From positions 1-55,252 of the forward strand of contig JABANN010000186.1 of assembly GCA_013115125.1 (NCBI GenBank): a stretch of 55,252 bases of DNA, read 5' to 3'. Position numbers and translations under genes: made by a program. The stretch is from Perkinsus olseni. Taxonomy: Eukaryota. How positions within the stretch are numbered: the first letter of the stretch is position 1; each line of letters begins with the position of its first letter. Shown piece by piece: positions 1 to 55,252 of this stretch. A model generated the notes under the pieces. The model saw nothing but the letters and a program-made list of their open reading frames with translations. It searched no databases and was not told the DNA's origin.

Positions 1-333
1 TCCTCGGACTCGGGGCCTGGTAAATTTCCCTCGGACTCGGAACCCGGAAACGAAAAGCACTTGAATAGGCCCCAGGCCAGCCCCAAGACATTCTCGGCTC
101 TGGCGAACACGGATAGGGTTCATAGTGCATTCAGAAATCTGCAGCTTAACAACTGCAGGTGGAGTCCAAAGCGACCTCGCACAAAGCCTCAGATACGTCT
201 CAGAGAAGGCGTCTCTCAGGGGCGAGACGAGACGCTCACCGCGGTTACCCTCGGCCGAAGTCTCCTGAATTTACCTCTCTAGCCTTAGACCTTGGTATGG
301 TAGACGCATCTCAGTTTCTGTTCATTCGACACC

Positions 334-684
334 ATGAAACTCCTCTCCTTCGCTTCGCTTGTAGCCGCATCAAGCTCTACGGAGATTTATGACAGCAAGA
401 CTATCCTGTCTATCACCTCCAGTGGTGCTTTTGTCGACGTCCAGGACCTCCCGCAGCGTCTAGAAGCCGCCAAGCTCGCGTCCAACCCAGCTATGGCGGC
501 CTTTCTCAAGACGGCAAAAATCAAGACACTGAAGTACTCGGGCTTGCAAGTGGTCGCTACTGCCGACGACACGGTGAGCTCCGCCGATCTCTGCGACTAC
601 CTGAAGGACGCAGCCTCCAAGCTACCCGATCTTGAGTATGAATGCTCCCCTAACTTCGCCACCAAGGAAGAGAGCATGCACTAG
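334..684 (+). CDS. Small putative secreted hypothetical protein (116 aa)
   Basis: Intronless ATG-TAG ORF with signal-peptide-like start MKLLSFASLVAASSS, C/G-ending codons and two Cys near the C-terminus. No family recognised. Confidence 0.6.
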   Translation: MKLLSFASLVAASSSTEIYDSKTILSITSSGAFVDVQDLPQRLEAAKLASNPAMAAFLKTAKIKTLKYSGLQVVATADDTVSSADLCDYLKDAASKLPDLEYECSPNFATKEESMH

Positions 685-1141
685 GTTGCCTACAGACTAG
701 CACATACCAGCCTATATACTGGGCTTTATACTCAGCTTAAGCCCAGAATTATTGGATTTTTATTTTCCTTCCTGGCTCGTCTCAATCTTATATCATCGCT
801 CAACCTTGCCGCCATTAATACACACAATCCAGTAGCCAGGATATCCAGCAAGCCCGTTGTCGCGTTCACTAGTTCATCATTAGCTAAAGTCGTAGACTTC
901 GCCGCGGGTGAAGCATCATCGAGAGGATTCTATCAGGGCCCTTTGTGCCGCCAGGAGGCGACATAGCACACAACTAGCATCTCATAGCTGGTAGTGCCAC
1001 TTCGAGCATATTTTCTGTAGCCTTCAATGTGTGACTAAGATGGCCTCGGAGAGAAGTCGTCGTAGCACCTAAGGTAACTGACAGTATCCAGTGGGCCGCA
1101 AGGTGCCAAGTTATTAAGTTATCCGCAAGGTGTTCCGTGAG

Positions 1142-1165
1142 GGGCCTTTCTTGTGAAATAGGCCC
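1142..1165. mobile_element. Minimal relic made of the two fused ends of the Harbinger-like MITE
   Basis: GGGCCTTTC-TTGTGAAATAGGCCC followed by CAG. It matches the left end (GGGCCTATTTC) and right end (TGTGAAATAGGCCC) of the MITE at 53925-54805. Confidence 0.5.
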
Positions 1166-1289
1166 CAGGACTGCACTGCCACTATGCTGCAAGGAAGTCT
1201 GAAGTGTAGCTCAAAGTACTGTACAGGGATTCAAGTTGACGACACGCACCGATATTAAGTACAGTAGGTTGAATCATTCAACCTACTTA

Positions 1290-1895
1290 ATGTCGATGCG
1301 TATCGTCTGCATCTTTACGTCTATTGTGGTCGTGGTTGCACAGTCGATTACTACCGAGCCCGCCAGTACGGCCGCTCCGACTAAAACCGCTGCTACTGGA
1401 ACGCCTCCCCAGCTGGTTACGACGACCTCCACAACCTCTACTGCAGCCACTGCAGCGTCAGCCACCGTTAGCACAACTACCACGCTCATAGTAGATTATC
1501 GTTCATGCATGTATGAAGCGTCCTACGGTAAAATGAACCGGCTCGTTTGTTCAGTCTCAGTCACCACGCCCGGGTCATCACAACGACCCGACTCATTTGA
1601 GTTTCCTACCACTCTCGTAGTGATGAAACGAAAACCGAGCGGCTCCAAGCAGCGCTTGCTCTTCTTTGGCTGGGGTGCGGCTGCGGCAGAAGCTTTACTT
1701 GCCGTCAACGCCCTGGCGCCCATGAGTGAAAGCGATTCAGCGCGAAGATCTGTTGTCCCTTCCGATGGTGGGGATATTAAGTTCGAATGCTTAGTGATCA
1801 CTCATGAGAAACAGAGCGATGATGTTGATTTAAGAGAGCTGTCCCGCGAGCTCGGATTACAATGTAACGCTGAGGATACGTTCTTGCATTATTGA
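1290..1895 (+). CDS. Putative secreted protein with Thr/Ala-rich (mucin-like) N-terminal stalk
   Basis: MSMRIVCIFTSIVVVVAQS signal-like segment, then a T/A/S-rich tract, then a globular-looking part with several Cys. Confidence 0.55.
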   Translation: MSMRIVCIFTSIVVVVAQSITTEPASTAAPTKTAATGTPPQLVTTTSTTSTAATAASATVSTTTTLIVDYRSCMYEASYGKMNRLVCSVSVTTPGSSQRPDSFEFPTTLVVMKRKPSGSKQRLLFFGWGAAAAEALLAVNALAPMSESDSARRSVVPSDGGDIKFECLVITHEKQSDDVDLRELSRELGLQCNAEDTFLHY

Positions 1896-2340
1896 AGCAC
1901 ACAGCCATGGTAGGTTTGACCGTAGGAGATGAGAATCACGACGATATACTATTGGCGAGGGCCGAGGAATTCCAGCCGGATCTCGTGCTGTGCGCCAGCT
2001 ACCGGAAGCGTGTACCGCGAGAAGTTCTCCACGTAAGGCGAGACTGTTGATGCATATGTTACCAGGCTGTTGTTTTTTTGCGAGCGTAGTCCTTAGTGTG
2101 GGTTGTAGAGCTCGGCATTTGGGAATTGCCGCACGGGAAAATGCTGTCCCATGGTTTTTGCTGATTTGTACCAGCGAAATCCCGCAATTGACCAGATTAC
2201 TATTTTTACCGGGCTTTAGTGCTAACACTTCGGTTCGGAGTCTAAATAAGCCGGCGACGGCGTTGGGCATTGAACTGTCACACGGCGAATTTTCGCTGCA
2301 GGGTGTTAAGGATTGTCACGCGACTTGAGCGTCGCCCTAA

Positions 2341-2890
2341 CTATGTACAGCCGCGTGGACTCCGGGTGAGCTCCACTCGCGACATCAGCCGTACTCAGTT
2401 GTGCCCGGGGAAGTGCGTGAACCTCCACCCATCGTTACTCCCAAAGCACCGTGGTTGCTTCAGCAGCTTCCACGTTATCATGGAAGGCGATTCTCACACT
2501 GGAGTTACTTGCCATCACATGCGGTGACACTCGCCTGGTCGGCATTCGCGAATCGCTTGTTCTCAGAGAGCGATATGACTCGGGGAACATCATCCATCAG
2601 GAGATGATTGAGGTCTTGCCACACGACACTTCGAAGAGCCTTTATCAAAGGCTCCTTCCAGTAACAAGATTGTGTGTTGACAGGGTTCTTCGGAGGTAAC
2701 ATGGATGCATTTCTGATTGAAAAAGCGCAAAAACGTGGGCTCATCGAGAGATACATCGCGGATGGGCTATCATTCCCTGATGGGGATCCCCAAGATGAAC
2801 CCCACAGCAGTTACCATGCCAGACGGTTGCCATACGCAGGAGTGGCTCAACCCCACTGGAGCGAAGACACGGTTGAGCGATTCATCAGGT
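2341..2890 (+). CDS. Formyltransferase (Formyl_trans_N family), multi-exon, apparently lacking the N-terminus (fragment or pseudogene possible)
   Basis: Spliced motifs CVNLHPSLLPKHRG, TGVTCHHM, ERYDSGNIIHQE and SYHARRLPYAG..W..DTVERFIR, separated by short GT..AG introns. No convincing upstream exons seen. Confidence 0.75.
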
Positions 2891-5052
2891 GGGTCGCTCT
2901 TCCGCGGCTGATACAACTCATCTAGGGTGAACTAGATTTGTCCCTTCTCGTCGCTCTAGCGTCAGTGTCGTATAGAAGTGTGTTTCTTTGGCCTTCAGGG
3001 ATTGTAGTTGCGCTAGCTGCTATTCAGAGTCCCAGAGCTTGACAAGAGCACGCGTGTTTGTGGTCGACTCTGTGACGTTCTTAGACACGTTGCCAATTGC
3101 CAGCGCGGTGCTCTTCTCCCGCCCTGTTATTGTCTTCTCTTCAGAGCGATGCAATTCCCACCTCTCGAGGGCGCCAAGTTCCACCTGCCCGACAACAGAG
3201 TTATTGTCTGCGATACTTGGCAAGACTTCCTCCGAATCAAACACCTGTGGCGACTCCCGTCACCCGTCTCGCGCGAAGCAGCGAACTAGCTCGTTTTTCC
3301 CTCATCAATGCTCTACGTTGTGTTGATGAACACCACTGCGTGCGAATGAGTTTATAGTTGAACGAGGGTACTGGCTCATTAGACCTTCACCGATAAACTC
3401 AGCTCATCCCCGCTTCATGGTGTGTTGCTAGAGCTCCCACGGTGGGAGTCCTATCAAAGAGGGAATTCAACACAACATGAGGTGTTGGAAGGATACCAGT
3501 TCTTCACCTTGTGTCTGCGTGCTAGTGTACAGGGGTAGAATATTAGCAGTGTTGTTACCAGGGATCGAACCCGGGCCCATCGATAGCCTCACAGCGAAGC
3601 GGAGCGCCACGCCAGTCGGAAATCTTCGCTGTAGCCGCCAGTCTTTGCCATGGCAAGCCCGGGGATCGACACCAACTCTACTACTGCCGTTAGCTCGAAT
3701 GAAGAGCAACAAGAAGGCTCTTTCTCTCCATCAACTGCCAGCTGCGAGCTGAGGGTAGGTTGAGCACGGATCTTCGGCGCCTGGAAGTCAGCAGAATGTC
3801 GTGCAGTTAACGTCGCTCTTCGGCAGTTGATGACCTCCAGGGGACTCTCTCGTTTTCGCAGGGAATCTTAGGTCGAAGGAGGGGGTTTACGAGATTGTCG
3901 TGAGTCCTGATTTTTCTCGGCTAGGGCTCGTCATTCCCGCAAGGCCGATGCTGCTTTTGTGTCTTTGCTTCACGCTATGAAGATCATCCATGAAATGATC
4001 ATTTTTTATTGCTTTTCTCGCCAAATTGCAGCTCGCATAATATGCGTGACTCTCCGATCTATGATAGCGGCTCTTCCTCGTTTCTTATCGTTAACAGGCC
4101 ACCCTGCGTGTTTTCGAATCAGTAGATTTTTCTCTTTTTATCTTAGTCAATCTTAGTCGACGTTCGGCCGACTAGCAAGTTAGTTTAACCGGTCTCTGGT
4201 GGAAGAACATTCCCGCTTAAACGCGAGACCTTCCCTGAGCTACTGAGCGATCAAAATTATCTACATAATGGGTGATTGGACGATTCACAGTATAGTAGTT
4301 ACCTGTATTGTCGACGGCAATTTGCCGTGCAGGCCATCGTCTTCCTTCGAACTGATTGGCGTGGCTTATTGTACCGAGTACTGCTTTATGTATAAAGGAA
4401 CGTCTCAATCGACTGACATGACCTAGAGAAAGATAGTTGGCTTCCTCAGATACAGAAGTTGGAAGAAGAGCTCTGCAATCTACGCCGCCGGTTGGTCTCG
4501 CAGGAGTTGGTCATCCAGGAGCTCTGCGGAATCGGGGTTCAGTGGAAGCGAGTCCAACCGAGCGACGAGGCCCGGGAAGAGGTAATATAGTTTTGTTGAT
4601 GCATGGTAGTGTTCTACACGTGGAAGCCTATGTTTTTTGGTGGAAAGATTTTGCTTCTCATTTTAGGTTGATTCCGTACCCTCCCCTCGAGTGGTTAGGA
4701 GTGCGGTTGTGGCGATAGCGGAAGAGTTAGCAGCTAAAAGAAAGGTTGGATTGCGGGACTGAATAAGTGCTCATAAACGGTTTATTGTCATAGTGAGCGA
4801 TGGAATTTTGGTTCCGAGATTCACTCAGTTCAAGTCGGTCATTCGAGACGGGAAGTTTTGCGTCATTTTGTCATAATTGAGCAAGTAAAAAGTAGAAAAG
4901 TTTTTTGACGACACAGAACTTTTAAAATCGGTCTGTGCCGTTTATGGTTGATAGTTGCGCTTATCTTATGGAGGTGTGCCATCCCTCATTTTGTCGTTCT
5001 TCTCTTGATTATTTTCATTACTCTTCTCCTGTTTTATTGATTCATTATTCCG

Positions 5053-6391
5053 ATGGTCCTCTCCGATGGTAACTTAACAATCATCGCCGAACTCTCCTGT
5101 CTTTTTCTTTAGCGATCTAAATACGTCGTCTATGCCTCCCTCGGTGTGGCGGCGGTACTTAGCGGAGTCATCGCCCGGGTAATAATTTCATTGTTGCAGC
5201 CTCTTTGCATCTTGCTCGCTTCGACCTTAGATACTCTACACTCAATGGCAATACTCATCACGTCTCGAGCATCTCTACGACGCTCTCGTGGCTGAAGGAG
5301 CTGCTCTACCCCCGCTAGAGGAGTTGACTCCGAGGTGACAAAAATCAGTAGCCCTATCGAATGCGGAAAGTGACCTTCGCTTTATCGTCTGGTTCCTGAA
5401 GTAGTCAACACTCGCTGCCATTAGCGTGTAGTATTACGTTCTTTGCTTGAGCAATTACCGCTAGAGGAAGTGATTCCGGGGTGATATAAGTCAACGCCCT
5501 AACGAAATGCTTTTTCGTCTGTGGTGCCTGTAGTAGCCAGCACTCATTGTGTGTGAGTTGTTTGTAATATTGCATGTGCGGTTGAGCAATGATCGGGTAG
5601 TAGATGTATTATATCAATAGGTAAGATACTGTGGTAGCTCAGACTGAAGAATTCTAGATCTATGTCGTTCTATGGTCTTGATTCGTGATTACACTGTTTT
5701 TTGTGATCGGTCGGTGACAGTTTTTTTTTTCACAGCTCGATGAGAAGTTCTGTACGTACGATCTTCCATGCGAAAGAATGGGACGCTTCAGCTAGTGCGT
5801 TCTGTATAGTGTGACGGTATTGGGAGGTTTTCGCACCCACATGTGCTTGTCGTAGACAGTCATGCTCGTTTAGCAATGCGGCTCCTGGGATTTGAACCGG
5901 GGCCATCTGCTCTTTTTCTCAGCTCGATATTCCCCGCTTCGCCAGTCCTGTCGGCCAACGATGCGGCCACGGCCCCAGTGTGGATCCTCTTCGCAGCTGT
6001 CCGATGGATGTCCTAAAAGCTGCACCTCTCGCACCCTTAAAGATACTCTCAGGTTGAATCAAGTTTTCTTGGCCGCGGCATCGGTGGTTGACCGTCTGCT
6101 CAGAACGATTGTTTGGATTCTTGTTGCTGTTGCCGTCGGTTATGGCGTTCTGAGGTAATTTCGTGGCGCGCGACAGTGACTGCAGTATCCACACTACCCG
6201 AATCTTTGAGCGATTCCCTGCAACAGTGTCTGTTCAGGCGTATGAAACCGGACTCGGAAGAAGACGTCACCGAGTCTGAGGGGACCGCCGAGGTCTCCCC
6301 ATCGGAATCAACAACAGTGAGCGGGTTCACCTTAACTTCGGACCCATACCGGAGAGTTCGACGGTCGCCCTCTGACGACTCACTTTGTTGA
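5053..6391 (+). CDS. Possible small multi-exon membrane protein(s)
   Basis: Hydrophobic exon-like segments (YVVYASLGVAAVLSGVIAR; RLLRTIVWILVAVAVGYGVLR|gtaat) and an acidic final exon (MKPDSEEDVTESEG...). Gene structure is uncertain. Confidence 0.3.
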
Positions 6392-7330
6392 AATGGGATT
6401 TCAATCATTGGGTTGCACGCATCTTAGCTTACTTCATGGTTGTATTAAATTTCTAGAGTGCATCTAGAAGTTCAGTCTAGCGTCTAGAATCGTCCAGGTC
6501 TCAATCTAGGCTTGATTCTACTGGTCACGCGTATACTATACGCCGTATAGGAAGCGGGCTTGAAATTCTCTCGATTGATTCCCTCGTTTTCTTAGGCCAC
6601 ATCCGAGAGGTCGACAAAGAGGGAAGAATTAGAGCTGAAGGTATCAGAGTTTTCGAGACGCCGCTCGGTCGAGGAAAGAAGCTCGGCGACGCTGCAGCGG
6701 CGACTGACAGATCCCTCCTGTAGTACGTTTGGGAATTCGACAAATTATGGTGATGGGCTTGAGGAGGTTGCGGTCCGACCAGCTGATGTTGATGGGAGGG
6801 TGCAGCGGCGGTACACTGATCCATCGAGAATTCAACAGGCTAACCGGGAGGCAGCGTTGAGGAATGTCGAGGTTGAGCAAGAGGAGCAAGATGCTCGTCG
6901 GCGGCGTGCAGCCATGCGGTATCCTTTTGGTTGGCAACCGGCAGCATTTAGGCTGCAGGGATGCCCATGGTACGGCCAAGGAGCTTACTGAGATGACCTT
7001 GATGAGGTTTGAACCCGGGTCGTTATCATGAAAGATAGCGGAGACCGCTCGCTCCGCCTCGAGGCTAGCGTAGCTGAGAGTTCCGTGAAGCATGCCGGCT
7101 TCGACTAGTGTCCAGAGGAAAATCCGAGCTCATCGTCCCTCATGATGGAGGCGACTTCCCCCATCTGGACCCGCCGTGATTTCTCCGTTCGTAGCATACT
7201 CCCCTGCACTTTCTATGCATCTTGAGAGTTTTGGGTTATGGTTGGTATGATCAGAGATGTGTGTTTTCTGACACCTCTAGCTATCGTTTGTCTCTAGATA
7301 GATAATTATTCCTGGTGGTAAAAATCCCTC

Positions 7331-9063
7331 ATGTCCTATTACACCCTCCACATCTTCGTCCCGTGCTGCTGCGCTATCATATGTGTAATTACCCCATGCA
7401 ATCGATCGATTGGTCGTCGACATGCTTGCTCGTTTCAGATGATAAGATTCTCCCTTAGCGGAGCTTACCATAGGGCGTTCGCTGGCGTGCCGTGTTTGAT
7501 CGATAAGATTATTCCTAAAGACTTGTCGCCGAAGACAATGCGAAAACTGAAGGAGAACATGTGGTAAGTTACGAAAGATGATGAGGGGAATCCTCGCGAT
7601 TAGAGTGAAGTGTGGTTCTAACAGGGTGAAGGTGGGGGAGGCCATCCGATCATGAGGTATGCCGTTCTGCGTCAGCCTGCGAACGGAGGCTGGCTCGGTT
7701 GAACAGCTATCTTAGTACTTGGGTGCAACGATGATCGTTGAACGATCTGTTGCTGGCGTGAATTACACGAACCCTTTGTATTCGCTCGGAAGGTGATCCA
7801 ATCGGGATGTAGAACCACTGGGCACGCCCGTTTCGCGTATGGGACAGAGTGCTACCAGTGTCATGTTCGAACGATGAGGGGGTCCTTCCAAGTAGATCTG
7901 CTTTTCGAAATCAAAATCATTTCTTCATCAATCACCGTCTTCTAGTCCCCAGTGTAACTCTGATTCTCGGGTCGAAAATGCTGCTCATATATTGCATGTT
8001 CTTAAGGGAAGCTGATCAATCTTTATCGGCTATGAGTCCTTTCCCCTCCATCCCAAGGTACTCTTGTTGGCATTCATTCACCAGCTGCTACGGTTTCTAC
8101 GTCCTCATGCACGAGCAATGGTTCAGCCTTAGCAGACTGCGCAGCGACCCCGTCGGGATGCTCTTCGGTGACCCCGATATTCACGACCGTTCTGTTGGGG
8201 TAGTATGAACGGCTCCCTCTTCGCAACATCAGTTTTTTCAAATCAGCTCGAACGCTACTACTTGGTGGAGATCAGCTTCTGGTGCAGCTGTCTCGCGTTC
8301 ATCGTAAGTTCACTGCGAGACGCTTCGCTCCGCCGTTATTGGAGTTTTCAGATGATCGAGACCATTCGCAAGGACTTCTACCAGATGGTTTTCCACCACA
8401 TCATAACCATCAGCCTGATGGTCGGCAGCTTCTGTAAGTGTCGTCAATGCTGGTAATAATGAAACAGCAATCTCCTTCAGACCTTGGCTACCATCGTATC
8501 GGTCTCACCGTCATTTTCCTTCACAACATCAGTGACGTGCCCCTCTACGTCGCCAAAACCCTCGGTTACCTTGCCGAAAAATTCGACTGTAAGATCTCCT
8601 CCTAGTCGACCGTGTTGCTTAGCTAATTGTTGGTAGGGTTGAAGACTCCGACAGACATCGCCTTCGCCAACTTCGCTTTCGGCTTCCTCTTCTCGAGGCT
8701 GTATGTTTACCCGAAGTGCTGTGTCATCCCTGCTTGCACCTTCGGTACTGTAAAAGTCGATTTTCCTTCTGATAATGGTATTGTTATTTCCTCAGCAATC
8801 GAGTATAAGCGTCCTATGAGGGACTGCATGCTGGTCATTTTCCTAGTGTTGCTACAGTGTCTCCACTTGATGTGGGCCAAGATGATTATCAAGATGATTT
8901 TCAAGACAATCAAACACCGCGGTGTCCTCGCGGTAACTCCGCCTGGTTCTCGTTGAATAGGGAAAATCGTTCATTTTAGGACGGTGATATCCGCAGCGAT
9001 GATGAGGGAGAGAGCACGCCAGCAAGCGAGAAGCCGATCGCTCACAAGAGGAAAGTACAGTAA
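7331..9063 (+). CDS. Ceramide synthase (LAG1/LASS, TLC domain), multi-exon
   Basis: Lag1p motif RKDFYQMVFHHIIT...GYHRIGLTVIFLHNISDVPLYVAKTL, FLFSRLYVYP, LQCLHLMW, C-terminal DIRSDDE and a terminal KRKVQ (KxKxx ER-retrieval-like). Confidence 0.9.
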
Positions 9064-10008
9064 AACGAGACTGTTGTAAAATAGATGAGTTGCGTCGGTT
9101 CGCGCGCTCTCCGTGAGAGGGAAATGTCATTGTGATAATGACCGCCCGAGTAAATACACAAGAGATTATTTTGCACGTCGACCGTGGTGCCAACGGTAAT
9201 TGTTTTAGCCAGCTTCCACTACTGTTTGATGCTGTTGGGTTTCTAAAGTCCGGGGTGAGTAACGGCCAATCAATACGAGGAGCGAGTTTATGGGCGAACA
9301 ATATTGGAAGCACGCAATGAACTACTAATGAATGGAGAGATATACACCGGCAGCCGTTAGATTTTGCACGACTGAACAAGATGAATGTCGGAACAATTGG
9401 ATCAAAAAAACATAAAGAGATCAAAGCAACCACTGCTGCAGTGATTCGCGCGGCACTTCTACTCGTGCCGTGGCTACGAGTACTTGGCTCAAGCGTGTTT
9501 ACTAGATGTGCTCGTCCGTTCACTGGTGACTTCCGCCGAGTGCATCGACGCACCGATATGTGAAGGACGTCGTACCTACAGCATCATATTTGGAGCTTCC
9601 TTCGCTGCAATGCTACAGACTATTTACTAAACTACTGACTAGTAAAATACGCTTTGAAATACGTATTATAGTAGTATACGTAAGTATACTACGGTAAGTA
9701 TTCGAATAGTAGAATAACGCTTACACAAATAGAGCGATGAGACTAGTTGCTAACATGTGAGATTCTCGTAAGGTCGCCTCTACAATACTCACTCATACAA
9801 ACGTTCTATCACCCGAACCAGAATGATCGGTCACACTTCACTTCAACGACCTACGACGCAGCAGATAAAAAATCTACTTCCACCCATACACAAACTAGAC
9901 AACACAACAAAGTTGATGAGATGAGAACGTGATTGCTTAGGGTATCCTTCCTCTCTGAACAATCGTGCACAGAAAGCGTTCTTTGGAACCCTTCACTCAA
10001 TTACAAAA

Positions 10009-10938
10009 CTAAGCCTGAGCAGTAGAAGCCGTAGTGGTAGCTGGCTGAGCCGTTGTGGTGGTGGTAGTCGTCGTAGTCGGCTGTACGCTAGTCGACGTCA
10101 CAACCTGAGGCTGGCCGTACTGGGGGAGCTGCACATTGTAAGTGCCAAAGGAAGGCACTCCAACGGAAGTACCGGGATAGCCACCAGCATACGAGTAGGT
10201 CACAGCAGGGGCAGCAGTAGAGTAGGTCGCAGGCTGACCAGTGGTAGTAGAGGGAGCAGACATCACGTACTGTACTGTCTGAGGGGGCACATAGGAGCCG
10301 GTCTGAGAAGTGACGTACTGAGGAATGTAGGAGGTGGTCTGAGCGGGGACGTAGGAGCTTGAGGGAGCGGCCTGTTGCTGCTTCTGCTGCTCAGCGGCCT
10401 GCTGTTGCTGGAGCTTGGCCATCTTCTCGGACATCTCCTTCTGAAGCTTCTGCTGTTGAGCTTGCATGCACAGCTGACTGGCGGTGGCCTCGATCTGCAT
10501 CCTCTGCTCCTGAGCTCGCTGCTCGATCTCCATGCGTCGCTGCTGGTGCTGCTGGTCCAAGGCGAACAAAGCCTGGGCTCGAGACTGCTCGATGGCGCTT
10601 GTGGTGGTCTGCAAGTCGTAGTTGGCCTTCATGTTGATCGACTGCTTAGCCTGCTCGTACTCATTCTTTGCCGAGTCCTTGGCCATACCAAGTTGGCTGT
10701 CGAGCATGGAGAGACTCTGAGTCTTCTGGTGCTTGATGCTCTCAGGATCCATGTACACCTGGGGGACGGCTTGCTGGCCTTCCGGAGGGACGTAGGAGGT
10801 GGGCTGACCAACAGTATAGCTCGCAACACCCTGTGCAGGGAGGGTAGTGTAAGTAACACCAGTCTGAGGGGCAACAGAGTAAGTGTTGACGGTCTGGGGC
10901 TGCTGGACGGCAGGAGCGGCAACGGCTTCAGCACTCAT
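10009..10938 (-). CDS. Intronless 309-aa protein: Q/T/Y/V/P-rich low-complexity ends around a central coiled coil
   Basis: Long ORF with strong codon bias, SYVPP/SYVPAQ/SYIPQ repeats and a Q/E/K/A-rich helical core. Confidence 0.8.
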   Translation of the reverse strand: MSAEAVAAPAVQQPQTVNTYSVAPQTGVTYTTLPAQGVASYTVGQPTSYVPPEGQQAVPQVYMDPESIKHQKTQSLSMLDSQLGMAKDSAKNEYEQAKQSINMKANYDLQTTTSAIEQSRAQALFALDQQHQQRRMEIEQRAQEQRMQIEATASQLCMQAQQQKLQKEMSEKMAKLQQQQAAEQQKQQQAAPSSSYVPAQTTSYIPQYVTSQTGSYVPPQTVQYVMSAPSTTTGQPATYSTAAPAVTYSYAGGYPGTSVGVPSFGTYNVQLPQYGQPQVVTSTSVQPTTTTTTTTTAQPATTTASTAQA

Positions 10939-11814
10939 GGAATAGATAGGTTAAAATGACGATGACTGAGACGTAGAAAATTGGCTCTGACTTCTCTGGT
11001 TCAGTACAAGTTCAAGTTCGTCTGTGCCGAACGAATCATGCGCTCAAGCAATCTCGCTCGCCCAGCCGTTTCAAGAAATTCCGAAACGAAGGATTTAGCG
11101 CGCGCCCATGACGGCGCAAGTTCGCTGCCGCGGAGCAAACGGGTGGTATGCGGTTACTTTGGGACGTTGACTTAGGCCTGAGCGCAGGAAGCTGTCTAGT
11201 GTCATGATCAGCATCAGGAGGAGCGGGATAAGACTTCTGTCTGCGGCCGCGGATGTGATATCAAGGAGACTTCTTCCACCCAATCCGGCAAGCAGAGGGG
11301 TCGGAAAAGCTACTTTACGCAGGACAAAATATTTCTGCGGACGTACCATTGACGCTCTTGGCGACTTCCCAAATTCCTCATTCCGCAGGGATATTTTTTC
11401 CAAAGGTTCGAATCGAAACGCACTTGTCAGCTGTCGGAATCCCCTGGGATGGCCATTACACGGGTTGGTGTTGCGTTATCGTCAGCCAATGGGCGAATAT
11501 AGGCTACAACGAGAACGCTGGAAAACCCCCATGCGTGCAACAGCTCAGCAGTATGGTCTGGCCCCTGCCGAAGGATGTGGGCAGTATCGCTTATTGAATA
11601 CTATTCACTAACACTATCATGAAATGCATCTTCAGTAGCGCGTCTTCGTTGATGCAGAAGTCGCTGCGAGCTTCCTGTGGATCCACAGTGTGTCTCCGGA
11701 ACATTCCTGTGTGTTCCGAGAGGTTAGTCCTCGGCATGACACATCCAAGGGTCCGAAACAAACACAAGCCAACGTCGTCAAGTTGAGAATCATATCCGTC
11801 TACAAGGAGCATGC

Positions 11815-13093
11815 TCAAATGATCTGCTTGATCTCCAAGAAGGCCCGCATGTAGTGCAATTGCAATGCCGCCAAGATCAGCACACTGGACAGATGTGCTA
11901 CTGTCCACCAAAGAACTCGAGAGTTCGTCGACTCTGCTGTGTCTGTCATGTTCGGCAAAAACAATCTCAACAGGATAGCGAGCAGCAATGCGCAGCTTAC
12001 TGCGATGCACCGCCTCTCTCGCAACGCTATAACGCTGCTGATCCATCAGAGTATCGACCTGTGCACGGTGATTATGAAGACCCACTTTACTACCTATTTA
12101 CTGTCGCACCTTGCTCTTCAGTATCTCCACGAGGTACTTCAGTTCATTGGTATGATCGGTGGTCGCCGCTTGGTCCCCCCCTCGTGACCCATTCTGGCTA
12201 TCGGATTTCTGGAAATAAAAGCTGTAATAGAAGCCTGGGCCCTTCGACCCCCTAGTGGTGAGTGGCACTCACCACTAGGGGGTCGAAGGGCCCACTCACT
12301 GAGTGCTATGTATTTGAGTTGCATTGGAAGCCTGTTGGGCTGGGCTGGGGTAACATGTACACAATTATTATCAGCCTCCGTAGCTCAGTCGGTAGAGCGC
12401 GGCCCTTTTAAGGCCGTGGTCGTGGGTTCGAGCCCCGCCGGAGGTGTTTTTCCAGCGTAAAAATCCGAGACGCGCGTTGCCTTGCGATTAGGTGACACGA
12501 TTACCTTCTCTATTCGAAGACTGAAACTAACTGTCTGAACGCCCTTCGTCCTCGAGGCAAAACATAGCTTGTACGTTCCTGGCTGGCCTGGCAACATTGG
12601 ATAGTACGTTACCAACCTCGGATTGCACATAGTACAAATTCGACAATACGCGCGCGTAAACTCACTGACGGGGACCGCTAGACGACCCTTGTGGTCGTGG
12701 CCCTCCCATACAGAACTGGGGGTTCCACCATCTACTCTCGTCACCGTGGCCACAACCCCTGAGAGGTGGCTGCATCCTGTCGATTTCCTACTCAGCTGCT
12801 TCGAACTTCTTAGCTCACCTTCGTAGCCGTTTCTCCCCACACTGTCATAGCTCCCTTCAATGACTGAGCCAGAATCCACTTCCGGGAGGCCGAAGCATTC
12901 AACTAAAGTTCAGAGAATGTCAAGCACGCACACTGTTAGTTCGATCTCTCCACTAGAACCTTCATGAGTAAAGAGCTCGGCTCTGCAGAGACTTACCCTG
13001 GGCGTGGGGCTTGAGTTCGAAGAACAGCGCCGCCACCTCTGACAGGTGCGAAACAAATCCGATGATACCGATGGTAGCAAGCTTGATCATCAT
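11815..13093 (-). CDS. emp24/gp25L/p24 family (GOLD domain) ER-Golgi cargo receptor, multi-exon
   Basis: Signal peptide plus LFFELKPHAQ|VECF, GTYKLCF...TVSFSL (GOLD), coiled coil VDTLMDQQRYSVAREAVHR, and ESTNSRVLWW-TM-YMRAFLEIKQII*. GT-AG junctions checked in frame for several introns. Confidence 0.9.
12236..12294. repeat. Perfect palindrome, 29-bp arms, 1-nt spacer
   Basis: TGGGCCCTTCGACCCCCTAGTGGTGAGTG-G-CACTCACCACTAGGGGGTCGAAGGGCCCA. Confidence 0.95.
12374..12446 (+). tRNA. tRNA-Lys(UUU)
   Basis: Full cloverleaf: acceptor GCCTCCG/CGGAGGT, D arm GCTC..GAGC, anticodon arm CGGCC-CTTTTAA-GGCCG, T arm GTGGG-TTCGAGC-CCCGC, followed by a TTTTT Pol III terminator. Confidence 0.95.
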
Positions 13094-13334
13094 GAAAGCA
13101 AGAGGAGCCCTAGAACGACGCAAGTTGCCCCACATCGCGGCGGATCTCATAGGATTTTTTCGGGATTATCACCTCCATTTTCATCAAATTGATACATACA
13201 AACACGCGAATTGCGCGGACGAATGGTAACGGCTCTTCAAAAGGTTCGGCAGATATCCTTCTGAGGGCACACTCAGCAACTCAACGAGCTTACACGATAC
13301 CGAAAGTCTGTTGTTGAACGGAGAGAAGAGAGGT

Positions 13335-16276
13335 TCACTTGTATTTCGCAAATTCGAGAGTCATTGCCTCGCAAGCGCTGCTGGCTTTGAATCCAATGTC
13401 GGCCTCTTCCGCTATTCTTGTCATCTCGTCATCAGTGAGCTCGAACGAGCTGACCGTAGTCATATTGGAAGCAACCCTTTTAAGGTTGCTTGTCTTGGGG
13501 ATCGTAACGATACCTGCGACGGCTAAAATCGTGGCAGCAAGTATGTTCCCGCTGCGTCGTCAGAACCGCTGCAGCGCCAAGCTGGACGCATACCAAAAGC
13601 GAATAACGTCTCTATTGTTAAACAGGGTCTCTCGGGCTAACTCCAATCCGTGCGCTTCAGATAATTGCCGAGCTTTGCTCACGACTTCGGGTGGGAGCGG
13701 CTGAGCTTGGTATTTCCTCGGAGGCCTTAACGGTCATACTCACAATGCACGACGCGCTCTCCGAAGCTCGTAGTACACGGGTTCTATGAGTGATGATGCT
13801 ATTATCATGAAAGCATATCATACATCAATACAGTGCGGTCGAAAAAGGGTCACAGCTTAAATGGTCCAGATCAGCTGTGGACAAAATTTTCCGACCAGAC
13901 TGTATCTATGATGAGGGATGATGCGATGAGAGTAATGACATTCTTCTTCTTCTTCTTCTTCTTCTTCTTCTTGTGCAGCACCCCTTCGACCGGGCAGGTG
14001 ATAGCCAGTATAGGGGTATAGCTGCGGGCTCAGTTGCTGCCTGAGCCCTGGTAGGAACATAGAGATAGCACGTTACACCGCACAGGGTACTATAGCTGTA
14101 ATGACATTAATCAATATGGGTACGATGATTGAACGGGTTTATAGATTGAATAAAAACGATTTAGCGGTGATGAGGGCCTCTGAGGGTTTCTGAGGGCGAT
14201 TGCGCCCGCACAATTACTACCAGATTGTAGTGCCCAACGGAGGCAGACATCAGCCTCCTGCACTCCATGAGCGGCTGCTACGTCCTGGACGACCCGATTA
14301 TCCTTAGAACCGAACATCTTGCATCGTGCTAGCGGGCAGAACCCCATGATCACTATGCCGTGTTTATCACAGTACCTGGGCTTGACGATTCTCAGTAATA
14401 ACCAGTCTGGCTGAGCGGGGCTTCCAGGACACCGACTACACTTGAATTTGACCATATTATGCGGCGGTTCATTTCATTTCTATTAGCTAAGAATTGGACG
14501 CAGAGACATACATCGCGAAGGGCTTGATGCAAGCATATGATCGAAAAGCATGATTCACAATATACTCTGGACCGAGTTGCGGGTCGAAATGGCCAGAGAG
14601 CCACGCCAGCCGAGAAGACGTCCCCCAAGCGGGCGTGGGCTACCAGCACTGCGCAGAGGTCCATCCCAAACCGGAGCGACGGAGGCGCGATGCGGGTGCT
14701 ACCTTCTAAGCTCTTTCTGCTGCAACCATGGGTGCAGCTCTACTTGGTTAACTGCTGGATACTCGTCTCCAGTGGCTTCAACCAGGTTTTCGATCTGCTC
14801 GATACCGAAGTTGGACACTCCGATAAATCGGCATTTCCCCTGAGATGTCAAACCTCCATCCCCACCACCTACTTTCCGAGGACCCAACACGGGAGAGAGA
14901 AGAAAAACTAATTGCGGTCTGCAATTCGCCGATGGGCAGGTCCTCGGTTCAGGGCGCGTGAGGGCGGGCTCTCATCATCATGGTACCCTGGCTTTTTTGT
15001 GCCATTTTCCCGATGGTCGGGTTAGCGTACTTCTGCAGTGCAGAAGTGAGATTCTGAGAAGGCACTGCGCGCCCTCATCATCACAATCCTCAGCCTCTCA
15101 TTTGATGCATTTTTCGATGGTTCTGTTAGCGTTCTTCTGTACTGCGTGGTGCGAGAATACGGCCGGCGCACCATTCAGAAGTGCGTTTTGTCAGTCACTG
15201 ACCAACGCACTTCCGAATGGTGACTGACCGTCAGTGGTAGAGTGGATGACTGTTAATCAGTAAGTCATCAATTCGAATCACGGCGCATCGACATCCGGCT
15301 CTGAGACCCGAACTGAGAGCCGGGCTCTCCACCTTCGCATAGTGGTATTTACGAAATTCGCATCAACTCATTTCCGCGCTGCGACAGCCGAGCCGCATTG
15401 TAGTATTCATAAAACCGTAACCTACATTTACTACCTCATGCCGAAGCCTCTTCAGCGTGCACCAAGTCTCCACCAGCTTCCCTCCGGCAGGGGTGTGTAT
15501 CAGTACCAAATCCGCATAGTCCGTCTTCAACTTCGCCAAGCTCTCTTCAATGCTCACTCTCGTCGCACGCTCGCCGTGATTCAACTGATTAACCTGAATA
15601 GTACCAAGCCACTATGGTATCGATAATGCCACCCATCAAGTATCCCTTTCGATCAAGCAATCCACCACACGGTGAAAGCAAACTCCGTTCGAGAAAATCC
15701 AGATAGGGGTTGCTCAACTAAAATGATTATTCCAATATTCCCCTCCATTCTGATTAAAGATGCGTCCCTGTAAGGTGTGTTAATCCCCCGGCGGACCATA
15801 TCGCGGCGCGCAGCACTTAACAGACAATTTCATATCACGATAGTCGCCGACACACAGCTCAGTTCCTGTCGACTCCGCGGTGGTACCGCTCGTTCCATCC
15901 CTCATTCTCGCATACCACCGCGCACCTTTATCCCCAGTGGCACACCCACCATGAACAGCAGGTACTAGTCAATAACTCTCTCACAGGTCTACTACACCAG
16001 TGAAGCATACCCAGCCGCTACTACCTTAGTCACAATAAAAATATCTTCCCTAAGGACCCCAGACTCCACCACGCCTTGCCCCACTTCCTCCTCGTTCTCG
16101 TACATCTGCGCTGTGTCGATCAATCTGTATCCACATTGCAGAGCATATTTCACAGCCTCTCGGCATTCACCGTCGTTCGCCAGCCACGTGCCGAGCCCGA
16201 AAGTCGGGATGCTGCCTCCCCCCTTGGAAGAAGCCAACTCCAGAGACTGCGGGGTGTCTGGCAAAGACGATGACAT
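13335..16276 (-). CDS. Aldo-keto reductase (AKR superfamily), multi-exon
   Basis: [82 protein letters not shown] and [11 protein letters not shown] occur across about 5 exons. Confidence 0.92.
13941..13972 (+). repeat. (TTC)n microsatellite in an AKR intron
   Basis: About 10 TTC units. Confidence 0.95.
15169..15222. repeat. Imperfect palindrome, ~26-bp arms, 1-nt spacer
   Basis: CACCATTCAGAAGTGCGTTTTGTCAGT-C-ACTGACCAACGCACTTCCGAATGGTG. Confidence 0.85.
15222..15290 (+). pseudogene. Degenerate tRNA-Asn(GUU)-like sequence in an AKR intron
   Basis: D-arm-like GTCAGTGGTAGAGT, anticodon loop TGA-CTGTTAA-TCA and T-loop-like TTCGAATC. Acceptor and T stems are broken. Confidence 0.6.
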
Positions 16277-16454
16277 TCTCAAGCTACTCCAATGCTGACG
16301 AATATAACCCAGTAGCTTTAACCTACGGCTCGCTGCCTTCAACAGGATTTTCTCATCACTATCTGCGTCGGATCTACACTTATCTGTTGCAACTGCAACA
16401 CAACAGTACCGTCAAGCGCCAGAATGGAGCAACTTTGTGAGACAGCAGAGAGTA

Positions 16455-17207
16455 CTAATTATTTGCAGTGCTAGTAGCAGAAGTAGTGGTGGTTGCATTG
16501 GGAGTGGTAGTGGTAGTATTAGTCGTGGTAGTAGCAGTAGAAGAGCAAGCAAAACAGGTACATGCAGGTATGGTAGCATTCTGGCAAAGATCGCATCCAC
16601 AACACTTAACATGATACTTATCATCATCACCCAATTGTTGATAAACTGGAAAATTCTTCCTCTCGCCAGACACAGAGGAAGAGGAGGGGCGTGAGATCGA
16701 AGGACCACCATACTCGTCGTTTCCGCTTGACAAATACTGATTATTACTTTTTGCTGATCTCGCTGCTGCTGATGCATTAATCAGCCTAGCAGGCACCACC
16801 GCTTGAGCGATATCATCCACACTGGTGTCCACGAATTCAAACCTCAGAATGAAAAAAGTCAGACGAAAAAGAACAATAATCAGCATCAAACACCTACGAG
16901 CAAATCCCATACCCAGCATGACCCCATCCAGTACCGCTGTTATCCATAAAAACAAATATCCCACCACCCGGAACGCTGTCATCCAAGTCAAATCCGATGA
17001 TTACAAAAGCATGTGACCCTTGGACGCGCAGTCGCTGCTGCTGCTGCTGCTGTTCCTGCTCCTGCTCGGTCGACTGAGATTGAGGGATGACGTCAATCGA
17101 ACTCTCGTAGTCACGACGTGGTCGTGGGCAAAATGGGTGCTATTCATAAAGCCATAACCGATATATGCCCATTCTCGAAACAACCAAATTGGACTACCCA
17201 TTTCCAT
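16455..17207 (-). CDS. Hypothetical membrane protein with Cys cluster and Thr-rich tail (multi-exon, structure uncertain)
   Basis: Hydrophobic helix FRVVGYLFLWITAVLDGVMLGMGF, KCCGCDLC...CTCFAC and a poly-Thr tail. Confidence 0.45.
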
Positions 17208-17340
17208 TATGCATCACTCATTTCCATGAACATATAATACGCCGCTCGAAAGTCTGGAATGTTTGGTACCCCGCGAACTGAATACAAGACTTTCTTCAAA
17301 AAAAAAGAAAGCGCTATCTTGAGGGAGCCTCTCTGCCGTT

Positions 17341-17403
17341 ATAGTCCATCTTCTGACGAATTGCGTGAAGAATCTTCACGCAACTCGTCAGAAGATGGAC
17401 TAT
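17341..17403. repeat. Near-perfect palindrome, 31-bp arms, 1-nt spacer, 1 mismatch
   Basis: ATAGTCCATCTTCTGACGAATTGCGTGAAGA-A-TCTTCACGCAACTCGTCAGAAGATGGACTAT. Confidence 0.95.
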
Positions 17404-19515
17404 CTGCACTAACGGCATCTTCACTGAAGATGTACTTGTATTAATATACCACATTTCGCGTTACTTGCCCTTCTCTCTCATTTTCTTGATTGTATACTGA
17501 ACCCCCTAACAATATATTTCTTATTATTTTCCTCCATATGAGATAGCCATACACACAGTGTTCCACAACGTCAGCCTCAACATCGTGCGAAAAATCTAAA
17601 ATGTTGTATCCTTCTGAGAGGGAGCTTACTATTTTTACTATTCCACTATCAAATAAGGAAAAGGTAACATGCAATACGTTCTTGTTGCTTTGCGTTGCTC
17701 TATCCTTCACGCCATAGTAAGCGCCTCTTCTCCTGTCATTAATATGTTTTCGTACTCCCACCGCCACAGCACACGCCGTTTGGACGAGCACTCTCCTTAT
17801 GAGTAATGATAAACCAACTGCCGGATAACTACCGTACGCCCACGCCTTCAACGGCAGTATCGCCAGTGACGTCTTCGCATCAGCATTGTCATTATCGACC
17901 ACCCTATGATAGGCTCCTAAGAAGATGAAAATTATAATAGGACAAACACCGATGTGCATTCCCGTTTCCGTCTGCGCATCTCCTCGGCATCGACGAAAGA
18001 GAGGCCGATCAAAAAAGACGAAAAGCGTCCGTATAGCCTAACGCAATCGAACAGCACCCGTGATGCTGGCAATCGTTGCGATCCGAATAACCAGTCAAGG
18101 GACACTACTGCCTGTCTACGAATCCCACGGAAAAACGGTCGATTCAAGATCAACTGTTGATTTTGAATCGACCGTTTGATCATCAACATCCCAGACTGGG
18201 ATTCCCAGTGAATACTGAATGCATACCTTCCGCTAGGGCCTCTCCAAAGCACGACCCATTTATTTTTTCAAGATTCTTTTTCGGCCACGCAGGCAAGAGG
18301 AAGTCCTCTTCTCTGAGCGCTCCACTACTGTCGTCTCTATCATCATCATGATCATCATAATTTTCGCCGGTTACTCTGCCGCTCTGAACATCTCCATACG
18401 GTTGTTCCCGGGCGAGTACGATATTCCGGACATAACTCTCGGCCACGGTATAAAGTGCCAACCTCACACACTGATTCCTTAGCTCAGGTGGGTTAACGGT
18501 GACACGCAGTGATGGCAGTGGTGACACGTCGGCATCAGATAATGAGGAGGAGGCCACTCTGTCGTACACTTGCCCCGGTATACTGTATCTGGAAAGAACC
18601 GGGAAATGCAAGTCCCAGAATCACCATCGGGGGCAACCGACTTTAGCCGAAATTTTTCTTTCGGATTTGTCTGGTGACATGAGACTCCACAACGAGAAAG
18701 AGGTGCGCTCTGCCATGCGTTCCATGGTAGGCGTGTCCCGTCCAAAGCACCTCATCCTATACAAAGAGTTACAATTCACGGACAATTCTCTATCGTACAG
18801 CACTCTTCGTTTTCCCCATCAACTTCGGACACTTCAACTCAGGAATCAGTCGCAGTGGCACGACAGATTCTCACCTAGTAGCAGAGAAAGAGCCTATCAG
18901 CCGCGGAGACCTCCTTCCTCTACTGCACTCCTCCTTATCAGATTGTCTACTGGTAGAGCATGTCATGAATTTAGCTGCATATAAAGGGGCGTGCAAGATG
19001 GAGCTGTCATCAATGCTATACTCCCTCTAACGCAGTGTGCCGGTGGGTGAAGATGATAGTTGCTCCCCTCACACTCTGCCATAGCAGCAGCATCGAGAAG
19101 ACAAATGAAAATTATCTACTCATCCACCTACTATCACCATCACCAATGAGACGACGGTATAAACCAAAACCATCGTCTGGAATCATGCTCGTAGTGATAA
19201 CGAATGAACGCGCGATCACCGCCGATAACTACGGAAGATGATATAATTCAAATTTATTCGACAAGTTTTGTCCGAGCAAACTTCTTCCAAAGCCTCGAAT
19301 AACCTTCCTGCCAGCGTGTGAGATCCTCTCATCTCACTCGCCAGGACCTCAACGTACACTCATAACGCTCAAGCTCTACCATACGGATTCAGACTAGTCG
19401 AGAAAGATACCAGCACACATGCCCGCCCAGGCCTCCCCCCTTCTGCACGGACGTGTTCCGCCTTGAAATAACCTCCGCTGGCCTCGCCAGTGCTCTAAGC
19501 ATAAAACCCTCTCTA

Positions 19516-19756
19516 CAACCTAAGATACCCGGCAGGATACAAAATGACCTCCCTCGCCGCGTAATCAAACTTTTCCCGCGCGCCCATTAATTCCCTTCAA
19601 CCTAAGATACTAGGCAGGATGCGAAGTGACCTCCCTCGCCGCGTAATCAAACTTTTCCCGCGCGCCCATTAATTCCCTTCAACCTAAGATACCCGGCAGG
19701 ATGCGAAGTGACCTCCCTCGCCGCGTAATCCAACTTTTCCCGCGCGCCCATTAATT
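19516..19756. repeat. Tandem repeat, 82-bp unit, about 2.9 copies
   Basis: CAACCTAAGATAC...CTTTTCCCGCGCGCCCATTAATT starts at 19516, 19598 and 19680. Confidence 0.95.
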
Positions 19757-19978
19757 AATAACAAAAGATTCCTCTTCGTAACCAAGCCAGCACATATGCG
19801 AGAACTCAACCGAGAATGGTGGAAATCATCATCAGCAAATTGTTGCCAACAACGGTGACGACGGTAAAGGTACTGCTGCGAGTAACGAGCCGTTCGGCTA
19901 TTGTACACGCAATCGGTCGATAAGGACCAGCTGATCAACCTTCATACTGCAAAAGCGTATCTTTCACAAGGAGCAGAC

Positions 19979-21971
19979 TTATAAAGCTGCCTCTTCTTGG
20001 GCGACCTCAGCGGCGGCCTTCCTGGCAGCTTCTTCTTCGCGCTCCTGTTTCCGCAATGCTGCCACTGAAAGGAAAACTGCCATAGGGGAGGAGAATAGAG
20101 TATCTTTGTATTTGCGTAATGCCAGCTTCAACCTATGATGCTCAATGATGAATCGCATGAGACATGCTAACTCTAGACCCCCTGTTCGATTCTGGGACTG
20201 AATTTTACACGTAAAATGTGGTACCAGAATCGTTCCTGAGTTTCAAAATTGGTTTACTGAGCACCTCCGGAATAACTGAGCTGACCTTAAACGATATCTG
20301 ATTATCACTAAGATACTATCTGAGGTCAGCTCAATGCAATCGATCGCGTGATCGATAACGAAGCAGATTTACTCACGTCTTTGGCGTTCCGGCTTCGGAG
20401 GTCGATGACGCTTCGATTTGCCAGTCGGGGGATGTTGCTGTTGAGGAGATGCTGCTGCTGCTCTGCCTTCGGGGACGATCGCGGACGCCGGTGAAACTGA
20501 GCCACATTGGGAACGCCGATGAATAGACGAAGATCCAAGAGAATCTTGGGTTGACGGTGGAGTCAGATAAAAAGAAAGATACTATTCCAAGGCACAGAGA
20601 ACCGCAGTAAACTTATATGTGAAAATCTTCGAGAAAAAAACAGAAAGACGTTCAGCATTATCTAGCTTTTCTAAACGCCACTTCGAACAATACCACACCT
20701 TCGCCATCTCTGAATTCCCTGGCGCGCGAGAATTGCCATGCCCTTACCCGTAGCGTTCGTTGCCTCGAAGTTCTCAGTAGTAGCAGTAGCAGCGACGGGC
20801 GCAGCTGCGCTCTCTCCTCCGTCCTCTGGGCTGGAGGGAGAGGCAGAAGGGGAAGATGCCGATCCCGAAATTGGAGTGTCCGCTTCTGTCGGTATGCTGA
20901 GCTCTGTCGTGGCTTCATCAGGTGTTGAGGAACCAGCAGGAAACCTGACCGCGCGCCACGAAATTGACAGCGCCACGGACGACATCAGAGAGGATCATAC
21001 ATACTGTCACAGCGCATACACTACCGCGCGCCACGAAATTCCTCCTACCCACTACGTCATCCACCATCACAGAATACACTACACGCACCGATCTACAAGG
21101 ACAGAATTTTCCCGCGCGCCACGAAATTACCCCCAAGCGGAGTAGCGAGGCCACCCCCCTCACCCTGTAGCTTCCTCACTCTCCGGCACTGACGATACCG
21201 GCGATGACGATGATGGGGTCGTCGGGGGCCTGACATAACTATACCGATCGAAGCCCATACATACCAGACAACTTACTCGGGTAGGTCCTTCGGTCTGCCG
21301 CGGTAGACAGGATCGTTAAACCGCAATTCAGGCACCTTCCGCTGGTACGCCCCCCTCCCTTCTCTCTCCTGCTCGACCACACCGTCCGTCGCAGCCACAG
21401 GACTTGGCGTCTCAGCAGTCGTGGAATCAGTCATCGGCGTTTCGACCGAGATAGTTAGCTTCTCTTTCCGAGATCTTGGCTGTTCCGTCGGCACTTCCAC
21501 TCTCTCCTCCTCAGCCGGGTAGTACACTCTCCTCACACTCTCATCATCGTCCGCCCTCCTGGTACTCCTGCCGCTGCAGCAACGACCGACCAGCCAGGCG
21601 GTCATGAGGCCGCCGAGGGTACCCCAGGCGAGGCCTAACCAGTACTCAACTCTACCGAAGACGGCGCGCATGTCGCCGCTAGCGAATAGTAGTTCTGCGC
21701 TCCCGGAGGAGATGACGTTCGCTAGAGCCTCGGGGCTCCACTCCAATTTCCCGCTTTTTCTATCAGTTTCGTCCTCATCCAAGTCGACCAGACACAGAGC
21801 ATAGCGACCATCACCATCACCAGCAGGCATGTTAACAGGGACGCAATTTCGTGGCGCGTGACGCTTCACCTCGTCCACCGCGGAGTCCATCCATTCTCGC
21901 AAGTAGGAGCATCCATGCTGGGGCCCGAGTATTGCTAGTATTATCGGAGCCAATGCGTAGAAGGGCGACAT
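19979..21971 (-). CDS. Putative signal-peptide/TM protein with Ser/Thr/Glu-rich tail, multi-exon
   Basis: ORF 21273-21971 has a hydrophobic N-terminus and a TM (WLGLAWGTLGGLMTAWLV) and ends at a gtaagt donor. Downstream S/T/E-rich exon-like segments and a last-exon-like AALRKQEREEEAARKAAAEVAQEEAAL* follow. Linking these into one gene is inference. Confidence 0.4.
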
Positions 21972-22693
21972 CAGCTCGTAGAAGACAAGTCAAGAAAAAT
22001 ACTAATACAATGAAAACTTCGCTCCGCCTACCCCAACTCGACAACACCTCCGCTGTTTAGTACATCACAAAGGAACTCTCACCATGCAAAATCATCTCAA
22101 AATCGGTACTTTCACCGACGGAGCGAAGCGAAGGCTCCTCGCTGAGGGCGTGCCGGTGTACCTGAGGAGAAGACAATCCAGCTGAATACGAGTGCTAGCG
22201 GAACTACTTGGTCGGCCCCTCCCTTGCCTGAACATATAACGAGGTCATCAAAGGTTGCACACGCACGCCCAAACCAGAGGACTTCTTCTCAATATGCTTC
22301 CTTACTCGAACGGGAACTACCTCTCGCCTCTCATCTCGATGGCCGCTGGTCCTACTCCCACTCCGACCACCTTTGGCGCCATCCTTACCCCCCTTACTTT
22401 GACCGCTCGAACGCCCCACCCCGGTTCGATCCCGGCTCCTGTCATTTCTCTCCACCCCAAATAACACCCCTCCAGCTAGCCCGATACAGAATACCAACAG
22501 AGCTTCCAATGCAGCCGTAGAAGCAGGCAGACCCTCAGCGGCCACTTCAACCTCCATGGCATCCCCCGGCGCGAGCAGACACGGTGCAGACAAGAGACCC
22601 GCGACGGCTAGAGGTGCCAGAAAGCAGCTCATCACGACAGCCAACAACACTAAGCACAGACTGGACATCAGGCACACGACAAGGAACCAGGTC

Positions 22694-22768
22694 GTCCCAT
22701 TCGGACTTCTTACCCTCAACGATCGAGTCCCATTCAGACTTCTTACCCTCAACGATCGAGTCCCATTC
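22694..22768. repeat. 33-bp tandem repeat, about 2.3 copies
   Basis: GTCCCATTC(G/A)GACTTCTTACCCTCAACGATCGA units start at 22694, 22727 and 22760. On the minus strand they read EWDSIVEGKKS. Confidence 0.9.
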
Positions 22769-23815
22769 CATACGCCTTGGCAACAGCAACCATTCTAGGC
22801 TCTAGCCTGGCCCTATTATCACCGTCAAAAGTGAATACTACGTCATCAGCCCAGAAAAAAACGCATTCCTAACAATACGCAACCTCACTAGCTTCATCAT
22901 GGCCCCTACAGTATAACCTCAAAGCACTACCAGCGGTATTAAGAAGCAAAGTACAGCACGCCCTCCCCTCTCGAGAAAGCTGCCCTCCCCCGGCGAACAG
23001 CTGCACGCTGTCCCCTTTTTTGTGTCATACATAGTGGCGGCGCCACGACACACTGTGCTTCTCATGGAGCACGTCCGTGTCGGTCCTCCATCAGCACTAC
23101 ACTCGACTCTCTCCTCCCACTAAGACCCTACGCTGCTCACGTGGATGTCTCAACAATCAGAGGGGAAAATTACAAGTGATTCGACCAAAAGATAAATAAT
23201 CATTGAAACTCCGCCCAGAAACAACTAAACACCCTTCACGTGAAGTCGCTGCTAACACCGCAACACCGGACATGCACCAACCAAAAGGCCCGCATGCCCC
23301 GGCCGCTGCCGCTCAACCCCTCGCAGCTGTCTCATAGTCCTGATTCCAATCCGGAAAAACTCTAGCCAGGCGTCGCTGACAAACACCGATTCCGCTCAAC
23401 TAAGCGATGGTTGTAAGAAGCCACCAAACCCAGCACTACCAAAGCCAGCTGTTTCATTGCCTTCATTCTCCACATGCGCCCCCTCACTGAAAACACTTAC
23501 GAGCATCACCCAACGTTCGCAACTCCTATCGATAGTACCTGCCGAACCTCGGCGCCGACTGCCTCTTCAAACCCGACTCCCGCGACTTGCCACCTCCCGC
23601 AGAGCCACCGACGGTTGCCTGAGAAAATCGCTCCCAGATGAAAAATAATATATAAATCCAACGAGATAGAAACAATGCACAAATCTAGCGAGCCGAGAGC
23701 CCAGCGAACCGTGTTCAATCGCTACAGTGAAACCGTCGGCTAGAGGCAGGCTGATTGGGTGATTTGTCGTATCGATACACGAGTAGGTCTTTGTAGGCCA
23801 GTGATACCCGATTCA

Positions 23816-24409
23816 TCAGGAGCGAAAGTCGCCGCCCGCCCAGCGCTCAAGAGTACCACAAAGAACGCATCTCGTGAGATTGCGACTCACCTCCGATCTC
23901 TCGACTGACTGCATATCCCCAGAAGTTGTTATCGACCCATTTTGTATCATCTTTTGAGGTGCCCATAGTCTCCTCGGCGAGGGCGGTGGTGGAATGCGCT
24001 CTTCCATGGGTGCTGGCAGCGCCAAAGGTGGAGAAACCGGGACGGAATAATTTCCCAGGCCAGGATCGAACCCAGGACCTCCAGGATAGTAATCAACACC
24101 CGGACCCCACTGGACTGCTGCCGGCCTCGTTTGATAATACTCCTCCGCAAAATCCGTAGGTGTCACGTCGCCCACTCTGTAGAGAGCACGCTTAACCTTT
24201 CGATACTTCTCCCACTTCGCATACCCAAAATACGATGCCACCGTCAGTACCAGCCCACACGCAGCAACCACAAATATTTCCGGGCGCGCGAGAATTCCGC
24301 CACCCTCCTCCGACGGACTATCCTCCTCAACAACCTCTATCCAGCCTCCCACAGTCGGGAACCTGCCACGGATGCCTCCTAACCCACTGACGAACGAAAC
24401 GAATTTCAA
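23816..24409 (-). CDS. Hypothetical single-pass membrane protein with Pro-rich tail
   Basis: TM IFVVAACGLVLTVASYFGY followed by a basic stop-transfer KWEKYRKVKR and a P-rich region. The true start is unclear. Confidence 0.45.
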   Translation of the reverse strand: MKFVSFVSGLGGIRGRFPTVGGWIEVVEEDSPSEEGGGILARPEIFVVAACGLVLTVASYFGYAKWEKYRKVKRALYRVGDVTPTDFAEEYYQTRPAAVQWGPGVDYYPGGPGFDPGLGNYSVPVSPPLALPAPMEERIPPPPSPRRLWAPQKMIQNGSITTSGDMQSVERSEVSRNLTRCVLCGTLERWAGGDFRS

Positions 24410-25089
24410 TTTCAGAGCTTCGCTCCGCTAAAGACGCCGATGATTTTCACAATCAATTCCGCATACAGCAAACGACAGGCCGCAACGACCTAACCCGACA
24501 TGCGTGATACTGATACCGGGTCAGACCAGGCAGACCTATGCAGTGACTAAGCCCGCAGCTATACCCCTATGCTGGCTATCACCCGCCTGGACGAAGAGGT
24601 GCTGCGAGAGAAGAAGATACTGATAGAAGTCTGAATGAGTACAGTCGGTTACCGGATGCTTCTATCACTAGGAGACAGGAGAATTGCGAACCCACACAAT
24701 CACATATTTCCAGAATTACCCTACCACTCTTCCCCCACTACCCTCGATAATGTGAGATACTCGTGCATGTCACCAAATCGCATAGACACAAGGCGAACCG
24801 GCCCGGCGTGTTCACCACCATGGACTGCACTCCATCGCCACATAGGATGGCAGCCGAGGTTGACCCTGGCTGATCACAGCGTGCCTGAAGATTCCATCAT
24901 CAATCTCTGCATCAATCGTTACCAATAAAATTGTCAAACCTGTCTGTCCGCTTGCTAAACGTTTCACTTGTGATTCGCTCAATCTACCATGTCTCGCGTG
25001 TTTAATTACATTTGCACTCAAAACAAGTAGTCACCCATATAGAAAAATTCTCGCGCGCCACGAAATACACTAACCCTCGTCGCGTTAGA

Positions 25090-28000
25090 AGTCCCTGCTT
25101 ACCCCATTCACCCGGACGCCATCCGACCTTCCACAGGGCGAGACAGCAGAAGTCACAGTTTCTCCAGGATACGATACTATCATCAACCTGTCCCGAGACG
25201 GGTCCAGATCAGATCCTCTTATCAGAACCTACTGAGGGAGGAAACTGCCGGTTGTGGTAGGCATCATCAGCAGCCCTAGGCCTTCCTCTTAGCTTAGCAA
25301 GGATAATCCCACCATTACTACCCGGAATGGCTTCCCAACTTCTACCCTCGCCGGGCTGGTTACAGCAGAATCCAGTCGAGCCATCAGACACCTGAACCGG
25401 GAGGAAAAGGATATTCAGCGAGACACGGAGAATTTCGAGCTCAGAGAGAAAGCCACGCTCCCTATAAAAATAAAAAAATTTGGATTTAACTCCGCCGAGG
25501 GTTCGGGAGTTACTTGAAGGAGCTGCATTTTTATGACACCGGGCTCAGCCTGTCAAAAATTCGTGGCCAAACTTTCACTGCATCGAAAGCACCCACACCT
25601 CGCTTAAACCCACTTCACAGGAGACACCGCCGAGGGCTCCCATTTTCGAGACAGGAGGCGACTCTGTTCATTACTCTTGTTCGTTGCACGACACTTCTCC
25701 CTGCAGGTCGGCCGCAGGCGGGCACTCGACGCCGCCGCCGCTAGCCTGACGGATAATTTGCCGTCGCCTGGATAGAACCTGCGCGGGTTAGGCTTCAAGG
25801 TAGAGAAAATATCAACCAGGACGCCTACCCCTCCACCACAACTTCTGCTGCAGCTCCCAACGACTATCCATCCTCCCAGCTCGCAGTCGACCTCCGTCTT
25901 CACATCAACCACACCCACGTGCTTTTGACAGGCACCACCGTTGCTCTCAAAACACCAACAAACCTACCACCACCAAAACCAACACCGATTCGATACCCTC
26001 TAAAACAGCCCACGGCTCAGTAGTAGACGCCATCTTGATCGAAGAAATCAATCTCAAGCCGCCCGGAAACAGGGGCACTCATATTTTCACGAAAAACAAC
26101 TCAATCCAAGATAATCTCGTGGCGCGCGACATTTTTGAATGGAAACGGAATACTCCGTGAATACCATAAATAGCGTGCTACATGACTCTCCCTCACTACC
26201 TGCAATTCCCCCTCCTCCATCACCACAGCAGGGACCTCGAATTCCTGGTAAGTTTCATTAACAACCCTCGGACCATCTCCCAGGCCATCGTAGACAACTT
26301 CCCCACCGCAATCGCCGCCCCTCGTCAATTGGATGCGGTTCCCAGTGGACAGACCGAGGCCTTCGACGACTACTGTGGAGGACTCGCCAGGAACCGCTCT
26401 GGTCCGGTCGAAGAAATTCGCAGAAGCACCGATTGCTCGGATCGAACCCAGGACCTCCCAAAAGGCGCACTCATTACCATCGTTATAGAACCGTTCGCAA
26501 AAACAGGCCGTAAAAACCCCAACCTTTCTGATTGCAATTTGCCTCGTGGGACTCTCAAACTCACAGGATCCAAATGCTCCACTTGCACACTTGACGCCAC
26601 TCACCATTTCCTCAACGCTACTCGAGCAGGACCCTCCACCAACAATCTTCACCGAAGCGTTCGCGTCGTATCCCGCAGCCACCGGCATCACAAACGGTTC
26701 ACCTTCGCGCGCCTCGAAATTATCGCCAATCCCCGAGGGCGCCTCTCCTACAGTCGCCAACAGCCCTCCCCGATCATTCGGTGACACACAGCAGGTAGCG
26801 GAAGTATCCACGCACCACACCCTCACCACCCCGCCCGCCGAGAGTGCTCCTGAATCCAATTTTAAATGAACTTGAGCGCTTCGCTCCGCTAAGATTCGAT
26901 CCGGACGTCGACCGGTACCAACGCAGGTCGGCAAGATACCATAACAGTCCATAACGGCATCCCAAGTAGGAGTATCCGACTGCTCCTCAGAGGTCGCCGC
27001 ACACACAAGATTCCCTCCATCTTCCCCGACCTCCACCACTACCGTCAGGGCGCGCGCGGTTGCAAGCAGTGTCTGAAAAAAATTTTTCAATTTCTCATCC
27101 GGCGGTCCGCTTTCCGAATCACTAGCCGAAAATCGAGCCATGATCAATTCTGCACGAACACGATTTCCGCAAAAAAACCCTATCGGAGATACCGGAAAAT
27201 TATCGGCAGCTAATCTGCCGACCGGTAGAATGCATTGTGAGAATTGCTTCGGAAACCCCGATGGCCAATGCCATTCAAAATTCCAATTTTAACGAAAATA
27301 CATTCCCGAAAGTTGCACAATTTTATCACCACTTAAATTTCTGACAATTTTACCAATTTCCCCCGCCGTCAATCTCCAAAAAACTCAAAAATAATCGCTC
27401 CGCTCCGCTCACCTCATCCAGCCGTATGCTCATGATAGCTCCCCGAACCACAAGTTCTCCAACCGTTTGAACATACTCCTTCCCGGCAAAAGTAGAATGA
27501 CACAAAAATGGCGAACCTCCACCAACCGCCGCGCAATAACAAATTTTAAACCGCCCCGCCGAATCTGTTATCGACCCATCAAATACAAATTTCGCTCGCC
27601 ACAATCGATCAACCGTTTCATCTGATGATATTCTTTCAATACTCTCAGCTCTCGCCGGAGCCATCACTTGTCGAATCTCATCTCCCCCGCACTCCATTTC
27701 GCTCGGAATCGCCACAACTTTATCCGCCACAGAAATTTCCAATCTCGAAACAAGTCCAAATTCGCAAAGTCCAGAACCATGCGAACACTCAATTGCTTCG
27801 CTCCGCCTTATCACTCCCCTCAAAGCCAGCCGACCAGCACTGCTACACTCCTCAGACACTCGGCAATGGCATACCATAACTTCACCAAATGAAGTATCTT
27901 TCACCGAGCCAAGGTCGTAGTGCAAAGATACCGATCCACCTTCGCTAGGTAGTATCCATTCCACCACAGAATTCGAGGAGACACCAACAAAATCAAAATT

Positions 28001-30768
28001 CAAGTCGAATGCCTTCCGGCCAATCGTCTCAGTAGCATTCGGGCAGCCGAGAAAATTCGTAATATTAACAATTTTCAAAGTGTCTCCAAGACTCAGCTCA
28101 ATACCGCTGATTCTCACCTTGCAACGACTGCCAAAGTAACAGAGATGCTGAACGGCCGTACTGTCGCCTCCTGCGGACGCCCCCGCAACCACCAAGTTCC
28201 CCACTTGGTTAGCAAAGTCGGACGGCAAAGCACACACTCCGAAGCCTTGGCAGTAGCACAGTCTCCACTCGCCTGAGAGAGTCCAGAAAATAATTTCGTG
28301 GCGCGCGAACTTGGATATAACAGTGCCATCCGGCCTGTCTAGTTCGACACTGACCACAGAGTGTATTTGTTACTGAAGTTAGTGCGATAGAGTAAATGGA
28401 CGATCACACAGACGAGAGTCGACCAAATGCACGCCTCTCGACGAAACTTGTTCGCAGAGAATTTCGTCGTAGAAATTCTAGTTTTGCTTGGATAAAAGAT
28501 ACGAACATTGAACATCGTCGTCATTGAGATTTCCACTTTTCCTCAACTCACCAGCACTATTAGGCGTCGGCAGGTCATAATACAACTCCGACAAATCAGC
28601 CACCTCTTCCTCAGTCAAGCCACTCTGTTCCGGCGTCAAACTCGCCGCCATCGGACCATCTCGCCAACGGTCGTAATCGTGAGAAGCGAAACCACAGTGG
28701 GAGTTCGTTCCCAGTCGGACCAGCCATATCCTGTCAGTCATCGCCGACAGCCTTCCTCCCGACGATCGCACCGCCACTCGGCAGTCCCCACTCCCGACCA
28801 TACAAAAGACGTCGTTACCAGCAGCCTCCGCTGTCCTCACCGTGGCCGCTAGCGGAGCGAAGCTCGACATGTCCGTACAATTAGCGCCATAACCACACCA
28901 ACACACATTCCACATACCCACCTCCTCGATAACCACTCTCCTATAAACCTCCTGAGTCTCAGTAGAAGCCGCTGCGTCCGGCGCGAAGGCCTTCCCATAG
29001 AAATCCGTCGCGCCGCACTTCGTCGTATTCGGCACCACCATCACCCGATCCCTCAGCGCCGAGAAGACGTTACTGGAGCTGCTCACTACGAGCTCGAATG
29101 GGCGCCTCGCCACCTCCCTCTGAGCGAATTTCGGCACCTCCGGTCCGGCCACGGTCACCAATCCGCAGTCGACAGAAAAATCTTCGACTGTCGAACAGGA
29201 ATGACCGCACCAGCAGACTCTGAATTTTCCCGCGCGCCCAAAAATTATCCCGTCCCAGCTAGCCCAGGAGCCATCCACCGCCACACGATCGTGGCGGCCT
29301 CTAGAATTCCTCACAGTCTCAGGGAACAAAATTACATTCGCCGAGCCGCAACCTTGACTGCTTAGCGGAGCGAAGCGAATCTCGCTTTCAATATTATCGA
29401 ACAGGTTGCCCGTCGCGAGGATGGTGACGCTGGTCGGCAGAGTCACCGACGGACTCCACAGCTGGTTAGGCTGAGGACCGACCACTGTGACGGTGCCGGC
29501 GAAAACGGCAAATTTCGAATACTCAAGACAAGTAGAATACCCACACCAACATAACAGAAAACTTCCCGCCGCTGGGATTCGAACCTGGGACCAGAACTCC
29601 ACCAAGTCGTCACTGCCGACATCCCGCGCCGCCAGATGGACGCTTGTCACGGGCGCGTCACCAGACCCACACCCTCCTCCGCCTTCCGCCAGCACTCTCA
29701 CTCGATCTGTCCCTCTAAGACCCCGGCCATATACAACCAGCGAGCCCGGCACGCCAATCTTCAACCTAATATTATTTTCGCTCGCGTACGGCCCAGCGAC
29801 CATCAGCCGGCCGACTTCCACGTTGAAATCAGCATCAACCATACAACCACTACCGCGGTAGTCACCATCGGCACACCAGCAAATCACAAACTCCCCTGCA
29901 GCAGTCGCCAGGACCCCCTCCCACACCTCTACTGTGGACGTGGACTGACTTGATCGCGCCGAGGCAACAGACACCGATACCGACTGAGACGCCCCCAAGC
30001 CGCAAATTCCGCTGCCGATGAAAATTCTATCACCGTCACGAAGATTCACACCGGTATAGGAGATATCTATCGCCTGGCCGGCGGGAGTTTCATACTGTTG
30101 CCCGACCAATGGCCCCCCTACGGTGACATTAGCAGTCTCGTTGACGGTGGACGAACGCCCGACTGTGAAGGAGAAGTCGCCCCAATCAGCACAGGAAGAG
30201 CGAACGCTAAAGTCGCACGCACAGACTTGATAGGAGGTGGACACATTGAGAGTGATTGGGCCGCAGAAAAGTTTGTCGTGCTGAGAGCCTGGATTGCCAC
30301 AGGGCACCGCAGCCCAACCTGATACGGTGGACGGACTCTGCCAGCCAGAGACCTGATGGACGAGAGGAGAAATCACGCGATTTCCCGCCACAGTAGTTCA
30401 TTTCCGCGCGGCTACCTCAGGCAACTACGTATGATAAAGAGTCATCCATTGATCGCGAATAGCAGCACTATTGACCAAAGTAATCATACCGAAATTCCTG
30501 GCAGCCCTCGTTCACAAGAAGCGATACGACACTGTACGAAATATATGACGTTCAAGATGCTCTCAGTTTCAGGAGGAACACCCATAACAGTGGTGTGAAG
30601 GAAAGCGTCCCTTACAGGAGTGGACAGAAGTCCATTGCCACAACCCCGTCCATATTCTATCAGGACCACCCTATCGTCATACCTCTCGAAGCCAGTCCCG
30701 AAGACTGTGAGGTAGAAGGGTAGACCTACGACAGGCATCACAACATAGTAGATCCCAAGCTTTGACAC
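25090..30768 (-). CDS. Very large multi-exon protein of tandem ~110-aa Cys-containing beta-rich repeats (probably extracellular)
   Basis: Long ORFs 28478-30391, 27350-28357, 26101-27147 and 30484-30768 share a repeating G-x-[FW]-x-[VIL]-C-[WYF]-C ... DF...G.[LV].V.GP signature. Confidence 0.7.
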
Positions 30769-32059
30769 CCAGGGTAGTTAACGTCGCCACGGAGCTACAT
30801 ATAATTTTTAAGATTTATATGATAAATCACGTTGCAGCCAATGAAGTTAGTTTTGTTTCATGAATTCGAGGACCAGTGGAAAATTTGATGAGTTTTTCTT
30901 CGTTCTTTCAGTTCCCTGTCAACCGTTCAGATAGCGACTAGTCAGACTGATGTAGGAAAAAACATTTTCCCTGCTGAAGTGCCTCTGCATGCTTTTTTCG
31001 AGGGGAGGTAGGCTAGAAGCCTGATTTAACCGAATGAGGTGCGAATTTTACCGATGGGAGAGCCCAATTCTGTAAATCGCCTTACCCGCCATTGGAGGGC
31101 TCCAGTCCACTTGGAGGCGATTAACCTCGAAGGCGGTGGTCGCTACGACAGCTGCGACGATGGACAGTACGGTGAGCATCACCAAACGGCTTAGCTGCTG
31201 TAACGCGTCACCAGACGAATCGTCTGAGACGATGCTTCATTGAAAGAGAGATGGTCTACTGTAAGGAGAAAAAGCCCGCATACCAAGACTCAACCTACAA
31301 GATGGAAACTCTCGAGAGCGCTTCCATGCGAAGGAAGAGTGCCAATCGTCTTGGCCCGCCCTGGATCTACCACAGACACCAAGCAAGATTCGCCTTCAGC
31401 CATCTACGGCGACAATGCGTCTAACCTCATAGGAACCTGGTCAATACGATGAAGAGCAGAAGACACGTTTGAGGCGTGCTCCTCGCGAGATTATCCTCAA
31501 TCGACTCGGTTCAATGCTCTATTGGAATTAACGCTCAGAAAATCCGTGATGTTGATTGCACTCAGAATAATGAAAAATCACAAAATTAAATTTTGAAAAT
31601 TCCAGGCAAATTAACTTTCTTTTCCATTTTTATCAGGTAAGTCTCACCTCAAATGTCTTACTGTCCCTGAGAGGCGGGATAACGTCCCATTATAGGAGTC
31701 TCATCCCAAACACGGTGCATACGACACGGAAACAGTACCATAGTATTAAACACAGTCGAGATCTTCACAGTGAATTCTCTCCTGAAAGACTCCTCTGGGT
31801 TTCTGCTCGCCTGCGAGCCCCGCAGTGCGGTAGCTCAACCCAGTGGTCTGCAACGATTGGCCATTGTCGAGTTCCAGCGACCGAAGACAGGGTCAACCCA
31901 TCAAGCTGTCCGAGATCTTGAAATAACAGGCGAGGCTTGCCTGGCAAGCCAACTGCATGACCATTGATGTGAGATGGTTGAAGAGGCGCCCGTTGCAGAT
32001 TATTTCAATCCAGTGCATGTCGCGGGTCCTCTCATAACATCCCGCGCTTCTTGTTACTC

Positions 32060-34990
32060 GTCACCGTTAGCAGCTTGTAACTTCTCCGCAAGTTGCTCCA
32101 GATATTTATAGGCCTTTCTGTTCATATACTGCATTCTGATCAGACAAGTTTTGATACCACTTATCTGCTTCCCTCAGCCAACGCCAGGACCCATGGGTAA
32201 AAATGTTTCTGTGAGGTCAATCGTGATGAAGAACTAGTCGCTGCTCAGGCCTGGGAGTGTCTATTGAGCATTGCCCAACGTTAGAATATATACAGCCATT
32301 TCACGGTTCAAATTCGTGATAGATCGCTCGACTGCCGTGGGGAGGTAACATGCCGAGAGTGAGCCCTTTGCAGAAGGCTGTTGGCATAGTGCAAGCTCAC
32401 GAAGCAGCGATGTCAACCGCAAGATTTGAGAGAAGAGGCCAATGGCCTCAATCCATCCTAGTTACAAGTGACATACTACGGTTAACGCGTAGAAATCACC
32501 CTTCGGAGCGAACAATCGTGGGCATGGAAGTAATGCCAATGCTTGCCGAGTGACTCAAGCCTCTGCTCCCAAGGCGGCTGGCTTTGGATCACTGCGACAT
32601 TCAAATCGGACAATGAAGCTCATTCTCATTTGAAGGAAGTACCTCCTATCGTCGGAGTCCTATGGTCGGAAACTTCCGCCTCTCAAGAGAAGAGTTGAGT
32701 TCCAAGTTGGAAGACGCAGCGTGTTGCACGCTTGGCATTAGTCGCGCGGCACAAATTGATACAGCTTACGGCCGATAGGTAGTACAGAGATACTGACATT
32801 TTGAACCAGAATCTCATGTTGAGAAGGGGCCGCCCCTCAGAGGCGTAATACGGGGAGTGAGATGTACTGCAAAGGTCACTGCAATTTTTTGACTAATTCG
32901 CAATCAAACATCAAACACTCACCCCAGTCTGGGGCTCCCACATACCTGGAAGGCCCGATGGGGGCCTCGAGGCATTCTGAGATCCAGGACAGTACCCTCC
33001 TAGCGCCGTACCTGAGTCGACAACAATACTGCCGCGGTACTACCGTGAATGAGTCATTCATAACATCTTCAAAATCACTCGAGCCACTGATTGACTTCCG
33101 AGTCCAGGTCGTCCTCACAAACCGAGGCTCACGGTTGAAGGAGGTAGGTAGACTTTCAGAACGGTATCTGACACGTTGGATCTTATCAGAGTAGTACGTA
33201 GCTCAATGTCGTTAACACATCGAGTGACACATGACACTTCGGCAATTGCAATGCGAGTCTCGCATATTTGGCACTGTCACTTAGAATACTACTTAACATG
33301 CGAATAACAAAAGCCATGAGCATGCTGTTCTGATGTGGAGACAAGTTAGGCACCCTTACTAAGGGTCCCATGTAGACACAGGCGAATTATACTGCATGGT
33401 GAGCATACTATGGTAACCATAGTATCATATAACCATAGTATGGTTATATGATCGTATATAGTGTGGGGCCCACACAGTGGGTTGGTAAAACACCCCTAGA
33501 AAAGATCATGCTGCCGTCCCGAGGCCGCGGCCGTGACCGTGTCAAATGATATTCGTTGGCAGAGACAGTACTGTTAAAATGTAAGACTCGTGAAGAAGGT
33601 CCAACGGACGAACCCTAACAATAACTCGCAATAATCCCGGATCGCGATTCCAGATCGCACCATCATTCCAGGAGCTTGATTCCGCACGCTGGCCGGGTCG
33701 CTGTCGGAGTACAAGATGATGTCGTCCATGTAGATGTGATACTAGGCACTGGAGACAGACTGGCTGTCTTCCACAGAATTTAGTGGATGGCCATTTCCAG
33801 AGCGCATGGGGTCATTGTAATCCCGTAGATCATTCAGTGGAAGTGGTATAGTCTTGTCGTCGACACGGACACACCGAAGAGCTTTCTGAGTGTGGGCCTG
33901 ATCCGTATGTGCATGAAGGCGTCCGTGATGTCCAAAATGACGAATCAAGCTCTGGCTAGATCTCACCGGATACCGACACACTGAAATAGTACATGCCCGA
34001 GAATTCGGCAGCTCCATTAATTAGAAGTTCGCATTAAGAGTACATTCTCCCAACTAAATGAGTTGGATCGGCGTCTCCGCCCTTCTCAACAGTGCGATTA
34101 TCTCTCACACACAGCACACTGACAGCCAGTGACCAAAACCAGTCACTGACTGGCTTGGAATTGCAAAGTTTGCAATCACCCCTGGCATGAGCCTCGCCAC
34201 CGGGAGGGCATGGTTAGCAGGTACAATTTGTACCGTACACAGGATGGCACTGGTATGTAGCTTAAAATCGAAGACGGCTTGGACGGAGGGCCGAGAGTGA
34301 CTCTCGCCGAGACTGCTCAGCCGCAGACAGTGGCGCCGGAGTGATCCGATAGCGATCTGTCGGGCGTGGCTTCTAGTTGCTTACTGCTAGTCGGTGGCTC
34401 CACCCAGCAGAGTCTTCCGCAACCCTGATACATGCGTCAGGCCAGACACATGTACCGAGAACCCCGACTCGCAAGGAAAAGCTCTCCTCCTTGTCACCAT
34501 ATGGGCGAGAAATGAGCAAGATGACACGAGCCCTGAGGTGTTGTGGCTATACTGTAGCCGTCAGCAGGGAGAGTCATCAGGCGAATCGCTGTTAATAAAG
34601 AGCGAACCTGTAGCTTGCAACAGAGCCCGGGCATCAGAGAATGATACTAGTGCTCAGGTGGAATCGCACTAGTTCGGTACAATCGCGCACTGTCGTTGCA
34701 ATATAATTTACGATCCTACTAGGACTTTCAAAGTACATCATACTAAGGCTGTACGACGGGAATCCCGTCACGGGATCTCGCACACCATGGCTACAACGCC
34801 GCTGCGAAAGAGAGCAAGTGCTGATGTACAAATTAAGGGCAAGGGCCCCTTGCAAAGGGGACATTCAGCTATCTTACCGAAGAGGGCCTCTCCGAGCCTG
34901 TCCGAGAAGCTCTCCAGGAGAGCGCAGTTGTTTCCGACGCTGGATTTTCTCATAACTCAGACGGTTTCCAGCACTGCCGCGAAGGCAACC
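32060..34990 (-). mobile_element. Degenerate LTR retrotransposon (gag-RT-integrase order; Ty3/gypsy or BEL-like)
   Basis: Minus-strand remnants are a CPLCKGP knuckle-like motif (~34850), RT motifs ILDITDAFMHIRIRPTLRKLFG (~33870-33937) and YHIYMDDIILYS (YMDD at 33721-33732), and integrase-like RFWFKM..C..C (~32750-32820) and SMPTIVRSEG (~32500). Stops and frameshifts are frequent, and no LTRs were identified. Confidence 0.8.
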
Positions 34991-36342
34991 TGAACTCCAA
35001 GGGTGGTACTAAGCATGACCTGAGCATCGGCCTTACGCGCTAGCTCACGACTCAGGAGATCACGCTGCCCCTCCCCTTGAGTTGTATATCGGCGGGTCGG
35101 TAGAAAGAGATCATTGGCGTTGGTGGTGAGGTGTATAGCATCTACTAGGGTATTATACTCAAATTTCAGGCATCAATTCGAATCCATGAACGTATTAGAG
35201 GTCGCACACCACTTATGCTGAGAATTTGTAGAGGGTTGTACACAATGAGTCATTGTCAATGACGCGCAAGTATCAGAGTAAGTACATTCTCGGCACCACA
35301 ACTCAATCCTGGTCACAATGCCAGAAACACGAAGTCACCATGTTACTGTTTCGAAGGCCAGCGTCAAGCCCGCCCAGGTTTCCATTCGATTCTTAAACAG
35401 TATGGACAGCAGATATGGCCTCCGTTAGCTACCTGAGTAGGATTAAGCTTGACAAGGCTTGAACGACGAACAGCGCTGAGATTCTCCAGTGGAGTTGGCA
35501 AGTCACAAAAACGGTCGCTCGTACTTGAGCTATCCTTGCTGCGTGAGGTCCGAGGTAGTTCCTATTGAGGATTCCTTTTTGCTGTTTGTGCCCGGTGCCG
35601 AACTCCGTTAAGGTCTCCAAAGTCTGAGAGTAACCTAGTAAACCCGTAGACCGTCCCTCTGGATGTCTTTCCGCCATCCCCCGCACTCACCACCCACGTC
35701 GCCTCGCCCGGCATATGCTTACTAATGAACAATTGCATCACTTCTTTCATCGTAAACTGAGGAAATCACGAGATTATCGAGGAGCTCTCGAGGACGAGCC
35801 TCAAATCAAAAATATGCTTCAGCAAGTGACTAGCTCAGCTTCCTCAGTTCACCATGCGAGCCTCGGCCAAGATGAAGAAATGCTCGTCCCTCAGTACTGG
35901 TTCCCAAGAGAGGCCCTGACCACAAGCCACTCCTATTTTTCTCTACCTTCCGATGGCAGTTGCCGCAATGCAACGTGTGATGAGCTTTCCTCAGTGGGTC
36001 ATCTCCTTTCCGCTCGGTCCTAATTTGGTTGTAGCGAAACAACAGCGGCCTCGCGGCCGCGAACAGTCCTGGACGCGGCACGAAAACCCTGCCGAGCAGT
36101 CGAACCAACTGTGAATAGCTGCCCGGCATGATCGAGCAAACGAACAAACTACACACAAGAGTCACAGTATTAGCCATCTCATCGATCGCCTTCATTCGCC
36201 ACTGAAAGCGATTCACTAGGCGCTCCACAAATTCACGGAAGACCGAACGAGACTCGACGGTTCAAAGAGGATAGAAACCTGCTGTCGGTGCGATGAATAT
36301 GCACAACCGACTGTTGTAAGCAATAGAATATACGTAGAACAC

Positions 36343-39259
36343 TCATTTCTTCTCGTACGATATCGTCTTCCTAGTGGACTTCAGGTGCGACCAGAACGAG
36401 AACTTCTCGACGCTGCAGTGAGATGCGTCATCATCATCAGAAGTGGAACTCTCCTGTTTCGGACTCTGGAAAAATACAAGCAAGAAACTGATCAGACTTC
36501 CGCCGGTGCTCCACGATCGCCTCTGATAGGCCGACACGAAAGACCATATTCTTCAACCTTTTCCAGCTCACCTCATCTCGCCCCAATAAGTCCGGGCGTT
36601 TCTCCCTCAGACGCTTATCAAACTCGTCAGCCATCTCATCCTGCAGCTTCTCATACTCTTGGCAATCGTGCGTATGAAGACCCGATATGCAGTGGGGAGT
36701 TTCTCGGAAGAATCGACGCGCTTTGTGGACGCTCGATTCGGCACAGTAGTTCTGAGTAACTGAAAAGACCCGACAGCACTCCTAGCTCCACCTCCAAAAG
36801 CCAGGTAGCAAAGAACGTCTGAGTTCAACTGCTCAGCTCGCGGATGTTCACAGTTAACATCGAGCGAAAACATCTAACACTGAGCAAGGCCCTTCATAAC
36901 CCACCATGACGAACGCCAAATCGTGCGAGATATGCAAACCCACGATCGATCTCCAGTGAGAGCTTAACATTGTCTCGCACTTTGCCACTCCTGCAAACTC
37001 CGAATTCTTGATACTCAGCAAGCTGAGTCGACGAAAGCAATTGTCAACCCGCTCACCCCGGTAGTACTCGCAATAGTGATATCATTATTCTCGTCATTAT
37101 TAATGACGCAATGCCACCAACCACGGGGAACGAACATGCACTCGCCGGCCTTGCAGGTGCCCTGTAGTAACTTGTCGCCATACAAGGCTTCCGTGTCCTC
37201 GAAGAATCTGTCACATGACGCAAACGATCCGCGGCCGATCATTGAATTCTCCACCAAGCGGAGGCGACACAACACGAGCAGGCATTGACGCTGCTCCCCG
37301 GCGATTTACCAACATCGCAACCGCGGACGGAACTACAGTCACTAATACGGGATCAGCCTGGTCAGTTGAGACCCGTGAGCATACAAATAACCGCTACTCC
37401 CGGAGTCAATGTCTAGACATCATGAAGATGAATGAGAGCTCCCAGCTCACCTCGGCCACCATTCATGGAGAAGCGACACAGGTTGCGTCATGTTTGAGCC
37501 ATCCGCGGAAGGGTATACTCCGACGGGGACGCAGCTTGGGGGTAGCATAAACTGAGAAGCAACACAGTAACACACAGTTACTGCACACAGATCGCAGATC
37601 TGCACAGTAAGCTACGCAGCCTCAGGACGTCTACGATTACACACAGGCCCACGCAGACAAGCACGGATTTCCGGGGCCCAGGAACGAAATCCAGCAGATG
37701 CATCGGGGCTTCAACCATTCCTTCGAGACGGTCGAAGACCATGATCCCTGCCCACCAGTGCCACCCACTCTACTCTCCGGTTCAGCAGTAACGGACCCGA
37801 AGACGCGACTAACGTTCACCCAAAGAGAACTAATTCCCGTGTCAGCAACCACCACGAATAGGAACGACTTTGAACGATATGTCATGAAAAATCCACATCA
37901 TACTCAAGTATCCGCAACATAACAATGAGTGACTATCAACTGGCGTCGTTAAGCAATTAGATGCAACGCGAAGATACACAAACGATCCACCTTACTACCC
38001 ATCGCTTGCTTCCTCGCGCTACCGCATTCCAAGCATGAGTAGCATTCGGATCCACATGCCACTTGGACGCGCCTCCAGGGCCTCCAACCATCAGCCAGGC
38101 ATTCCGCGGCCGATACACAGTCCCGTTCAACAAGTCGTACATGTCGTTCTTGAAGTAACTGAATGCAACGGCTTGCGCATGGCAGCTAGCACTGCTCTCG
38201 AACGAGCACGTGCATCCCACAAGCGAAAGACAGCAGTCAACAGCAACATACTGGTTACACCAGTCTGTTAGCGCAGAAGGAGTCCTTCATGAGAACGAGC
38301 GAGATGCCAGAAATATCACACGTAGAGACTGAAGTATCATTAATCGAACGGCACGCTGCGGAGTTCACGGCACAGCGCTAAGCACCAATTCGAAGCTAGG
38401 CATAACGAAAAAACGGAAAGCAACGCCCTGACCCTGCCCGATACTACTCAAAAACTTCGTAATCTTCAGTCAGTTTCGGACATGTCTCTCGAAATTCGCC
38501 GTCAAATACAAACAGCTGGCCGTCCTCTTTACAGCCCCCATTCTTCCAGTACTGCAACCACTGCCGCATAGTCAAGTCGCCGCTTCCACACAACAACACC
38601 GTATCCCCGCAAGCTTCCATCAGGTACTCATCCGACCTCCACTTCGCCATAGCCGGCCACCCCTTCATTCCACCAGTCATTATCACCGGCCTGCCAGGCC
38701 TCTCGAACCTCCTAACGAAATCATCCACCGACAGATCTGATACATCAACCCTTTCTATATTGGATTTCGAGCTACTGATTTCCGCTGGCATCGGAAGGTT
38801 CCTCAGCAAAAACGGCTGATAAAGCAAATCGCTGAACACCCGACAGTCAAGTCTCGGAGCCATCCGTCCTCCTCTCATTCGATAGTACGTGTCCCTCCAG
38901 TACGCTCCGCCCTCCGCTGGCTCTATTTTCCCGCGATAATTCTCATTTCCGCAGACCAGCTCCTTCCACAATTCGTCCAGACCAGTGTAGGCCAGCATCG
39001 CCCGAGACGTCATTCCAAGAAGCGCGAGAGACTTCCCGTCCAAATGTCGCAGAATCGTCCCAAGCAAGATCTCCTCCCCCAGTACTCTCAATTCTCCCGT
39101 AATTTCACTCCTGGCAGTCGACGATGAGCCCTGACTGTCGAGGTACAGGTTGCCCAGAGGTCGCACACCCAAAGGGTGTGCTGATACGCCCGGGGCCGAC
39201 TCTTTCCGGGCCTTCTTAGTCGGAGGGCATTCGATAACGGATGACGTTTGGGGGGCCAT
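36343..39259 (-). CDS. JmjC domain protein, JMJD6/phosphatidylserine-receptor-like, with an F-box-like N-terminal region; multi-exon
   Basis: FVRRFERPGRPVIMTG..KGWPAMAKW, LFVFDGEF...LTEDYEV, RPRNAWLMVGGPGGASKWHVDPNATHAWNAVARGSKRW (HxD) and GECMFVPRGWWHCVIN (distal His). The 3' exons are approximate. Confidence 0.9.
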
Positions 39260-39806
39260 TGGATAGAACTACTGATATTACCTCACCGCGGTGATTCACC
39301 CAGGACTTCATCCGTTTTCCCGACGTTTGTAATCACACATCATAAAGCACGCTCAATCGACGAGAAATCCCGTAGACGACTCATCAGAAAATTAAATTGC
39401 CACAAATCACACTACCAGCCAAATTGCCACAAATGACACTAAATTCCCTCTCGTAATCGCCCAACACTACATAACTGTGCTAGCTCGCCATCGCAGGAAA
39501 AGTTCCTCACCGCCTCAATTTTCTCCGGAAACACGAAAGATTGAATCCCGACCTTCCACCTTCCCACCTATCATGAAAACACAACACACCACCTCTTCTA
39601 TCAACGTAACCAGAAACAGATTTGGCAGAGTCTGCGACTTAACCAACCGCCCAAGGGATAGTACACCTTACGCTCGATCAATACAATGCCACAGCTGATC
39701 CGGAGCTAGCGGTTCAGTGAGATAGAACGATTACAGGAAGAAGGAGAACAGTACACTCGGTGCGCCCGTATGCCTTCGTAAAACCATCAGCAGTTCAATT
39801 ATGCCT

Positions 39807-41260
39807 TTACTCGTGCTTCCTGGCAGCGTCTTCATCAGACTCCTCCGAGTCAAGTTCACCCTCACTGTCCATCTCATCCTCATCTGAGTCGTAATCGGCG
39901 GCCTCGCCAGTGAAATACCTGAGCATACTCGAAATCCCCGTATAAAGTCAGTTCACCAACACAAACAAATCCACTTCCCCATCTCACAGGGGAAGAGCGA
40001 TGGCTAGAGGCTCTAGCCTTCATCGCGCTCTAGCCTAGAGCGCGAGTAAAGTAAGTTTTCCGAACCATCGCTCATCACGCTCTCAACTCACGCCCGCGAG
40101 AAAGTGCATACGAAATTTCACACGCTAATTTCACACCAGATCGAAGCACACTAGAAACAGCCTCGTAGAAACCTCCAAGCGCCTTACTTGAAAGCACGAG
40201 GCACGATGTTCTCCTTCAAGTCATCAGCCTTATCGAAATCGGCGCTCATGAAGAACTGCAGACGCTCCTCAGCCTCATCAGCGTCCGACTCGGAATCGGA
40301 GTCTTCGCCCAAGAAGATCTCAGGGATGGGATGATCAGGTCCGAGGGGGCTGAAACGAAAAACAGTCACCACAAAAATTCATCGACAGTCACTCGCCAAA
40401 AATCCGATTGTCGTAGGTAAGGCTCTTGCTACTCCGAAAAAGTACGTCTTGAATTCCCAAGCGCTTGAAGAAAGAAGTTTAAGTTTAAACAACGTAACGC
40501 TACAACTCCCAAACCAGCATGCACATGCGAAAAAATACATAAGCTCCCTTAAGACGCTATAATGGTGTAATTAAACTACATTGACACACCTTCAAGAGAA
40601 AGACAACAAAAACACTTGACCTATAAGACCAAAAAGAGCGCGGGAACAGTCATAAGTCCATATCACTAACATAAATCCAAATCTAACGCCCCCAAGTTAC
40701 GTGAAGAATCTGAAGAAGGAATCCCTCTCCTTCTGCACAGTCTTGGTAGCACCAGTCTTCTTATTCTTCTTAACCACCGTCTTCAAGGTGAGATCCTTGC
40801 CAGCCTTCCACGCCACAGAGTCGCTGTCGATGCACTTGATCTCATGACGGAGCATATCGTTGACCTCGCTGAAGTGGTAGGTCTTGCTCAAGGTCTTGTT
40901 CTCAAAGAAGGGGTTCTCGTTGAAGACAAAAGTGATCTTCAAACCAGCGATCAAATCCTCGGCCTTCTCACCGGGGATCTCCTCAGCCTTGATGTCAATC
41001 AAGTGCTCCAACGCCTCCTTGTCGTGGTCCTCAATCTCGGGGCCGAAATTGGCGCTGTTCTTCAACACAGTAAGCCAGAACTCAGGGACGCCGCCCTCGG
41101 CGATGACCTTCGACCTTTCGGAAAGAAGGGGCTCGTACTTGACGTCGTAGGACTTCTCCAAGGCGCGAGTCTCAATCTCCTGCTGACGACGGATGGCGGC
41201 GTACTCGGTATCGAGCGAGTCGAGCTTCTCAATAATGGTGGGGTCGATGGGAGAAGTCAT
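39807..41260 (-). CDS. Nucleosome assembly protein (NAP family), 3 exons (41260-40701, 40349-40188, 39918-39807)
   Basis: GVPEFWLTVLKN, IEDHDKEALEHLIDI, FVFNENPFFENKTLSKTY, WKAGKDLT, SFFRFF, IVPRAFK|YFTGEA and an acidic tail. Confidence 0.93.
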
Positions 41261-41617
41261 GGAGAAACCTTGGTGGAACAAGTGGGAAAAGCTATGGTGA
41301 TGGGTGATCGATTGGAGGAAGCGCCGTCGACCTTAACTTCTTTCGTATCTTGCACGCTCGACCTCAAGATACCTGCAAGGGGATATTATTTACTCCATGG
41401 AACACAATCCGCGCATGATAGCCACGCGCGACACTCGCTAGTGCCTGGGCGTCGGGTCGACACAAAGCGAATTTCGTGGCGCGCGACACTTTTCATTCAC
41501 TCTCGTCTCTTGCGGGAAATTCTCGCGGGTCTATTGGATCCTAGGAGCGGACTCTTTTCTGAAGAATAAGGAATTTTCTTGAAGAAGTCCCTCCCCTTCG
41601 CCTCGCCCTCAGTAACA

Positions 41618-41707
41618 GTGGCCACTTAAGGGAGATCATGTGAAACTTACTAACACTTGAAACGCCCCTTAAGTGACCACTTAGTGGAGGTCATGTGAAA
41701 TAGGGCC
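41618..41707 (+). mobile_element. Right-end fragment of the Harbinger-like MITE family
   Basis: Closely similar to 54711-54805, for example GAAACT(T/C)ACTAACACTTGAAACG and TAGTGG.GG.CATGTGAAATAGG.CC. Confidence 0.8.
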
Positions 41708-41815
41708 ATGGAGCGCGTCTACCACCATAAACGCCCGGTATAATTCCGTTCTTACTCGAGAAGACCGCCCGGAACCGTCGGCATTCGAGTAGTTTTCTCT
41801 CGCCTTCCGTCCACG

Positions 41816-41908
41816 ATGCTTAAGTTCTTCCTTATTCTAACGTCCTTTACCCTGGCCACCGGTACCACTACGAAAACGGACGGTGGATCGGGAGAAACCG
41901 GGCCGAGG
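41816..41908 (+). CDS. First exon of a putative secreted multi-exon hypothetical gene
   Basis: MLKFFLILTSFTLATG signal-like sequence ending at a gtaag donor. Downstream exons could not be resolved. Confidence 0.35.
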
Positions 41909-42674
41909 GTAAGACCGTTCCTTAGAAACCGCTCAGGGGGGGGTCAGCGAAGTTCATCTCTTCTATTTCTGTCGAGCTCCTCGGTGTGGACCGGAGGTTG
42001 TGAAAATGCTCGTATGTATCATTATGGAAGGCTTCAAAGTATCAGAAAGTGACTTCAACATAATAACTGCATCTTGTAGGAGTTTCAAAAGCACTGATTC
42101 CATTAAAAACAGCATCTGGTAGTAGGAGTTGTGATTCCTAAGAAATATCTTCTTATCATCTGCCATTTTCTGCCAGTCGATCGTAGCATGAGCGGGCGTG
42201 TTTTCAAGGATAGCTGATTGAGTCGGCGGTTTGAACGAGAGAAGGAAACTGAGCTTGCCACTCGAACGAACCTCGTTGTGTGTAGTGGAAAACTGAGAAC
42301 AGGCCATGATCCACAATCTACAGATTACTTGGCAGATTACTGCCGAAAATAACGAGAAAAATGGGTGTGCCTTTTTCATTCTGTAAAATGACGCCAAAAT
42401 TCGTACCCCGACATTTGCAAATTACAACCTGTCCTCCTTCCTCAGGCCTCGGCCTCGAGCCGTCGATTTTCCTTGCTCCCCGACCAACCATTCAGGCAAA
42501 CGTTCTTGAGGGCTTTCCGCCGTATGAGTGTAAGTGGACTTCCACTTCCATAATTCGCCCAAAATTGTGACCGAACGGAGCTCTCTTCGCATGAGTTTTC
42601 CGAGACCCGCGGGCCCATGCAGTTCGGGTTGAGTCATTGTTATCATGGGAGAAATTGAGGATAAGAATTGCCCT

Positions 42675-42749
42675 CTCCCTCGGAGGAATCGAACCCTCGT
42701 TCTCTGGAGTGAAAGTCGGGGGATCTCCCAAATCTGCTAGTCTGCCTGG
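42675..42749 (-). pseudogene. Degenerate tRNA-Glu(UUC)-like sequence
   Basis: The minus strand reads CCCGA-CTTTCAC-TCCAG...GAGGGTTCGATTCCTC-CGAGGGA. The 5' half is decayed. Confidence 0.55.
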
Positions 42750-44169
42750 TCTCAGTCCCATGAGTGTCCGCTTCAGGAGCCGATACTACGCGTCCGACGC
42801 AGGAGCAGTGCTGGTGGGCTAGAGGTAAGACGGGCCCAGCTTGTCCCCACTCCGGCCGGTACGTAAGCGCCATAGCGCTGGTTCGAATTAGAGTTTTTGA
42901 GTAGTGGTTTTCCGGGGTATTTCAAGATTCTGTGATCTGTAGACAACCTGGACCAGACGGAAAACGGTACTCCCTTATTGACAACGTAGGGGGCATTGTG
43001 GTGGTTCAATTCGAGTTTTTTTCTTTTGATCCTTGCGAATATCTTTCCTTGATACTTTTTTGATTTTTTGTCTTTCGTTGTGATATACTCTCGTGCCTCC
43101 GGTAAGAAGCATCGTTTCCTGAACCGGACAACCTTAACGAGACAGGAGAACGGTTCCTCCCTACTACTACCTGAGACGTATCTTAGGTCGACCCGCGAAC
43201 TTCAGGAATAACACTTTTGGTTTCATTCTTAGGGACTGGCTTCTTCTGATAGTCTCGAAGTCAAGCTTCGTCCCGAGCCGTGCCAATGCCCGGTCATTCT
43301 CAACGTGGACAGCGACTGGATGCCGCAAGGCTACGAGGAATTCGGCGAAGAGTATCAAAAAGGAATCTTGCCACGGTCAAGGGCTTGGCCGAGGATCGAA
43401 GAGAACACTTCTTTCATTGGTTATCTGATTGGCCTCGATCCTGTCTCCAGGAAATTTTCCATCTCTAATGCGAGATGCTCTCCAGCGACCAATCTATCTC
43501 CTAGGGAACATGACATCGGGTAACGAGGGCGAGGTCAGTAGAATCTTCTGGCCCTGATCATCTGGCTTGTCGAAACAGAGATACAATATTGGGCCAGCCT
43601 TGGTAATGTACACTCGTCAGGCCGAGCAATACCCATCGGTTGGCGTCATTCTCGGTCTACGAAATCAGTGCGTCCGCATGAGCGCTTTTGCCAGGGCGAT
43701 TTTCTCTCGAATGGTCTCACATCTCGACATCTATATTATTACTACTAGTAATACCTCGTATGATTACACTGCGAGACACTATGAATTAGTATTTATTATG
43801 CTAGTAATTTACTAGTATAATAAAAAAGTTTTCTGGTGAGTTGTTTTTAGAAAGCTCCAAAAACCGGAAACATGGGACTCGTTCGAGCGTTTCCCTCGGG
43901 ATGGGTCTTTTTGTCAGAGTGAATGAATTTAGTCTCCCGAAGAATGAAGGCTGGGACGGCGTGTGTAGTATTAGGCGGTGTGGTAAAGTGGCGAGAATAG
44001 CGAATAAAATCTGGTTCAATAAGGATGCGCCACCGACCCTGTCGACGCTGCTGGAAGTCTGCAAGGATATGCTGGGCAACGGAACAGCGGGGGCTTCTTC
44101 TCCGAAACTGATAGAAAAGCCGATGATGGGCCTGAGGAACGCAGTTAACAAGGGAACTACGAACTTGGA

Positions 44170-44225
44170 TTGGAGATTGGGTTTCTGAACCGGGAGGTCT
44201 CCGGTTCGAATCCCAGTCGTGCCAA
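44170..44225 (+). pseudogene. tRNA-derived 3'-half fragment (B-box/T-arm plus acceptor 3' strand)
   Basis: GGAGGTCTCCGGTTCGAATCCCAGTCGTGCCA. The anticodon is ambiguous. Confidence 0.45.
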
Positions 44226-46220
44226 CTTTACTGGGTGTTTTTACATGTCGATGTACAAAATAATGATATCATCTGATCCGAAGAGAATCGTGTTAATGCG
44301 GTCGAAGGGGCTCTACTTTTACGATGAGCATTTTCCCGATTTGCTCGAGGAAACCGGAATCGGGATTCCTGGCAGAGTGGACCAACTCGGCCTAGTGAGA
44401 AGGTGGGATCGGTAACGGGCACCTGTGCAGCTCAGACAACCGACGGCCAGGTTGGGCCGACTATCTACTTTGGTCAGTGTTATCGTTCTTTCTATGTTGC
44501 ATCTATATGAACTGGTCCCAGTACTGTCGGTTTTTCTGGACGCCGTAGGATCGTCGTGGGCAGACAAGGTAGTAATGGCAGGCTTACACGTGGGATTAAT
44601 CTTACCACATCTTGACCACTTCGTGAGTGTCTGGAATGAAGAAGCGCTATTATTACGCTGTCGTGTCTGATTCAGTTCCCGGCGCAAACACTGATGACGG
44701 TTAAAGACCGGCTGCCTTCCGAGTGCGAGTGTCATGCCAGCATGACGGTGCCACCCGATTGGCTCCCTGAGTATCCTCACTCTGACCTGCCGGAATATCT
44801 TTCTAGAGTAACTAGACCCGAGCAGCCGGTGAGTTTAAAGGTCGGGTTTTCGGCTATTTTGAGACGCGGAGTTCGGGATACCATCATACTGGTATCGGTC
44901 CACTGCTCACCGGCGACTCTCCTTGTCGAACCGAAGGACTACAGGTGGTACGGGAATCGAACCTCATCGGATTTTTGCGAAGCTCTTCAACTCGAACAAT
45001 TTAATGCAGATTCTTTAGTAAGGGGATGAATGGGTTTGCCGTATTTCGTCATGTCTCATGATGTGCTCAGCTCTATCAATCTCGTGAAAATTGGAGATTT
45101 TTGTCGCGAGGAATATTGGAATATGGAAGAATATTGCCCATTTTTCGCGTTTTTCACGCTACAGGAGCGCTCATACCAACTTTCTATGAACGGGCAGAAG
45201 TATAACTGAGGAGGCATCATGCTACTAGTATTCCATCACTACCCAACCCGCCGTCTGCCGCCGTAGACTGTCCATAATGCATTGCCTTATTAATAGAGTC
45301 TGAGTCTCGGGGTCTCCATTGTAATCGTTTACGCGCACTCAATGACGTCGGATGCATCAGGTTCAGAAGAATCGACCTTCCCCCGGGGTCCACCAGATGG
45401 GACGGTCGCTGTTCTCCTGCGAAATGCGACAAGGTCTTCGCATTGGCCAACGATATGTGGTTCAAAAGGAAATTGCCAGCAGATCTGACGATGCTGAGGA
45501 ATCTTTGCGATGCGGTCTCTCAGGGCGACGAAAGATTCCTGAGGCCAAAAGCACCGTTCGAAGATTGACGTTGAGGGCTTGGTGTAGTTTGCCGTACTTG
45601 GTATTTGAATGACTTGTTTTTCATACTTGCTGACTCGGTGCGCATGATGTTCGACGATGAGGTTGAGCCGTGGTGGTGTGAACTATAAGGATACGGTTGT
45701 AATGATTCTGACTAGACTTGGGTTCAAGTATAAGGAGGGCTCTCTCCCATACTTACGTGGGAGCAGACGAGTGACATTGGCTCTGTCTGACAGAGTCTGT
45801 CATTCCCGTGCGACTCTCCCCGGTGGGTGGCTGCAGCACGCTTTACAATTCATACTTACGCTGGAGGGTAGGAGGATCGAAAGGAGTGGTATCAGCAGCG
45901 CACAAAGAATTATTCATTAATTTTGGAGACCCGATTGACTTGTAGAACTCCCACTGATATCTGACATGATTGAGGAAAGATAGAGAATACAACTAAGAAA
46001 ATTAACGCTAGCATGATAGCTAGGAGGAGACACGCACATTCAGTTGTGACACAGTCCTGTCTCGATTGCTATCGGCTAAAGCCAGTGATCACCATAGGCC
46101 CTGTGATGTAGGGCAGGACCCCTAGTAGCGGTCCCCTACCGTGGTGGCCTCAGTAAACAGACTGCTGTGACAGTGTTCTCGTTCTAGGATTGCTTACCGC
46201 ACGCCCGTGCGGCCTTTGTA

Positions 46221-48440
46221 ATGACTTCTCCCATCGAAGCAATGGCCGGGCCGAGCTTCACCAGTCGGACCTCGACTCAGCGCCGCGGAGACGATGATTT
46301 CTCCCCGGCCTACTATTACTTGAAGGTCTACGTTGGTGGACTGCCTCGGGGAGCCACAGAGGCGGATGTAGTTCAAGGGAAGGGATGTGTTTTCTCGGCT
46401 TGTGCGATGGCCGGAAGTGCTTATTTTCAGAAAATTTGGCAAAAATCTTTTGTGGGAAAATTTTTTCGCGGGGTGACGGTATGTAGTTTTGTCGTTATTA
46501 ATACAATGATATTGAGTATTAGATAATGACAACAAAAGTGATGCTGAGACCAATCTATGGTGTTTTTTATACGGCGAATTTGACTGGCCATCTCCGATGG
46601 TCTGTATTCCATCGGGACTTGGTTATTGCACGGAGCAAGTTTTGCTATGATCGTTGAAAGTTGCGATTTCTTTGGTACGAATATAGCCCAGGGGATTATG
46701 AATTATGCAATTTACCTGAGTCTATCTCTGAGACGTGTAAGTAGTCCGTTGATTGAAAATCTCTCTCCAGTTGCCATTTGGGAACAAGTAAACTGTTACT
46801 TGAGAACAAACTCCCGCGGAATTAAGTATCTGAGGAATCTTTGCTATGCGCAAACTCAGATGCTGAGCTACTTCTCACGGTATGGCCCCGTAGCTGACAC
46901 CTGGCTGTATCGGTCTTCCGATCCGGCCAAGATGAACTTGCCTCCGTACGGATTTGTCACCTTCCGTAACGCCGCAGACGCTGATGCTGCTGTCGCGAGC
47001 GAACACGATTACCAAGGGGCGCACACTCTGCAGGTGAGAGGATTGGGCGAGAGGACGGAGGTTGTCTCAGTATCGGTTGAGAATAGCCTACCTTTACAGT
47101 AATAGCCTAGCTACATCCTACACGTACCATAAGTAGATCGTACTGCTAGTAATCAGGATTACATTTAATTATCATTATTAAATTACGATTACAATTAATT
47201 AGGGCATCGTAATTAAGATCCGCTACATTCTCCTACTAGTAACTAGTAACAGCTACAGTAATTAGTCTCAGTAATAGCCCTCTGAGGAATACTGAGACTT
47301 CTCAACGTACAGGGCGAACAAGCAATTCGTGAACTTTCGGAAAAGTTTCAATCTTTGCGATTCGCAGAACGAACTTGTTCACCCTGTGGTCCCCAACTCT
47401 GATAAAAACTCGCACAGCGTGAAAACAGGACCGGCATTCTTTGGAGCGGAGGTTGCGGGTGTTTCGGAATACGCGAGTTGGTGGTCTCTTCGAAACTCAT
47501 TCTGTGGAGAGAAATATGTCCTTCGTTCGTGGGGCGCGATACCGTTGGGGAGCAGCAAGGTACGTAGTGCGGGAGTGTGCCGTGCCCGTACCGTAATTTC
47601 GTATCATCACGTGCGCGCTGTGAGGCTTCATGGGCAGGCCCTTCTCTGGTAGGAATAGTGATCAGGTTAACTACGCTACGATGAAGAAGTCAGCGTCCTC
47701 GGCTGGAACGTTGGAATCGGCAATACCGAGTGGAGCTTTGGACGAGTCAGCTGTGGGCTCAGTGGCCGCATCAGGCTTGACGATTGCTGGGGCCACTGAA
47801 ACTGAGCTGGGAGAGTTCTTCTCGCAATGGGGATTGGTAAGTACGGGGCGTTAACTGTGCGTCACATTTGTATAGTGGATGGCGGCAGCGTTATCCCATG
47901 GATGGTCGCGGGTTCCATCCGTGGCTGTGGTATCTTCTGCTAAGAAAATGATTGTGTTGTCCCTGCGATGCTCGGCTGCAAGCATAGCCCTCCTTCTGGA
48001 TCGCCCGTCGAGTATACGACAGCGTTGCATTCTCCTCGGTCAGTTCATCATGTGTGTTAAACTGTCACTTGATAGTATCCACCCAGCCCCTTCAAGAATT
48101 GAAGTCGTTGACGACGGGGTGCATAATCTCTGTCGTGTTTTGGTGTTTCTGTTCTCCGAGCGCTCGAGCTCAGGCGTTGTTAGTGTTGAAGTCAGCCGAG
48201 GAACCCTCTAGTTGCCTCGTACAGTACTCGGCGAGGGAGGGCGCGGTGAGACTCCTAGCAGAACCATCGTTGAGCTTCAAGGTAAGGGGAATTTCGTGGC
48301 GCAGTGACGATAACTTGTCCTCGATCAGGGAGCAGCAATAACGGTAACGCAACGTGATGTGCCGGCCAATCTAGGCTATGATGAGGAGTATCTTGTCCGG
48401 AGAGCGACAGCTCGGCATAGAGCGAAGGCAAGGAGTCCCT
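46221..48440 (+). CDS. RNA-binding protein with RRM domain(s), multi-exon
   Basis: RNP2 KVYVGGLPRGATEAD | MLSYFSRYGPVAD...YGFVTF (RNP1), and a second RRM-like GLTIAGATETELGEFFSQWGL...CLVQY. The 3' end is approximate. Confidence 0.75.
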
Positions 48441-50640
48441 ACGAAGGAAGTAGTCCTCGCGGGTCTCTCGCGGTGGGTCGGGTCGGGCCAGTTGTTCGTC
48501 ATCCAGTTGTCCGCCGTGATTTTCTGCACGTAGGGAAATTTCTCCGGAGTGATTGTATCCGAGATTTAAGCGTAGTCGTTTTCTTCGAGTGTATTGGAAG
48601 ACTCCCGCCGCGCTCTAACTCGAGCCTGATTCGAATCTTGCTGGAATCTTATCACCCTCTTTAGCTCAGCACCAATTTGCTGCGAGTCACATTATGTGGC
48701 TGTTCAGTGTTGAGGTTATGCCATTACAGTAATTGTTGGCAGTAATTGTTCTCGAGAAAATTAGAAGAAAATGTGGTACGAATCCGGGAACGCGTCGTGA
48801 CCGGTCCAGATACAGAGGCGAGCCTGTTGGACCTCGGTGACCCGCCGCAGCTGCCGAAACTGCGTGGATACGAATTCTCTATGGGCCGATTGATGGCGGG
48901 AAGGTCGGTTGGTGGGCTGTGGGAAGTTGCTTATAGCTGTTCGAGTTTCGGGACTTTGTTTTCCCCCATTGGGTTGCCTGGCAGAGAATTTTCGTAGGTA
49001 ATTCTAATCCCCAGTTTGATAAAGTAATTCTTGAACTGAGAATCGACTTTGGAATTGATTCTTACACGAAAATGCGGATCCAAAATCGATTCTAGGTTTC
49101 GTGATTTGTTCATTGGACGGCCCCTGAGTGCTGCACGGAACTTGCAATACTGTTAGTCAAGCGAGTAGCAGCGAAAGCAGAGTTTAGTCTCCTCAGGCCC
49201 AGAGGTGAATCCACCGTCCCCATCGAGCTAGTCCCTGTTAATGGAGATAGTGGTCGGTCCAGTGCTGCAGTCCTGCGCCCTCGAAGTGGAGTTGATGTCA
49301 CCTTGAGACGGAAGAGCGGGGACGATGCTGAGTAGGTGCGAATGTTGTGGTCGGCTAACTCGGGGATCGCTCGGCAAGTGAGAACGGCTCTATCTTCGGC
49401 TTGGTCTCGGATTTGTGGATGATATTGGAAATGTGTTCGTGAGTTCGTAGTCCAGCGCGGGTTCCGTCTTGATAAGACTCTTGCTGATGTGCTCAGTTAG
49501 GGAATCTCTGTAGCGATCGATATGCAGTGTAATGAGACGGTGGGCACTGCGTGTTTGCTCTTGGGACTGTCTCACTGGAAATTCATCACCTTTTGTTCGT
49601 GAACCACAATTTTACGCGAATTTGAGAATTGCGGTCTGGTATCGCTTCGCGAGAGAGTACTACGAAGTGACTGTATAAAACAACAATGAAGACAGGATGA
49701 ACTTATATCACCTTCCGGACCATCGGCCTGGCGAGGGTCTTTCAACCTGGCGCTGATGTCTCCTGAGCACCACTACTTCATGCACTTCATGGAGAGGGGC
49801 GGAGTGGACTGGAATTCAGCCCTCATAGGCGTGGTGTGGCATATTGTAGTTCCTCGTGATGGAGAAACTGCAGTATTTTCCCTGATATTTACATTCCATC
49901 ACATTTGCAGTGTAAAACGCGATTTACACTCGGCACTTGACGATAAATCAGTTCTTTCGCGATATGCTCCGTGTGCTGTTATCGCGAAGCGAGAAGCCGT
50001 GCCATACCGCGCGCGAGTCTCTCATTTTTTGCCTCGCGCAAATATTAGACAATCACACAACCTGAACAATGTGAAGAATGCGATTTACACCCCATATTCC
50101 GCGATGAATTAATTTTTTCAAGAAATTCTGTTTTGTGTTTTTTGAAATTGTGTTTTTTTCGCAAATTCTCAATGTGTTTTTCGCGAAATTTTCAATGTGT
50201 TTTTGGCGAAATGATCGTCATCGCCATATGTTTGCGCGAAGTGATTTACCTTCATATCACATCGCTGTTAGCGCTAAGCGCTGAGCGCTTTCCTTCCACT
50301 TTGCGAAAAATGCCACCTCGCATATTACGGTGAAACTCCATTGATGTCGGTCATCAAAATTTGGTATCTTGGCAACTCAGCAGGTCACCTTCGCCGAGGA
50401 GTTGGAAAGCATCGGAAAGTAACGGCGGTGATAATGGTCGAAGTGGCAACAAGAGACGGCGGAGGGGATCGAGCGATCTGTCGAGAAGTCGGAGGCGGAG
50501 CGATGATAAGACAACGTGAGTTCAATTTATCAATCGCCAGCTCTTCCGGGAACTCGTAAATAGTTCTTCTCCGCGCTCCGTAGCGTGAGCCTGGGCTCGC
50601 GGACGGATACGGAACCTCTCGTGGGGGTTCTCCAACTGAA

Positions 50641-50912
50641 GATCATGGAGGAAAGTACAGCAAGGCTCGGTTGTATTTTAGGCCTTCTCCGAGTCGGCGA
50701 GATGTTACTTGATGGTGTGTCACTGCGGGTTGTTCATACTAAGCTATTGAGTAACGACTGTCTGATGCTGTATGCCTGTGGTGGTGGTGGTGGTGGTGGC
50801 TGTTGCCTGTTGTTCCTCATGCAGGAATTTCCAACGCGCTCCAGAAAGAGTTGCGTTATGGTCAAAGTATCGCCATCGATTATTCCTGAAGGTCGACAGT
50901 GTCAAGTTGGCA
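50641..50912. repeat. Copy 1 of a ~270-bp duplicated segment (copy 2 at ~54878-55162)
   Basis: Long near-identical stretches, e.g. GGCCTTCTCCGAGTCGGCGAGATGTTACTTGATGGTGTGTCACTGCGGGTT. The copies differ in (GGT)n length and in a short indel. Confidence 0.9.
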
Positions 50913-51572
50913 CGCTTCAATGCAGGGCCAGTGATTCACTGGCTCATGTATGGTAGCGTCGGTCGGATCGGTAACGGCTCTGACGGATGAACCTTTGCCG
51001 CTCAACGTTCTCTGCCTTTGACTAAGGAATCCTGAGTAAGCATGAAACACGTGTCGCCATGGAACATATTAACCTCTCGTAACAGAGCTGTAACAAGTCA
51101 CGGAGTTCCGTCTCTGGTGTTTCGCGGGCTGTTAGAAGCGTGCGCCATCTGATCAGCTCACAACACAAGAGCAGCTTTTCGATGGGCTACAACCGAGGCT
51201 CCACCGCGTTCCCGCTTGAAGGTTGGTTATGGCCTCAAGTCGCCATAAGAGCGGAAAAACAACCGCCGCCTGAAAGAGATCATACACAAATTGTGTATGA
51301 TCTGTGTAATCATGTGTGTTAGGGGGGCGTACGAGCACTAACGATAGCAGGACCAGTCCACGATTGACGAACACCATAGGCCGGAAAGAGACGATGTATG
51401 AAAAGGGACAACTACAAAATGGCTAACTCGCTAATGGCTAAGGATCGATCAACATCGTAAGTTACGCATATACATTGGCGCGCCGAACTTGAACGGCTCT
51501 GCAGCAGAGCCTCTGCTAACAACTCTAACAATGTGCAACACAGTACATCAGGGACGAGCGCTTTGATCAGCT

Positions 51573-52664
51573 TTACGCGAGTCGAGCAACTCCAAGTTTA
51601 CCCTCAGATGGACGGAACTCGAAGTAGGTTCCGACTAGCACGAAAGCCGGTAGTCTCCACATCTCGTTAGGGTCAAGTTTAAAAGCTAGAGAGCAAGTCC
51701 CAGCAGTATTTCGGGCATAGTTGGTAACATATATCGGGACAGCTTGGTCATCATCAGCCTCACCGAGGCACATCTTAATGGGCGGTATGAACCTCATGAA
51801 GGCGCAATCGAATACGAAGAGCTCCAGTCCGGGAACCCATTGATAATTAACAGCAACTCCAGCTGAGGCTGAAGCCTCAGCGAAAATCTGCGGGACCAGC
51901 TTGCGAAAGTAAAAGCTTGGTGCAAAGATAGCTTCAGCTCTGGTATCAATGATCCCACTTTCATCACCAAAGCTCGAGGTCCTCTGACCAAGTCTTACCA
52001 TTCCGACTGTGACCCTGTAACCCCTGTCGCCTGGGCGGCCCCTGAGCGGGGTAAACCTTAGTGGTCCCTCGTACAAGCTGGGGTCTCCGCCGCCAAGTAG
52101 GAGCTCCCCGGTCACTGCACCACAGCGATGCTTTCTTAGGTAGAGCGCGAATCTCGTGCTTGCTACTGTCCCTTGTAGTTGGGACATAAAAGGGGGATAA
52201 CTGGGAGTGTCTTCAGGTCCAAGACCGATAGAATGAAACGGTAAGGAGTTATCGGGTGCCTCATGCCCGTGAACCAATCCATAATGGATCCGTATACCAC
52301 CAGTTCCGCCGATTGTCGCCCATCCTCGGCTCCGAAATATATCAACCTTCGTCCCGTCTGCGTAAGTGATTGTCGAGGTGTCGGACGGTCGACACAGGTC
52401 GCACCTGTAGGAGCCGATAGACGGATTGCTACAATAACCCTGATCGTAAGTACTGTCGAACCAAGTATTCCACAAGAAGAAGGTGGCGGAGGAGCCAGTA
52501 TCGATCAGGGCATGCATCTTTTGGGTGTTAATGCTTATGTCTCCGAGCAGAGCATATCCGTAGCCAGGTAAAAAGTCATAGGATGTTGGTGTTCTGAGTA
52601 CTTGTCCGTGTGTGATAAAGAATACACCAAGCCAGACGGGTAGAAGTACGGAGGCTCCGCGCAT
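51573..52664 (-). CDS. Secreted pepsin-like aspartic protease (A1), intronless; second catalytic motif altered
   Basis: Signal peptide, ALIDTGSS, flap ITYADGT, FALYL...GELLLGG.D..LYEG.L.F.PL, IIDTRAEA and C-terminal YFEF....GKLGVA. Confidence 0.9.
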   Translation of the reverse strand: MRGASVLLPVWLGVFFITHGQVLRTPTSYDFLPGYGYALLGDISINTQKMHALIDTGSSATFFLWNTWFDSTYDQGYCSNPSIGSYRCDLCRPSDTSTITYADGTKVDIFRSRGWATIGGTGGIRIHYGLVHGHEAPDNSLPFHSIGLGPEDTPSYPPFMSQLQGTVASTRFALYLRKHRCGAVTGELLLGGGDPSLYEGPLRFTPLRGRPGDRGYRVTVGMVRLGQRTSSFGDESGIIDTRAEAIFAPSFYFRKLVPQIFAEASASAGVAVNYQWVPGLELFVFDCAFMRFIPPIKMCLGEADDDQAVPIYVTNYARNTAGTCSLAFKLDPNEMWRLPAFVLVGTYFEFRPSEGKLGVARLA

Positions 52665-53339
52665 TTCAGCTTTGAAGTCACGAATAACTCACAAAGCCAC
52701 TGATCAGGAATATTCGACCAGATCAGGTCAGGAAGACTCTAAAAAAAATCCGCCGAGAATGCAGATGCACTACAACTCAGTACAGTGCGGCTATTTGAGA
52801 CGGGGCTCAAAGAGTGGTAAAATCAGACTCGACGAAAGCTAAGCGATAATGTGACCTACAGCTTACTAAGCTAAGCTAAGCTTATCGTGGCACGTATACT
52901 CGTGCGCGCGAGTGCAAAGTGCATAATGAGGTCAGATGATTATCTGATACTAATTGTACCCAGTAGCAGTAACCTAAGAGCTGAGTAGTTCTAAACCAGG
53001 CTCAGCCTGGCAGGCTGTAACTGTTTTATAGCTAGCACTAGAGTCGTCACTCAGTTGTCGCTATAGTGCATCCGTGTGCACTGTAGCTTGGTACAGTGTG
53101 GAATAATCTAGAACGCATACTCATGCACGCGAGTGCACGGCACAGAAAGAAATCAGACAGTAGTCTGATACTAATGATACGCAGTAGGATTGAAGATGAT
53201 TGTAGCGATAGTAGCCATTGACTCCTAGTCAAACAGCTGGGTAGTACTCAACTTGACTGGAGCTGTTACGTAGCGTACACTGTAGTCGTCACCATGTTGC
53301 CAGTATTGTGGACGTGATCTAAGGTCACCCGGGCTTACT

Positions 53340-53414
53340 GCTACGCTTTGTCTATGTTTATACGTGTAGACTACACGGTGTAATCTACACGTATAAACAT
53401 AGACAAAGCGTAGC
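53340..53414. repeat. Near-perfect palindrome, 37-bp arms, 1-nt spacer, 1 mismatch
   Basis: GCTACGCTTTGTCTATGTTTATACGTGTAGACTACAC-G-GTGTAATCTACACGTATAAACATAGACAAAGCGTAGC. Confidence 0.95.
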
Positions 53415-53924
53415 CCGACGTTGGAGCTCAGGCGCGCATGAGTCTCCATAGAGAAATTTGCAGGATCACGCTTCGAAGGATACGCGTCTCATCTCCCGAA
53501 GAACTCAGAAGTGTTCAAGCCCATGTAACTCGGCCTCCTCAGAACAAGATAGCAAATGAGTTCGCTGTGCGCTGTTAATTAGGGTAATCAATCACGAGTG
53601 CGGATTCAGCAGCTCATCCGGTACTAAATCTGTACTACACATTAGTAGGTCTTGTCGAGCCACTTCGTCCTTTCAAAGGGCAGAGTCGGTTTGCGAGTCA
53701 CGCCCTTGCGCCCGGGTAGAGGAGGGTTGGGCTTACAAAACAAAATCCCGCGGGACTCGTGACCCGTGACGTGTCTCCCGTTCTGGTCGGTACGCGGACG
53801 ACGAGCTTGCACGCGAAGTCGCGCGTGATAGCTCAATCGATTTGTGCGTGCGTGCGGGGCGCGCCCTGCGCTCCTTCGATTTAACTCCTGAACATTGAAG
53901 TGGTCTCCAGCCAATTGAAAGCTG

Positions 53925-54805
53925 GGGCCTATTTCACATGGCCGCCACTAAACTGCCACTACCACTAACACTAACACTTAGGGAGGGATTTTCCAAAGTG
54001 ACACTTTTTGCTGAGGGCCTTTCAGATGAATCGGATACTTAGAGACGGCTAGTTTAGGGGCCACTCAAGTCAAGTGGTCCCTAAGTGTCGGTTTTCGGCG
54101 CAGGTTCGGATCCCACTGCTTTAATTTTTCACACCAAAACTCGACTTGCACGTATGCGTTTACGCAACACGTCGTGTTGTCAGAAACATAGCTACTATCA
54201 TATTGTGAGGAGTCATTGTGCGCAATATCGAGCTGCATAAGCGTCACGAATGGCGTCGGCCGCTGCATTCTCTTCTGCATTCAAGATGTAGAGTGAAGAG
54301 CCTATGTGTCGTGGAATATTGTGTGTCTGTTTCTGATACTTGCTGACCGTAGTTTGAGTTCGAACAAAGTGACGTAAGGTGGGTTCGGCTTGTGCTCTAC
54401 AGTGGTTGAGCATCCGACTTCGAACCCGTTGCCGCGAAACGCGTCCAGGTTCGATCCGCACACACGTCATTTTGTTCCAAGGGACACTTTAGGGCGGTCT
54501 TAGGGAGGTCGGGAGCTCCCTTAGGCATTCGTTAAAGTGTCAGATATTTTAGTGGCCACTTAGTGGCTGTTTGACGCATGCGAAAACCACTTAGCCCTAA
54601 GTGCCCGAAATCTGGCCCTTAACTCAATGTGAAACGCCACTTAGGGCTAAGTGGCCACTTAAGTGGCCACTTTTCTCAAGGGTCCCTAAGTCAAGGGATC
54701 CTTTGCCAAGTGGGCACTTGAGGGAGGTCATCTGAAACTCACTAACACTTGAAACGGCCCTTAAGTGGGCACTTAGGGCTAGTGGCGGCCATGTGAAATA
54801 GGCCC
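53925..54805. mobile_element. Non-autonomous PIF/Harbinger-like DNA transposon (MITE), 881 bp
   Basis: Perfect 26-bp TIRs GGGCCTATTTCACATGGCCGCCACTA (53925-53950) and TAGTGGCGGCCATGTGAAATAGGCCC (54780-54805), CTG duplicated on both sides, subterminal AAGTGGCCACTT-type repeats and no transposase ORF. Confidence 0.88.
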
Positions 54806-54877
54806 CTGCGCTCTCCGAAGCATAGCCCTGGGTTCGCGGCCGGATATGACATGTCTCGTGGAATTTCTCCAACCGAG

Positions 54878-55162
54878 GATCGTGGAGGAAAGTACAGCGA
54901 GGCTCGGTTGTATTTCAGGCCTTCTCCGAGTCGGCGAGATGTTACTTGATGGTGTGTCACTGCGGGTTATTCGTACTGAGCTATTGAGTAACGACTGTAC
55001 GATGCTGTATGCCTGTGGTGGTGGCTGTTGCCTGTTGTTCCTCATGCAGGAATTTCCAACGCGCTCCAGAAAGAAGGCGCGTTATGCCATGCGTAAGGCA
55101 AGGGCCATGGTCAAAGTATCGCCATCAAGTATTCCCGAAGCTTGGCAGTGTCGAGCTGGCAA
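54878..55162. repeat. Copy 2 of the duplicated segment
   Basis: Aligns by eye with 50641-50912. Confidence 0.9.
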
Positions 55163-55180
55163 CGACGTTGTCGCGACTTG

Positions 55181-55181
<1 letters not shown>

Positions 55182-55252
<71 letters not shown>
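55182..55252. other. Terminal poly-G run, probable sequencing or assembly artefact
   Basis: 71 consecutive G at the window end, typical of no-signal calls in two-colour chemistry. Confidence 0.8.

Follow-up and report, generated by a model that had tools for sequence, protein, structure and literature searches.

The palindromes with a single unpaired central base that crowd a 55,252-nt stretch of the Perkinsus olseni genome (contig JABANN010000186.1, forward strand; the window) are very probably excision footprints of hAT-superfamily DNA transposons. Counted by arm and spacer length against ten dinucleotide shuffles, palindromes with exact arms of at least 7 nt and a spacer of 1 nt numbered 53 in the whole window (4.4 in shuffled sequence), with a peak at arm 7 (36 versus 3.0). 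Spacers of 2, 8 and 12 nt were mildly elevated (11, 9 and 9 versus 2.8, 2.9 and 2.5), spacer 0 gave 5 versus 2.9 and all remaining spacers gave 2–6. Spacer 1 also stood out in 310 kb from eight other contigs (111 versus 21), in which other spacers were near background and spacers 0, 2 and 3 were at it. The excess had been reported, and this count proposed, in a sequence-only reading of the window, whose list of 17 palindromes covers approximately one-third of the sites. Sixteen of these have the 1-nt centre where it was placed, including 12236–12294 (perfect 29-bp arm), 17341–17403 and 53340–53414 (one mismatch each) and 51504–51516, whose arm is 7 rather than 6; the seventeenth, 15169–15222, does have a 1-nt centre (15196) but spans approximately 15170–15221 and carries a 1-nt indel and a mismatch.

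Most of the 1-nt palindromes are halves of a 22-nt unit, in which an 8-mer is followed by its reverse complement and by the 8-mer again. The layout is ABCDEFG-h'g'f'e'd'c'b'a'-BCDEFGH, that is, two palindromes with 7-bp arms whose 1-nt centres lie 7 nt apart. Units built on 8-mers occurred at 9, 15 and 27 sites of the window at 0, 1 and 2 mismatches (0, 0 and 0.3 in shuffled sequence), those built on 7-mers at 0, 1 and 5 (0, 0 and 3.3), and none built on 9- to 12-mers was found in the window. The 8-mer unit occurred at 23, 40 and 58 sites in the 310 kb (0, 0 and 1 expected) and at 14, 22 and 31 sites in 89 kb of near-random loci, and the 9-mer unit at 0, 0 and 1 in the 310 kb. Only the 8-mer unit thus exceeds expectation, as befits the remnant of an 8-bp target-site duplication. 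Under the corresponding rule, 39 of the 53 palindromes have a partner centre, compared with 4 of 46 chance-level controls with arms of 5, which points to transposon excision rather than to the generic breaks or template switching that had been suggested as the source; 14 have no partner, where approximately 4–5 would be expected by chance. The chaining of palindromes had been noticed, but its role as the key to the pattern had been missed. Long palindromes have partner centres that carry the same 8-mer, up to 52 nt apart. The overlap at the join is 8 nt in the 22-mer and 2 nt at centres 12265/12299 and 33415/33438, with unexplained filler at some long-arm sites, and the complementary boundary and the microhomology join of a hAT footprint are both seen. 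The full pattern, including a centre on the complement of the element-bordering base, was found at 137 exact sites, and a further 91 have one mismatch. Scar density is approximately 130–250 per Mb, and the genome probably holds 5,000–10,000 scars if the samples are typical. The scars of the window are as follows (X7 is an isolate approximately 4% diverged).

3434–3455, 22-nt scar, two mismatches, both in the third copy
4307–4328, 22-nt scar, two mismatches
6529–6550, exact 22-nt scar, 8-mer GCGTATAG
7726–7747, exact 22-nt scar
12236–12306, long-arm scar, centres 12265/12299, same 8-mer, arms 29 and 6, 2-nt overlap
15170–15236, long-arm scar, centres 15196/15229, 8-mers differing by 1
15296–15329, two-centre scar, centres 15303/15322, same 8-mer, interior only partly palindromic
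17341–17432, long-arm scar, centres 17372/17424, same 8-mer, arms 31 and 8, short unexplained insert
18133–18188, long-arm scar, centres 18155/18181, same 8-mer
18188–18209, exact 22-nt scar, immediately after the long-arm scar 18133–18188
31212–35263, hot spot, approximately 19 scars or single 1-nt palindromes
31212–31233, exact 22-nt scar; X7 has no gap at the site
31581, 34220 and 34839, hot-spot scars, one mismatch
31928, 32435, 32643, 32824 and 33461, hot-spot scars, two mismatches
33405–33452, long-arm scar, centres 33415/33438, arms 10 and 14 (listed earlier as a chained pair)
34755–34776, exact 22-nt scar, common to X7
35242–35263, exact 22-nt scar, adjoining the end of a dispersed repeat
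40002–40045, long-arm scar, centres 40010/40034, arms 8 and 11
45781–45802, exact 22-nt scar
46118–46139, 22-nt scar, one mismatch
50269–50290, 22-nt scar, one mismatch
51496–51517, exact 22-nt scar, its halves listed earlier as 51495–51511 and 51504–51516
52996–53017, exact 22-nt scar within a dispersed repeat
53340–53414, compound, 22-nt scar 53363–53384 (one mismatch) centred in a palindrome with 37-bp arms, probably two nested events

A two-mismatch site at 52859 was rejected as a private scar, because it is common to paralogues and hence part of the repeat. The hot spot lies in a stretch that is apparently transcribed from the minus strand and spliced, in which no frame exceeds 140 aa. 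An Rfam search returned a tRNA only.

The mechanism of hAT excision is already known, and it would account for the unit as follows. Insertion would duplicate an 8-bp target, ABCDEFGH. At excision, the transposase would nick one base into each flank and close the flanks as hairpins; because of the position of the nick, a single base, complementary to the element-adjacent one, would stay unpaired in each. Host nucleases would then open the hairpins well off the tip to leave long palindromic 3' tails, and since the 8-mer is present in both flanks, tail h'...a' could pair with tail A...H over 8 nt; annealing and gap filling would yield ABCDEFG h'g'f'e'd'c'b'a' BCDEFGH, a net gain of 14 nt, and opening further out followed by joining through shorter microhomology would yield the long arms. 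The geometry, the 8-mer rule, the 14-nt gain relative to empty sites, the target bias and the presence of hAT elements with 8-bp duplications are observed; everything from the nick to the fill-in is modelled on known hAT biochemistry. Ac/Ds footprints similarly centre on the complement of the base adjoining the element (PMC5873905, partial text). The classical Ac footprint, with two complemented bases between 7-mers, showed no excess in the window and the sample (5 versus 6.5), and short Ac footprints were rejected as a class here, with a slight excess at a centre distance of 2 (6 versus 1.5) and none at 1, in a search that forms with deletions would escape. A DNA-level process of fixed geometry, as had been proposed, is borne out, and 'hairpin opening and fill-in (P-nucleotide-like)' was the right kind of chemistry. 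The palindromes are indeed unrelated in sequence and do not form one repeat family; yet they probably stem from a family of mobile elements, although the scar keeps no element sequence.

Comparison with empty sites supports the predicted gain. The scar at 52996–53017 adds 14 nt relative to 11 of 12 paralogous copies, each with a single 8-mer (the twelfth does not align at the site). Insertions between paralogues peak at 14 nt, with nine events as opposed to 3, 3 and 1 at 12, 13 and 15 nt, and seven of the nine fit the 8-mer rule within two mismatches (9 of 13 under a looser filter). The comparison of strains that had been called for, which used assembled contigs throughout, revealed private 14-nt insertions in X7 at sites that are empty in the window:

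32508–32530, empty 8-mer at 32515; the 14-nt insertion in X7 has 13 of 14 letters as predicted
33095–33115, empty 8-mer at 33102; X7 has exactly the predicted 14-nt insertion (14 of 14)

Two further private insertions in X7, of 18 and 19 nt, repeat the 8-mer with complemented boundary bases, and in one X7 insertion the boundary base is uncomplemented; insertions were compared with predictions by eye. Two differences from X7 fall outside the rule: its 14-nt insertion near 31746 is split, and it lacks a 26-nt segment at 31675. No occupied allele was found in 4.4 kb of X7, and we infer excision, no site having been seen both occupied and later scarred.

Scar targets carry T at position 2 or A at position 7 at 188 of 456 positions (p=4e-16), a weak bias (41% versus 24% background) towards nTnnnnAn, the target motif of hobo (PMC11226609) and Hermes (PMC6900584, partial text) and thus a hAT preference; the nnnTAnnn preference of the TcBuster type was not seen among them. 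Scars have landed within repeats undergoing decay and within a relic of a hAT transposase, and they are restricted to individual copies or isolates. None of 55 lies in an open frame of at least 300 aa (7.0 expected), in part because a 14-nt insertion breaks the frame.

The genome also contains hAT elements that have terminal inverted repeats and are flanked by 8-bp duplications. A hAT domain was found at 11 places; one element (C293) is complete with an 8-bp duplication, and a second family (C521) has an open 791-aa frame and an apparent 8-bp duplication read across a contig break. The frame contains D, D, CxxH, RW and E motifs, which we take to be those of hAT transposases, and on this and the Pfam match it probably encodes one; a PDB search with the protein gave no match at E≤1. 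Another copy of the C521 family, on contigs C1438, C521 and C3003, has half-scars of one common 8-mer against both eroded ends, which lie on either side of an assembly gap and were matched to each other solely by sequence; this copy could alternatively have inserted into an older scar. Few hAT copies survive relative to the number of scars, with about a dozen transposase loci. Searches with two terminal patterns found no abundant hAT MITE, and most of their matches were due to chance: the first gave 36 matches (9 in the control) with 3 true ends among 12 loci inspected, and the second, at one mismatch, 109 (115 in the control) with 5 true ends among 8 exact matches. A match at 583–593 of the window is not an element end.

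The same hairpin route could have served another transposon with 8-bp duplications, and a Mutator-like element (MULE), or less likely Merlin, is an unlikely candidate. A MULE domain lies at 18 places, several of them in frames of 500–935 aa, Muta1 makes flank hairpins (PMC5499845, partial text) and target duplications of 8 or 9 bp (PMC5225508, partial text), and relics of Merlin have been described from P. marinus (PMC8101967, partial text). MULE footprints would be expected to show duplications of 8–10 bp, usually with a 9-bp class, and little target preference, whereas here 9- and 10-mer units are at background and the targets are biased towards nTnnnnAn; the available text of PMC5225508 gives Muta1 no target preference and precise excision in approximately 90% of cases when the duplication is present. 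The sole element seen touching half-scars is a hAT. No ends, and hence no duplication lengths, were found in 12 MULE stretches. Tandem duplications of 9 nt (23 versus 0.2) and of 6 nt (99 versus 16) were considered as Mutator footprints and not retained; of the 23 9-mers, 22 are trinucleotide runs and one is a trinucleotide-like repeat.

Short-range template switching in replication or repair, without a transposon, is highly improbable. It can yield perfect inverted repeats and insertions (PMC8794818, partial text), most scars have no nearby element and the 14 unpartnered palindromes would suit it; however, it does not explain why the 8-mer and the 1-nt centre are fixed, why targets are biased towards nTnnnnAn or why paired centres up to 52 nt apart have a common 8-mer, and spacer and unit are fixed at 1 and 8 where it would predict variable ones. 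The probability of a library or assembly fold-back artefact is close to negligible: a run of 71 G at the contig end suggests that the assembly contains artefacts of short-read chemistry, but X7 has the window's palindromes of 31215–35202, parts of this region match contigs from runs of two other studies (X9 and X10) with 0 differences, the mismatches in scars are consistent with decay, and scars avoid long open frames. We give equally little credence to selected hairpins or cruciforms acting as RNA structures or protein sites. The hot spot does lie in an apparently transcribed, spliced stretch, but the sequences are unrelated, sit in decaying repeats and a transposase relic, and are found in one copy or isolate only, and turnover between isolates at neutral rates is partly seen already; the earlier dismissal of RNA hairpins was sound.

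If the palindromes are hAT excision footprints, Perkinsus may repair hAT hairpins in an unusually standard way, with distant opening, use of the duplication as joining homology and a ledger that is kept, an interpretation that we advance tentatively. Loss of classical end joining as the cause of the fixed scar was not supported by a search for Ku, a domain of which is present (C3024). An exon-by-exon search, in which one or two candidates were scored, found one DRMBL-family nuclease, which resembles SNM1A (E=2e-45) more closely than Artemis (E=9e-18), a hint that Artemis may be absent. If this interpretation is true, the cause is perhaps an SNM1A/Pso2-type nuclease without Artemis; the genome keeps a ledger of 5,000–10,000 past transposon visits as opposed to about a dozen remaining hAT transposase loci; each scar is a frameshift, and scars go on accumulating at rates specific to each lineage; and vanished hAT activity and the mode of hairpin repair could be detected in any eukaryote by the 22-nt rule as a library-free signature.

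Unless the element is still there, excision footprints usually vary too much to be recognized. The +14 form can be called from one genome with a near-zero rate of false positives (0 expected at 0–1 mismatch in 310 kb), and past jumps become readable from sequence alone, with the scars as a natural insertion map. They serve as polarized markers, present or absent in a given isolate, for a parasite of shellfish aquaculture, and preserve a record of the opening and joining of DNA hairpins in an alveolate. Non-coding DNA would thus have been reshaped by a transposon family of whose own sequence almost nothing stays behind, and which repeat libraries would miss; the same scan can be used on any eukaryote to locate the repair mode.

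A stereotyped +14 scar was not found in the literature searched, outside which lay the primary Ac/Ds and Ascot-1 footprint tables, and PMC6635534 does not mention Perkinsus. V(D)J coding joints (RAG, Artemis) similarly acquire palindromic additions through off-centre opening of a flank hairpin. RAG cuts at the border, giving even palindromes of a few bases, whereas the scars here have an odd centre and arms of at least 7. Ascot-1 of Ascobolus and the niv alleles of Tam3 reportedly include products of hAT excision that bear palindromic additions or long inverted duplications, at single loci unlike the scars here. Hermes likewise forms hairpins on flanking DNA (PMC6900584, partial text) and shares with hobo the target bias seen here; TcBuster likewise leaves footprints with complementary insertions (PMC3499496, partial text) but prefers nnnTAnnn. 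These data come from single-element assays, unlike genome scars. A genome-wide survey in rice also identified excision scars by genome comparison; in the available text these consist largely of deletions and filler DNA, no hAT excision is recorded and a fixed signature is absent (PMC4423477). Ac/Ds in plants, Saccharomyces and Candida also has an 8-bp duplication, frequent microhomology at the join and palindromic P-nucleotide insertions, with arms of up to 20 nt in yeast; published footprints are heterogeneous and often short, the longest in Candida being 3 nt and those in sugar beet 1-bp exchanges or deletions (PMC5873905 and PMC2921059, partial texts). Unlike in Ac/Ds, the commonest recognizable class here is a single product whose microhomology is the entire 8-mer, arms reach 29–37 nt, and the scars are fixed in the genome at approximately 130–250 per Mb.

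We counted all perfect inverted repeats in the window by arm and spacer length and compared them with ten dinucleotide shuffles. Palindromes with a spacer of 1 nt and arms of at least 7 nt were in strong excess (53 versus 4.4 shuffled; 36 versus 3.0 for arms of exactly 7), spacers of 2, 8 and 12 nt were mildly elevated (11, 9 and 9 versus about 3 each) and the remaining spacers gave counts of 2–6. The same was found in a 310-kb sample of the genome (31 stretches of 10 kb from eight other contigs, picked as long in prior repeat searches), where spacer 1 reached 111 versus 21 and other spacers were close to background. This confirms the excess of 1-nt-spacer palindromes claimed in a sequence-only reading, for which 16 of 17 coordinates were correct on re-check; the palindrome at 15169–15222 has the 1-nt centre and carries an indel. 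The 1-nt rule is broken near a hAT domain elsewhere in the genome (locus L050, 5342–5398), where a perfect inverted repeat with 26-bp arms has a spacer of 5 nt.

Many of the palindromes are paired, with centres 7 nt apart, and read ABCDEFG h'g'f'e'd'c'b'a' BCDEFGH (prime, complement), a 22-mer exceeding the empty 8-mer by 14 nt (+14 scar). When this pattern was counted for unit lengths n of 4–12 against local shuffles of the window, n = 8 gave 9, 15 and 27 sites at 0, 1 and 2 mismatches (0, 0 and 0.3 shuffled), n = 7 gave 0, 1 and 5 (0, 0 and 3.3 shuffled) and n = 9–12 gave no site in the window. The n = 8 unit recurred in the 310-kb sample (23, 40 and 58 sites versus 0, 0 and 1) and in 32 chance-match loci from pattern searches (14, 22 and 31 sites in 89,285 bases, with true element ends, a shared repeat and overlapping loci excluded). 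Scar density at up to one mismatch was 129–246 per Mb across these two sets and 272 per Mb in the window, above both; if the samples are typical, the 39.9-Mb genome would hold 5,000–10,000 scars. Scars per 10 kb were overdispersed (mean 1.3, variance 2.7), with a hot spot at 31212–35263 of the window.

Long palindromes obey the same 8-mer rule with the partner centre further off: the 8-mers are identical at 12265/12299, 17372/17424, 18155/18181, 33415/33438, 40010/40034 and 15303/15322, and differ by one at 15196/15229. A partner centre was found for 39 of the 53 palindromes (4 of 46 arm-5 controls) and was lacking for 14, with 4–5 expected by chance. The palindrome at 53340–53414 is probably a compound site, a 22-mer centred in a longer palindrome. 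Among visible products, the +14 form dominates (exact sites in window and sample: 32 at a centre distance of 7, 12 at 1–3 versus 9 expected, and four at 11–34). tRNA-Lys(TTT) lies at 12374–12446, about 70 bases past the 12236–12306 scar.

Empty sites were recovered among paralogous repeats. The scar at 52996 sits in a 306-bp dispersed repeat, and 11 of 12 paralogues have the 8-mer once and are exactly 14 nt shorter, the twelfth being unaligned there. This repeat (52766–53071; TG...CA ends, dozens of copies, a 4-bp direct repeat flanking many) is presumably a solo LTR or a Ginger-like element. Under a loose filter, paralogue insertions peaked at 14 nt (17 rows versus 5, 3 and 2 at 12, 13 and 15 nt); merged by hand, the 17 rows make 13 events, nine within two mismatches of the rule, two at 3–4 mismatches and two unrelated. 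A strict filter retained nine 14-nt events, seven within two mismatches, versus 3, 3 and 1 at 12, 13 and 15 nt; other lengths gave 2, 1, 3 and 1 events at 6–9 nt and 14 events at 5 nt. An insertion of 28 nt resembles two nested scars, and one of 36 nt resembles a long-arm scar. An exact +14 scar also lies within a hAT transposase relic on another contig (C2922; L018:1478–1499), a paralogue of which has no scar.

A run of a second isolate (X7; 158 differences from the window in 3,988 bases) carries insertions absent from the window, which we compared with predictions derived from the window's own 8-mers. The 14-nt insertions behind 33102 and 32515 agreed at 14 of 14 and 13 of 14 letters, respectively; in the insertions of 19 nt (31838) and 18 nt (32024), the 8-mer recurs with its boundary bases complemented, and the interiors are partly unexplained. 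Among the indels listed, a split 14-nt insertion near 31746, three short insertions and the 26 bases of 31675–31700 missing from X7 are off the rule. The X7 contig has 133 letters inserted and 27 deleted, and because all 27 belong to two listed deletions, no window scar of 31215–35202 is missing from X7. The window scars there are older than the split from X7, whose lineage has since gained two to four others.

All 542 sampled words of 30800–36000 were present in six runs (three samples), all six being possible sources of the assembly. The palindromes are very unlikely to be an artefact: independent support comes from assembled contigs of X7 and, for parts of this stretch, of X9 and X10 (runs from two other studies). 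Pieces of X9 and X10 cover 31727–33012, and X9 also spans 33323–33490 and 34176–34353, all without differences from the window. X9 and X10 skip CT..AC segments (33168–34877, 34988–35034 and others) within 31727–35143 on the minus strand, and therefore behave like spliced minus-strand RNA. The joined exons contain no frame longer than 140 aa; this suggests a long UTR or non-coding RNA overlapping the scar hot spot. The contig ends in 71 G (55182–55252), probably a two-colour sequencing artefact.

The palindromes are very probably hAT excision scars. A hAT dimerisation domain was found at 11 places in the genome. An element on contig C293 measures 4,094 bp, with 11-bp terminal repeats and an 8-bp duplication; its transposase is split over several frames and it has one partial relative. 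Contig C521, a collapsed element, has an open frame of 791 aa with DUF4371 and Dimer_Tnp_hAT and with the motifs D, D, CxxH, RW and E. Four contig ends reach into this element with overlaps of 73 bases, two on the left and two on the right. One pair has intact ends and an exact common 8-mer outside, the ninth bases differing; in the other, the terminal four bases are gone and each flank is a half-scar of one common 8-mer (left arm 8, right arm 6, both centres complemented). With these ends paired across the gap by inference, the simplest reading would be that both flanks were hairpinned, opened and rejoined to the element, although this copy may instead have inserted into an older scar and then suffered end damage.

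hAT transposases make hairpins on flanking DNA (PMC5499845, PMC6900584), starting from breaks that carry an overhang of one base (PMC2921059). In Ac/Ds footprints, which are palindromic, the centre is the complement of the element-adjacent base, and most joins are at microhomology (PMC5873905). This hairpin chemistry is the textbook model and already known; from it we infer a derivation of the 22-mer. Given an 8-bp duplication, the left tail from the opened hairpins would end in h'...a' and the right tail in A...H; these 8 nt are complementary, and annealing and fill-in would yield the exact 22-mer. The same tails may instead anneal via B...G, which would restore the empty site without trace. 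Targets reconstructed from 228 unique scars had T at position 2 or A at position 7 in 188 of 456 positions (41% versus 24%, p = 4e-16).

Excision of MULEs instead of hATs would draw on transposase domains at 18 places in this genome, several in frames of 500–935 aa on short contigs, and the MULE Muta1 is described as forming hairpins on the flanks (PMC5499845) and duplicating 8 or 9 bp (PMC5225508). However, Muta1 is reported to lack a target preference and to excise mostly precisely (PMC5225508), and the scars of this genome include no 9-bp class. The sequence-only reading, which is partly supported, had ascribed the palindromes to a DNA process of fixed geometry, for example hairpin opening and fill-in, the kind of chemistry favoured here, or template switching, which can build inverted repeats (PMC8794818) but predicts neither a fixed 8-mer nor a target motif.

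None of 55 scars lay in open frames of at least 300 aa (7.0 expected) and four lay in frames at 150 aa (17.8 expected). This avoidance is consistent with purifying selection or biased insertion and is in part circular, since frames are broken by the scars themselves; 14 is not a multiple of three. Other features of the window are as follows.

38444–39259: weak cupin match
40697–41281: nucleosome assembly protein match
46626–47102: RRM match
51573–52664: aspartyl protease, most similar to relatives from Perkinsus olseni (55%) and P. chesapeaki
53925–54805: element of about 880 bp, inverted ends beginning GGGCCTATTTCAC, CTG on both sides

The aspartyl protease belongs to an expanded Perkinsus family, and its closest matches mark the genome as that of a Perkinsus species. 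The 53925–54805 element, which we take to be PIF/Harbinger-like, cuts a local duplication (50569–50912 and 54806–55161; about 80–100% identity) and is similar in sequence to a young multicopy end at 1–76 (97–100% identical at many contig ends). A 13-nt GC-rich motif, possibly a promoter element, occurs seven times on both strands (6160, 20950, 21025, 21113, 25052, 28295 and 41473), and a relative of it lies in an 82-bp tandem repeat (19516–19756).

Full-text literature searches returned no report of such scars in Perkinsus or of a genome-wide +14 signature. The +14 product may already be among single-locus footprints, for example those of Tam3 and Ascot-1; what seems to be new is that the +14 form dominates, how densely it occurs and that it can serve as a signature. 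As to the long tails favoured in Perkinsus, the genome encodes Ku and one DRMBL nuclease was found, closer to SNM1A than to Artemis, which recalls yeast, where long palindrome arms are described as common (PMC5873905). The target preference of the scars, T at position 2 and A at 7, is the same as that given for hobo (PMC11226609) and Hermes (PMC6900584).

Follow-up and report, generated by a model that had tools for sequence, protein, structure and literature searches.

How can a word of 16-24 bases recur, almost letter for letter, at scattered sites of a single stretch of a protist genome, and what might hold it there? The question is raised by contig JABANN010000186.1 of Perkinsus olseni (assembly GCA_013115125.1), whose 55,252 nucleotides are referred to here as the window, and in which a 16-24 base quasi-palindromic word is found not only in introns but within conserved coding sequence as well. 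Perkinsids, the sister lineage of the dinoflagellates, count notifiable parasites of shellfish among their members, and to our knowledge almost nothing is known about gene control in this group. The original prediction proposed a protein-binding, chromatin or replication-origin signal, or else a tiny self-propagating element, and pointed to a likeness to inverted E2F sites. This interpretation is supported in part: a protein-binding signal on DNA is the best reading, whereas an element spread by insertion does not fit and the likeness to E2F sites is partial.

The recurrence of the word is real and lies far beyond chance, as had been claimed. The 16-mer AATTTCGTGGCGCGCG (A type) occurs six times exactly (6157, 20950, 21025, 21113, 28292 and 41470), four times with one mismatch (21845, 25052, 26113 and 26706) and once with two (20713), giving 11 matches at up to two mismatches against 0.02 expected from dinucleotide shuffles, none of which (0 of 100) reached 11. 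The second half of the motif, AATTTTCCCGCGCGCC (B type), has five matches in the window against 0.03 expected, two of them exact (21105 and 29223) and one with one mismatch in each of three tandem units, and the looser half-site AATT-N3-5-GCGCGC is present 17 times against 0.21 expected. The copies listed in the original prediction are right, but the list lacks 26706; its entry at 25046 belongs to the copy at 25052-25067, as the second half of that site, and its entry at 48290 matches in the first 13 of 16 bases only. The variants named at 20713, 24274 and 29223 and in every 82-bp unit are real.

The flanks of the copies are as unrelated as was first stated. In 91 pairs of 60-nt flanks from 14 copies, the mean local scores were 7.1 and 6.9 against null values of 6.8 and 6.8, and the highest pair score, 12 for the right flanks of 21025 and 21113, equals the 99th percentile of the null (11-12). 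Judged from the letters, the copy at 21025 is possibly a local tandem duplicate of that at 21113, GTAGTGTAT lying downstream of both, and all three copies within that intron (20945-21163) may stem from tandem duplication. Furthermore, 10 of 13 independent loci fall within 19.5-29.3 kb, which is 18% of the window (binomial probability ~6e-6). For enrichment beyond the window the basis is formed by loose-ended contigs: RNA and DNA contigs match the window only across a motif copy and then diverge, in at least four different contexts. A metagenome scan with the 16-mer returned at least 120 stretches; each of the 80 loci among the matches listed was a single match, which is the chance level in such a large collection, and no multi-copy, Perkinsus-like contig was among them. 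A string search of the literature with 10-12-mers of the motif listed matches that were all unrelated by title or by the start of the abstract, and among the matches listed for Perkinsus promoters, motifs, E2F, introns, transposable elements and retinoblastoma no such motif appeared in the portions of these sources that were at hand.

RNA contigs, which cover parts of the window, together with deposited models and orthologues place eight of the 11 A-type copies in introns, two in conserved coding sequence and one upstream of a NAP gene, and one further dyad copy is also coding; introns and coding sequence thus both carry the motif, as had been proposed. The intronic copies are the following.

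6157..6172, + strand: exact A-type copy, sense, positions 3-18 of the 83-nt intron 6155-6237 of a ceramide-synthase-like gene on the + strand
20713..20734, + strand: complete dyad variant AATTCCCTG-GCGCGC-GAGAATT, positions 14-35 of gene A intron 20497-20747
20950..20965, - strand: exact A-type copy, sense, 5 nt upstream of the acceptor of intron 20945-21163
21025..21040, - strand: exact A-type copy, sense, in the middle of intron 20945-21163
21105..21128, - strand: full dyad of A half and B half, AATTTCGTGGCGCGCGGGAAAATT, beginning at position 36 of intron 20945-21163
25046..25067, - strand: dyad of an A half with one mismatch and GAGAATT, sense, from position 36 of gene B intron 24885-25102
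26113..26128, + strand: A-type copy with one mismatch, antisense, positions 72-87 of the inferred 236-nt gene B intron 25964-26199
28292..28307, + strand: exact A-type copy, antisense, 19 nt from the acceptor of gene B intron 28273-28551

The joint of intron 20497-20747 is present in four of four RNA runs. Intron 6155-6237 is placed by a deposited model (P0021) and by the orthologue P0022 from P. chesapeaki (GYGVL/RRMKP matching GYSLL/RRVRS) rather than by RNA, and intron 25964-26199 by orthologue alignment and its GT..AG ends rather than by an RNA joint. Several copies had been said to follow a GT donor closely; at 6155 the donor is a true one, but the RNA contigs do not use the GT at 21131 and splice at 21163, 35 nt upstream.

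Three further features carry the motif or parts of it, the first two of them outside transcripts.

19569-19592, 19651-19674 and 19733-19756, - strand: three tandem dyad variants, one per 82-bp unit, each reading AATTAATGGGCGCGCGGGAAAAGT on the - strand
41470..41485, + strand: exact A-type copy ~215 nt upstream of the likely ATG of the NAP gene, which is on the - strand
48290..48305, + strand: the partial copy, whose matching bases are followed by GCAGTG and preceded by GGTAAGGGG

The 82-bp minisatellite array (19516-19756) lies between genes A and C and starts 14-22 nt past the last base (19778) of the gene A RNA contigs. The NAP gene encodes a histone chaperone (Pfam NAP, E 1.1e-41), and the claim that a copy lies upstream of it proved right, the copy being on the opposite strand; TTTCCCGC follows at 41512-41519, 27 nt farther upstream.

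The complete sites are dyads in which at least six half-site types are mixed round GCGCGC. The 'ARHEI' word, CACGAAATT, is the most frequent half, and the remaining halves are GGGAAAATT, GAGAATT, CAGGGAATT, CCAAAAATT and CCATTAATT. Five loci have both halves, in differing combinations (A+B at 21105-21128, A+C at 25046-25067, D+C at 20713-20734, B+E at 29223-29246 and B+F in the minisatellite), and roughly half of the sites have one good half only. When 17 copies are aligned, invariance is confined to the AT of AATT and to GGCGC, and the spacer is variable among the non-A copies. The complete sites show inverted half-sites at a fixed distance round a centre, with interchangeable variants, as is generic for dimeric dyads. 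Such mixing of half-sites round a common centre is unlike what copies of one mobile sequence would give. No strand rule is apparent, as the 10 transcribed A-type copies comprise six in sense and four in antisense orientation.

The copies in coding sequence allow the DNA word to be told apart from the peptide that it encodes.

21845..21860, + strand: A-type copy with one mismatch, antisense, in the coding sequence of gene A exon 1; CGT CAC GCG CCA CGA AAT TGC = RHAPRNC
24274..24296, + strand: weak variant in gene B coding sequence (GILARPEIF), agreeing with the A type at 13 of 16 bases and having one AATT-N3-GCGCGC half
26706..26721, - strand: A-type copy with one mismatch, sense, in conserved coding sequence of gene B; AAT TTC GAG GCG CGC GAA = NFEARE
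29223..29246, - strand: complete dyad of an exact B half and a AATTTTTGG half, in conserved coding sequence of gene B; ATA ATT TTT GGG CGC GCG GGA AAA TTC = IIFGRAGKF

Gene A exon 1 is covered by RNA contigs from four runs with no differences, and its homologues P0019 (96% identical) and P0020 (64%, reading SHTPRNC) both begin upstream at MSPFY and show no indel. At NFEARE, P. chesapeaki has DFVARE, again without an indel, and the exact motif would encode that V; at IIFGRAGKF it has VIFVRAGKY, and paralogous repeats read AAGEF or AAGSF, likewise without an indel. Given the peptide, the codon choice has a probability of 4.4e-3 for NFEARE and of 4.5e-5 for IIFGRAGKF. The variant at 24274, taken alone, could be chance. 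The other three coding copies use three distinct combinations of frame and orientation and are free of indels against homologues of 62-66% identity; frames, codon choices and the lack of indels together indicate, therefore, that a DNA word recurs and not a peptide, and that it did not arrive by insertion. A tiny self-propagating element that spreads by insertion, one of the original suggestions, is a misfit to these three copies, as their alignments to homologues and to paralogous repeats are free of indels.

Which process, then, might hold the word in place? As far as the sequence allows, the motif family is best regarded, tentatively and as a serious possibility, as a set of putative sites for a dimeric DNA-binding protein that selection would hold in gene bodies. 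A candidate sequence-specific protein would bind the double-stranded dyad sites as a dimer. Each half-site is made up of a core, GCGC, and of (A)AATT, with two to five variable bases between them, and the central GCGCGC is common to both halves. The putative sites are found in both orientations within gene bodies, in introns and coding exons, in one 3' flank and in one region close to a promoter. They would be preserved by selection on the word as DNA, the choice of codons included, and the bound sites may affect transcription or chromatin of the genes that carry them. A candidate for such a protein is a winged-helix factor of the E2F/DP type that reads CGCG cores. The sites are concentrated on two neighbouring genes, most are in gene bodies rather than promoters, and the common (A) half fits no consensus tested.

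The main rival to a site for a bound dimer is functionless copying, in which short-tract gene conversion or templated break repair would spread and homogenise the word as a form of molecular drive, overwriting near-cognate sequence, coding sequence included, without a change in length. We consider this unlikely overall. Six of the 11 copies are identical across all 16 bases and have sharp edges, a closer agreement than most transcription-factor sites show and one that resembles copying; the strong clustering on two genes and an additional ATAAT on the left of four of the five gene B copies also fit local copying. Tandem duplication is local both within intron 20945-21163 and within the 82-bp array, the coding copies lack indels, and break-and-repair traffic is ample, with nine exact hAT-type scars in the window. 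Against this, single-word copying would not yield the combination of at least six half-sites in dyads, and general local templating predicts many private local words, whereas a search at k = 11 gave just two strong word families in the window. Moreover, conservation of the encoded peptides in both P. chesapeaki and P0020 argues that the coding copies are old. We know of no process that produces conversion tracts of 16-24 bp among dispersed sites without flanking homology.

That the copies are ordinary E2F/DP cell-cycle promoter sites, some of them tandem or inverted, which reach into the gene bodies of a compact genome, is a doubtful proposition. E2F/DP contacts a CGCG core, and its consensus TTTSSCGC is often palindromic round that core. 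The motif resembles such sites in its alternating-CG core between T and A runs, in its dyad symmetry, in a B half that fits exactly (TTTCCCGC in five of five B-type copies) and in a copy, accompanied by a separate TTTCCCGC, near a histone-chaperone gene; in addition, the right halves of the copies at 26706 and 28292 read GCGCGAA. The likeness that had been pointed out is thus borne out for the rarer B half but fails for the common A half, as TTTSSCGC is matched by none of the 11 A-type copies, in which three additional bases lie between the T run and GGCGCG. Nor does the window show a clear excess of the consensus (12 matches against 7.71 +/- 2.35 expected, with 5 of 100 shuffles reaching 12), and the B-type copies themselves make up five of the 12. 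Conservation extends over 16-24 bp, beyond the 8-12 bp of an E2F consensus, and the copies are mostly in introns and coding sequence instead of promoters: 10 of the 11 A-type copies, among which the minisatellite dyads are not counted, are intragenic, and a position just upstream of a cell-cycle or DNA-replication gene was found for one of the 11 (41470, at NAP). In the part of the source consulted, E2F/DP1 is described as missing from the apicomplexans studied, with the exception of Cryptosporidium (PMC4117751).

Alternatively, the word might act in RNA, either as the target of an RNA-binding or splicing factor or through 16-bp sense-antisense pairing that loops out introns or exons, which seems improbable to us. 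Eight of the 11 copies are intronic, six of these eight are within 35 nt of an intron end (one in the 83-nt intron, where all positions qualify) and one begins at +3 of its donor. Both orientations are present in gene A and in gene B, and inverted copies at 20713-20734 and 20950-20965 bracket the exon 20748-20944. However, the bias towards intron ends is weak (~0.03 for five of seven, and the copies are non-independent), and an orientation bias is lacking. Copies are also found outside transcripts, in the minisatellite past the 3' end and upstream of NAP, and all four motif-bearing introns under RNA contig cover are spliced as ordinary GT..AG introns, with no back-splice or skipping joints in the contigs. 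Nor is there a single-strand fold at the motif, z ranging from -0.23 to +1.17 against shuffles in the eight of eight copies tested.

Decayed transposons, MITEs or introner remnants, of which the word would be a terminal or transposase-binding repeat, are a very improbable source. A short, quasi-palindromic word found mostly in introns would suit such a source, cut-and-paste traffic is ample in the genome, as seen from the hAT-type scars, and two introns of 219 and 218 nt both bear the word at exactly intron position 36. Yet the flanks are as unlike as random window pairs, the flank listing shows neither target-site duplications nor paired inverted ends round a common body, the coding copies lack indels, and none of 15 hAT-type scars overlaps a motif copy. 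A common introner ancestry of introns 20945-21163 and 24885-25102 is out, as outside the motif they score -32 against -35.9 +/- 5.5 for shuffles. Introners of Amoebophrya and others are described, in the part of the source available, as having inverted repeats at both intron ends, direct repeats over the junctions and family-wide similarity (PMC7789003). The Perkinsus motif, like the introners of that partial account, is a repeated sequence in alveolate introns and at times near splice sites, but it has a length of only 16-24 bp, is found at one intron end only or in direct orientation, sits in ordinary GT..AG introns and also occurs in coding sequence and outside genes. Like the motif, the hAT scars are small, palindromic and present in the non-coding DNA of this genome, but they follow one geometry of 22 nt (X[1-7] + reverse complement of X + X[2-8]) with a new sequence at each site, whereas the motif is one sequence at many sites. 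Three further candidates are dismissed: a hAT excision footprint (15 scar sites in the window, nine of them exact, none at a motif copy), a cruciform or hairpin (by the z values above) and a fragment of a tRNA, snRNA or other RNA gene, for which Rfam and RNA-gene checks found no support, Rfam giving no match at motif copies even to E 10 and a sole window match to tRNA-Lys at 12374-12446.

If the word is a site for a dimeric protein, a specific sequence of 16-24 bp would serve as bait for that protein, and it can be counted and mapped in any Perkinsus assembly. A DNA-level constraint that overlies coding sequence would also affect how selection at synonymous sites and gene models are read in these genomes. 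The tRNA T-arm word GGTTCGATCC and the dyad motif are both present in conserved coding sequence in different frames in this window. A composite element of the ARHEI and GCTTCG words is out, as the intervening sequences are unrelated. It is conceivable, though we think it rather unlikely, that P. olseni gene bodies carry a small vocabulary of long exact words (the dyad motif, GCTTCGCTCCGC and the B-box-like T-arm word), within conserved coding sequence too and in several frames, that codons are bent to retain them, and that they belong to a genome-wide recognition or drive system on coding DNA. For two of these three words, the exonic copies in the window are at approximately nucleosome spacing, 136-174 bp apart.

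Two known systems come close to such words. Lone B-box or 'extra TFIIIC' sites are likewise short exact words in gene bodies in both orientations, but their sequence is unrelated, and the motif is a dyad that derives from no RNA gene found. Bacterial DNA uptake sequences, which belong to the over-represented genomic words that drive or selection maintains in bacteria, also resemble the motif: they are exact words of 10-16 or more bases with sharp edges, they can read either way, and they enter coding sequence in more than one frame with no indels. They differ in being bacterial and linked to DNA uptake, and we know of no comparable process in Perkinsus. If the vocabulary were real, it would be in a eukaryote what uptake or architectural words are in bacteria.

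The 16-mer AATTTCGTGGCGCGCG on which the original prediction was built does recur in the window, where six exact matches, four with one mismatch and one with two (11 at up to two mismatches) stand against 0.02 expected from shuffled sequence. Its partner half-site, the B half AATTTTCCCGCGCGCC, occurs twice exactly and three times with one mismatch, the latter in tandem units, against 0.03 expected, and the general half-site AATT-N3-5-GCGCGC occurs 17 times against 0.21 expected. Roughly half of the approximately 30 GCGCGC positions in the window lie within an AATT-type half-site context. Several contigs match the window solely across a motif copy and then diverge (ends at 20964, 21025/21045, 21040 and 21865), representing at least four different contexts; these contigs, the one line of evidence on this point, suggest that the word is present at further loci beyond the window. 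A string search found the word in no published text among the matches listed, and literature topic searches on Perkinsus found no description of such a motif among the papers listed.

Introns over 15000-34999 were derived from Logan contigs of four runs (GT..AG, minus strand). The resulting structures and the placement of the A-type copies (matches to the 16-mer) and dyads are as follows.

Gene structures and motif placement
19778-20064, 20377-20496, 20748-20944, 21164-21228, 21276-22003: minus strand, exons of gene A, Logan contigs
24885-25102, 28273-28551: minus strand, introns of gene B, Logan contigs
6155-6237: 83-nt intron of the ceramide-synthase-like gene, deposited model and P. chesapeaki orthologue
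6157, 20713, 20950, 21025, 21113, 25052, 26113, 28292: eight A-type copies in introns
21845, 26706: two A-type copies in coding sequence
41470: one A-type copy, about 215 nt upstream of the likely ATG of the NAP gene
29223-29246: B-type dyad in coding sequence
82-bp minisatellite just past gene A's last RNA-covered base: three variant dyads

Both the mixed intronic and coding placement and the copy upstream of the NAP gene had been anticipated and are borne out. Six of the eight intronic copies are backed by RNA joints and the remaining two are placed by homology; the transcribed A-type copies comprise six in sense and four in antisense orientation. Gene B (23.4-31.2 kb) corresponds to the deposited P. 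olseni protein FOL46_002628, and the rest of its structure was taken from orthologues (other P. olseni isolates, 91-94% identical; P. chesapeaki, 62%). An aspartyl protease ORF in the window also matches P. olseni best. The deposited model of gene B, P0014, looks incomplete, omitting about 250 residues encoded at 27076-28105 that are present in the proteins of other isolates. The ceramide-synthase-like model P0021 (382 aa) also looks incomplete and ends before the TLC-domain exons at 7448-9060, to which the 633-aa orthologue of P. chesapeaki does align. Gene A (19778-22003, minus strand) has the deepest contig cover within the 15000-34999 region compared, its contig depth reaching 614 in run X1 with bins over neighbouring genes at 77 or below, and its contigs are also found in three runs that carry the label of a different organism. 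Its 387-aa product is Ser/Pro/Thr-rich, contains one hydrophobic stretch and matches no Pfam domain.

The proposal that the GT preceding the motif serves as a splice donor holds at 6155, by the deposited model and the orthologue, but fails at 21131, where splicing proceeds from 21163. This donor is used by contigs in all four runs, so that the motif begins at intron position 36, as does the copy in intron 24885-25102. The two introns (219 and 218 nt) have nothing in common besides the motif; outside it they score -32, where shuffles give -35.9 +/- 5.5. Copies in introns show a weak trend towards the intron ends, at most 35 nt away for six of the eight, although these copies are not independent.

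Three copies in coding sequence can be compared with homologues; orthologous loci include the genes encoding FOZ60_008135, FOZ62_010944 and FOL47_007398.

Coding copies
21845: antisense, CGT CAC GCG CCA CGA AAT TGC, RHAPRNC; SHTPRNC in the gene A homologue P0020 (64% identical)
26706: sense, AAT TTC GAG GCG CGC GAA, NFEARE; DFVARE in P. chesapeaki
29223: dyad, ATA ATT TTT GGG CGC GCG GGA AAA TTC, IIFGRAGKF; VIFVRAGKY in P. chesapeaki

These copies use three distinct combinations of frame and orientation, none of the three has an indel relative to its homologues, and the codon choice at 26706 and 29223 has a probability of 4.4e-3 and 4.5e-5, respectively, given the peptide and gene B codon usage. 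Together, these features indicate that the unit recurring in exons is a DNA word, that it did not reach these exons through insertion, and that the underlying peptides are old. The V of DFVARE at the 26706 site is the residue that the exact word would encode, and paralogous repeats carry AAGEF and AAGSF at the position equivalent to 29223.

When 17 copies are aligned, the sole invariant positions are the AT of AATT and GGCGC. About half of the sites have a single good half; the complete dyads, in which two inverted halves share a central GCGCGC, combine different halves.

Complete dyads round GCGCGC
21105-21128: CACGAAATT and GGGAAAATT
25046-25067: CACGAAATA and GAGAATT
20713-20734: CAGGGAATT and GAGAATT
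29223-29246: GGGAAAATT and CCAAAAATT
82-bp minisatellite: GGGAAAAGT and CCATTAATT

A dimeric DNA-binding protein would select interchangeable halves about a fixed centre. The main rival to such a binding-site reading is that local copying or short-tract conversion generated the copies: six share all 16 bases with sharp edges, 10 of 13 independent loci fall in 19.5-29.3 kb, ATAAT on the left side is common to four of five gene B copies, and local duplication is visible in one intron and in the minisatellite. However, copying of a single sequence would not produce the mixed half-sites of the complete dyads, and general local copying would predict many strong short word families, whereas only two are present in the window at k=11. 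An ordinary repeat remnant is rejected, since the 60-nt flanks of the copies are no more similar than random window pairs; the flanks are unrelated, as first proposed. None of eight copies folds better than shuffles (z-scores -0.23 to +1.17), Rfam gives nothing at the copies at E up to 10 (its sole match in the window is a tRNA-Lys gene elsewhere), and identity with the hAT-type scars is rejected, as 0 of 15 in the window (9 exact) touch a copy.

Several other features were observed in the window.

Other features
6529, 7726, 18188, 31212, 34755, 35242, 45781, 51496, 52996: exact 22-nt 7+8+7 fold-back scars; six more have one mismatch, and the geometry is that of hAT-type excision
12236-12294, 17341-17403, 53340-53414: long near-perfect palindromes, arms 29-37 nt, centre 1 nt
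1140-1175, 41617-41710, 53921-53960, 54540-54810: TE-like repeat family of AAGTGGCCACTT palindromes and TGAAATAGGCCCC
50569-50912 and 54806-55161: duplicated segment of about 350 nt, blocks 85-100% identical
33168-34877: 1710-nt intron (RNA joint, three runs) including IYMDDIILYSD
55182-55252: 71 consecutive G at the contig end, probably a sequencing or assembly artefact
8322, 22016, 22118, 24417, 26878, 27397, 27795, 28852, 29365: second dispersed word GCTTCGCTCCGC(TAAG), six exact and nine at up to one mismatch

A single RNA contig jumps across 17347-17415; the skipped stretch has non-canonical ends (CA..GG) and is probably a hairpin artefact, not an intron. IYMDDIILYSD resembles a reverse-transcriptase motif, and its source is probably a retroelement fragment. 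Eight of the nine GCTTCGCTCCGC copies lie in 22-29.4 kb; the word is located in introns, 13-24 nt upstream of the gene A RNA 5' end, and in conserved gene B coding sequence in several frames (SFAPL twice, LAERSA, RRSEA). Each of the four exonic ARHEI-type sites is accompanied by GCTTCGCTCCGC at a distance of 136-174 nt, on the side that is upstream with respect to the gene (21845/22016, 24281/24417, 26706/26878, 29223/29365), the sequences between the paired words being unrelated to each other; these are four of seven sites in 21.8-29.5 kb (permutation P 0.0011, with the interval picked post hoc). The tRNA T-arm-like 20-mer GGAGGTCCTGGGTTCGATCC occurs twice in conserved gene B coding sequence (24053-24072 and 26429-26448, minus strand), so that T-arm-like fragments are not limited to introns; it is read in two frames, GGPGFDPG and EVLGSIR, and P. 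chesapeaki retains the two peptides.

Regarding known systems, the likeness to E2F-type sites that had been put forward applies to one half of the dyad. The TTTSSCGC consensus is not clearly enriched in the window (12 matches against 7.7 expected, with at least 12 in 5 of 100 shuffles), and the commoner A half does not match it; for these reasons we do not class the motif as an E2F/DP site, although it may function like one. The A half also resembles a yeast-type G1/S box. Compared with E2F/DP sites, the A half is unlike the consensus, whereas the B half, which includes TTTCCCGC, is like it, and some right halves read GCGCGAA.
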